From positions 434,001-498,000 of the forward strand of contig JASTWF010000335.1 in assembly GCA_030390025.1 (NCBI GenBank): 64,000 nucleotides of DNA. Reading direction: 5' to 3'. Positions 1 to 64,000 of this stretch are shown here, one piece after another; the stretch's first letter is position 1; every line of letters begins with the position of its first letter. This stretch comes from Squalus acanthias (lineage: Eukaryota). The position numbers and the translations under genes were made by a program. The notes under the pieces are model-generated. The model was not told the DNA's origin and ran no database searches. It saw only the letters and a list, made by a program, of their open reading frames with translations.

Positions 1-11699: not shown

Positions 11700-14600
11700 T
11701 AGGAACACAGGACCAGGAGGAGGCCATTCAGCCCATCGAGCCTGTTACCACAGAAACAGGAGGAGGCCATTCAGCCCTTTGAGCCGGGTTACACAGGAAC
11801 AGGAGGAGGCCCATTCAGCACCTCGAGCCTGTTACACAGGAACAGGAGGAGGCCATTCAGCCCCTCGAGCCTGTTACACAGGAACAGGAGGAGGCCATTC
11901 AGCCCCTCGAGCCTGTTACACAGTAACAGGAGGAGGCCATTCAGCCCACTCGAGTCTGTTACCATAGGAACAGGAGGAGGCCATTCAGCCCCCTCGAGTC
12001 TGTTACCATAGGAACTGGAGGAGGCCCATTCAGCCCCCTCGAGCCTGTTACATAGGAGCAGGAGGAGGCCATTCAGCCCCCTCGAGTCTGTTCCATAGGA
12101 ACAGGAGGAGGCCCATTCAGCCCCTCGAGCCTGTTAACAGGAATAGGAGGAGGCCATTCAGCCCCCTCGAGCCTGTTACACAGGAACAGGAGGAGGCCCA
12201 TTCAGACCCTCGAGCCTGTTACACAGGAACAGGAGGAGGCCCATTCAGCCCCTCGAGCCTGTTACATAGGAACAGGAGGAGGCCATTCAGCACCCTCGAG
12301 CCTGTTACACAGGAACAGCAGGAGGCAATTCAGCTCCCTCGAGCCTGTTACCATAGGAACAGAAGGAGGCCATTCAGCCCCCTCGAGCCTGTTACACAGG
12401 AACAGGAGGAGGTCATTCAGCTCCCTATAGCCTGTTACATAGGAACAGGAGGAGGCCATTCAGCCCCCTCGAGCCTGTTACACAGGAACAGGAGGAGGCC
12501 ATTCAGCCCCCTCGAGCCTGTTACATAGGAACAGGAAGAGGCCCATTCAGCCCCTCGAGCCTGTTACATAGGAACAGGAGGAGGCCCATTCAGCACTCGA
12601 GACTGTCACACAGGAACGGGAGGAGGCTATTCAGCCCTTTTAGCCGGTTACACAGGAACAGTAGGAGGTCATTCAGCCCCCTCGAGCCTGTTACATAGGA
12701 ACAGGAGGAGGCCATTCAGCCTCCTCGAGCCTGTTTCCATAGGAACAGGAGGAGGCCATTCAGCCCCTCGAGCCTGTTACACAGGAACAGGAGGAGGCCA
12801 TTCAGCCCCCTCGAGCCTGTTACACAGGAACAGGAGGAGGCCATTCAGCCCCCTCGAGTCTGTTACACAGGAACAGGAGGAGGCCATTCAGCCCCCTCGA
12901 GCCTGTTACACAGGAACAGGAGGAGGCCATTCAGCCCCCTCGAGCCTGTTACCATAGGAACAGGAGGAGGCCATTCAGCCCCTCGAGCCTGTTAATAAAG
13001 GAACAGGAGGAGGCCATTCAGCCCCCTCGAGCCTGTTACATAGGAACAGGAGGAGGTCATTCAGCCCCTCGAGCCTGTTACATAGGAACAGGAGGAGGCC
13101 ATTCAGCCCCTCGAGTCTGTTACACAGGAACAGCAGGAGGCCATTCGGCCTCTCAAGCCAGTTACCATAGGAACAGGAGGAGGCCATTCAGCCCTTTGAG
13201 CCCGTTACCACAGGAACAGGAGGAGGCCCATTCAGCCCTTTGAGCCCGTTACACAGGAACAGGAGGAGGCCATCCAGCCCCCTCGAGCCTTTTACACAGG
13301 ACATGGAGGAGGCCATTCAGCCCCCTCGTGGCTGTTACACAGGAACAGGAGGAGGCCATTCAGCCCCTCGAGTCTGTTACACAGGAACAGGAGGAGGCCA
13401 TTGAGCCCCCTCGAGCCTGTTACACAGGAACAGGAGGAGGCCATTCAGCCCATTTGAGCCTGTTACACAGGAACAGGAGGAGGCCGTTCAGCTCCTTGAG
13501 TCTGTCACACAGGAATAGGAGGAGGCCCATTCAGCCCCCTCGAGTCTGTTACCATAGGAACAGGATAAGGCCATTCAGCTCCTCGAGACTGTTACACAGG
13601 AACAGGAGGACGCCATTCAGCCCCCTCGAGCCTGTTACGTAGGAACAGGAGGACGCCATTCAGCCCCCTCGAGCCTGTTACACAGGAACAGGAGGAGGCC
13701 CATTCAGCCCCTCGAGCCTGTTACACAGGAACAGGAGGAGGCCATTTAGCCCCCTAAAGCCTGTTACAGAGGAACAGGAGGAGGCCATTCAGCCACTCAA
13801 GCCTGTTACACAGGAACAGGAGGAGGCCATTCAGCCCGCTCGAGCCTGTTACACAGGAACAGGAGGAGGCCATTCAGCCCCCACGAGTCTGTTACACAGG
13901 AACAGGAGGAGGCCATTCAACCCCTCGAGCCTGTTACCACAGGAACAGGAGGAGGCTATTCAGCCCCTCGAGCCTGTTACACAGGAACAGGATGAGGCCA
14001 TTCAGCCCCCACGAGTCTGTTGCACAGGAACAGGAGGAGGCCAATCAGCCCCTTGAGCCTATTTCATAGGAACAGGAGGAGGCCATTCAGTCCCTCAAGC
14101 CTGTTGCACAGGAACAGGAGAAGGCCATTCAGCACCTCAAGCCTCTTACACAGGAACAGGAGTAGTCCATTCAGCACCTCAAGCCTGTTACACAGGAACA
14201 GGAGGAGGCCATTCTGCCCCTCAAGCCTGTTACACACGAACAGGAGGAGGCCATTCAGCACCTCGAGTCTGTTACACAGGAACAGGAGGAAGACATTCAG
14301 CTCCTCGAGCCTGTCACACAGGAACAGGAGGAGGCCATTCAGCTCCTCGAGCCTGTTACATTAGGAACAGGAGGAGGCCATTCAGCTCCTCGAGCCTCTT
14401 ACATTAGCAACAGGAGGAGGCCCATTCCGCCCCCTTGAGTCAGATCCACAGGAACAGAAGGAGGCCATTCAGCCCATTGAACCTGTTACACAGGAACAGG
14501 AGGAGGCAATTCAGCCCCTCGAGTCCGTTACACAGGAACTGGAGGAGCCATTCAGCCCCCTCGAGTCCATTACACAGGAAAAGGAGGAGGCCATTCAGCC

Positions 14601-17600
14601 CCTCAAACCTGTTACACAGAAACAGCAGGAGGCCATTCAGCCCTTCGAGCCTGTTACAGATGAACAGCAGGAGGCCATTCAGCCCCTCAAACCTGTTACA
14701 CAGGAACAGGAGGAGGCCATTCAGCTCCTTGAGCCTGTCACACAGGAATAGGAGGAGGCCATTCAGCTCCTCGAGCCTGTTACACAGGAACAGGAGGAGG
14801 CCATTCAACCCCTCGAGCCTGTTACCACAGGAACAGGAGGAGGCCATTCAGCCCCTGGAGCCTGTTACACAGGAACAGGATGAGGCCATTCAGCCCCCAC
14901 GAGTCTGTTGCACAGGAACAGGAGGAGGCCAATCAGCCCCTTGAGCCTATTTCATAGGAACAGGAGGAGGCCATTCAGTCCCTCAAGCCTGTTACACAGG
15001 AACAGGAGGAGGCCATTCAGCCCCTCAAGCCTGTTACACAGGAACAGGAGGAGGCCATTCAGCCCCTCAAGCCTGTTACACAGGAACAGGAGGAGGCCAT
15101 TCAGCTCCTCGAGCCTGTTACACAGGAACAGGATGAGGCCATTCAGCCCCTCGTGTCTATTACACAGGAACAGGATGAGGCCATTCAGCCCCTCGTGTCT
15201 ATTACACAGGAACAGGAGGAGGCCATTCAGCCCCTCAAGTCTGTTACACAGGAACAGGAGGAGGCCATTCAGCCCTTTGAGCCTGTTACACAGGACAGGA
15301 GGAGGCCATTCAGCCCCTCAAGCCTGTTACACAGGAACAGGAGGAGGCCATTCAGCCCCTCAAGCCTGTTACACAGGAACAGGAGGAGGCCATTCAGCCC
15401 CTCAAGCCTGTTACACAGGAACAGGAGGAGGCCATTCAGCTCCTCGAGCCTGTCACACAGTAATAGGAGGAGGCCATTCAGCTCCTCGAGCCTGTTACAT
15501 TAGGAACAGGAGGAGGCCATTCAGCTCCTCGAGCCTCTTACATTAGCAACAGGAGGAGGCCCATTCCACCCCCTCGAGTCAGATCCACAGAAACAGCAGG
15601 AGGCCATTCAGCCCTTCGAGCCCGTTACACAGGAACAGGAGGAGGCCATTCAGCTCCTCGAGCCTGTCACACAGTAATAGGAGGAGGCCATTCAGCTCCT
15701 CGAGCCTGTTACATTAGGAACAGGAGGAGGCCATTCAGCTCCTCGAGCCTCTTACATTAGCAACAGGAGGAGGCCCATTCCACCCCCTCGAGTCAGATCC
15801 ACAGAAACAGCAGGAGGCCATTCAGCCCCTCGAGCCTGCTACACAGGAACAGGATGAGGCCCATTCAGCCCCTCGAGCCTGTTGCACAGGAACAGGAGGA
15901 GCCCATTCAGCTCCCTTGAGTCCATTACACAGGAGCAGGAGGAGGCCATTCAGCCCCTCGAGCCTGTTGCACAGGAAAAGGAGGAGGCCAATCAGCCCCT
16001 TGAGCCTATTGCATAGGATCAGAAGGAAGGCATTCTGCCCCTCAAGCCTGTTACACAAGAACAGGAGGAGGCCATTCAGCCCCTCAAGCCTTTTACACAG
16101 GAACAGGAGCAGGCCATTCAGCCCCTCAAGCCTGTTACACAGGAACAGGAGGAGGCCATTCAGCCTGCTCGAGCCTGTTACACAGGAACAGGAGGAGGCA
16201 ATTCAGCCCCCACGAGTCTGTTACACAGGAACAGGAGGAGGCATTTCAGCCCCTCGAGTCTGTTATACAGGAACAGGAGGAGGCCATTCGGCCTCTCAAG
16301 CAAGTTACCATAGGAACAGGAGGAGGCCATTCAGCCTCTCGAGCCAGTTACCATAGGAACAGCAGGAGGCCCATTCAGCCCCCTCGAGCCTGTTACACAG
16401 GAACAGGAGGAGGCCATTCAGCCCCTCGAGCCTGTTACACAGGAACAGGAGGAGGCCAATCAGCCCCTTGAGCCTATTGCATAGGAACAGGAGAAGGCCA
16501 TTCAGCACCTCAAGCCTGTTACACAGGAACAGGAGGAGGCCATTCAGCACCTCAAGCCTGTTACATTAGGAACAGGAGGAGGCCATTCAGCTCCTCGAGC
16601 CTGTTACATTAGCAACAGGAGGAGGCCCATTCCGCCCCCTCGAGTCAGATCCACAGGAACAGGAGGAGGCCATTCAGCCAGCTCGAGCCTGTTACACAGG
16701 AACAGGAGGAGGCCATTCAGCCCCCACGAGCCTGTTACACAGGAACAGGAGGAGGCCATTCAGCCCCCTCGAGTCTGTTACACAGGAACAGGAGGAGGCC
16801 ATTCAGCCCCCTCGAGCCTGTTACACAGGAACAGGAGGAGGCCATTCAGCCCCCTCGAGCCTGTTACCATAGGAACAGGAGGAGGCCATTCAGCCCCTCG
16901 AGCCTGTTAATAAAGGAACAGGAGGAGGCCATTCAGCCCCCTCGAGCCTGTTACGTAGGAACAGGAGGACGCCATTCAGCCCCCTCGAGCCTGTTACACA
17001 GGAACAGGAGGAGGCCCATTCAGCCCCTCGAGCCTGTTACACAGGAACAGGAGGAGGCCATTTAGCCCCCTAAAGCCTGTTACAGAGGAACAGGAGGAGG
17101 CCATTCAGCCACTCAAGCCTGTTACACAGGAACAGGAGGAGGCCAAACAGCCCCTCAAGCCTGTTACACAGGAACAGGAGGAGGCCATTCAGCTCCTCGA
17201 GCCTGTCACACAGGAATAGGAGGAGGCCATTCAGCTCCTCGAGCCTGTTACATTAGGAACAGGAGGAGGCCATTCAAATCTTTGAGCCTGTTGCACAGGA
17301 ACAGGAGGAGGCCATTCAGCCCGCTCGAGCCTGTTACACAGGAACAGGAGGAGGCCATTCAGCCCCCACGAGTCTGTTACACAGGAACAGGAGGAGGCCA
17401 TTCAACCCCTCGAGCCTGTTACCACAGGAACAGGAGGAGGCTATTCAGCCCCTCGAGCCTGTTACACAGGAACAGGATGAGGCCATTCAGCCCCCACGAG
17501 TCTGTTGCACAGGAACAGGAGGAGGCCAATCAGCCCCTTGAGCCTATTTCATAGGAACAGGAGGAGGCCATTCAGTCCCTCAAGCCTGTTGCACAGGAAC

Positions 17601-20600
17601 AGGAGAAGGCCATTCAGCACCTCAAGCCTCTTACACAGGAACAGGAGTAGTCCATTCAGCACCTCAAGCCTGTTACACAGGAACAGGAGGAGGCCATTCT
17701 GCCCCTCAAGCCTGTTACACACGAACAGGAGGAGGCCATTCAGCACCTCGAGTCTGTTACACAGGAACAGGAGGAAGACATTCAGCTCCTCGAGCCTGTC
17801 ACACAGGAACAGGAGGAGGCCATTCAGCTCCTCGAGCCTGTTACATTAGGAACAGGAGGAGGCCATTCAGCTCCTCGAGCCTCTTACATTAGCAACAGGA
17901 GGAGGCCCATTCCGCCCCCTTGAGTCAGATCCACAGGAACAGAAGGAGGCCATTCAGCCCATTGAACCTGTTACACAGGAACAGGAGGAGGCAATTCAGC
18001 CCCTCGAGTCCGTTACACAGGAACTGGAGGAGCCATTCAGCCCCCTCGAGTCCATTACACAGGAAAAGGAGGAGGCCATTCAGCCCCTCAAACCTGTTAC
18101 ACAGAAACAGCAGGAGGCCATTCAGCCCTTCGAGCCTGTTACAGATGAACAGCAGGAGGCCATTCAGCCCCTCAAACCTGTTACACAGGAACAGGAGGAG
18201 GCCATTCAGCTCCTTGAGCCTGTCACACAGGAATAGGAGGAGGCCATTCAGCTCCTCGAGCCTGTTACACAGGAACAGGAGGAGGCCATTCAACCCCTCG
18301 AGCCTGTTACCACAGGAACAGGAGGAGGCCATTCAGCCCCTGGAGCCTGTTACACAGGAACAGGATGAGGCCATTCAGCCCCCACGAGTCTGTTGCACAG
18401 GAACAGGAGGAGGCCAATCAGCCCCTTGAGCCTATTTCATAGGAACAGGAGGAGGCCATTCAGTCCCTCAAGCCTGTTACACAGGAACAGGAGGAGGCCA
18501 TTCAGCCCCTCAAGCCTGTTACACAGGAACAGGAGGAGGCCATTCAGCCCCTCAAGCCTGTTACACAGGAACAGGAGGAGGCCATTCAGCTCCTCGAGCC
18601 TGTTACACAGGAACAGGATGAGGCCATTCAGCCCCTCGTGTCTATTACACAGGAACAGGATGAGGCCATTCAGCCCCTCGTGTCTATTACACAGGAACAG
18701 GAGGAGGCCATTCAGCCCCTCAAGTCTGTTACACAGGAACAGGAGGAGGCCATTCAGCCCTTTGAGCCTGTTACACAGGACAGGAGGAGGCCATTCAGCC
18801 CCTCAAGCCTGTTACACAGGAACAGGAGGAGGCCATTCAGCCCCTCAAGCCTGTTACACAGGAACAGGAGGAGGCCATTCAGCCCCTCAAGCCTGTTACA
18901 CAGGAACAGGAGGAGGCCATTCAGCTCCTCGAGCCTGTCACACAGTAATAGGAGGAGGCCATTCAGCTCCTCGAGCCTGTTACATTAGGAACAGGAGGAG
19001 GCCATTCAGCTCCTCGAGCCTCTTACATTAGCAACAGGAGGAGGCCCATTCCACCCCCTCGAGTCAGATCCACAGAAACAGCAGGAGGCCATTCAGCCCT
19101 TCGAGCCCGTTACACAGGAACAGGAGGAGGCCATTCAGCTCCTCGAGCCTGTCACACAGTAATAGGAGGAGGCCATTCAGCTCCTCGAGCCTGTTACATT
19201 AGGAACAGGAGGAGGCCATTCAGCTCCTCGAGCCTCTTACATTAGCAACAGGAGGAGGCCCATTCCACCCCCTCGAGTCAGATCCACAGAAACAGCAGGA
19301 GGCCATTCAGCCCCTCGAGCCTGCTACACAGGAACAGGATGAGGCCCATTCAGCCCCTCGAGCCTGTTGCACAGGAACAGGAGGAGCCCATTCAGCTCCC
19401 TTGAGTCCATTACACAGGAGCAGGAGGAGGCCATTCAGCCCCTCGAGCCTGTTGCACAGGAAAAGGAGGAGGCCAATCAGCCCCTTGAGCCTATTGCATA
19501 GGATCAGAAGGAAGGCATTCTGCCCCTCAAGCCTGTTACACAAGAACAGGAGGAGGCCATTCAGCCCCTCAAGCCTTTTACACAGGAACAGGAGCAGGCC
19601 ATTCAGCCCCTCAAGCCTGTTACACAGGAACAGGAGGAGGCCATTCAGCCTGCTCGAGCCTGTTACACAGGAACAGGAGGAGGCAATTCAGCCCCCACGA
19701 GTCTGTTACACAGGAACAGGAGGAGGCATTTCAGCCCCTCGAGTCTGTTATACAGGAACAGGAGGAGGCCATTCGGCCTCTCAAGCAAGTTACCATAGGA
19801 ACAGGAGGAGGCCATTCAGCCTCTCGAGCCAGTTACCATAGGAACAGCAGGAGGCCCATTCAGCCCCCTCGAGCCTGTTACACAGGAACAGGAGGAGGCC
19901 ATTCAGCCCCTCGAGCCTGTTACACAGGAACAGGAGGAGGCCAATCAGCCCCTTGAGCCTATTGCATAGGAACAGGAGAAGGCCATTCAGCACCTCAAGC
20001 CTGTTACACAGGAACAGGAGGAGGCCATTCAGCACCTCAAGCCTGTTACATTAGGAACAGGAGGAGGCCATTCAGCTCCTCGAGCCTGTTACATTAGCAA
20101 CAGGAGGAGGCCCATTCCGCCCCCTCGAGTCAGATCCACAGGAACAGGAGGAGGCCATTCAGCCAGCTCGAGCCTGTTACACAGGAACAGGAGGAGGCCA
20201 TTCAGCCCCCACGAGCCTGTTACACAGGAACAGGAGGAGGCCATTCAGCCCCCTCGAGTCTGTTACACAGGAACAGGAGGAGGCCATTCAGCCCCCTCGA
20301 GCCTGTTACACAGGAACAGGAGGAGGCCATTCAGCCCCCTCGAGCCTGTTACCATAGGAACAGGAGGAGGCCATTCAGCCCCTCGAGCCTGTTAATAAAG
20401 GAACAGGAGGAGGCCATTCAGCCCCCTCGAGCCTGTTACATAGGAACAGGAGGAGGTCATTCAGCCCCTCGAGCCTGTTACATAGGAACAGGAGGAGGCC
20501 ATTCAGCCCCTCGAGTCTGTTACACAGGAACAGCAGGAGGCCATTCGGCCTCTCAAGCCAGTTACCATAGGAACAGGAGGAGGCCATTCAGCCCTTTGAG

Positions 20601-23600
20601 CCCGTTACCACAGGAACAGGAGGAGGCCCATTCAGCCCTTTGAGCCCGTTACACAGGAACAGGAGGAGGCCATTCAGCCCCCTCGAGCCTTTTACACAGG
20701 ACATGGAGGAGGCCATTCAGCCCCCTCGTGGCTGTTACACAGGAACAGGAGGAGGCCATTCAGCCCCTCGAGTCTGTTACACAGGAACAGGAGGAGGCCA
20801 TTGAGCCCCCTCGAGCCTGTTACACAGGAACAGGAGGAGGCCATTCAGCCCATTTGAGCCTGTTACACAGGAACAGGAGGAGGCCGTTCAGCTCCTTGAG
20901 TCTGTCACACAGGAATAGGAGGAGGCCCATTCAGCCCCCTCGAGTCTGTTACCATAGGAACAGGATAAGGCCATTCAGCTCCTCGAGACTGTTACACAGG
21001 AACAGGAGGACGCCATTCAGCCCCCTCGAGCCTGTTACATAGGAACAGGAGGACGCCATTCAGCCCCCTCGAGCCTGTTACACAGGAACAGGAGGAGGCC
21101 CATTCAGCCCCTCGAGCCTGTTACACAGGAACAGGAGGAGGCCATTTAGCCCCCTAAAGCCTGTTACAGAGGAACAGGAGGAGGCCATTCAGCCACTCAA
21201 GCCTGTTACACAGGAACAGGAGGAGGCCAAACAGCCCCTCAAGCCTGTTACACAGGAACAGGAGGAGGCCATTCAGCTCCTCGAGCCTGTCACACAGGAA
21301 TAGGAGGAGGCCATTCAGCTCCTCGAGCCTGTTACATTAGGAACAGGAGGAGGCCATTCAAATCTTTGAGCCTGTTGCACAGGAACAGGAGGAGGCCATT
21401 CAGCCCGCTCGAGCCTGTTACACAGGAACAGGAGGAGGCCATTCAGCCCCCACGAGTCTGTTACACAGGAACAGGAGGAGGCCATTCAACCCCTCGAGCC
21501 TGTTACCACAGGAACAGGAGGAGGCTATTCAGCCCCTCGAGCCTGTTACACAGGAACAGGATGAGGCCATTCAGCCCCCACGAGTCTGTTGCACAGGAAC
21601 AGGAGGAGGCCAATCAGCCCCTTGAGCCTATTTCATAGGAACAGGAGGAGGCCATTCAGTCCCTCAAGCCTGTTGCACAGGAACAGGAGAAGGCCATTCA
21701 GCACCTCAAGCCTCTTACACAGGAACAGGAGTAGTCCATTCAGCACCTCAAGCCTGTTACACAGGAACAGGAGGAGGCCATTCTGCCCCTCAAGCCTGTT
21801 ACACACGAACAGGAGGAGGCCATTCAGCACCTCGAGTCTGTTACACAGGAACAGGAGGAAGACATTCAGCTCCTCGAGCCTGTCACAGAGGAACAGGAGG
21901 AGGCCATTCAGCTCCTCGAGCCTGTTACATTAGGAACAGGAGGAGGCCATTCAGCTCCTCGAGCCTCTTACATTAGCAACAGGAGGAGGCCCATTCCGCC
22001 CCCTCGAGTCAGATCCACAGGAACAGAAGGAGGCCATTCAGCCCATTGAACCTGTTACACAGGAACAGGAGGAGGCAATTCAGCCCCTCGAGTCCGTTAC
22101 ACAGGAACTGGAGGAGCCATTCAGCCCCCTCGAGTCCATTACACAGGAAAAGGAGGAGGCCATTCAGCCCCTCAAACCTGTTACACAGGAACAGGAGGAG
22201 GCCATTCAGCACCTCAAGCCTGTTACAGATGAACAGCAGGAGGCCATTCAGCCCCTCAAACCTGTTACACAGGAACAGGAGGAGGCCATTCAGCTCCTTG
22301 AGCCTGTCACACAGGAATAGGAGGAGGCCATTCAGCTCCTCGAGCCTGTTACACAGGAACAGGAGGAGGCCATTCAACCCCTCGAGCCTGTTACCACAGG
22401 AACAGGAGGAGGCCATTCAGCCCCTGGAGCCTGTTACACAGGAACAGGATGAGGCCATTCAGCCCCCACGAGTCTGTTGCACAGGAACAGGAGGAGGCCA
22501 ATCAGCCCCTTGAGCCTATTTCATAGGAACAGGAGGAGGCCATTCAGTCCCTCAAGCCTGTTACACAGGAACAGGAGGAGGCCATTCAGCCCCTCAAGCC
22601 TGTTACACAGGAACAGGAGGAGGCCATTCAGCCCCTCAAGCCTGTTACACAGGAACAGGAGGAGGCCATTCAGCTCCTCGAGCCTGTTACACAGGAACAG
22701 GATGAGGCCATTCAGCCCCTCGTGTCTATTACACAGGAACAGGATGAGGCCATTCAGCCCCTCGTGTCTATTACACAGGAACAGGAGGAGGCCATTCAGC
22801 CCCTCAAGTCTGTTACACAGGAACAGGAGGAGGCCATTCAGCCCTTTGAGCCTGTTACACAGGACAGGAGGAGGCCATTCAGCCCCTCAAGCCTGTTACA
22901 CAGGAACAGGAGGAGGCCATTCAGCCCCTCAAGCCTGTTACACAGGAACAGGAGGAGGCCATTCAGCCCCTCAAGCCTGTTACACAGGAACAGGAGGAGG
23001 CCATTCAGCTCCTCGAGCCTGTCACACAGTAATAGGAGGAGGCCATTCAGCTCCTCGAGCCTGTTACATTAGGAACAGGAGGAGGCCATTCAGCTCCTCG
23101 AGCCTCTTACATTAGCAACAGGAGGAGGCCCATTCCGCCCCCTCGAGTCAGATCCACAGAAACAGCAGGAGGCCATTCAGCCCTTCGAGCCCGTTACACA
23201 GGAACAGGAGGAGGCCATTCAGCCCCTCGAGCCTGCTACACAGGAACAGGATGAGGCCCATTCAGCCCCTCGAGCCTGTTGCACAGGAACAGGAGGAGCC
23301 CATTCAGCTCCCTCGAGTCCATTACACAGGAGCAGGAGGAGGCCATTCAGCCCCTCGAGCCTGTTGCACAGGAACAGGAGGAGGCCATTCAGCCCCTCAA
23401 GCCTGTTACACAAGAACAGGAGGAGGCCATTCAGCCCCTCAAGCCTTTTACACAGGAACAGGAGCAGGCCATTCAGCCCCTCAAGCCTGTTACACAGGAA
23501 CAGGAGGAGGCCATTCAGCCTGCTCGAGCCTGTTACACAGGAACAGGAGGAGGCAATTCAGCCCCCACGAGTCTGTTACACAGGAACAGGAGGAGGCATT

Positions 23601-26600
23601 TCAGCCCCTCGAGTCTGTTATACAGGAACAGGAGGAGGCCATTCGGCCTCTCAAGCAAGTTACCATAGGAACAGGAGGGCCATTCAGCCTCTCGAGCCAG
23701 TTACCATAGGAACAGCAGGAGGCCCATTCAGCCCCCTCGAGCCTGTTACACAGGAACAGGAGGAGGCCATTCAGCCCCTCGAGCCTGTTACACAGGAACA
23801 GGATGAGGCCATTCAGCCCCACGAGTCTGTTACACAGGAACAGGAGGAGGCCAATCAGCCCCTTGAGCCTATTGCATAGGAACAGGAGAAGGCCATTCAG
23901 CACCTCAAGCCTGTTACACAGGAACAGGAGGAGGCCATTCAGCACCTCAAGCCTGTTACATTAGGAACAGGAGGAGGCCATTCAGCTCCTCGAGCCTGTT
24001 ACATTAGCAACAGGAGGAGGCCCATTCCGCCCCCTCGAGTCAGATCCACAGGAACAGGAGGAGGCCATTCAGCCAGCTCGAGCCTGTTACACAGGAACAG
24101 GAGGAGGCCATTCAGACCCCACGAGTCTGTTACACAGGAACAGGAGGAGGCCATTCAGCCCCCTCAAGCATGTTACACAGGAACAGGAGGAGGCCATTCA
24201 GCCCCCTCAAGCATGTTACACAGGAACAGGAGGAGGCCATTCAGCCCCCTCGAGCCTGTTACACAGGAACAGGAGGAGGCCCATTCAGCCTCTCGAGCCT
24301 GTTACACAGGAACAGGAGGAGGCCATTCAGCCCCCTCGAGCCTGTTACACAGGCACAGGAGGAGGCCATTCAGCCCCCTCGAGCCCATCACACAGGAATA
24401 GGAAGAGGCCATTTATTCCTCGAACCTGTTACACAGGGAAAGGAGGTGGCCCATTCAGCCCTCGAGACTGTCACACAGGAACAGGATGAGGCCATTCAGC
24501 CCCACGAGTCTGTTACACAGGAACAGGAGGAGGCCATTCAGCCCCTCAAGCCTGTTACACAGGAACAGGAGGAGGCCATTCAGCCCCTCAAGCCTGTTAC
24601 ACAGGAACAGGAGGAGGCCATTCAGCCCCTCAAGCCTGTTACACAGGAACAGGAGGAGGCCATTCAGCTCCTCGAGCCTGTTACACAGGAACAGGATGAG
24701 GCCATTCAGCCCCTCGTGTCTATTACACAGGAACAGGAGGAGGCCATTCAGCCCCTCGAGTCTGTTACACAGGAACAGGATGAGGCCATTCAGCCCCTCG
24801 TGTCTATTACACAGGAACAGGAGGAGGCCATTCAGCCCCTCAAGTCTGTTACACAGGAACAGGAGGAGGCCATTCAGCCCTTTGAGCCTGTTACACAGGA
24901 ACAGGAGGAGGCCATTCAGCCCCCTCGAGCCTGTTACACAGGAACAGGAGGAGGCCATTCAGCCCCCTCGAGCCTGTTACACAGGAACAGGAGGAGGCCA
25001 TTCAGCCCCTCGAGCCTATCATACAGGAATAGGAGGAGGCCATTTATTCCTCGAACCTGTTACACAGGAAAAGGAGGAGGCCCATCCAGCCCTCAAGACT
25101 GTCACACAGGAACAGGATGAGGCCATTCAGCCCCACGAGTCTGTTGCACAGGAACAGGAGGAGGCCAATCAGCCCCTTGAGCCTATTGCATAGGAACAGG
25201 AGGAGGCCATTCAGCCCCTCATGCCTGTTACAGAGGAACAGGAGGAGGCCCATTAAGCCACTCAAGCCTGTTACACAGGAACAGGAGGAGGCCATTCAGC
25301 CCCTCGAGGCTGTTACACAGGAACAGGAGGAGGCCATTCAGCCCCTCGAGGCTGTTACACAGGAACAGGAGGAGGCCATTCAGCCCTTTGAGCCGGTTAC
25401 ACAGGAAAAGGAGGAGGCCCATTCAGCCCCCTCGAGAATGTTACATAGGAACAGGAGGACGCCATTCATCCCCATGAGCCTCTTACACAGGAACAGGAGG
25501 AGGCCATTCAGCCATTTCAGCCTGTTACACATGAACAGGAGGAGGCCATTCAGCCCCTCGAGCCTGTTACATAGGAACAGGAGGAGGTCATTCAGCACCT
25601 CAAGCCTGTTACACAGGAACAAGAGGAGGCCATTCAGCCCCTCAAGCCTCTTACACAGGAACAGGAGGAGGCCATTCAGCACCTCAAGCCTGTTACACAG
25701 GAACAAGAGGAGGCCATTCAGCACCTCAAGCCTGTTACACAGGAACAGGAGGAGGCCATTCAGCACCTCAAGCCTGTTACACACGAACAGGAGGAGGTCA
25801 TTCAGCCCCCCTCGAGACTGTTACAAAGGAACAGGAGGAGCCATTCAGCCCCTCGAGCCTGTCACACAGGAATAGGAGGAGGCCATTCAGCTCCTCGAGC
25901 CTGTTACACAGGAACAGGAGGAGGCCATTCAGCCCCTCGAGCCTGTTACACAGGAACAGGAGGAGGCCATTCAGCCCCTCGAGCCATTTACACAGGAACA
26001 GGAGGCGGCCGTTCAGCCCCCTCGAGTCAGATCCACAGGAATAGGAGGAGGCCATTCAGCTCCTCGAACCTGTTACACAGGAACAGAAGGAGGCCATTCA
26101 GCCCATTGAACCTGTTACACAGGAACAGGAGGAGGCCATTCATCCCCCTCGTACCTGTTACACAGGAACAGCAGGAGGCCATTCAGCCCCTCAAGCCTGT
26201 TACACAGGAACAGGAGAAGGCCATTCAGCCCCTCAAGCCTGTTACACAGGAACAGGAGGAGGCCATTCAGCTCCTCGAGCCTGTCACACAGGAATAGGAG
26301 GAGGCTATTCAGCTCCTCGAGCCTGTTACATTAGGAACAGGAGGAGGCCATTCAAATCTTTGAGCCTGATGCACAGGAACAGGAGGAGGCCATTCAGCCT
26401 CTCGAGCCATTTACCATAGGAACAGGAGGAGGCATTTCAGCCCCTCGAGTCTGTTACCCAGGAACAGCAGGAGGCCATTCGGCCTCTCAAGCCAGTTACC
26501 ATAGGAACAGGAGGAGGCCATTCAGCCCCTCGAGCCTGTTACCACAGGAACAGGAGGAGTCCATTCAGCCCCTCGAGCCTGTTACACAGGAACAGGAGGA

Positions 26601-29600
26601 GGCCATTCAGCCCCACGAGTCTGTTGCACAGGAACAGGAGGAGGCCATTCAGCCCCTTGAGCCTATTTCATAGGAACAGGAGGAGGCCATTCAGTCCCTC
26701 AAACCTGTTACACAGGAACAGGATAAGGCCATTCAGCACCACAAGCCTGTTACACAGGAACAGGAGTAGACCATTCAGCACCTCAAGCCTGTTACACAGG
26801 AACAGGAGGAGGCCATTCAGCCCCTAAAATCCGTTACACAGAAACAGGAGGAGGCCATTCAGCCCTTTGAGCCCATTACACAGGAAAAGGAGGAGGCCAT
26901 TCAGCCCCTCGAGCCTGTTACACAGGAACAGGAGGAGGCCATTTAGCCCCCTAAAGCCTGTTACAGAGGAACAGGAGGAGGCCATTCAGCCCCTCAAGCC
27001 TGTTACACAGGAACAGGAGGAGGCCATTCAGCCCCTCAAGCCTGTTACACAGGAACAGGAGGAGGCCATTCAGCTCCTCGAGCCTGTAACACAGGAATAG
27101 GGGGAGGCCATTCAGCTCCTCGAGCCTGTTACATTAGGAACAGGAGGAGGCCATTCAAATCTTTAAGCCTGATGCACAGGAACAGGAGGAGGCCATTCAG
27201 CCTCTCGAGCCATTTACCATAGGAACAGGAGGAGGCATTTCAGCCCCTCGAGTCTGTTACACAGGAACAGGAGTAGGCCATTCAACACCTCAAGCCTGTT
27301 ACACAGGAACAGGAGGAGGCCATTCTGCACCTCAAGCCTGTTACACACGAACAGGAGGAGGCCATTCAGCCCCTAAAACCTGTTACACAGGAACAGGAGG
27401 AGGCCATTCAGCCCCCTTGAGCCTGTTACACAGGAACAGGAGGAGGCCATTCAGCCCCTCGAGTCCGTTACACAGGAACAGGAGGAGGCCATTCAGCCCC
27501 CTCGAGTCCATTACACAGGAACAGGAGGAGGCCATTCAGCCCCTTGAGCCTGTTACACAGGAACAGGAGGAGGCCATTCAGCCCCTCGAGTCCGTTACAC
27601 AGGAACAGGAGGAGGCCATTCAGCCCCCTCGAGTCCATTACACAGGAACAGGAGTAGGCCATTCAGCCCCCTCGAGTCCATTACACAGGAACAGGAGGAG
27701 GCCATTCAGCCCCTCGAGTCCATTACACAGGAACAGGAGGAGGCCATTCAGCCCCCTCGAGTCCATTACACAGGAACAGGAGGAGGCCATTCAGCCCCTC
27801 GAGCCTGTTACACAGGAACAGGAGGAGGCCATTCAGCTCCTGGAGCCTGTCACACAGGAATAGGAGGAGGCCATTCAGTTCCTCGAGCCTGTCACACAGG
27901 AACAGGAGGAGGCCATTCAGCCCTTCGGGCCTGTTACATTAGCAACAGGAGGAGGCCCATTCCGCCCCCTCAAGTCAGATCCACAGGAACAGGAGGAGGT
28001 CATTCAGCCCTATGAGCCCGTTACACAGGAACAGGAGGAGCCCATCCAGCCTCTCAAGCCTGCTACACAGAAACAGGAGGAGGCCATTCAGCCCTTCGAG
28101 CCCGTTACACAGGAACAGGAGGAGGCCATTCAGCCCCTCGAGCCTGTTGCACAGGAACAGGAGGAGGTCATTCAGCCCCCTAAAGCCTGTTACACAGGAA
28201 CAGGAGGAGGCCATTCAGCCCCTCGAGCCTGCTACACAGGAACAGGATGAGGCCCATTCAGCCCCTCGAGCCTGTTGCACAGGAACAGGAGGAGCCCATT
28301 CAGCCCCTCGAGTCCATTACACAGGAACAGGAGGAGGCCATTCAGCCCCTCGAGCCTGTTGCACAGGAAAAGGAGGAGGCCAATCAGCCCCTTGAGCCTA
28401 TTGCATAGGATCAGAAGGAAGGCACTCTGCCCCTCAAGCCTGTTACACAAGAACAGGAGGAGGCCATTCAGCCCCTCAAGCCTTTTACACAGGAACAGTA
28501 GGAGGCCCATTCATCGCCCTCGAGTCTGTTACACAGGAACAGGAGCAGGCCATTCAGCCCCTCAAGCCTGTTACACAGGAACAGGAGGAGGCCATTCAGC
28601 TCCTCGAGTTGTTACATTAGGAACAGGAGGAGGCCATTCAAATCTTTGAGCCTGTTGCACAGGAACAGGAGGAGGCATTTCAGGCCCTCGAGTCTGTTAC
28701 ACAGGAATAGGAGGAGACCATTCAGCCCCTCGAGTCTGTTACACAGGAACAGGAGGAGGCATTTCAGCCCCTCGAGTCTGTTACACAGGAATAGGAGGAG
28801 GCCATTCAGCCCCTCGAGTCTGTTATACAGGAACAGGAGGAGGCCATTCGGCCTCTCAAGCCAGTTACCATAGGAACAGGAGGAGGCCATTCAGCCTCTC
28901 GAGCCAGTTACCATAGGAACAGGAGGAGGCCCATTCAGCCCCCTCGAGCCTGCTACACAGGAACAGGAGGAGGCCATTCAGCCCCTCGAGCCTGTTACAC
29001 AGGAACAGGATGAGGCCATTCAGCCCCACGAGTCTGTTACACAGGAACAGGAGGAGGCCAATCAGCCCCTTGAGCCTATTGCATAGGAACAGGAGAAGGC
29101 CATTCAGCACCTCAAGCCTGTTACACAGGAACAGGAGGAGGCCATTCAGCCCCTCAAGCCTGTTACACAGGAACAGGAGGAGGCCATTCAGCACCTCAAG
29201 CCTGTTACACACAAACAGGAGGAGGCCATTCAGCCCCATCGAGTCTGTTACAAAGGAACAGGAGGAGGCCATTCAGCTCCTCGAGCCTGTCACACAGTAA
29301 TAGGAGGAGGCCATTCAGCCCCTCGAGCCTGTTACATTAGCAACAGGAGGAGGCCCATTCCGCCCCCTCGAGTCAGATCCACAGGAACAGAAGGAGGTCA
29401 TTCAGCCCATTGAACCTGTTACACAGGAACAGGAGTAGGCCATTCAGCCTCTCGAGACTGTTACACAGGAACAGGGGGAGGCCATTCAGCCCCTCGAGCA
29501 TGTTGCACAGGAACAGGAGGAGGCCAATCAGCCCCTTGAGCCTATTGCATAGGAACAGGAGGAGGCCATTCAACTCTTTGAGCCTGTTGCACAGGAACAG

Positions 29601-32600
29601 GAGTAGGCCATTCAGCCTCTCGAGACTGTTACACAGGAACAGGAGGAGGCCTTTCAGCCAGCTCGAGCCTGTTACACAGGAACAGGAGGAGGCCATTCAG
29701 CCCCCTCGAGCCTGTTACACAGGAACAGGAGGAGGCCATTCAGCCCCTCGAGCCTATCATACAGGAATAGGACGAGGCCATTTATTCCTCGAACCTGTTA
29801 CACAGGAAAAGGAGGAGGCCCATTCAGCCCTCGAGACTGTCACACAGGAACAGGATGAGGCCATTCAGCCTCACGAGTCTGTTGCACAGGAACAGGAGGA
29901 GGCCAATCAGCCCCTTGAGCCTATTGCATAGGAACAGTAGGAGGCCATTCAGCCCCTCATGCCTGTTACAAAGGAACAGGAGGAGGCCCATTAAGCCCCT
30001 CAAGCCTGTTACACAGGAACAGGAGGAGGCCATTCAGCTCCTCGAGCCTGTCACACAGGAACAGGAGGAGGCCATTCAATCTTTGAGCCTGTTGCACAGG
30101 AACAGGAGGAGGCCATTCAGCCCCTACGAGTCTGTTACACAGGAACAGGAGGCGGCATTTCAGCCCCTCGAGTCTGTTACACAGGAACAGGAGGAGGCCA
30201 TTCAGCCCGCTCGGACCTGTTACACAGGAACAGGAGGAGGCCATTCAGCCCCCACGAGTCTGTTACACAGGAACAAGAGGAGGCCATTCAGCCCTCGAGC
30301 CTGTTACACAGGAACAGGAGGAGGCCCATTCAGCCTCTCGAGCCAGTTACCATAGGAACAGGAGGAGGCCATTCAGCCCCCACGAATCTGTTACACAGGA
30401 ACAGGAGGAGGCCATTCAGCCTCTCAAGCCATTTACCATAGGAACAGGATGAGGCCATTCAGTCTCTCGAGCCAGTTACCATAGGAACAGGAGGAGGCCT
30501 TTCAGCCCTTTGAGCCTGTTACACAGGAACAGGAGCAGGCCATTCAGCCCCCTCGAGCCTGTTACACAGGAACAGCTGGAGGCCATTCAGCCCGCTCGAG
30601 CCTGTTACCATAGGAACAGGAGGAGGCCATTCAGCCCCTCGAGTCTGTCACACAGGAACAGGAGGAGGCCATTCAGCCCCTCGAGTCTGTTACACAGGAA
30701 CAGGAGGAGGCCCATTCAGCCCCCTCGAGCCTATCACACAGGAATAGGAAGAGGCCATTTATTCCTCGAACCTGTTACACAGGAAAAGGAGGAGGCCCAT
30801 TCAGCCCTCGAGACTGTCACACAGGAACAGGATGAGGCCATTCAGCCCCACGAGTCTGTTGCACAGGAACAGGAGGAGGCCAATCAGCTCCTTGAGCCTA
30901 TTGCATAGGAACAGGAGGAGGCCATTCAACTCTTTGAGCCTGTTGCACAGGAACAGGAGGAGGCCATTCAGCCAGCTCGAGCCTGTTACACAGGAACAGG
31001 AGGAGGCCATTCAGCCCTTTGAGCCTGTTACACAGGAACAGGAGGAGGCCATTCAGCCCCCTCGAGCCTGTTACACAGGAACAGGAAGAGGCCATTCAGC
31101 CCCCTCGAGCCTGTTACACAGGAACAGGAGGAGGCCATTCAGCCCCTCCAGCCTATCATACAGGAATAGGACGAGGCCATTTATTCCTCGAACCTGTTAC
31201 ACAGGAAAAGGAGGAGGCCCATTCAGCCCTCGAGACTGTCACACAGGAACAGGATGAGGCCATTCAGCCCCACGAGTCTGTTGCACAGGAACAGGAGGAG
31301 GCCAATCAGCTCCTTGAGCCTATTGCATAGGAACAGGAGGAGGCCATTCAGCCCCTCGTGTCTATTACACAGGAACAGGAGGAGGCCATTCAGCCACTCA
31401 AGTCTGTTACACAGGAACAGGAGGAGGCCAGTCAGCCCTTTGAGCCTGTTACACAGGAACAGGAGGAGGCCATTCAGCCCCTCGAGCCTGTTACACAGGA
31501 ACAGGAAGAGGCCATTCAGCCAGCTCGAGCCTGTTACACAGGAACAGGAGGAGGCCATTCAGCCCCTCGAGCCTATCATACAGGAATAGGACGAGGCCAT
31601 TTATTCCTCGAACCTGTTACACAGGAAAAGGAGGAGGCCCATTCAGCCCTCGAGACTGTCACACAGGAACAGGATGAGGCCATTCAGCCTCACGAGTCTG
31701 TTGCACAGGAACAGGAGGAGGCCAATCAGCCCCTTGAGCCTATCGCATAGGAACAGTAGGAGGCCATTCAGCCCCTCATGCCTGTTACAAAGGAACAGGA
31801 GGAGGCCCATTAAGCCCCTCAAGCCTGTTACACAGGAACAGGAGGAGGCCATTCAGCTCCTCGAGCCTGTCACACAGGAACAGGAGGAGGCCATTCAATC
31901 TTTGAGCCTGTTGCACAGGAACAGGAGGAGGCCATTCAGCCCCTACGAGTCTGTTACACAGGAACAGGAGGCGGCATTTCAGCCCCTCGAGTCTGTTACA
32001 CAGGAACAGGAGGAGGCCATTCAGCCCGCTCGGACCTGTTACACAGGAACAGGAGGAGGCCATTCAGCCCCCACGAGTCTGTTACACAGGAACAGGAGGA
32101 GGCCATTCAGCCCTCGAGCCTGTTACACAGGAACAGGAGGAGGCCCATTCAGCCTCTCGAGCCAGTTACCATAGGAACAGGAGGAGGCCATTCAGCCCCC
32201 ACGAATCTGTTACACAGGAACAGGAGGAGGCCATTCAGCCTCTCAAGCCATTTACCATAGGAACAGGATGAGGCCATTCAGTCTCTCGAGCCAGTTACCA
32301 TAGGAACAGGAGGAGGCCTTTCAGCCCTTTGAGCCTGTTACACAGGAACAGGAGCAGGCCATTCAGCCCCCTCGAGCCTGTTACACAGGAACAGCTGGAG
32401 GCCATTCAGCCCGCTCGAGCCTGTTACCATAGGAACAGGAGCAGGCCATTCAGCCCCCTCGAGCCTGTTACACAGGAACAGGAGGAGGCCATTCAGCCCC
32501 TCGAGTCTGTCACACAGGAACAGGAGGAGGCCATTCAGCCCCTCGAGTCTGTTACACAGGAACAGGAGGAGGCCCATTCAGCCCCCTCGAGCCTATCACA

Positions 32601-35600
32601 CAGGAATAGGAAGAGGCCATTTATTCCACGAACCTGTTACACAGGAAAAGGAGATGGCCCATTCAGCCCTCGAGAGTGTCACACAGGAACAGGATGAGGC
32701 CATTCAGCTCCCTCGAGTCCGTTACATAGGAACAGGAGGAAGGCATTCTGCCCCTCAAGCCTGTTCCACAGGAACAGGAGGAGGCCATTCAGCCCCTCAA
32801 GCCTGTTACGCAGAAACAGGAGGAGGCATTTTAGCCCCTCAAGCCAGTTACCATAGGAACAGGAGGAGGCCCATTCAGCTCCTCGAGCCTGTTACATAGG
32901 AACAGCAGGAGGCCATTCAGCCCCCTCTAGCCTGTTACACAGGAACAGGAGGGGGCCTTTCAGCCCCACGAGTCTGTTGCACAGGAACAGGAGGAGGCCA
33001 ATCAGCCCCTTGAGCCTATTACATAGGAACAGGAGGAGGCCATTCAGCCTCTCAAGCCTGTTACACAGGAACAGGAGGAGGCCATTCAGCACCTCAAGCC
33101 TGTTGCATAGTAACAGGAGGAGGCCATTCAGCCCCTCGAGCCTGTTAAACAGGAACAGGAGAAGGCCATTCAGCCCCTCGAGCCTGTTACACAGGAACAG
33201 GAGGAGGCCATTCAGCCCCTCAAGCCTGTTACACATGAACAGGAGGAGGCCATTCAGCTCCTCGAGCCTGTCACACAGGAACAGGATGAGGCATTTTAGC
33301 CCCTCAAGCCAGTTACCATAGGAACAGGAGGAGGCCATTCAGCCTCTTGAGCCTGTTACATAGCAACAGGAGGAGGCCATTCAGCCCCCTCAAGCCTGTT
33401 ACACAGGAACAGGGGGAGGCCATTCAGCCCCTCAAGCCTGTTACACAGGAACAGGAGGAGGCCATTCAGCACCTCAAGCCTGTTACACAGGAACAGGAGG
33501 AGGCCCATTCAGCTCCTCGTGCCTGTTACACAGGAACAGGAGGAGGCCTTTTAGCCCTTTGAGCCTGTTACACAGGAACAGGAGCAAGCCATTCAGACCC
33601 CTCGAGCCTGTTACACAGGAACAGGGGGAGGCCATTCAGCCCCCTCGAGCCTGTTACCATAGGAACAGGAGGAGGCCATTCAGCCCTTTGAGCCTGTTAC
33701 ACAGGAACAGGAGCAGGCCATTCAGCCCCCTCGAGCCTGTTACACAGGAAAAGGAGGAGGCCATTCAGCCCCCTCGAGCCTATCACACAGGAATAGGAGG
33801 AGGCCATTTATTCCTCGAACCTGTTACACTGGAAAAGGAGGAGGCCCATTCAGCCCTCGAGACTGTCACACAGGAACAGGATGAATGAGGCCATTCAGCC
33901 CCACGAGTCTGTTGCACAGGAACAGGAGGAGGCCGTTCAGCCCCCTCGAGCCTGTTACACAGGAACAGGAGGAGGCCATTCAGCCCCTCAAGCCTGTTAC
34001 ACAGAAACAGGAGGAGGCCATTCAGCCCCTCGAGCCTGTTACACAGGAACAGGAGGAGGCCATTCAGCTCCTCGAGCCTGTCACACAGGTATCATAGAAT
34101 CATAGAAGATAGGAGCAGGAGTAGGCCATTCGGCCCCTCTAGCCTGCTCCGCCATTCAATGCGATCATGGCTGATCATCCAAATTCAGTACCCTATCCCT
34201 GTTTTCTCCCCATATCCCTTGATCCCTTTAGCCTTAAGAAATATATCCAACTCCATCTTGAATCTATTTAATGAATTGGCCTCTACTGCCTTCTGTGGCA
34301 GAGAATTCCACAGGTTCACCTCTCTCTGGGTGAAGAAATTCCTCCTCATTTCTGTCCTAAATGGCTTACCCCTTATCCTTAGACTGTGACCCCTGGTTCT
34401 GGACTCCCCGACCATCGGGAACACCCTTCCTACATCTAGTTTGTCCTGTCCTGTCAGAATTTTATAAGTTTCAATGAGATCCCCTCTCATTCTTCTAAAC
34501 TCCAGCGAGGATAAGCCCAATTGACCCAATCTCTCCTCATACGTCATTCCTGCCATCCCAGGTATCAGCCTTGTGAATCTTCGCTGCACTCCCTCCATGG
34601 CAAGAACATCCTTCCTCAGATAAGGCGACCAAAACTGCACACAGTACTCAAGGTGTGGTCTCACCAAGGCCCTGTACAACTGCAGCAAGACATCCTTGTT
34701 CCTGTACTCAAACCCTCTCGCTATGAAGGCCAACATACCATTTGCCTTCTTCCCCGCCTGCTGCACCTGCATGCTTACCTTCAGCGACTGGTGCACAAGG
34801 ACACCCAGGTCTCGGTGCACTTCCCCTTCTCCCAATCTATTGCCATTCAGATAATAATCTGCCTTTCTGTTTTTGACACCAAAGTGGATAACCTCGCATT
34901 TATCCACGTTATATTGCATCTGCCTCGCTTCTGCCCAATCACCCAACCTGTCCAAATCATCCTGGAGTTTCTCTGCATCCTCCTCGCAGCACACACGCCC
35001 ACCCAGTTTTGTGTCGTCTGCAAACTTGGAGATATTACATCTAGTTCCCTTGTCTAGATCATTAATATATATTGTGAATAGCTGGGGTCCAAGGACCGAT
35101 CCCTGCGGAACCCCACTAGTCACTGCCTGCCACTCGGAAAAAGACCCATTTATTGCAACTCTTTGCTTTCTGTTTGCCAACCAGTTCTCTATCCAAGTCA
35201 ATACCTTGCCCCCAATCTCATGTGCCTTAACTTTACACGCTAATCTCTTATGCAGGACCTTATCAAAAGCCTTTTGAAAGTCCAAATACACCACATCCAC
35301 TGGTTCTCCCTTATCTATTTTACCAGTTACATCCTCAAAAAATTCCAATAGATTAGTCAAGCATGATTTACCTTTTGTAAATCCATGTTGACTTTGTCCA
35401 ATCCTATCACTGTTTTTCAAGTGCTCAGCTATTACATCTATTACAATAGGAGGAGGCCATTCAGCTCCTCGAGCCTCTTACATTAGGAACTGGAGGAGGT
35501 CATTCAGCCCCTCGAGTCTGTTACACAGGAACAGGAGGAGGCCAATCAGCCCCTGGAGCCTGTCACACAGGAATAGGAGGAGGCCATTCAGCCCTTTGAG

Positions 35601-36285
35601 CCTGTTACACAGGAACAGGAGGAGGCCCATTAAGCACCCCTCAAGTCTGTTACATAGGAACAGGAGGAGGCCATTCAGCCCTTTGAGCCTGTTACACAGG
35701 AACAGGAGGAGGCCCATTCAGCCCCCTCGAGCCTGTTACACAGGAACAGGAGGAGGCCATTCAGCCCCCTTGAGCCTGTTACACAGGAACAGGAGGAGGC
35801 CATTCATCCCCCTCGAGCCTGTTACACAGGAGCAGGAGGAGGCCATTCAGCCCCCTCAAGCCTGTTACACAGGAACAGGAGGAGGCCATTCAGCCCTTTG
35901 AGCCTGTTACACAGGAACAGGAGGAGGCCATTCAGCCCCTCGAGCCTGTTACATAGGACCAGGAGGAGGCCATTCAGCCCTTTGAGCCTGTTACACAGGA
36001 ACAGGAGGAGGCCATTCAGCCCCCTCGAGCCTGTTACACAGGAGCAGGAGGAGGCCATTCAGCCCTCGAACCTGTTACACAGGAACAGGAGTAGGCCATT
36101 CAGCCCTTTGAGCCTGTTACACAGGAACAGGAGGAGGCCATTCAGCCCCCTCGAGCCTGTTACACAGGAGCAGGAGGAGGCCACTCAGCCCTCGAGCCTG
36201 TTACACAGGAACAGGAGGAGGCCATTCAGCCCCCTCGAGCCTGTTACACAGGAACAGGAGGAGGCCACTCAGCCCCTAAAGCCTG
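11700..36285. repeat. 42(-44)-bp satellite array derived from the CR1 3' UTR, roughly 540 monomers, with higher-order repeats
   Basis: Unit acacaggaacaggaggaggccattcagcccctcgagcctgtt; aligns to the reverse complement of CR1 tails (ggagcaggagtaggccattcggcccctcgagcctgct). Confidence 0.98.
34090..35444 (-). mobile_element. 5'-truncated CR1 LINE inserted in the 42-bp satellite; open RT frame of 411 aa
   Basis: ORF 34185-35420 with [18 protein letters not shown] and FADD; tail atcatagaatcatagaa; splits a monomer at cacacagg|aatagg. Confidence 0.97.
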
Positions 36286-36358
36286 TTCCGCCATTCAATT
36301 AGATCATGGTCGATCTGTATCTTAACACCATTTACCTGCCTTAGTTCCTGAACCCTTA
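36286..36358 (-). mobile_element. CR1 3' UTR remnant contiguous with the last satellite monomer
   Basis: gcctgttccgccattcaattagatcatggtcgatct matches the CR1 tail gcctgctccgccattcaat..gatcatggctgatc. Confidence 0.85.
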
Positions 36359-36552
36359 AGGGCAGAGTCCTTGGCCCAACCATCTTCAGCTGCTTCATCA
36401 ATGACCTTCTCTCCAACATAAGGTCAGAAATGGGGATGTTCGCTGATGACTGCACAGTGTTCAGCGCCATTCAGAACTCCTCAGATAATGAAGCAGTCCA
36501 TGCCCGCATGCAACAAGACCTGGACGATGTTCAGGGTTGGGCTGATAAGTGG
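36359..36552 (+). mobile_element. CR1-group RT fragment (different subfamily)
   Basis: Encodes GRVLGPTIFSCFINDL...GMFADDCTVF. Confidence 0.8.
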
Positions 36553-37136
36553 TCGAGAGTTTTCCAGAGTTCCGCGACCCTTTGTGTGAGCAGAAGTGCT
36601 TCCTGACATCACCCCTGAACGGCCTGGCTCTAATTTTAAGGTTATGCCCCCTTGTTCTGAACTCCAACCCCCCAACCTGAGGAAATAGTTTCTCTCTATC
36701 TCCACTATCGAATCCTTTAATCATCTTAAACACCTCGATTAGACCAACCCTTAGGGCTGGATTTTCATTGACCCGTGGAGGCGGGTTTGGAGGTGTGTGG
36801 GGGGTTAAAATTGCGAAAACTGGCGGGCGGGCACAAGTCCGCCTCCATCCCGCCTCCACGCAATTTTCATTAAATCGTGTCTGCTGGTCCCGACTGTGTC
36901 CCGCCTTTAAGAGGCGGGATAGGCTGTTAAGGCCCTTAACAAGCACTAAATTGGCTCTATAATGCCATTTTGAAAGGCCTTTGTGATTTTAACCCTTGTT
37001 GTACGTGAAGCGCGCCTGTTCTGAACCACGATTGCGAAACCTGGCAGGAGCACAAGTGGATAGCTGACTATCAGTGAGTGGCTGGCTGGGCATCTGGGAG
37101 TAGTGGAGCAAAAAAAATTCTCTCTGTCTCTCTCTG

Positions 37137-37168
<32 letters not shown>

Positions 37169-37480
37169 TCTCATATTTTTGCATCCAGGTCCTCTCACAG
37201 CAAAGGCCAGGCAGTCTCTGACCTTCAATGCAGCAGCAATGATGAAATCATCAGAGGCGACTTTCAGACAGAAAACACTAATTGGTTCATGGGTTCCCAC
37301 ATGCTGGAACTCAATTGCCCAATTAGGTGAAAATTGCATCAATCTCCCACATCCAATTGCAGTCGGGTGGATAACACGACCCCAACCCGCCCCAGTATCA
37401 AAATCCAGCCCTTAATCTTCTATACTCCAGGGAGTATCAGCCTAGTGTGTGCAACCTGTCCTCAGACTTTTACCCTTTGG
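36553..37480 (-). mobile_element. CR1 3' fragment interrupted by the MITE at 36754-37411
   Basis: LIEVFKMIKGFD...TRGHNLKIRARPFRGDVRKHF; resumes at ttaatcttctatactcc after the MITE. Confidence 0.8.
36754..37411. mobile_element. PIF/Harbinger-type non-autonomous DNA transposon (MITE), copy 1
   Basis: TIR gggctggatttt...aaaatccagccc; 3-bp TSD tta (36751-53, 37412-14); no ORF. Confidence 0.88.
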
Positions 37481-37667
37481 GACTGAAAGCGGATGGAGTG
37501 TAATTCATAGTAAAACTTTCACATACGCCTCGGCGAGACTGTCGGCTCAATCAGCACAGGGACTCTTAACGATAGCCAAATACTGCGGATGCTGGAAATC
37601 CGAAATAACAGCAGAAAACGCTGGAAAAACTCAGCAATCCAGGCAGCATCCGCGGAGAGAGAAACAG

Positions 37668-37704
37668 AGTTAACGTTTCAGGTCGATGACCCTTCATCAG
37701 AACT
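37668..37704 (-). ncRNA. Minimal type I hammerhead ribozyme motif (PLE family B)
   Basis: agtt-CUGAUGA-a-gggtc(atc)gacct-GAAA-cg-UU-aact. Confidence 0.75.
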
Positions 37705-38052
37705 GGAAAAAAGCAGGAATCGTTTCGGCACGCTACAGCCCTCTGGACTCAACATCGAGTTCAACAATTTCAGATCATAACCTCGGCCCCTATCACATTT
37801 ATATTTTATTTTTCCATCCACCCTTTTATTTACCGCCCCCCGCTTTTTTTTCCCTCCCAGAAGCTGGCATCATGTCCTTCATTCTGCCAGTGGATTTCAC
37901 ACTTCTTTCAGCCTCAACCTGTCACGTTAACACCTCCTCTTGCCTTGATCATCTCTACATGTCTCTTAATCTCTCCTTTTGTTCTGTCATCCCCTCCCCC
38001 TTTTCCCAGCTTTATCCTTGCCTTAAATCTATTCCATTTCCTGCTTTTTACC

Positions 38053-38089
38053 AGTTCTGACGAAAGGTTTACGAGCTGAAACGTTAACT
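38053..38089 (+). ncRNA. Minimal hammerhead ribozyme motif, degenerate stem II
   Basis: agtt-CUGACGA-a-aggtt(tac)gagct-GAAA-cg-UU-aact; one G-G mismatch in stem II. Confidence 0.6.
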
Positions 38090-38237
38090 CTGTTTCTCCC
38101 TCCACGGATGCTGCCTGGCCTGCTGAGTATTTCCAGCGTTTTCTGTAGGAACTCTTAACTGTAGGTCAGGTGTCCCTCTGTCCATGATTTTAACACCTCC
38201 TCCTCCCAATCTACTGGTTTATTTTAAGTGTGATGTG

Positions 38238-38603
38238 GACCCTTCATCAGAACTGGAAAAATGCAGGAATCGTTTCGGCACGCTACAGCCCTCTGGACTC
38301 AACATCGAGTTCAACAATTTCATACCATAACCTCTGCCCCTATTTTTTCCAGACGGCAGCTGTTGATGATCCCCAATTGCAACATTTAACCACTCCAGCC
38401 CTCCACCCTAGCACAGACCGTCTCTTTTGTTCTTTCGTCCCCTCCCCCCTTTCCCGGCCTCCGCACCTGCTTAAAATCTGTCACATCTCTTAACTTTTTC
38501 CAATTCTGACGAAGGGTCACAGACCTGAAACGTTAACTCTGTTTCTCTCTCCGCGGATGCTGTCTGACCTGCTGAGTGTTTCCAGCATTCTCTGTTGTTA
38601 TTT
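38238..38603 (+). mobile_element. Second tandem copy of the truncated Penelope-like unit
   Basis: Repeats gacccttcatcagaactgg...cgtttcggcacgctacagccctctggactcaac...; ends in a pLTR with a hammerhead motif. Confidence 0.72.
38502..38538 (+). ncRNA. Minimal hammerhead ribozyme motif (PLE family B)
   Basis: aatt-CUGACGA-a-gggtc(aca)gacct-GAAA-cg-UU-aact; one mismatch in stem I. Confidence 0.68.
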
Positions 38604-39273
38604 CTACGGAACTATAGACCAATTAGCTTCAGGCCAGTGGTAGGAAAGTTAATGGAATCATTACTCAAAGATGTAATAGAAAAACATCTAGAAGCTGAAA
38701 ATGTAATAAAGAGTAGTCAGCATGCCTTTCAATAGGAAAGGTCATGCTTGACATTCCTTATTGAATTCTTTGCAGAAGTAACAGAAAGGATAGATAAGGG
38801 TAAAGCAGTAGATGTAATATATTTGGATTTCCAAAAGGCCTTTGATAAGGTAGCGCATGGTAGACTCAGGACTAAGGGCAGAACATGTGGAGTCAGGGGA
38901 CAAGTAACAGAATGGATAGAGAGCTGGCTATAAAACTGAAAACTGGAGAGGAGGGATTAAGGGCTAGTTACTCAGCCTGGTAAAAGTTGGGAAGTGGTGT
39001 TCCACAAGGATCGGTGCTGCGACCACCGTTGTTCACCGATTACATAAATGATTTGGACTCGGGGAATCAGAAGTACAATTTCCAAATTTGCGGATGACAC
39101 CAAATTGGGGACTTTGTAGTCAATACAGAGGAGGACTGCGATGAAATACAGGGAGACATCAATAAACTTGCAGAATGGGTGTGTAACTGGCAAATGAACT
39201 TCAATATGGATCAGTGTGTGGTGGCATATTTTGGCAGGAAGAATAAGGAGGCCACATACTCCTTGGAAAATAA

Positions 39274-40002
39274 GGGCTGGATTTTGATACTGGGGCGGAT
39301 TGGGGTCGTGTTATCCACCCGACTGCAATTGGATGTGGGAGATTGATGCAATTTTCACCTAATTGGGCAATTGAGTTCCAGCATGTGGGAACCCATGAAT
39401 CAATTAATATTTTCAGTCTCAAAGATGCCTCTGATGATGTCATCATTGCTGCTGCATTGAAGGTCTTCAGAGACTGCCTGGCCTTTGCTGTGAGAGGACC
39501 TGGATGCAAAATGAGCAGCAGCAGCCCTAAGTCTGCTCCCAGATATTATAGGTCATGATGTGGAGATGCCGGCGTTGGACTGGGGTGGACAAAAATGAGA
39601 AGTGTTGTGTTGTGCGACTTCTCATTTTTGCCCAGATATTATAGAGAGAGAGAGAGAGAGAGACTCCTCATCCATCCAGATATGTCTCCCAGCCAGCCAA
39701 ATGTGCTCCCGCCAGGTTTCACAATCGTGGTTCAGAACAGGCGCGCTTCACGTACAACAAGGGTTAAAATCACAAAGGCCTTTCAAAATGGCATTATAGA
39801 GGCAATTTAGTGCTTGTTAAGGGCCTTAACAGCCTATCCCGCCTCTTACAGGCGGGACGCAGTCGGGACCAGCAGACACGATTTCATGAAAATTGCGTGG
39901 AGGCGGGATGGAGGCGGACTTGTGCCCGCCCGCCAGTTTTCGCAATTTTAACCCCCCACACGCCTCCAAACCCGCCTCCACGGGTCAATGAAAATCCAGC
40001 CC
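39274..40002. mobile_element. PIF/Harbinger-type MITE, copy 2, inverted relative to copy 1
   Basis: Same TIRs; flanks taa/aaa; body is the reverse complement of 36754-37411. Confidence 0.86.
39552..39630. mobile_element. 79-bp Penelope pLTR-end insertion with a 14-bp target duplication
   Basis: atgtggagatgccggcgttggactggggtggacaaaa matches 53607-53645; flanked by cccagatattatag at 39538-39551 and 39631-39644. Confidence 0.8.
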
Positions 40003-40308
40003 AAAGTGTCCAAATGGGTTCAGAGGAACAGAGGGATTTGGGGGTACAGATACACAATTCACTAAAAGTTGTGATGCAGGTTAATAAGGCCATAAAGAAA
40101 CAAAGCACTGGGGTTCATTTCTAAAGGGATAGAATTGAAAAGCAGAGAAGTTCTGTTAAACTTGTATCAAACCTTGGTTAGACCACACTTGGAGTACTGT
40201 GAACAGTTCTGCTCTCCATATCATAAAAAGGATATAGAGGCACTGGGGAAGAGGTAAAAAAGACATAGATGTTTCTACTTGCGGGCGAGACCAGAACCAA
40301 GGGCCATA

Positions 40309-41070
40309 AACATTGGGCCAGAAATTCCGCCCTTGCCGGGTGAGTACCCGCTGCGTATTCACCCGTAAGGCCTCCTGAAGTGCCGGTTTCCTGCATGCAC
40401 TGCGCATGCGCGGGAAACCGGAACTTCCGGTCTGGTGAAGGGAGGGGTTCAGAGGTGAACCGCGTGCGCGGTAGAGGCTGCGCGCACGCAGCAAACTTAG
40501 GTTTTTTTCAGGTTTCTCCGGGAAGGTAAGTATTGAAGAAGCTGCACTTTTAAAAAGGAGGCGCATGACCCGTTTTCAACAAGGTAAGTGGTTAATTAAT
40601 TATAATTTAAAAAAAAATTTCAACAGGTTTATCTTTTTTAGATACTTTAAAGAAAGGTAAGTTTATTTTTAGCACAGTTAAAAAGTATTTTAATTTTTTC
40701 AAAAATTTACATTTTTGTTTAAAGTAGTTAATTTATTTAACTTATAGTTATTTTAAAAATGTGATTTTTTTTTAAAATTATTTGAAGTTTAGGTGTTGTT
40801 TTGGGGCCGATTTCAATTCATAGATTTGACAGGTCTATGAATGAAAGATGGTCTGCTGCCATTGGCTCTCCATGGCCCATGTGATCCCAGGGGACACATC
40901 GCACTAACTACGCCCCTGGGATACACAAGCACTGCGCGCCGGCAGCTGCAGGAGGCCCAGGAGCTGAAGTCCCCGTGGGCCCAGAGGTCAACGGCAGGCG
41001 CGGTAGGTAGGAGCGCGCGGGACCCTTGCACCCGCGGGAAGCCAGGGAGCCGAATTTCTGGTCCAATGTT
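40309..41070. mobile_element. Non-autonomous TIR element (MITE): GC-rich arms, AT-rich core
   Basis: aacattgggccagaaattc ... gaatttctggtccaatgtt (18/19 inverted match); TSD not evident. Confidence 0.7.
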
Positions 41071-41109
41071 CCCCGTAAATTTTTTTAAGGGGCCACGCGG
41101 CCCATTCAA

Positions 41110-41740
41110 AAGTCTGTTGTAAATACTTTGTAAAGAAAGACGGTCAAAGAGACAGATTCAAAAAGAGTCCAAAACAGAGAGACAACAAAGAAAAAGAGAG
41201 AGGAAGGAGAGATAGAGAGCGCGAGAGAGCGAGAGAGAGAGAGAGGGCAACAAATGGGAAAGAAAATGGAAGGAACGAAACAGTAAGAAAAAGAGAGGTA
41301 GAAACAGAAGGAGGGAGCGGAGCAAAAATGTGAGAAGCAAAAAAAGGACAGAGAAAGATAGAAACAAAAGAACAAGAAAATGACAGAGAAAGAGAGAGAG
41401 GGAAGCAAAAGAGAAAAAGAGAAAATCCCATATCAAGTCAGAAAATGAAAGAGAGGAAGATGCGAAGAGAGAGGGATTGAATCATAAAAAGAAAGTAAAA
41501 GCTCGAGAGATAGAAGGAGAAAAGGGGGGAAGATAGAAACAAAAAAGAGGGCGAGAGATAGAAACAAAAACAAAGCAAAGAATGATGAGAGTGAAAGAGA
41601 GAGATGTGGGGGGGAAGGTAGAGAGATGTAAGTTCAGGGCTAGGGTACAGAGAGGATGTGGAGAGAGTAGGCTCAGTGAGATTGAACATTGAATGCAAGA
41701 TAGAGACAAAAGCAGAGAGAGAGCCATACATTGTGCAGTT
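41110..41740. repeat. AG-rich low-complexity tract
   Basis: Purine-rich with (GA)n runs. Confidence 0.85.
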
Positions 41741-41744
41741 AGAG

Positions 41745-43150
41745 AGTCATAGAAGCACAGAAGGAGGCCATTCGGCCCATCGAGTCCGTACTGGCTCTCT
41801 GTAGAGCAATCCGGTCAGTCCCATTCCCCCGCTCTATCCCCGTAGCCCTGCAAGTTTATTTCCCTCAAGTGCCTATCCCGTCTCCCCTTGAAAACATTGA
41901 GTGTCTCCGCTTTCACCACTTCCGTCGGCAGCGAGTTCCAGGTCCTCACCACTCGCTGCATAAAAAAGTTTTTCCTCATGTCCCCCCTGTATCTCTTGCC
42001 CAAAACCTTCAATCTGTGTCCCCTAGTCCTTGTACCATCAATTAGTGGGAACAGCCTTTCCCCGTTTAGCCTGTCCAAACCGGTCATAATCTTGCACACC
42101 TCTATCAAATCACCCCTCAACCTCCTTTGATCTAATGAAAACAAATCCAGCTTCTCCAACCTGTCCTTGTAGCTCAGATCCCCCATCGCTGGAACCATTG
42201 TGGTAAATCTCCGCTGCACCCTCTCAAGGGCCTTCATATCCTTCCTAAAGTGTGGTGACCAGAACTGGACACAATGCTCCAGTTGTGGCCTAACCAGCGC
42301 TTTATAAAGGTTCAACATAACTTCTCTACTTTTCTACTCAATACCTCTATTTATTAAGCCCAAGATCCCATATGCTTTGCTAACCACTCTCTCAATATGT
42401 CCTGCCACCTTCAGGGACCGATGCACATTAACTCCCAGGTCCCTCTGTCCCTGCACACTCTTTAAAACTGTGTAATTAACTGTATATTGCCCCTCCCTGT
42501 TCCCTCTGCCAAAATGCATCACCTCACACTTCTCTGTTTTAAATTCCACTTGTCTGTCCATTCTGCTAGCCTTTCTATGTCCTGTTGCAGTCGATTGGTA
42601 TCATCCTCACTGTTTGCCACATCCCCAAGTTTGATGTCATTGGCAAATTTAGAAATTCTACTCTGTATTCCAATATCGAGATCATTTATATATATCAAAA
42701 AAAGCAGTGGCCCCAGCACTGACTCTTGGGGAACACCACTGTCTACCATCCTCCAGTCTGAAAAACAACCATTTACCACAACTCGCTGTTTCCTGTCCTT
42801 AAGCCAATTCCTTATCCAAGCTGCCACTGACCCACCTATTCCATGAGCCTCAATTTTGTTAACCAGCCTTCTATGTGGTACTTTGTCAAACGCCTTCCGA
42901 AAATCCATGCAGACAACATCCATTGCATTCCCTTCATCAATCCTCCCTGTTACTTCATCGAAAAATTTTATTGGATTAGTCAAACACAATCTGCCTTTTA
43001 CAAATCCGTATTGGCTCTCCTTAATTAGCTTAAACCTCTCCAAGTGCCCGTTATTTTTTTCCTTGATTATTGTTTCTAAAACTTTACCCACCACTGATGT
43101 TAAACTGACCGGCCTGTAGTTACTAGGATTGTCCTTACACCCTTTATTGT
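41745..43150 (-). mobile_element. 5'-truncated CR1 LINE (same subfamily as 1537-2110)
   Basis: [45 protein letters not shown]; frameshifts. Confidence 0.95.
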
Positions 43151-43186
43151 ACAATGACAAAAGGAAACAAGTGCAGTTTTCATAGA

Positions 43187-43917
43187 ACGAGACCTGGGTG
43201 TCCTTGTGCACCAGTCGCTGAAGGTAAGCATGCAGGTGCAGCATGCGGTTAAGAAGGCAAATGGTATGTTGGCCTTCATAGCGAGAGGGTTTGAGTATAG
43301 GAACAGGGATGTCCTGCTGCATTTGTACAGGGCCTTGGTGAGACCACACCTTGAGTACTGTGTGCAGTTTTGGTCGCCTTATCTGAGGAAGGATGTTCTT
43401 GCCATGGAGGGAGTGCAGCGAAGATTCACAAGGCTGATACCTGGGATGGCAGGAATGACGTATGAGGAGAGATTGGGTCGATTGGGCTTATACTCGCTGG
43501 AGTTTAGAAGAATGAGAGGGGATCTCATTGAAACTTATAAAATTCTAACAGGACTAGACAGACTAGATGCAGGAAGGATGTTCCCGATGGCTGGGGAGTC
43601 CAGAACCAGGGGTCACAGTCTAAGGATAAGGGGTAAGCCATTTAGGACTGAGATGAGGAGGAATTTCTTCACCCAGAGAGTGGTGAACCTGTGGAATTCT
43701 CTGCCACAGAAGGCAGTTGAGGCCAATTCATTAAATATATTCAAGAAGGAGTTAGATATATTTCTTAAAGCTAAAGGGATCAAGGGATATGGGGAGAAGG
43801 CAGGGACAGGGTTCTGAATTTGGATGATCAGCCATGATCTCATTGAATGGCGGCGCAAGCTCGAGGGGCTGAATGGCCTGCTCCTGCTCCTATCTTCTAT
43901 GTTTCTATGTTTCTATG
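43187..43917 (+). mobile_element. CR1 3' fragment
   Basis: ORF 43206-43817 near-identical to the CR1 C-terminus elsewhere; (tttctatg)n tail. Confidence 0.95.
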
Positions 43918-44030
43918 AGAGACTCGTCAACCCTTGTGCGCGCCGGTAGATATCTGACAGACTCGTCAACCCTTGTGCGCGCCGGTAGATACCTGACAGA
44001 CTCGTCAACCCTTGTGAGCTTTGGCAGATA
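43918..44030. repeat. 39-bp tandem repeat, ~2.7 copies
   Basis: gactcgtcaacccttgtgcgcgccggtagatatctgaca starts at 43921, 43960 and 43999. Confidence 0.85.
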
Positions 44031-44239
44031 GCGGGGTCGCAGGTCCCTTTATCTGGTCCACTCCGCTGTGCCTCGGTCGAGCTGTGTTGGTGATGTACCG
44101 CATTGAGCAACTGCCTCGCTAACACTACGCCCACAAACCTTATCCCTGCAGATCAACAGGCTCAAGGTTTGTTTGGCCATTACACAGCTAGCGTTCTCAT
44201 CGTATTTACTCACCTTTTTCCCCAATCTATTCCATTTTT

Positions 44240-44710
44240 TACGGTAATTGGCGGAAGAACCAGAGGCCACGGGAGGAAACATTTTTTTTTTACGCAGCGA
44301 GTTCTGATCTGGAACACATGGCCTGAAAGGGCGGTGGAAGCTGATTCGATCGTAACTTTCCAAAGGGAATCGGTTCAATGCTTGAAGGGCAAACATTTAC
44401 AGGACTATGAGGAAAGAGCGGGGGGGAGTGGGACTAATTGGAGAGCTCTTTCAAAGCCGTGGAGGCTGGGTCATTAAATACATTTAAGGTGGTGAGAGGC
44501 AGATTTTTGCAAGATAAGGGAGTGAAGGGTTATGGGGAGCCGGCAGGGAAGTGGCTTTGAGCCCAAGATCAGCCGTGATTTTATTGAATGGCGGAGCAGG
44601 CTCGAGGGGCCAAGTGGCCTATTCCTGCTCCTGTTTCTTATGATATCAAGCCAGCACAGGCACGATGGGCCAAATGGCCTCCTTCTGTGCTGTCTGGTTC
44701 TATGAGTCTA
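44240..44710 (+). mobile_element. Nested CR1 3' ends: one tail (~44460-44645) inserted in another
   Basis: RTRGHGRKHFF...WN; two ggcc.a.tggcc stem-loops. Confidence 0.75.
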
Positions 44711-45074
44711 TGAATATCCCTTTATCCCCTGTTCGTCATTCCGCCCAACAAATCTAATCTTGAATGTTGACATAGTCTCTGCCTCGGTCATTAACCCTGA
44801 ATGTCAATTCCACCCCCCGACAACTCTGTGTGCAGACATTTCTCCTGCCCTGTGTTGTAAATCTCTTGCATTGAACCGTGTGTCCGCAGTTAACTCATTT
44901 CAGACTCCATAACTACCGTAAACAGTCTGCTTCTATCTACCTCGCCCCATCCTTTCATAATTTTAAATGCTTCTATCACACTGTCCCTTAATCTGCGTCG
45001 TTCCAATGCAAAAAGCCCCTCTTTTTCGACTGTGTGCTGTCTGTGTACAGGACCTGACCCTGAGACACACACAC

Positions 45075-46726
45075 AACAACAGCGACAACTTGTATTTATA
45101 CAGCGCCTTTTAACGTCGTAAAACGTCCCAATGTGCTTCACAGGAGTACTTTAAGACCAAAAAAATTTGACACCGATCCACATAAGGATAAATTAGGGGC
45201 AGGTTGACCGAAAGTTTGGTCAAAGAGGTAGGTTTTAAGAAGCGTCTTAAAGGAGGAGAGAGAGGTAGCGAGGCGGAGAGGTTCAGGGAGGGAATTCCAG
45301 AGCTTAGGGCTGAAAGGGTTAATTTGAACTCATGTTGAATTAAACCTCTCTTAGCTGTAAAGGGAATGGAAGTTATGTACGAAATAGAATAAGAACCAGA
45401 TGGATGATAAGGATTGGATGCCTAGCAGCATTCAAGGACAGAATACAATGGACATCTGTAGAGAAATACAATGGACAAGTGTGAGAATGAGATTAGACCC
45501 AGCACTCAGGCAAAACATAGAATGTGATTCCCAACAAATATTGCTTGCGTAATTGGATAATTGTTTTTAGTTTGTAGCTGACAAAGACAAGAAATATAAC
45601 GAATTAACCGGCTTAGTTTGAATTGACATAATTGTAATCATGTGATATTTTGTAACAATGTGATTGGATAATTCTTAAATAAAAGGTTGTAATTGACAAC
45701 GGTAGGTCGAGAAGCCGTGGTCACAAGGCCGGGTAAGGTCTATGACGCTTCTCCCAGAGATCTCTGAATATTAAATGAGCTGTTTGCTTTTACCTATCAA
45801 CACTGACTGGAGTGAATTGATTTCTCCCTAACAGGGCCTAGGCAACAGAAGGAGCTGACACTGAGACACACGCAACAACTACTTGTATTTATATAGCGCC
45901 TTTAACAGAGTAAAGCATCCCAAGATGCTGCACAGGTGTATTTTAAGACAAAAACAATTTGACACCGAGCCACATAAGGATAAATTATAAACCAAAGGTT
46001 GAGCGATTATAATCAGGCATCCTCAAGAGGGCAGAATTAGAGGAGCGCAGATATCTCGGGGGGGTTGTGGGGCTGAAGGAGATTACAGAGATAGGGAGGG
46101 GCGGATTTGAAAACAAGGATGAGAATTTTGAAATCGAGTCACTGCTTAACCGGGAGACAATGTAAGTCAGCGAGCACAGGGGTGATGGGCGAACGGGACT
46201 TGGTGCGAGTTAGGACACGGGCAGCCGAGTTTTGGATGACCTCAAGTTTACGTAGGGTGGAATGTGGGAGGCCAGCCAGGAGTGCGTTGGAATAGTCAAG
46301 TCTAGAGGTAACAAAGGCATGGATGAGGGTTTCAGCAGCGGATGAGCTGAGGCAGGGGCGGAGACGGGCGATGTTACAGAGGTGGAAATAGGCGGTCTTT
46401 GTTATGCTGCAGATATGTGGTCGGAAGCTCATTTCAGGGTCAAATATGACACCAAGGTTGCGAACAGTGTGGTTCAGCCTCAGACAGATGTTAGGGAGAG
46501 GGATGGAGTCAGTGGCTAGGGAACGGAGTTCGTGGTGGGGACCGAAAACAATGGCTTCGGTCTTCCCAATATTTAATTGGAGAAAATTTTTGCTCATCCA
46601 GAACTGTGTGTCGGACAAGCAATCTGACAAATTAGTGACCGTGGAGGGGTCGAGAGAAGAGGTAGTGAGGTAGAGCTGGGTGTCGTCAGCGTACATGTGG
46701 AAACTGACGCTGTGTCTGACATGAGC
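45075..46726 (-). mobile_element. L2-clade LINE fragment, inverted paralog of 6604-7720, interrupted by a solo LTR
   Basis: FHMYADDTQLYL...LIHAFVTSRLDYSNALL in ORF 46139-47158. Confidence 0.9.
45311..45833 (+). mobile_element. Solo LTR, 523 bp (Gypsy- or ERV-like)
   Basis: TG...CA ends with imperfect IR tgaaaggg/ccctaaca; 4-bp TSD gggc (45307-10, 45834-37); empty site in the paralog at ~7490; TATA-like taaataaaa (~45676) and attaaa (~45770) suggest + orientation. Confidence 0.85.
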
Positions 46727-47218
46727 TGTACAGTACCAGACAGCAGTGAATTGTCCCCTTTTAACCGTTGTGTACTGTACATGTATAGGAGCTGACACTG
46801 AGACACACATGGGCTGTACAGTACCAGACGGGAATAAATCATTCCCTTTTACCCGCTGTGTACTGTACATGTACAGGAGCTGACACTGAGACACACACGG
46901 ACCGTACAACACCAGACGGGAGTGAATCATTCCCTTTTTCCTGCTGTGTACAGTGCATGTACAGGAGATGACACTGAGACACACAAGGACCGTACAGTAC
47001 CAGACGGGAGTGAATCGTTCCCTTTTTCCTGCTGTGTACTGTACATGTACAGGAGCTGACACTGAGACACACACGGACCGTACAGTACCAGATGGGAGTG
47101 AATCGTTCCCTTTTTCCTGCTGTGTACTGTACATGTACAGGAGCTGACACTGAGACACACAAGGACCGTACAGTACCAGACGGGAGTGAATCGTTCCCTT
47201 TTTCCCGCTGTGTACTGT
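46727..47218 (-). repeat. 88-bp minisatellite, ~5.5 copies, inverted relative to 5847-6603
   Basis: Reverse complement of the same unit. Confidence 0.95.
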
Positions 47219-47589
47219 TCCACAATGCAGGATTTTCTGAATGGATATCGCTTTTCAACCACTCAAATCTTTAGTGTTGACAAACTACATTTACCTGACA
47301 GATTCTGAGCCCCAAATTGAAACTTTAAGGTATTGAAAAGGCCACAGAAATGTGATTTGTTGTTATTTTAAAGAGTGAGACAAAATATTTTCAGGTAATT
47401 TTCAATCAAGTGCAATTCAGAAAGAGAACAGAGAGGTGGGAGGAGATAGGGAAAAGGGAGAAGGAGAGAGAGCAAGAGAGAGAGAGAGAGAAGTCGGATG
47501 AGAGTGTGAGCAGAAAAGAGAGGAGTGGGAGATGGGGAGAGAGATGAGGCAGAGGGAGAGTGAGAGAGAAACAGATGGACAGACATTGA

Positions 47590-48775
47590 AACATAGAAAC
47601 ACAGAAAAATAGAGGCAGGAGTAGGCCATTCGGCCCTTCGAGCCAGCTCCGCCATTCAATATGATCATGGCTGATCCTCTATCTCAATACCATATTCCCG
47701 CTCTCTCCCCATACTCCTTGATGCCTTTTGTGTCTAGAAATCTATCTAACTCCTTCTTAAATATATTCAGTGACTTGGCCTCCACAGTTGGCTGTGGTCG
47801 AGAATTCCACAGGTTCACCACCCTCTGAGTGAAGAAATTTCTCCTCATCTCAGTCCTAAATGTCCTACCCCGTATCCTGAGACGGTGACCCCTCGTTCTG
47901 GACCCCCCCAGCCAGGGGAAACATCCTCCCTGCATCCAGTCTGTCAAGCCCTGTCAGAATTTTATACGTTTCAATGAGATCCCCTCTCATTCTTCTAAAC
48001 TCTAGTGAATACAGGCCTAGTCCACCCAATCTCTCCTCATACGACAGTCCTGCCACCCCAGGAATCAGTCTGGTGAACCTTCGCTGCACTCCCTCTATGC
48101 CAAGTATATCCTTTCTTAGGTAAGGAGACCAAAACTGCACACAGTACTCCAGGTGTGGTCTCACCAAGGCCCTGTATAACTGTAGTAAGACATCCTTGCT
48201 CCTGTACTCAAATCCTCTTGCAATGAAGGCCAACATGCCATTTGCCTTCCTAACTGCTTGCTGCACCTGCATGTTTGCTTTCAGTGACTGGTGTACAAGG
48301 ACACCCAGGTCCCTTTGTACATCAACATTTCCCAAACTATCACCATTTAAATAATACTCTGCCTTTCTGTTTTTCCGACCGAAGTGGATAACTCCACATT
48401 TATCCACGTTATACTGCATCTGCCATGTATTTGCCCACTCACTCAACTTGTCTAAATCGCCTTGAAGCCTCTTTGCATCCTCCTCACAACTCACAGTCCC
48501 ACCTAGTTTCGTGTCGTCAGCAAACTTTGGAAATATTACATTTGGTTCCCTCATCCAAATCATTGATATATATTGTGAATAGCTGTGGCCCAAGCACAGA
48601 TCCCTGCGGTACCCCACTAGTCACCGCCTGCCACCCCGAAAAAGACCCATTTATTTCTACTCTCTGTTTCCTGTCTGTTAACCAATTTTCAATCCATGCC
48701 AGTATATTACCCCCAATCCCATGTGCTTTAATTTTGCACACTAACCTCTTACATGGGGCTTTATCAAGGCCTTCT
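47590..48775 (-). mobile_element. 5'-truncated CR1 LINE (same subfamily as 8535-9616)
   Basis: [27 protein letters not shown]; acatagaaac tail; frameshift at ~48525. Confidence 0.95.
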
Positions 48776-48859
48776 GAGAAGAGATTGAAAGAGAGAGAGC
48801 GAGAGAAACAGTGACTCTGTCTCAGCTCCTGTCCATGTACAGTACACGGTGGGCAAAAC

Positions 48860-49225
48860 TCCAGGTCTCTCTGTTGCTGCACCCCCTTTAACATTGTACC
48901 ATCCAGCTTATATTGCCTCTCCTCATTCTTCCTTCCAAAAGGCATCGCTTCACACTTCTCAGCATTAAAGTTAATCTGCCAGGAGTCTGCCCATTTCAAC
49001 AGTTTGCCTACGTCCCCCTGAACTATGTCACTATCCTACTGACTGTTCACTACATTTCCAGTTTCGTGTCATCTGCAAACTTTGAAAATGCGCCCTGGAT
49101 ACCCAAGTCCAGGTCATTAAAATAAATATATCAAAAAGTTCACCACTAATTTCTGTTTTCAGTCTCTTAGCCAATGTCATATCCACTTTGCCACTGTCCA
49201 TTTAATCCCATGGGCTTCAATTTTG
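48860..49225 (-). mobile_element. CR1 RT fragment with deletions
   Basis: KFADDTKL and [15 protein letters not shown] on the reverse strand. Confidence 0.8.
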
Positions 49226-52200
49226 CCCCATCAACCACTCCCAGGGCAGGTACAGCACGGGTTAGATACAGAGTAAAGCTCCCTCGACACTGTCCCATCA
49301 ACCACTCCCAGGGCAGGTACAGCACGGGTTAGATACAGAGTAAAGCTCCCTCGACACTGTCCCATCAAACTCTCCCAGAGCAGGTACAGCACGGGTTAGA
49401 TACAGAGTAAAGCTCCCTCTACACTGTCCCATCAAACACTCCCAGGGCAGGTACAGCACAGGTTAGATACAGAGTAAAGCTCCCTCTACACTGTCCCATC
49501 AAACACTCCCAGGGCAGGTACAGCACGGGTTAGATACAGAGTAAAGCTCCCTCTTCACTGTCCCATCAAACACTCCCAGAGCAGGTACAGCACGGGGGTT
49601 AGATACAGAGTAAAGCTCCCTCTACATTGTCCCATCAAAAACTCCCAGGGCAGGTACAGCACGGGTTAGATACAGAGTAAAGCTCCCTCTACACTGTCCC
49701 ATCAAACACTCCCAGGGCAGGTACAGCACAGGGTTAGATACAGAGTAAAGCTCCCTCTACACTGTCCCATCAAACACTGCCAGGGCAGCTACAGCACGGG
49801 TTAGATACAGAGTAAAGCTCCCTCTACACTGACCCCATCAAACACTTCCAGGGCAGGTACAGCACGGGTTAGATACAGAGTAAAGCTCCCTCTACACTGT
49901 CCCATCAAACACTCCCAGGGCAGGTACAGAACGGGTTAGATACAGAGTAAAGCTCCCTCTACACTGTCCCATCAAACACTCCAAGGGCAGGTACAGAACG
50001 GGTTAGATACAGAGTAAAGCTCCCTCTACACTGTCCCATCAAGCGCTCCCAGGGCAGGAACAGAACGGGTTAGATACAGAGTAAATCTCCCTCTACACTG
50101 TCCCATCAAACACTCCCAGGGCAGGTACAGAACGGGTTAGATACAGAGTAAAGCTCCCTCTACACTGTCCCATCAAACACTCCAAGGGCAGGTACAGAAC
50201 GGGTTAGATACAGAGTAAAGCTCCCTCTACACTGTCCCATCAAGCGCTCCCAGGGCAGGAACAGAACGGGTTAGATACAGAGTAAATCTCCCTCTACACT
50301 GTCCCATCAAACACTCCCAGGGCAGGTACAGAACGGGTTAGATACAGAGTAAAGATCCCTCTACACTGTCCCATCAAACACTCCCAGGGCAGGTACAGCA
50401 TGGGTTAGATACAGAGTAAAGCTCCCTCTACACTGACCCCATCAAACACTCCCAGGGCAGGTACAGCATGGGTTAGATACAGAGTAAAGCTCCCTCTACA
50501 CTGTCCCATCAAACACTCCCAGGGCAGGTACAGCACAGGGTTAGATACAGAGTAAAGCTCCCTCTACACTGTCCCATCAAACACTGCCAGGGCAGGTACA
50601 GCACGGGGTTAGATACAGAGTAAAGCTCCCTCTACACTGACCCCATCAAACACTTCCAGGGCAGGTACAGCACGGGTTAGATACAGAGTAAAGCTCCCTC
50701 TACACTGTCCCATCAAACACTCCCAGGGCAGGTACAGAACGGGTTAGATACAGAGTAAAGCTCCCTCTACACTGTCCCATCAAACACTCCAAGGGCAGGT
50801 ACAGAACGGGTTAGATACAGAGTAAAGCTCCCTCTACACTGTCCCATCAAACGCTCCCAGGGCAGGAACAGAACGGGTTAGATACAGAGTAAAGCTCCCT
50901 CTACACTGTCCCATCAAACACTCCCAGGGCAGGTACAGAACGGGTTAGATACAGAGTAAAGATCCCTCTACACTGTCCCATCAAACACTCCCAGGGCAGG
51001 TACAGCATGGGTTAGATACAGAGTAAAGCTCCCTCTACACTGACCCCATCAAACACTCCCAGGGCAGGTACAGCATGGGTTAGATACAGAGTAAAGCTCC
51101 CTCTACACTGTCCCATCAAACACTCCCAGGACAGGTACAGCACGGGTTAGATACAGAGTAAAGCTCCCTCTACACTGTCCCATCAAACACTCCCAGGGCA
51201 GGTACAGCACGGGTTAGATACAGAGTAAAACTCCCTCTACACTGTCCCATCAAACACTCCCAGGGTCAGGTACAGCACGGGGTTAGATACAGAGTAAAGC
51301 TCCCTCGACACTGTCCCATCAAACACTCCCAGGGCAGGTACAGCACGGGTTAGATACAGAGTAAAGCTCCCTCTACACTGTCCCATCAAACACTCCCAGG
51401 GTCAGGTACAGCACGGGATAGATACAAAGTAAAGCTCCCTCTACACTGTCTCATCAAACACTCCCAGGGCAGGTACAGCACAGGTAAGATACAGAGTAAG
51501 TCTCCCTCTACACTGTCTCATCAAACACTCCCAGGGCAGGTACAGCACGGGTTAGATACAGAGTAAAGCTCCCTCTACACTGTCCCATCAAACACTCCCA
51601 GGGCAGGTACAGCACGGGTTAGATACAGAGTAAAGCTCCCTCTACACTGTCCCATCAAACACTCCCAGGGCAGGTACAGCACGGGTTAGATACAGAGTAA
51701 AGCTCCCTCTACACTGTCCCATCAAACACTCCCAGGGCAGGTACAGCACGGGTTAGATACAGAGTAAAGCTCCCTCTACACTGTCCCATCAAACACTCCC
51801 AGGGCAGGTACAGAACGGGTTAGATACAGAGTAAAGCTCCCTCTACACTGTCCCATCAAACACTCCCAGGGCAGGTACAGAACGGGTTAGATACAGAGTA
51901 AAGCTCCCTCTACACTGTCCCATCAAGCGCTCCCAGGGCAGGAACAGAACGGGTTAGATACAGAGTAAAGCTCCCTCTACACTGTCCCATCAAACACTCC
52001 CAGGGCAGGTACAGAACGGGTTAGATACAGAGTAAAGCTCCCTCTACACTGTCCCATCAAACACTCCCAGGGCAGGTACAGCACGGGTTCGATACAGAGT
52101 AAAGCTCCCTCTACACTGACCCATCAAACACTCCCAGGGCAGGTACAGCACGGGTTAGATACAGAGTAAAGCTCCCTCTACACTGTCCCATCAAACACTG

Positions 52201-53692
52201 CCAGGGCAGGTACAGCACGGGTTAGATACAGAGTAAAGCTCCCTCTACACTGACCCATCAAACACTCCAGGGCAGGTACAGCACGGGTTAGATACAGAGT
52301 AAAGCTCCCTCTACACTGTCCCATCAAACACTCCCAGGGCAGGTACAGCACGGGTTAGATACAGAGTAAAGCTCCCTCTACACTGTCCCATCAAACACTC
52401 CCAGGGCAGGTACAGCACGGGTTAGATACAGAGTAAAGCTCCCTCTACACTGTCCCATCAAACACTCCCAGGGCAGGTACAGCACGGGTTAGATACAGAG
52501 TAAAGCTCCCTCTACACTGTCCCATCAAACACTCCCAGGGCAGGTACAGCACGGGTTAGATACAGAGTAAAGCTCCCTCTACACTGTCCCATCAAACACT
52601 CCCAGGGCAGGTACAGCACGGGTTAGATACAGAGTAAAGCTCCCTCTACACTGTCCCATCAAACACTCCCAGGGCAGGTACAGCACGGGTTAGATACAGA
52701 GTAAAGCTCCCTCTACACTGTCCCATCAAACACTCCCAGGGCAGGTACAGCACGGGTTAGATACAGAGTAAAGCTCCCTCTACACTGTCCCATCAAACAC
52801 TCCCAGGGCAGGTACAGCACGGGTTAGATACAGAGTAAAGCTCCCTCTACACTGTCCCATCAAACACTCCCAGGGCAGGTACAGCACGGGTTAGATACAG
52901 AGTAAAGCTCCCTCTACACTGTCCCATCAAACACTCCCAGGGCAGGTACAGCACGGGTTAGATACAGAGTAAAGCTCCCTCTACACTGTCCCATCAAACA
53001 CTCCCAGGGCAGGTACAGCACGGGTTAGATACAGAGTAAAGCTCCCTCTACACTGTCCCATCAAACACTCCCAGGGCAGGTACAGCACGGGTTAGATACA
53101 GAGTAAAGCTCCCTCTACACTGTCCCATCAAACACTCCCAGGGCAGGTACAGAACGGGTTAGATACAGAGTAAAGCTCCCTCTACACTGTCCCATCAAGC
53201 ACTCCCAGGGCAGGTACAGAACGGGTTAGATACAGAGTAAAGCTCCCTCTACACTGTCCCATCAAGCGCTCCCAGGGCAGGAACAGAACGGGTTAGATAC
53301 AGAGTAAAGCTCCCTCTACACTGTCCCATCAAACACTCCCAGGGCAGGTACAGAACGGGTTAGATACAGAGTAAAGATCCCTCTACACTGTCCCATCAAA
53401 CACTCCCAGGGCAGGTACAGCATGGGTTAGATACAGAGTAAAGCTCCCTCTACACTGACCCCATCAAACACTCCCAGGGCAGGTACAGCACGGGTTAGAT
53501 ACAGAGTAAAGCTCCCTCTACACTGTCCCATCAAACACTTCCAGGGCAGGTACAGCACGGGTTAGATACAGAGTAAAGCTCCCTCTACACTGTCCCATCA
53601 AACACTATGCGGAGATGCCGGTGTTGGACTGGGGTGGACAAAATTGAGAGGTCGCACAACACCAGGTTATAGTCCAACAGTTTTATTTTAAC

Positions 53693-53730
53693 TCACAAGC
53701 TTTCAGAGTTACAACTCCTTCGTCAGGTGA
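53693..53730 (-). ncRNA. Minimal hammerhead ribozyme motif in the inverted pLTR (PLE family A)
   Basis: tcac-CUGACGA-a-ggagt(tgta)actct-GAAA-gc-UU-gtga. Confidence 0.75.
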
Positions 53731-54233
53731 AGTGAGGAGATACAGAATCGTCAAAGCATATATAGATCGAGAACAATGCATGTGTAACTTACAATTGCAG
53801 ACAACTGAATTCAATCATCCTGACTGTTTATCTGCCGAGGTGTGATAAAGTTAATCAGGTCAGCCAGGAAGGTACCACATCAAAGACATAGCAAGATACA
53901 ACTGAGACAATGAGGTGGAATCGCATGGGGTCTAACGTGTCAAAAGCTGCCGTCTGTATGTAAAACGATTAACTTTAAAATTTTTACTTTTTTACTGGGA
54001 ATCACATCTGTGAACAAGCCAACGACGACTCGAGTCCGGATCACGTCATGTATCGTGACATGAACCCAAGATCCCGATTGAGACCGTCTTCATGAGTGCG
54101 GAACTTGGCTATCAGTTTCTGCTCGATGATTTTGCGTTGTCGTGTTTTCCTAAGGCCGCCTTGGAGAACGCTTACCCACAGATCCGAGGCTGAATGTCCT
54201 TGACTGCTGAAGTGTTCCCCGACTGGGAGGTAA

Positions 54234-55160
54234 CACCTCAGCACTTCACTCTACCGCAAGCCCACGGACAACCTCACGATGCTCCACTTCTCCAGCTTCC
54301 ACCCTAACCACGTTAAAGAAGCCATCCCCTATGGACAAGCCCTGCGAATACACAGGATCTGCTCAGACGAGGAGGAACGCGATGGACACCTACGGACGCT
54401 GAAAAACGCCCTCGTAAGAACGGGATATGACGCTCGACTCATCGATCGACAGTTCCGACGGGCCACAGCGAAAAATCGCATAGACCTCCTCAGAAGGCAA
54501 ACACGGGACACAACCAACAGGGTACCCTACGTCGTCCAGTACTTCCCCGGAGCGGAGAAACTACGCCATGTTCTTCGCAGCCTTCAACATGTCATCGATG
54601 ACGACAAACACCTCGCTAAGGCCATCCCCACGCCTCCACTACTTGCCTTCAAACAGCCGCCTAACCTCAGAAGTACCATCGTTCGCAGCAAATTACCCAG
54701 CTTTCAGGATAACAGCGACCACGACACCACACAACCCTGCCACGGCAAACTCTGCAAGACATGCCAGATCATCAACACAGATACCATCATCACACGTGAG
54801 GACACTACCCACCAGGTACATGGTACATACTCATGTGACTCGGCCAACGTTGTCTACCTCATACGTTGCAGGAAAGAATGCACCGCGGCATGGTACATCG
54901 GCGAGACCATGCAGACACTGAGACAACGTATGAACGAGCACCGCGCAACAATCGCCAGGCAGGATTGTTACCTCCCAGTCGGGGAACACTTCAGCAGTCA
55001 AGGACATTCAGCCTCGGATCTGCGGGTAAGCGTTCTCCAAGGCGGCCTTAGGAAAACACGACAACGCAAAATCATCGAGCAGAAACTGATAGCCAAGTTC
55101 CGCACTCATGAAGACGGTCTCAATCGGGATCTTGGGTTCATGTCACGATACATGACGTGA
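54234..55160 (+). CDS. Penelope-like polyprotein C-terminal part (RT thumb, Cys-rich linker, GIY-YIG endonuclease); 5'-truncated but open
   Basis: TSLYRKPTD..LHFSSFHP; PCHGKLCKTC; NVVYLIRC...YIGET...R..EH; HFS...H; E..LI..F.T...GLN. The Cys linker suggests a Neptune-type PLE (inference). Confidence 0.9.
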   Translation, partial: HLSTSLYRKPTDNLTMLHFSSFHPNHVKEAIPYGQALRIHRICSDEEERDGHLRTLKNALVRTGYDARLIDRQFRRATAKNRIDLLRRQTRDTTNRVPYVVQYFPGAEKLRHVLRSLQHVIDDDKHLAKAIPTPPLLAFKQPPNLRSTIVRSKLPSFQDNSDHDTTQPCHGKLCKTCQIINTDTIITREDTTHQVHGTYSCDSANVVYLIRCRKECTAAWYIGETMQTLRQRMNEHRATIARQDCYLPVGEHFSSQGHSASDLRVSVLQGGLRKTRQRKIIEQKLIAKFRTHEDGLNRDLGFMSRYMT

Positions 55161-55470
55161 TCCGGACTCGAGTCGTCGTTGGCTTGTTCACAGATGTGAT
55201 TCCCAGTAAAAAAGTAAAAATTTTAAAGTTAATCGTTTTACATACAGACGGCAGCTTTTGACACGTTAGACCCCATGCGATTCCACCTCATTGTCTCAGT
55301 TGTATCTTGCTATGTCTTTGATGTGGTACCTTCCTGGCTGACCTGATTAACTTTATCACACCTCGGCAGATAAACAGTCAGGATGATTGAATTCAGTTGT
55401 CTGCAATTGTAAGTTACACATGCATTGTTCTCGATCTATATATGCTTTGACGATTCTGTATCTCCTCACT

Positions 55471-55508
55471 TCACCTGACGAAGGAGTTGTAACTCCGAAA
55501 GCTTGTGA
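55471..55508 (+). ncRNA. Minimal hammerhead ribozyme motif in the pLTR (PLE family A)
   Basis: tcac-CUGACGA-a-ggagt(tgta)actcc-GAAA-gc-UU-gtga, followed by aaataaaa. Confidence 0.8.
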
Positions 55509-56306
55509 GTTAAAATAAAACTGTTGGACTATAACCTGGTGTTGTGCGACCTCTCAATTTTGTCCATCAAACACTCCCAGGGCAGGTACAGAACGGGTTA
55601 GATACAGAGTAAAGCTCCCTCTACACTGTCCCATCAAACACTCCAAGGGCAGGTACAGAACGGGTTAGATACAGAGTAAAGCTCCCTCTACACTGTCCCA
55701 TCAAACGCTCCCAGGGCAGGAACAGAACGGGTTAGATACAGAGTAAAGCTCCCTCTACACTGTCTCATCAAACACTCCCAGGGCAGGTACAGAACGGGTT
55801 AGATACAGAGTAAAGATCCCTCTGCACTGTCCCATCAAACACTCCCAGGGCAGGTACAGCATGGGTTAGATACAGAGTAAAGCTCCCTCTACACTGACCC
55901 CATCAAACACTCCCAGGGCAGGTACAGCATGGGTTAGATACAGAGTAAAGCTCCCTCTACACTGTCCCATCAAACACTCCCAGGACAGGTACAGCACGGG
56001 TTAGATACAGAGTAAAGCTCCCTCTACACTGTCCCATCAAACACTCCCAGGGTCAGGTACAGCACAGGGTTAGATACAGAGTAAAGCTCCCTCGACACTG
56101 TCCCATCAAACACTCCCAGGGCAGGTACAGCACGGGTTAGATACAGAGTAAAGCTCCCTCTACACTGTCCCATCAAACACTCCCAGGGTCAGGTACAGCA
56201 CGGGATAGATACAAAGTAAAGCTCCCTCTACACTGTCTCATCAAACACTCCCAGGGCAGGTACAGCACAGGTAAGATACAGAGTAAGTCTCCCTCTACAC
56301 TGTCTC

Positions 56307-57456
56307 ATCGCATAGACCTCCTCAGAAGGCAAACACGGGACACAACCAACAGGGTACCCTACGTCGTCCAGTACTTCCCCGGAGCGGAGAAACTACGCCA
56401 TGTTCTTCGCAGCCTTCAACATGTCATCGATGACGACAAACACCTCGCTAAGGCCATCCCCACGCCTCCACTACTTGCCTTCAAACAGCCGCCTAACCTC
56501 AGAAGTACCATCGTTCGCAGCAAATTACCCAGCTTTCAGGATAACAGCGACCACGACACCACACAACCCTGCCATGGCAAAATCTGCAAGACATGCCAGA
56601 TCATCAACACAGATACCACCATCACACGTGAGGACACTACCCACCAGGTACATGGTACATACTCATGTGACTCGGCCAACGTTGTCTACCTCATACGTTG
56701 CAGGAAAGAATGCACCGCGGCATGGTACATCGGCGAGACCATGCAGACACTGAGACAACGTATGAACGAGCACCGCGCAACAATCGCCAGGCAGGATTGT
56801 TACCTCCCAGTCGGGGAACACTTCAGCAGTCAAGGACATTCAGCCTCGGATCTGCGGGTAAGCGTTCTCCAAGGCAACCTTAGAAACACACGACAACGCA
56901 AAATCATCGAGCAGAAACTGATAGCCAAGTTCCGCACTCATGAAGACGGTCTCAATCGGGATCTTGGGTTTATGTCACGATACATGACGTGATCCGGACT
57001 CGAGTCGTCGTTAGCTTGTTCACAGATGTGATTCCCAGTAAAAAAGTAAAAATTTTCCCAGTAAAAAAGTAATTTTTTTTTAAAGCTTTTCGTTTTACAT
57101 ACAGACGGCAGCTTTTGACACGTTAGAACCCCTGCGACTACACCTCATTGTCTCAGTTGTATCTTGCTATGTCTTTTGATGTGGTACCTTCCTGGCTGAC
57201 TTAATTAACTTTATCACACCTCGGCAGATAGTCAGGATGATTTAATTTATTGGTCTGCAATTGTAAAGTACACATGCTTTGTTTTCCATCTATATATGCT
57301 CTGGCGATTCTGTATCCAATTTACTTCACCTGAGGAAGGAGCAATCGATAGCTCCGAAAGCTTGTGATTTCAAATAAAACTGTTGGACTATAACCTGGTG
57401 TTGTGCGACCTCTCAATTTTGTCCACCCCAGTCCAACACCGGCATCTCCGCATCAT
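56307..57456 (+). mobile_element. Second Penelope-like insertion, 5'-truncated, with complete 3' tail
   Basis: ORF part near-identical to ~54476-55160 (stop at 56992); pLTR ends ccccagtccaacaccggcatctccgcatcat; catc on both flanks. Confidence 0.95.
57326..57367 (+). ncRNA. Minimal hammerhead ribozyme motif, variant stem II
   Basis: tcac-CUGAGGA-a-ggagc(aatcgata)gctcc-GAAA-gc-UU-gtga. Confidence 0.8.
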
Positions 57457-60400
57457 CATCAAACACTCCCAGGGCAGGTACAGCACGGGTTAGATACAGA
57501 GTAAAGCTCCCTCTACACTGTCCCATCAAACACTCCCAGGGCAGGTACCGCACGGGTTAGATACAGAGTAAAGCTCCCTCGACACTGTCCCATCAAACAC
57601 TCCCAGGGCAGGTACCGCACGGGTTAGATACAGAGTAAAGCTCCCTCTACACTGTCCCATCAAACACTCCCAGGGCAGGTACATCGCGGGTTCGATACAG
57701 AGTAAGGCTCCCTCTACACTGTCCCATCAAACACTCCCAGGACAGGAACAGCATGGGTTCGATACAGAGTAAATCTCCCTCTACACTGTCCCATCAAACA
57801 CTCCCAGGGCAGGTACAGCACGGGTTAGATACAGAGTAAAGCTCCCTCTAAACTGTCCCATCAAACACTCCCAGGGCAGGTACAGCACAGGTTAGATACA
57901 GAGTAAAGCTCCCTCTACACTGTCCCACCAAACACTCCCAGGGCAGGTACAGCATGGGTTAGATACAGAGTAAAGCTCCCTCTACACTGTCCCCATCAAA
58001 CACTTCCAGGGCAGGTACAGCACGGGTTAGATACAGAGTAAAGCTCCCTCTACACTGTCCCATCAAACACTCCCAGGGCAGGTACAGCACAGGTTAGATA
58101 CAGAGTAAAGCTCCCTCTACACTGTCCCACCAAACACTCCCAGGGCAGGTACAGCATGGGTTAGATACAGAGTAAAGCTCCCTCTACACTGACCCATCAA
58201 ACACTCCAGGGCAGGTACAGCACGGGTTAGATACAGAGTAAAGCTCCCTCTACACTGTCCCATCAAACACTCCCAGGGCAGGTACAGAACGGGTTAGATA
58301 CAGAGTAAAGCTCCCTCTACACTGTCCCATCAAACACTCCCAGGGCAGGTACAGAACGGGTTAGATACAGAGTAAAGCTCCCTCTACACTGTCCCATCAA
58401 ACACTCCCAGGGCAGGTACAGCACGGGTTAGATACAGAGTAAAGCTCCCTCTACACTGTCCCATCAAACACTCCCAGGGCAGGTACAGAACGGGTTAGAT
58501 ACAGAGTAAAGATCCCTCTACACTGTCCCATCAAACACTCCCAGGGCAGGTACAGCATGGGTTAGATACAGAGTAAAGCTCCCTCTACACTGACCCCTCA
58601 AACACTCCCAGGGCAGGTACAGCATGGGTTAGATACAGAGTAAAGCTCCCTCTACACTGTCCCATCAAACACTCCCAGGACAGGTACAGCACGGGTTAGA
58701 TACAGAGTAAAGCTCCCTCTACACTGTCCCATCAAACACTCCCAGGGCAGGTACAGCACGGGGTTAGATACAGAGTAAAACTCCCTCTACACTGTCCCAT
58801 CAAACACTCCCAGGGTCAGGTACAGCACGGGGTTAGATACAGAGTAAAGCTCCCTCGACACTGTCCCATCAAACACTCCCAGGGCAGGTACAGCACGGGT
58901 TAGATACAGAGTAAAGCTCCCTCTACACTGTCCCATCAAACACTCCCAGGGTCAGGTACAGCACGGGATAGATACAAAGTAAAGCTCCCTCTACACTGTC
59001 TCATCAAACACTCCCAGGGCAGGTACAGCACAGGTAAGATACAGAGTAAGTCTCCCTCTACACTGTCTCATCAAACACTCCCAGGGCAGGTACAGCACGG
59101 GTTAGATACAGAGTAAAGCTCCCTCTACACTGTCCCATCAAACACTCCCAGGGCAGGTACCGCACGGGTTAGATACAGAGTAAAGCTCCCTCTACACTGT
59201 CCCATCAAACACTCCCAGGGCAGGTACCGCACGTGTTATATACAGAGTAAAGCTCCCTCTACACTGTCCCATCAAACACTCCCAGGGCAGGTACATCGCG
59301 GGTTAGATACAGAGTAAGGCTCCCTCTACACTGTCCCATCAAACACTCCCAGGACAGGAACAGCATGGGTTCGATACAGAGTAAATCTCCCTCTACACTG
59401 TCCCATCAAACACTCCCAGGGCAGGTACAGCACGGGTTAGATACAGAGTAAAGCACCCTCTAAACTGTCCCATCAAACACTCCCAGGGCAGGTACAGCAC
59501 AGGTTAGATACAGAGTAAAGCTCCCTCTACACTGTCCCACCAAACACTCCCAGGGCAGGTACAGCATGGGTTAGATACAGAGTAAAGCTCCCTCTACACT
59601 GACCCCATCAAACACTTCCAGGGCAGGTACAGCACGGGTTAGATACAGAGTAAAGCTCCCTCTAAACTGTCCCATCAAACACTCCCAGGGCAGGTACAGC
59701 ACAGGTTAGATACAGAGTAAAGCTCCCTCTACACTGTCCCACCAAACACTCCCAGGGCAGGTACAGCATGGGTTAGATACAGAGTAAAGCTCCCTCTACA
59801 CTGACCCCATCAAACACTTCCAGGGCAGGTACAGCACGGGTTAGATACAGAGTAAAGCTCCCTCTACACTGTCCCATCAAACACTCCCAGGGCAGGTACA
59901 GAACGGGTTAGATACAGAGTAAAGCTCCCTCTACACTGTCCCATCAAACACTCCAAGGGCAGGTACAGAACGGGTTAGATACAGAGTAAAGCTCCCTCTA
60001 CACTGTCCCATCAAACGCTCCCAGGGCAGGAACAGAACGGGTTAGATACAGAGTAAAGCTCCCTCTACACTGTCCCATCAAACACTCCCAGGGCAGGTAC
60101 AGAACGGGTTAGATACAGAGTAAAGATCCCTCTACACTGTCCCATCAAACACTCCCAGGGCAGGTACAGCATGGGTTAGATACAGAGTAAAGCTCCCTCT
60201 ACACTGACCCCATCAAACACTCCCAGGGCAGGTACAGCATGGGTTAGATACAGAGTAAAGCTCCCTCTACACTGTCCCATCAAACACTCCCAGGACAGGT
60301 ACAGCACGGGTTAGATACAGAGTAAAGCTCCCTCCACACTGTCCCATCAAACACTCCCAGGGCAGGTACAGCACAGGTTAGATACAGAGTAAAGCTCCCT

Positions 60401-61269
60401 CTACACTGTCCCATCAAACACTCCCAGGGCAGGTACAGCATGGGTTAGATACAGAGTAAAGCTCCCTCTACACTGACCCCATCAAACACTCCCAGGGCAG
60501 GTACAGCATGGGTTAGATACAGAGTAAAGCTCCCTCTACACTGTCCCATCAAACACTCCCAGGACAGGTACAGCACGGGTTAGATACAGAGTAAAGCTCC
60601 CTCTACACTGTCCCATCAAACACTCCCAGGGCAGGTACAGCACGGGGTTAGATACAGAGTAAAACTCCATCTACACTGTCCCATCAAACACTCCCAGGGT
60701 CAGGTACAGCACGGGGTTAGATACAGAGTAAAGCTCCCTCGACACTGTCCCATCAAACACTCCCAGGGCAGGTACAGCACGGGTTAGATACAGAGTAAAG
60801 CTCCCTCTACACTGTCCCATCAAACACTCCCAGGGCAGGTACCGCACGGGTTAGATACAGAGTAAAGCTCCCTCTACACTGTCCCATCAAACACTCCCAG
60901 GGCAGGTACATCGCGGGTTAGATACAGAGTAAAGCTCCCTCTACACTGTCCCATCAAACACTCCCAAGACAGGAACAGCATGGGTTAGATACAGAGTAAA
61001 TCTCCCTCTACACTGTCCCATCAAACACTCCCAGGGCAGGTATAGCACGGGTTAGATACAGAGTAAAGCTCCCTCTACACTGTCCCATCAAACACTCCCA
61101 GGGCAGGTACAGCACAGGTTAGATACAGAGTAAAGCTCCCTCTACACTGTCCCATCAAACACTCCCAGGGCAGGTACAGCATGGGTTAGATACACAGTAA
61201 AGCTCCCTCTACACAATCCCATCAGTCACTCCCAGGTCGGGTACAGCACGGGTTAGATACAGATTCCCG

Positions 61270-62305
61270 AGAACTTAGAAGAATTCAAGGTGATCTGATT
61301 GAAACATGTAAAATTCTTAGAGAGCGTGACATAGTAGACGCTGAGAGGCTGTTTCCCCCCCTGGCTGGAGATTCTACAACTAAGTAATATGTGTACTGTG
61401 GGGATTAAAGCAGGGACAGGGTACTGGATTTGGATGATCAGCCATGATCGTATTGAATGGCGGAGCAGGCTCGATGGGCCGAATGGCCTACTCCTGCTCC
61501 TAGATTCTATGTTTCTATGTTTCTATGTTTTAAGGGTCACAGTCTCAGGATAAGGGGTCGGCTAGTTAGGACTGAGATGAGGAGAAATTTCTTCACTCAG
61601 AGGTTTGAGAATCTTTGGAATTATCTACCCCAGAGGTCTGTGGAGGCTCAGTCGATGTGGAAGGATGTTCTTGCCATGGAAGGATTGTCGTAAGAATGAG
61701 CCTTACGCGTGGTGAACTTAAAGTAAGCTTTAATCAACTAAAAAGGTGCTACATACAAAAGAGGTCTTACTCTATGCCTCTCCAGGATCCAACTGATCAG
61801 TCCAGTATTTATCCTGGACTAATCACAGGAAGTGATGCAATAAAGTTCAAGTCACAGGAAGCTGTATTGTGTTACCACATTGAGTTCAGCGAAGATTCAC
61901 AAGGCTGATACCTGGGATGGCAGGAATGACATATGAGGAGAGATTGGGTCGATTGGGTTTATACTCACTGGAGTATAGAAGAATGAGAGGGGATCTCATC
62001 AAAACATATAAAATTCTGACAGATCTGGACAAACTAGATGCAGGAAGAATGTTCCCGATGGTCGGAGAATCCAGAACCAGGGGTCATAATCTAAGGATAA
62101 GGGGTAAGCCATTTAGGACAGAAATGAGGAAGAATTTCTTCACCCAGAGAGTGGTGAACCTGTGGAATTCTCTACCACAGAAGGTAGTTGAGGCCAAGTC
62201 ATTAAATATATTCAAGAATGAGTTAGACATATTTCTTAAAGCTAAAGGTATCAAGGGATATGGGGAGAAGGAAGGGTAGGGTACTGAGTTTGGATGATCA
62301 GCCAT
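61270..62305 (+). mobile_element. Patchwork of CR1 3' fragments with a nested tail (~61385-61530) and an unrelated insert (~61685-61884)
   Basis: GDLIETCKIL, RGHSLRIRGR, ORF 61917-62279; taag on both sides of the nested tail. Confidence 0.85.
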
Positions 62306-63200
62306 GAGATAGGGAGGGTTGTAGGGCTGGAGGAGGTTACAGAGATAGGGAGGGTTGTAGGGGCTGGAGGAGGTTATAGAGCTAGGGAGGGTTGTAGGGC
62401 TGGAGGAGGTTACAGAGATAGGGAGTGTTGTCGGGGCTGGAAGAGGTTACAGAGATAGGGAGGGTGTAGGACAGGAGGAGGTTACAGAGATAGGGAGGGC
62501 TGTCGAGCTGGAGGAGGTTACAGAGATAGGGAGGGTTGTAGGGGCTGGAGGAGGTTACAGAGATAGGGAGGGTTGTAGGGGCTGGAGGAGGTTACAGAGA
62601 TAGGGAGGGTTGTAGGGGCTGGAGGAGGTTACAGAGATAGGGAGGGTTGTAGGGACTGGAGGAGGTTACACAGATAGGGAGGGTTGTAGGGGCTGGAGGA
62701 GGTTACAGAGATAGGGAGGGTTGTAGGGACTGGAGGAGGTTACAGAGATAGGGAGGGTTGTATGGCTGGAGGAGGTTACAGAGATAGGGAGGGTTGTAGG
62801 GCTGGAGGAGGTTACAGAGATAGGGAGGGTTGTAGGGCTGGAGGAGTTTACAGAGATAGGGAGGGTTGTACGGCTGGAGGAGGTTACAGAGATAGGGAGG
62901 GTTGTAGGGCTGGAGGAGGTTACAGAGATAGAGAGGGTTGTTGGGCTGGAGGAGGTTACAGAGATAGGGAGGGTTGTAGGGGCTGGGGGAGGTTACAGAG
63001 ATAGGGAGGGTTGTAGGGGCTGGGGGAGGTTACAGAGATAGGGAGGGTTGTAGGGGCTGGAGGAGGTTACAGAGATAGGGAGGTTGTAGGGCTGGAGGAG
63101 GTTACAGAGATAGGGAGGGTTGTAGGGGCTGGAGGAGGTTACAGAGATAGGGAGGGTTGTAGGGGCTGGAGGAGTTACAGAGATAGGGAGGGGCGAGGCC
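62306..63200. repeat. 36-38-bp minisatellite derived from L2 ORF2, ~24 copies
   Basis: Unit gagatagggagggttgtaggggctggaggaggttaca; matches L2 at ~46062-46100 (gggttgtggggctgaaggagattacagagatagggagggg). Confidence 0.93.
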
Positions 63201-63460
63201 ATGGGGGGGTACTGGGAGCCAGTGTAGGTCGGCGAGCACTGGGGCGTTGGGTGAACGCGACTTGGTGCGAGTTAGGATAGCAGCATTTTGGATGAGCTGG
63301 AGATTACGGAGGGTGAGGTTGGGATTTCGGCCAGGAGTGCTTTGGAATATTCGACTCTGGAGGTTACAAAGGCATGGGTGAGAGTTTCAGCAGGAGATGG
63401 GCTGAGGCAGGGACGGGAGACGGGCGATGTTACGGAGATGGAAGTAGGCATTCTTGGCGA
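63200..63460 (-). mobile_element. L2-clade LINE fragment contiguous with the minisatellite
   Basis: PCLSPSPAETLTHAFVTSRVEYSKALL. Confidence 0.85.
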
Positions 63461-63689
63461 AGGAGAGACTTGTGAGCTGGCAGTGTGCAATTTCGCGATG
63501 TGCACCCCGGGAATGGGACGATCAGATTTTTTACCCTGGACCGTTGAAAATTCTACACATTCTTTGCAGCTTCGAACTGAAAGTGTGACAGAATTTCAGT
63601 GCCTGTTTGGTTAATCATTTCACCTGCAGTGTCCTGTAAAACAAACCTCAAATGCTACAGATAGATGACTCAATTAAATATTTGTTGTA

Positions 63690-64000
63690 TGCGACCCTGA
63701 GGAAGAGAGTGTTTGAAGACCAGGACCTCAAACCCGGCACCAAGCTCATGGTCTACAGAGCAGCAGTGATACCCGCCCTCATGTATGCCTCAGAGACATG
63801 GACCATGTACAGCAGGCACCTCAAAGCACTGGAGAGGTACTACCAACGCTGCCTCCGCAAGATCCTGCAAATCCATTGGCAGGATAGGCGCATCAATGTC
63901 AGTGTTCTCGCTCAGCCCAACATCCCCAGCATCAAAGCTTTGACCACGCTCGATCAGCTCCGATGGACGGGTCACATCGTCCGCATGCCCGATACAAGAC
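63690..64000 (+). mobile_element. RTE-clade LINE ORF C-terminal fragment, running off the window
   Basis: Manual translation: LRKRVFEDQDLKPGTKLMVYRAAVIPALMYASETWT...QRCLRKILQIHWQD...QLRWTGHIVRMPDTR. Confidence 0.88.

What the first reader, a model, noticed from the sequence alone, without database searches (positions are those of the whole stretch)
11700..36358. ~24-kb satellite made from the CR1 3'-terminal stem-loop, with the parent element still attached
Seen: on the minus strand the 42-bp monomer reads aacaggctcgaggggctgaatggcctcctcctgttcctgtgt. This matches the CR1 tail gcaggctcgaggggccgaatggcctactcctgctcctat (5395-5432), including the ggc(c/t)gaatggcc hairpin. The last monomer runs straight into ordinary CR1 3' UTR (36286-36358). 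Established: CR1-clade LINEs and their partner SINEs depend on a conserved 3' stem-loop recognised by the RT. Inference: the array is ~540 tandem copies of a LINE RT-recognition signal. If transcribed it could act as an RT decoy, a source of anti-CR1 small RNAs, or a substrate for CR1-mediated spread of the satellite.
Basis: partly seen in the sequence, partly recalled or inferred. Interest (0 to 1): 0.8.

Follow-up and report, generated by a model that had tools for sequence, protein, structure and literature searches.

The report
Satellite grown from CR1 tail hairpin
A 23-kb run of 547 copies of a 42-base unit, copied from the hairpin-shaped tail of a dead jumping gene that is still attached to it, sits in a likely shark genome; the copies are not measurably protecting the hairpin, so this is likely one more ordinary transposon-derived satellite and not a working decoy.

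Summary
Origin confirmed, function not supported. The array has 547 units of 42 bp (11705-34089 and 35448-36287). It is not continuous: a 1.36-kb CR1 of another subfamily sits inside one unit. The unit is the 3' stem-loop plus one terminal octamer of a 5'-truncated, twice-interrupted CR1 copy that is still attached (36288-37478), and the array ends in that family's octamer. The source is this subfamily (39/42), not the 5395-5432 tail (36/42). Stems are not more conserved than unpaired positions (P 0.17, 0.47). The inner hairpin is borderline (P 0.055, 0.09). Pair-keeping changes are not enriched, and the whole stem-loop is predicted in 2% of units in array context. Public runs show the unit in tandem in two organisms, far more abundant than this array explains, with no enrichment in one putative RNA run. 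A parent-attached 37-bp array from a non-hairpin L2 region lies in the same window, and the scan noted other LINE-derived satellites on other DNA of this genome (unchecked). New: the array ends about 85 bp before the acceptor of a B3GALT5-like coding exon, on the same strand. Verdict: new member of a known kind.

The parts
11705..34082 (-). Main array, 527 full 42-bp units (hairpin plus one octamer of the parent CR1 tail), with internal block duplications of 23-74 units
11700..11704 (-). Distal end: the array stops in a partial further octamer (TTCCTA), the parent family's natural terminus, then unique flank
   Evidence: octamer ends of dispersed copies seen as loose ends
34083..34089 (-). Last 7 nt of the unit split by the CR1 insertion
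34090..35447 (-). 5'-truncated CR1 of a sister subfamily inserted into one unit; open 430-codon RT frame, hairpin and ATTCTATG octamer; no TSD seen
   Evidence: (RVT_1 E 3e-24)
35448..36287 (-). Proximal array: 19 full units plus the first 32 nt of the split unit; 36246-36287 is the parent's own tail unit
36288..36357 (-). Parent CR1 3' UTR, continuous with the first unit
   Evidence: the same UTR joins units in 181 contigs of X1 and 331 of X8 (shown rows)
36358..36553 (+). Inverted RT-domain fragment of another LINE interrupting the parent
   Evidence: RVT_1 E 5.4e-7
36554..36756 (-). Parent CR1 ORF2 C-terminal region
   Evidence: 45% over 58 aa to the inserted CR1 ORF2, E 1.3e-14; E 1.0 to the window's L2
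36754..37414 (.). MITE with terminal inverted repeats and a TTA duplication inside the parent ORF2 (Harbinger-like; label recalled)
   Evidence: second copy at 39271-40009, 95-96% identical
37415..37478 (-). 5'-most parent ORF2 piece and truncation point
   Evidence: 55% over 20 aa, collinear with the 36554-36756 piece; no TSD seen
10670..11620 (-). Neighbour: intact B3GALT5-like coding exon (311 aa) with a splice-acceptor-like site at about 11620, some 85 bp downstream of the array end on the same strand
   Evidence: (Galactosyl_T E 7e-56)

Best explanation
The array is 547 tandem copies of the last 42 bases (stem-loop plus one octamer) of a 5'-truncated CR1-type LINE copy that is still attached; it likely began as a short tail duplication and then grew at the DNA level, and it is likely a neutral member of a genome-wide satellite family. 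Shown: the unit's identity and boundaries, the attached parent, the octamer at the far end, block duplications of 1-3 kb, a CR1 sitting inside one unit, and no significant constraint on the stems. Inferred: the first duplication was templated by the tail itself. The unit ends at the element's natural 3' end and starts at the base of the stem, with no flanking direct repeat, which fits the reverse transcriptase re-priming at the RNA end after copying the hairpin, or a template switch between the stem arms (about 55% for a structure- or RT-driven seed). Unequal exchange or replication slippage then produced the kilobase blocks. Any RNA would most likely be intronic read-through of the adjacent B3GALT5-like gene.
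For: Parent attached and collinear. Majority unit 39/42 to the parent's tail unit against 32-36/42 to 7 other tails. Block duplications of 3,145 bp with 1 mismatch, 2,159 bp with 9, 986 bp with 2 and 975 bp with 6, which a single reverse-transcription event would not make. Stems against unpaired positions P 0.17 and 0.47; 240 pair-breaking against 91 pair-keeping variants, 2 of them double-sided, in 219 distinct patterns; 166 of 546 units keep all 11 pairs. Pair-keeping events 43.6 of 165 against 51.4 expected; mean folding energy -13.4 against -14.1 +/- 0.2 in random-mutation controls. In contrast, the aligned CR1 tails keep 96.5% of paired cells (9 rows, one of them a monomer). Tandem joints of the unit occur in runs of organisms A and D, and summed depth in X1 is about 2,400 times what this array would give. 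A 37-bp array attached to its L2 parent, from an ORF2 region that is not the 3' hairpin, lies at 62306-63192. Precedent in print: PMC10702118, PMC6947457, PMC9659126.
Against: The inner hairpin (unit positions 13-26) is slightly less variable than the rest (one-sided P 0.055 and 0.092, two of five tests, uncorrected) and is exact in 234 of 546 units. A pentamer of the majority unit is predicted to keep the inner stem (P 0.85-0.97 for 4 of 5 pairs). Unit-like contigs with tandem joints are abundant in the putative RNA run X15. Event counts come from a spanning tree over units that recombine, so the test has limited power. The folding control had no indels. The seeding step is not observed. The summed depths are, by the tool's own warning, no copy number. 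The 3,145-bp block may be an assembly artefact.
Confidence: 0.8

Rival explanations
1. A CR1 master with an already multimeric tail retrotransposed and seeded many loci, each of which then expanded, so the LINE machinery dispersed the satellite. This differs from the best explanation only in how arrays got to many places.
For: The locus has the anatomy of one retrotransposed copy: 5'-truncated body, units, terminal octamer, no TSD. The first, parent-attached unit already has G at unit position 39, the state of 424 of 546 units here and of about nine tenths of summed depth in X1 (A 9%) and X8 (A 13%). The listed dispersed ends at 11838 show A. One X15 contig has 504 further letters followed by 1.6 units (record 15; those letters were not shown).
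Against: No second parent-attached array was read directly, because no genome is held. Gene conversion, segmental duplication or independent seeding from a G-type subfamily would give the same depth pattern. The B3GALT5-like region is itself multi-copy in X1, so segmental duplication is a live route.
Confidence: 0.3
2. The array is a transcribed, selected decoy for CR1 reverse transcriptase or a source of anti-CR1 small RNAs.
For: It lies on the sense strand upstream of a B3GALT5-like acceptor, so it could be read as pre-mRNA. Unit-like and tandem contigs occur in X15. In eel UnaL2 the 3' stem-loop and repeat suffice for mobilisation in trans (PMC1636434 passages). The inner hairpin shows borderline conservation.
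Against: No stem constraint or compensatory change. The commonest variant after the CpG site, G6>A in 115 of 546 units, breaks an outer pair. Both stems are predicted in 2% of 309 units in context, whereas the intact 5-kb tail pairs at 0.85-1.0. The ratio of parent-type to sister-type depth is 5.6 in X15 and 8.7 in DNA run X1, so there is no enrichment. X15's level fits about 0.12x DNA carry-over, and X15 has no contig over 11480-11679. A sister CR1 with an open RT frame inserted into the array itself. Units are sense to CR1, so silencing would need antisense transcripts.
Confidence: 0.07
3. A satellite block from elsewhere was copied into this CR1 tail by homology-driven repair or gene conversion, so the attached element is a recipient and not the birthplace.
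For: The family appears abundant elsewhere. The first unit shares the satellite-type G39. Identical tail sequence would favour ectopic exchange.
Against: Both ends are exactly in register with an intact CR1 3' end. Proximal units are no more diverged than the rest (mean pairwise differences 4.3 among proximal units, 6.1 among distal ones). An exchange at the tail would also leave ends in register, so this is not excluded.
Confidence: 0.15
4. The array length is largely an assembly artefact.
For: One 3,145-bp block differs from its copy by 1 base.
Against: 296 groups remain after collapsing duplicated blocks. Other blocks differ by 2-9 bases. Tandem joints exist in independent runs.
Confidence: 0.05

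Closest known systems
SINE-derived satellites (sSat1-3) of squamates, Vassetzky et al. 2023, PMC10702118 (parts 1-4 of 5 of the text read)
   Same: Tandem units copied from part of a retroposon, a terminal unit that continues into the parent, arrays of hundreds to over 1,200 units, and some units that include the LINE-derived 3' region.
   Different: Those units are 67-290 nt and come from SINEs. Here the parent is an autonomous-type CR1 fragment and the 42-nt unit is confined to the 3' stem-loop plus one octamer.
Chicken HinfI (SCR1) repeat and CR1-C-derived Cen satellites; common cetacean satellite from the L1 3' end (seen only as table entries and passages in reviews PMC6947457 and PMC9659126)
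   Same: Satellites built from LINE 3' regions, including CR1 3' UTR.
   Different: As summarised in the reviews, HinfI contains 3' UTR plus part of ORF2. None is described there as the bare RT-recognition hairpin with the parent attached. Primary papers not seen.
CR1 3' hairpin plus octamer microsatellite (PMC8665684, PMC4316615, passages) and the eel UnaL2 stem-loop with template slippage (PMC1636434, passages)
   Same: Two-part tail of stem-loop plus short terminal repeat. Slippage at the terminal repeat is a model for how a tail could be copied twice.
   Different: For CR1 those papers call RT recognition suggested or hypothesised, while the experiments are on L2-clade UnaL2. Known slippage repeats a 5-nt unit, not a 42-nt unit containing the hairpin. 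The parent family's octamer is TTCCTATG, not ATTCTRTG.
Elasmobranch HER1 LINE / HE1 SINE pair (Ogiwara 1999; seen only as a table row and citation in PMC3747384)
   Same: Shark and ray LINE and SINE sharing a 3' tail.
   Different: Not compared by sequence here, so the parent's Repbase or Dfam family name is undetermined.

Membership tests
CR1-clade LINE (parent element) | ORF2 with APE endonuclease and RT | tested here: inconclusive
   The parent keeps only about 85 codons of the ORF2 C-terminus, homologous (E 1.3e-14) to the sister subfamily. That subfamily's copy at 2704-5460 has endonuclease and RVT_1 domains.
CR1-clade LINE (parent element) | 3' UTR stem-loop | tested here: met
   Predicted for the parent and 3 sister tails, z -2.1 to -3.6. 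96.5% of cells paired over 9 rows; one G-C to A-U double change, a single event, weak.
CR1-clade LINE (parent element) | Terminal octamer microsatellite | tested here: met
   TTCCT(A/G)TG at the array end and repeated at dispersed ends. The inserted sister copy has ATTCTATG, the motif given in PMC8665684.
CR1-clade LINE (parent element) | RT-domain phylogeny inside canonical CR1, not L2, Rex1 or Zenon | not tested
   No reference set was available. The parent fragment matches the sister CR1 and not the window's L2 fragment (E 1.0). The CR1 and L2 labels rest on recalled motifs.
Retroposon-derived satellite DNA | Unit homologous to part of a retroposon | tested here: met
Retroposon-derived satellite DNA | Long head-to-tail array whose terminal unit continues into the parent | tested here: met
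   547 units, with the parent UTR and ORF2 attached
Retroposon-derived satellite DNA | Multi-locus family with shared variants | tested here: inconclusive
   Tandem joints in X1, X8 and X15, about 2,400-fold excess depth and shared G39. No second array was read and depth is no copy number.
Retroposon-derived satellite DNA | Heterochromatic or subtelomeric location | not testable with these tools
   No genome held. The array is next to an intact gene exon.
CR1-dependent SINE | tRNA- or 5S-derived Pol III head upstream of the LINE tail | tested here: not met
   The sequence upstream of the array is CR1 UTR and ORF2. Rfam gives 0 hits in the window.
Functional RNA decoy or small-RNA source | Selective conservation of the recognised structure | tested here: not met
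   (inner hairpin borderline, P 0.055-0.09)
Functional RNA decoy or small-RNA source | Specific transcription | tested here: inconclusive
   One putative RNA run as unstranded contigs; no enrichment over DNA proportions.
Functional RNA decoy or small-RNA source | piRNA or siRNA production, ORF2p binding | not testable with these tools
   No small-RNA run was laid; binding needs bench work.

The most novel reading that the evidence does not exclude
A shark CR1 subfamily acquired a tail in which its own RT-recognition hairpin plus octamer was reiterated by the reverse transcriptase. Such multimer-tailed copies retrotransposed and planted satellite seeds across the genome, which grew into a major satellite family shared by several species: a satellite seeded and dispersed by the enzyme whose recognition signal it is made of.
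Probability: 0.25. Interest if true: 0.62.

Novelty: new member of a known kind. Interest (0 to 1): 0.3.

Why it matters
Satellites arising from pieces of LINEs and SINEs are well documented, so the basic finding is an extra, unusually clean example: birthplace anatomy, unit boundaries that match a functional RNA element, and a nested insertion that gives relative order. It would matter more if a genome census showed that the unit was made and spread by reverse transcription, because that would give a direct RNA-based route for seeding satellites at many loci, a step usually left to ectopic recombination. The decoy idea would be striking, but the sequence evidence runs against it. Practically, it flags an apparently abundant shark repeat that repeat libraries may label as CR1 and not as satellite.

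Tried and rejected
Own-genome search: no genome is held, so the census of other arrays was not possible. Metagenome scans: 0 hits for a 26-base pattern. A 19-base pattern gave 6 hits, none extending beyond 23 bases, single and without CR1 context, judged chance. Protein search with the translated array: 3 unnamed JGI proteins among 8,000 scored candidates, which carry the same repeat but give no taxon; none among 6,623 longer candidates. Raw-read run X22 gave 9 laid reads of 10 million, none tandem, and is uninformative. A megablast for long blocks printed nothing; blocks were taken. ORFs inside the array are a by-product of a 42-nt unit and were rejected as genes. The array as a preferred CR1 landing site was rejected: one insertion in 23 kb, while 7 other copies of that tail type lie outside it in the window. 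Origin by flanking 5-10-bp direct repeats (model summarised in PMC6947457) is not supported, because no such repeat flanks the unit. The PDB search with the inserted ORF2 gave only weak R2 hits. The sequence look-up in earlier findings gave 0 windows and the near look-up. Paper searches for this shark repeat listed no description by title or abstract start; passages of PMC10620051, PMC11406177 and PMC13343379 did not describe it. Supplements and repeat libraries were not examined and may hold it.
Full report
Observation. Tandem Repeats Finder reports a 42-bp array at 11705-34089 (527.2 copies) and 35448-36287 (19.8 copies). A wrap-around alignment splits these into 546 full units and one unit cut in two: 547 units, 23.2 kb, 263 distinct sequences of 546, about 86% mean pairwise identity. 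Its match to CR1 tails is not chance: best local score 57 against the non-array window, against mean 23.6 and maximum 30 in 30 shuffles. A 1,358-bp 5'-truncated CR1 of a sister subfamily (93.7% identical to 4095-5449, open RT frame) lies at 34090-35447 inside one unit, in the same orientation, with no target-site duplication seen.

The parent. On the minus strand the element reads: ORF2 piece 37478-37415, a MITE with a TTA duplication (36754-37414), ORF2 C-terminus 36756-36554, an inverted RT fragment of another LINE (36358-36553), 3' UTR 36357-36288, then the units. The two ORF2 pieces are collinear with residues 310-385 of the inserted CR1's ORF2 (55% over 20 aa; 45% over 58 aa, E 1.3e-14) and do not match the window's L2 fragment. 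At the far end the array stops in a partial further octamer before unique flank. In public runs the same 3' UTR joins a unit in 79+102 contigs of X1, 123+208 of X8 and 19 of X15. Hundreds of contigs end in repeated TTCCTATG octamers with unrelated flanks (420+413 in X1; 608+714+247+157 in X8; 20 of 410 rows shown). So the parent is a dispersed family, and the unit is its stem-loop, minus two G at the stem base, plus one octamer. The whole array sits inside the 3' end of one dead copy. The names CR1, L2, Penelope and Harbinger rest on Pfam domains plus motifs I recall; no RT tree was built. The organism is likely a shark: the 16 best hits of the neighbouring gene are from sharks and the 28 best from cartilaginous fishes.

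Is the hairpin real in the element? The parent and three sister tails fold into an 8-bp outer and 4-5-bp inner stem (z -2.1 to -3.6). Over 9 aligned rows (8 tails and one monomer) 96.5% of cells pair, with one G-C to A-U double change that is a single event. This fits the CR1 hairpin-plus-octamer tail, which PMC8665684 and PMC4316615 (passages) describe as a suggested or hypothesised RT recognition site. The experiments I saw are for eel UnaL2, where stem-loop and terminal repeat are both needed and slippage occurs at the repeat (PMC1636434, passages).

Is it protected in the array? Not measurably. After collapsing duplicated blocks (296 groups, 219 distinct patterns), stems against unpaired positions give P 0.17 by spanning-tree events and P 0.47 by frequency, with base-stratified permutation and the CpG pair left out. 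The inner stem alone gives P 0.14. Inner stem plus loop gives P 0.092 and 0.055, the only hint of constraint, uncorrected for five tests. Variants break pairs 240 times and keep them 91 times, 2 of these on both sides. 166 of 546 units keep all 11 pairs, 304 the inner five, and 234 the exact inner hairpin. Pair-keeping events are 43.6 of 165 against 51.4 expected (z -1.6), and real units fold no better than randomly mutated ones (-13.4 against -14.1 +/- 0.2 kcal/mol; controls lacked indels). In ten-unit context the inner stem has probability above 0.5 in 19% of 309 units, the outer in 3% and both in 2%. An ideal pentamer keeps the inner stem but loses the outer one, while the intact 5-kb tail keeps both. 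The test has limited power because units recombine.

How it grew. Blocks of 74, 51, 23 and 23 units are duplicated: 3,145 bp with 1 mismatch, 2,159 bp with 9, 986 bp with 2 and 975 bp with 6. That is DNA-level expansion, some of it very recent, or for the first block possibly an assembly error. The seed is inferred. The unit ends at the element's natural end and starts at the stem base, and no short direct repeat flanks it, so the flanking-repeat model summarised in PMC6947457 (passages) does not fit. Re-priming of the RT at the RNA end after copying the hairpin, or a template switch between stem arms, does fit; the unit junction itself is a small inverted repeat. On this view the hairpin explains where the unit starts without implying that it is useful.

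Elsewhere. 20 of 24 listed runs hold words of 36040-36760, 11 of them half or more; organisms A-E hold 0.46-0.61 in their DNA or unlabelled runs. I laid 4 of the 24 on 11300-11875. X1 (organism A) has a 110-base contig identical to the unique flank at depth 11.9, so A is the same or a very close species. Its summed depth on the unit is about 1.6e7, some 2,400 times what this array would give. The tool warns that this is no copy number; I take only that the unit is abundant beyond this locus. Tandem joints occur in X1, X8 (organism D, which lacks the flank at 88% likeness) and X15 (15 of 51 rows shown). The A form at unit position 39, seen at the listed dispersed ends, is 9% of depth in X1, 13% in X8 and 6% in X15, while 424 of 546 units here and the first unit have G. 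This suggests one satellite type shared across loci and species. Whether it spread by retrotransposition of a multimer-tailed master, by conversion or by segmental duplication could not be decided without a genome.

Transcription. An intact B3GALT5-like coding exon lies at 10670-11605 on the minus strand, with an acceptor-like site at about 11620, some 85 bp beyond the array end. The array is therefore likely intronic and in sense orientation; upstream exons were not found. X15, whose RNA status is a guess, has unit-like and tandem contigs but none over 11480-11679, and only a paralog of the exon (14 differences in 165). Its parent-type to sister-type ratio (5.6) is below that of DNA (8.7), and its level equals about 0.12x DNA carry-over. 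Transcription is neither shown nor excluded, and small RNA was not examined.

Context and precedent. In the same window a 37-bp array (62306-63192) is attached to an L2 ORF2 fragment, with single-copy versions of the unit at 7227-7272 and 46058-46103. Parent-attached arrays thus also arise from a region that is not the RT signal. Earlier scan notes describe 49-, 51-, 54- and 28-bp LINE-derived satellites on other pieces of this genome; I did not check them and do not count them as evidence. In print, squamate SINE-derived satellites have parent-extended terminal units and up to over 1,200 units (PMC10702118, parts 1-4 of 5 read). Reviews list chicken HinfI and Cen satellites from CR1 and the cetacean satellite from L1 (PMC6947457, PMC9659126, passages; primary papers not seen). 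HER1/HE1 was seen only as a table row (PMC3747384). Searches and passages of PMC10620051, PMC11406177 and PMC13343379 gave no description of this unit. Supplements and repeat databases were not seen and may hold it.

Verdict. A real, cleanly traceable CR1-tail-derived satellite and a new member of a known kind. The decoy or small-RNA reading is unlikely (about 7%). RT-driven seeding and dispersal is the open, testable possibility (about 25%). Interest 0.3.

Noticed in passing
window 10670-11620 (-): Intact single-exon B3GALT5-like CDS. Summed depth of about 70-1,150 against about 12 for unique flank in X1, with several variant contigs, suggests a multi-copy gene family. One 94-base contig with 9 differences crosses the flank-array junction, so a paralog or allele may carry the array too.
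   Followed up: partly
window 62306-63420: 37-bp array (24 copies) attached to an L2 ORF2 fragment from which its unit derives; at its other end it abuts a CR1 cut just before its hairpin (61884-62307).
   Followed up: partly
window 49227-61263: 12-kb 67-bp array interrupted twice by GIY-YIG-containing (Penelope-like) pieces, about 53607-55563 with an inverted duplication and about 56310-57456; source of the unit not found in the window.
   Followed up: no
window about 5845-8000 and about 44840-47218: 88-bp arrays (8.6 and 5.6 copies) each joined to the same L2 fragment, in inverted orientation. It looks like an inverted segmental duplication with a 522-bp insertion in the second copy.
   Followed up: partly
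window 36754-37414 and 39271-40009: Two 95-96% identical MITE copies with terminal inverted repeats, the first with a TTA duplication, and an internal (TC)n tract of differing length.
   Followed up: partly
window 13808-16952 against 17293-20437: 3,145-bp block duplicated with one mismatch: a very recent event or an assembly artefact.
   Followed up: partly
window 36358-36553 (+): An inverted RT fragment replaces part of the parent CR1 between ORF2 and 3' UTR without a visible duplication, possibly a repair patch.
   Followed up: no
window 37600-38600: Several short direct and inverted copies of a 110-170-bp sequence, not identified.
   Followed up: no
window 676-1220: 24-bp purine-rich minisatellite (23 copies); no source found in the window.
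   Followed up: no

Follow-up and report, generated by a model that had tools for sequence, protein, structure and literature searches.

Minimal hammerhead ribozymes of Penelope-like elements (PLEs) follow the consensus CUGANGAH-G..C-GAAAN-palindrome-NUH in the text and Fig. S3 of Cervera and De la Pena (2014, PMC4209133), and of the features discussed below, the additional A, the palindrome and pair G10.1-C11.1 already belong to this published consensus. The S. mansoni ribozyme described there was inactive as a monomer and weakly active as a dimer. The hammerhead of PAc, a Poseidon element of Anolis carolinensis, is reported to cleave only with the element's protein; ribozyme mutants inserted normally in vitro, and RNA ends at the cut site were not found (Frangieh et al. 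2024, PMC11167929). Naiad PLEs are described as thriving without canonical hammerheads. Non-LTR retrozymes, which derive from PLE pseudo-LTRs, have been reported in one chondrichthyan genome (PMC7229834; Li et al. 2026, 10.64898/2026.07.22.740005).

We analysed a 64,000-nt stretch of the Squalus acanthias genome (the window). Its motifs share with the metazoan PLE ribozymes of PMC4209133 the CUGANGA box, the extra nucleotide, G10.1-C11.1, GAAA, a palindromic 15.2-16.2 and NUH, together with a short helix I, a pseudo-LTR location and strong variation among subfamilies. An ending in GCUU is also present in Fig. S3 of that work, in Philodina and Chrysemys, whereas its Table S1 and the rows of Fig. 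S3 used for comparison contain no cartilaginous fish. Helix II is 5 bp long in the window, compared with 7-8 bp in S. mansoni, and the U4C change of the window family is not among the core changes compared from that work, which include U3-A8. The element itself resembles Neptune and Nematis PLEs (Craig et al. 2021, 10.1101/2021.04.23.441226, PMC8557442) in its C-terminal GIY-YIG endonuclease with two Cys, its CX2-5CxxC linker, its 5' truncation, an inverted 5'-truncated arm, a tail of ~30 bp at one end and insertion into repeats. This clade likeness comes from the linker and endonuclease, since the window has no RT core, and the target, a GC-rich satellite with 67-bp units, differs from the microsatellite of the comparison. 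As in PAc, the hammerhead is close to the unit's 5' terminus, and there are two apparent reverse-transcription start sites, so that some ends are tailed and others are not; here this applies to the two arms of each inverted insertion. PAc, of the Poseidon clade, lacks the Cys linker of the window element. Its ORF begins within stem II and contains the tail, 111-118 nt from the beginning of the frame (PMC11167929); in the window element, the tail stops at an ATG ~125 nt past the predicted start. The motifs also recall non-LTR retrozymes, as type I hammerheads in animal repeats, but a retrozyme consists of non-coding units in tandem, every one with its own ribozyme, while the window motifs occur in ORF-bearing copies and the 67-bp satellite has none. 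We consider it probable that a PLE with a Neptune/Nematis-type linker carries these motifs in its 3' pseudo-LTR as minimal type I hammerheads, and that those of the source element would have cut after GCUU only as pairs, probably with the help of protein.

Three hammerhead motifs and the element that carries them

The sequence-only reading had placed three minimal type I hammerheads in Penelope pseudo-LTRs, each with CUGANGA, GAAA, UU, a tcac/gtga stem I and an additional A after CUGANGA. These motifs were all confirmed, letter by letter, at the following positions.

53693-53730, minus strand: hammerhead copy 1; C3 at 53726, predicted cut between 53697 and 53696
55471-55508, plus strand: hammerhead copy 2, intact core; C3 at 55475, predicted cut between 55504 and 55505
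57326-57367, plus strand: hammerhead copy 3, intact core; C3 at 57330, predicted cut between 57363 and 57364

Each copy reads TCAC, CTGANGA, the extra A, a 5-bp stem II, GAAA, GC, TT and GTGA, and thus both core boxes and the NUH triplet (H17 = U) are present in all three. The extra A, a feature of the published consensus (PMC4209133), is the unpaired nucleotide between A9 and 10.1; in the structure-anchored table, all 15 motifs have A or U there. Stem II differs between the copies: copy 1 has GGAGT..ACTCT, where pair 10.1-11.1 is G-U; copy 2 has GGAGT..ACTCC and a loop of 4 nt; and copy 3, with C-G at 10.5-11.5, has GGAGC..GCTCC and a loop of 8 nt. Pair 10.1-11.1 is G-C in copies 2 and 3. Helix I has four Watson-Crick pairs in each copy, with an additional U-G in copies 1 and 2. 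Stem II had a predicted pair probability of 0.72-0.97 when folding began at the predicted start. Pair counts were taken from the structure-anchored table, and a MAFFT alignment of nine motifs, which misplaced the stems, was left out. First-order Markov simulation of the window (100 replicates) gave a mean of 0.01 strict motifs (maximum 1); four strict sites were observed, namely copies 1-3 and one motif of a second family.

The proposed Infernal-type check failed to recover the motifs: a search with Rfam covariance models over 48000-64000 and 57290-57400 returned no hammerhead at E<=10, which the lack of a helix III would probably explain. Stem III had been described as the palindrome AAGCUU. 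In established hammerhead numbering, A14 is a core residue and U17 the cleavage-site residue, and therefore only AGCU (15.1-16.1) can pair in the active fold; it replaces helix III in the first-family copies. The dimer-type palindrome was upheld as a sequence feature, with its pairing part shortened.

The surrounding element and its host array comprise the following features.

54234-55160, plus strand: 5'-truncated ORF of 308 aa with the C-terminal part of RT, a C-x4-C-x2-C linker and a GIY-YIG endonuclease
49227-61263, plus strand: 67-bp satellite array hosting both insertions; unit without hammerhead
53595-53606, plus strand: left target-site duplication of insertion 1, 9-12 bp, 3 nt being common with the element end
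53607-54235, minus strand: inverted 3' arm of insertion 1, including a 28-nt 'tail' at 53607-53634
55509-55566, plus strand: conserved 3' terminus of insertion 1 without tail; 55513-55566 identical in copy 3
55564-55575, plus strand: right target-site duplication of insertion 1
56307-57456, plus strand: insertion 2, a 5'-truncated copy with ORF end, 3' UTR and tail
39552-39630: miniature insertion of 79 bp, inverted and derived from the 3' end of the first family, without hammerhead

The truncated ORF, which spans the RT thumb and GIY-YIG endonuclease, is 90% identical to shark proteins. Among 16 aligned proteins, the linker residues C169, C174 and C177 (CX2-5CxxC) were invariant, as were H236 and H252 of the endonuclease, whose CCHH set includes C212 and C216 between Y208 of VVY and Y221-G223 of YIG. 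The Pfam GIY-YIG match (E=4e-4, 21 bits) was slightly below the cut-off of 22.6. By these sequence features, the element is a Penelope-like retrotransposon with a Neptune/Nematis-type linker. The RT catalytic core is absent, and the genomic copies are dead products. The motif lies ~315 nt downstream of the ORF (315 nt past the stop codon), ~100 nt ahead of the tail and sense to the ORF; this position after the endonuclease ORF, together with the consensus match, agrees with the claimed pseudo-LTR location. Exact-pattern scans of viral, metagenome and prokaryote collections for the first family's 3' end yielded no stretches, and in a viral protein scan none of 17 candidates was confirmed.

An inverted repeat of 601 nt carries copies 1 and 2, which therefore represent one insertion event; all three copies exist as described, but only two are independent. 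The arms are identical at 599 of 601 positions, and the two differences are C>T changes within CpG; that at 53705 makes the G-U of copy 1. Insertion 2 differs from copy 2 by 1.2% over its ORF end (56309-56992) and by 6% over the 3' UTR, and its ends show a short CATC duplication or microhomology. The miniature insertion has a tail on the left arm alone, running into ATG, and is flanked by a 14-bp duplication (39538-39551 and 39631-39644). The anatomy of EN+ PLE insertions is thus present, with 5' truncation, an inverted arm, a one-end tail and a short target-site duplication. The intact 308-codon frame, target-site duplication and 599/601 arms support the youth of the copies. Site-specific targeting of the satellite was considered, as both insertions are at the CATC site of the unit, and was set aside with n=2. 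A pattern scan of the 67-bp and 42-bp arrays of the window found no hammerhead motif.

Variation within and between families

To the sequence-only reading, the change from U-A to C-G in stem II was compensatory. This held in contigs of four public runs, where both sides of 10.5/11.5 shifted at matching shares in every run (0.11/0.10, 0.33/0.35, 1.0/1.0 and 0.09/0.12). The evidence is one changed pair at the stem tip, adjoining a loop of variable length; one loose end in the contig data combines the C-G pair of copy 3 with a 3-nt loop. The G-U variant is present in copy 1, as had been noted, but C is the majority at this position in all four runs (94, 86, 100 and 58% of depth), and the variant is a minority C>T at CpG, which represents decay and not covariation.

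The comparison of core and flank conservation, which had been proposed as a refutation, was neutral: in the contigs of the four runs, 2 of 31 constrained and 29 of 456 flank positions varied (P=0.69, with clipping bias present). Compared with the constrained positions, the free positions of the motif varied more (4 of 7; P=0.006). None of the 10 mismatches between copies 2 and 3 fell within the 31 constrained positions, with P=2e-5 in a 52-nt window chosen post hoc, 0.007 in 173 nt and 0.10 in the whole UTR. Among the core residues listed, U4 alone varied in the contigs; U4C accounted for 57, 29, 0 and 11% of depth in the four runs and also distinguishes the related loci L011 and L012. This change is reported to reduce in vitro activity considerably (PMC3088659), and a viroid ribozyme with U4C is described as still supporting infection. 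Codon changes in the ORF (3 synonymous, 4 non-synonymous) were too few to inform on selection.

A second family in the window and more distant relatives bear on the same question.

37668-37704, minus strand: second-family hammerhead with stem I AGTT/AACT, palindrome ACGT and G-U at 10.1-11.1
38053-38089, plus strand: second-family hammerhead with damaged stem II (G-G mismatch)
38502-38538, plus strand: second-family hammerhead with one stem I mismatch

The stems of this family differ from those of the first, pair 10.1-11.1 is G-U or A-U, and ACGU replaces AGCU. The switch of 15.2-16.2 from GC to CG keeps self-complementarity, as also seen in Fig. S3 of PMC4209133. Of 18 loci from distant relatives, 9 (6 distinct elements) have the motif sense to the ORF; four of the nine came from a scan without the palindrome filter (simulated mean 0.05, maximum 1), and all four have an extra nucleotide, G10.1-C11.1 and a palindrome. 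The core, extra nucleotide and a palindrome are thus kept across families with unrelated stem sequences, whose proteins are ~22-36% identical to the window protein.

A structure under selection in a recently active family had been proposed. The copies are indeed young, but selection would have to be read from two independent copies and one changed pair. The core being no more conserved than its flanks, and U4C being common, argue against strict selection. Better support for conservation comes from the differing stems around the same core in the second window family and the 9 of 18 distant loci. Selection, where it acted, probably acted on source elements and not on the window copies.

Predicted pairing, cleavage and transcription start

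An A15.1-U16.1 pair is unable to close over a 2-nt loop, and pairwise action is therefore predicted. In a tandem transcript with 5' and 3' pseudo-LTRs, the AGCU of one motif would pair with that of the other; the paired motifs would swap stem I strands to form two active cores, which would release a unit-length RNA. Only stem II stays within each motif, which would explain why subfamilies vary in stem II while stem I and the palindrome are fixed. Nearest-neighbour energies for the active dimer, two monomers and a stem-II-swapped duplex were -19.5, -22.0 and -31.2 for copy 2, and -23.5, -26.0 and -36.9 for copy 3, the active dimer being predicted as less stable than either alternative. All 17 public runs that contained at least half of the query words consist of contigs, and pile-ups of starts or ends at the predicted cut were not among the features listed. 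Loop II is self-complementary in copies 2 and 3; a role as a conserved dimer device was not favoured, as a 3-nt loop occurs among contigs and in the second family and the resulting duplex does not form stem III. In read-through RNA, a 601-bp hairpin would enclose copies 1 and 2. Specific masking of stem I by the upstream UTR in such RNA was rejected, since shuffled upstream sequence lowered stem I equally (fraction of shuffles at or below the observed value, 0.48-0.93; eight of eight motifs).

The palindrome might instead be incidental, the ribozyme acting as a protein-stabilised monomer or through other pairing. The protein requirement in Anolis (PMC11167929) and the active dimer not being the predicted lowest-energy state would fit this, but the inactive S. 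mansoni monomer (PMC4209133), the unclosable 2-nt loop and the self-complementary GC/CG switch at 15.2-16.2 make it improbable. Chance resemblance, repeated through recent duplication, could draw on there being two independent copies only and on the missing Rfam match; with a simulated chance of 0.01 per window, the recurrence of the motif, sense to the ORF, at 9 of 18 related loci and an exact fit to the published consensus (PMC4209133), we regard it as extremely unlikely.

It is conceivable, though on balance unlikely, that the motifs are true hammerheads by descent whose cleavage is dispensable or relaxed, persisting as passengers or within the promoter and protein-binding RNA end. Consistent with this are the abundance of U4C in three of four runs, the lack of a conservation excess over flanks in contigs, the identity of 54 non-ribozyme nucleotides after the motif in copies 2 and 3, the overlap of stem I with initiator-like sequence, the G-U or A-U at 10.1-11.1 in the second family, and insertion without cleavage in vitro in Anolis (PMC11167929). 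The retention of core, extra nucleotide and palindrome among families with such divergent proteins argues against it, as do the restriction of core variation to U4, of the residues listed, and the infectivity supported by the viroid U4C ribozyme. The preferred reading thus remains that of hammerheads cutting as pairs in the source element.

Predicted promoter elements directly adjoin the ribozyme.

55437-55443, plus strand: predicted TATA-like TATATAT, 31 nt ahead of the initiator-like A
57291-57297 (plus strand) and 53758-53764 (minus strand): further predicted TATA-like sites
55466-55472, plus strand: initiator-like YYANWYY; predicted +1 at 55468, 3 nt ahead of stem I
57323 (plus strand) and 53733 (minus strand): further predicted +1 sites

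We tentatively suggest that the ribozyme may be transcribed first: the TATA box and initiator at the 3' end would direct a Pol II transcript that begins 3-7 nt ahead of the core, and cleavage would clip a capped leader of ~37 nt, turning message into an uncapped or circular template. If so, a ribozyme placed at the transcription start would explain the very short helix I, and a widespread U4C subfamily would be a natural slow-switch variant.

Meaning for Penelope-like hammerheads

As given, these motifs add a shark example to a described class of hammerheads and change little. PLE hammerheads are kept across animals, yet were dispensable for insertion in vitro. The shark family offers natural test material on this point: its stem II variants are expected to remain able to form heterodimers, the U4C change in the core is common, and transcription is predicted to start directly ahead of the ribozyme. 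These features make it testable with short constructs whether these ribozymes cut in vivo, and what for.

Hammerhead motifs and their insertions

A type I descriptor applied to both strands of the window detected five sites, namely, the three first-family motifs that a sequence-only reading had located (copies 1–3), all at the positions it gave, a strict site at 37700 (minus) and a loose, chance-like match at 2807. Simulated Markov versions of the window (n=100) contained on average 0.01 strict sites (maximum 1) and 0.18 loose sites.

Features of the window and of related loci
53693–53730, minus strand: copy 1
55471–55508: copy 2
57326–57367: copy 3
37700 (minus strand), 38057 and 38506: second-family hammerheads, with other stems and an ACGU palindrome
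39552–39630: miniature inverted insertion of the first-family 3′ end (79 bp), laid out as the insertion carrying copies 1 and 2
54476–55566 versus 56308–57425: stretches compared for the divergence gradient
55437–55472 and 57291–57327; L010:1156–1192 and L015:1164–1201 (loci of distant relatives): TATA-like and initiator-like sequences directly upstream of a hammerhead

In a structure-anchored table, copies 1–3 have four Watson–Crick pairs in stem I, five pairs in stem II, CUGANGA, the extra A, GAAA, AGCU across 15.1–16.1 and U17. A descriptor search of the proposed kind recovered them. Rfam, searched with 16 kb and with 111 nt around copy 3, yielded no hammerhead at E≤10. The motifs are real, correctly recognised hammerheads. 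The extra features that had been held striking already lie within the 2014 consensus, in the available part of that work (PMC4209133), and cartilaginous fish are absent from the accessible portion of its hammerhead supplement. A literature search for Penelope hammerheads of sharks gave a single review, in which ‘shark’ denotes head shape.

A 601-nt inverted repeat holds copy 1 in one arm and copy 2 in the other; its arms differ at two sites, each C>T at CpG. The region 53607–55566 is a single insertion of a Penelope-like element (PLE), with an inverted 3′ arm bearing a 28-nt tail and a direct arm without tail, flanked by a 9–12 bp duplication of a 67-bp satellite. Copy 3 ends a second insertion, in direct orientation and 5′-truncated; because copies 1 and 2 belong to one insertion and copy 3 to another, only two of the three copies are independent. 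This layout of arm, tail and target duplication is published PLE anatomy (excerpts of PMC3846280; Craig et al.), and the two reverse-transcription start sites demonstrated for an Anolis element, in the available text of PMC11167929, fit the tail and no-tail ends of the first insertion. Both insertions occupy the same CATC site of the satellite unit (53595–53606, 57457–57460; n=2). The miniature insertion has a 14-bp target duplication (39538–39644 overall), and its tail leads into an ATG that is likely the start of the ORF. It lies inside the second copy of a MITE-like element of ~650–730 bp (36753–37412 and 39273–40003, opposite orientations) with 12-bp terminal inverted repeats.

The insertions of copies 2 and 3 diverge by 1.2% over the ORF and 6.1% over the UTR; the figure rises to 19% at the ribozyme and its surroundings and falls to 0% over the last 54 nt. 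This gradient suggests that the insertions are mosaics or that the promoter region changes rapidly. At 10 of 12 listed flank sites differing from copy 2, copy 3 carries the public-run alternative allele. Since copy 3 alleles recur in public runs, the difference between the two UTRs reflects real subfamilies rather than noise in the assembly.

Sequence variation, encoded protein and relatives

Four of 24 listed public runs, each consisting of contigs, were aligned to copy 1; depth was summed over contigs and divergent contigs were clipped, such that the variation figures are not copy counts. The compensatory U-A to C-G change claimed for stem II held in that both sides shifted together in the four runs (altered shares at 10.5/11.5 of 0.11/0.10, 0.33/0.35, 1.0/1.0 and 0.09/0.12), but it concerns just one pair. 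This pair adjoins a loop of 3, 4 or 8 nt, and a loose-end consensus of one run (X3) combines the C-G stem and a loop of 3 nt. The G-U variant was in the minority, C accounting for 94, 86, 100 and 58% of the depth. All mismatches between copies 2 and 3 fall outside the 31 constrained positions (P=2e-5 to 0.10, window-dependent). In the contigs, variable positions clustered at the tip of stem II and in its loop (4/7 free versus 2/31 constrained, P=0.006). But constrained positions, in clipped contigs, were no quieter than flanks (2/31 versus 29/456, P=0.69; 40 of 41 table rows), a neutral outcome for the claim that selection has kept the structure. Contig depth over the conserved terminus downstream of the ribozyme (53641–53691) was ~10× or more that of motif and UTR.

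The first insertion has an open frame of 308 codons with a weak, below-cut-off GIY-YIG match in Pfam. Its 56 protein hits, out of 874 candidates, include RT-bearing Heptranchias perlo proteins (90% identity) and one Scyliorhinus torazame protein (84%), which makes a shark the likely host. A C-x4-C-x2-C linker and CCHH residues are invariant across 16 aligned proteins; according to Craig et al., in the part available, such a linker belongs to Neptune and Nematis, not Penelope/Poseidon. The RT core is missing from the window copies, which therefore cannot encode the enzyme. A contig of a Solemya gill-symbiont assembly (L018:363–1271), likely host DNA, codes for a relative that shares 61% identity with the shark protein, an unusually high value between bivalve and shark.

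The motif was present on the ORF strand in 9 of 18 loci fetched by protein alignment, representing six distinct elements, four of them ~70% alike, and was absent in the other nine, some of which stop shortly after the ORF match. L001, L014, L015 and L016 (the last two identical) were detected by a palindrome-free scan (simulated mean 0.05); in the other five the scan required the palindrome, which is thus not independent evidence there. In L001, the motif lies ~245 nt downstream of the stop, similar to the window element. The second family (cluster at 37560–38604) lacks G10.1–C11.1 in 3/3 copies, with a broken pair in two; a fourth copy (~38240–38343), cut within stem II, duplicates 37688–37793. 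Elsewhere in the window were a frame of 312 codons that matches Galactosyl_T strongly (10670–11608 minus, E=7e-56), an adjoining 22-kb array of a 42-bp repeat (11705–34089), and LINE-like fragments with endonuclease or RVT_1 matches (2704–4607, 8432–9301, 42519–43487, 46139–49035).

Putative promoter before the ribozyme

In copies 1–3, TATATAT stands 38–39 nt upstream of C3, and position −7 is an initiator-like A, a placement common to copies 2 and 3 despite surrounding differences. With consensus TATA and initiator patterns, 4/13 motifs passed a strict test (copies 2 and 3, L010, L015; background 0.0002 in the window), and 7/13 passed a loose test chosen post hoc, which added two second-family copies and L001 (background ≤0.010 in the loci); six failed. 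A 150-bp direct repeat in L010, L011 and L012 starts 3 nt upstream of C3, beside the predicted start, and the predicted +1 (53733) is where a single X3 contig departs from the reference. TATA plus TCACT was noted previously in an Adineta pseudo-LTR (PMC3846280, in part), while the Penelope element of D. virilis has no TATA box. TCAKTY lies just 5′ of the core in 9/56 rows of the accessible Fig. S3 of PMC4209133 (raw count by eye). Among the literature titles and abstract starts listed, none linked the start site to the ribozyme. These sequence patterns raise the tentative, rather doubtful possibility that TATA and initiator in the PLE end start transcription directly before the ribozyme.

Predicted pairing and cleavage

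Two bases would be too few for A15.1–U16.1 to close a loop; stem III would therefore have to be built by a pair of motifs that exchange stem I strands, each keeping its own stem II. Copies 2 and 3 have stem I and palindrome in common and could pair with each other. In energy models of these copies, the active dimer lay 2.5 kcal/mol above two monomers and 12–13 kcal/mol above a duplex via the self-complementary loop II. These unfavourable modelled energies agree with published activity, none for the monomer and low for the dimer (PMC4209133, available part), and with the protein dependence of Anolis PLE hammerhead cleavage (PMC11167929, in part).

The ribozyme might instead be relaxed or dispensable. 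U4C, a change of core residue 4 (window 53725), accounted for 57, 29, 0 and 11% of the depth across contigs of the four public runs; L011:2766, of a family unrelated to the window's first, also carries it, and L012 carries U4. Anolis ribozyme mutants inserted normally, in the available text of PMC11167929, and Naiads are without canonical hammerheads. We consider this explanation unlikely; more probably, the hammerheads of the source element would cleave pair-wise, with the help of protein.
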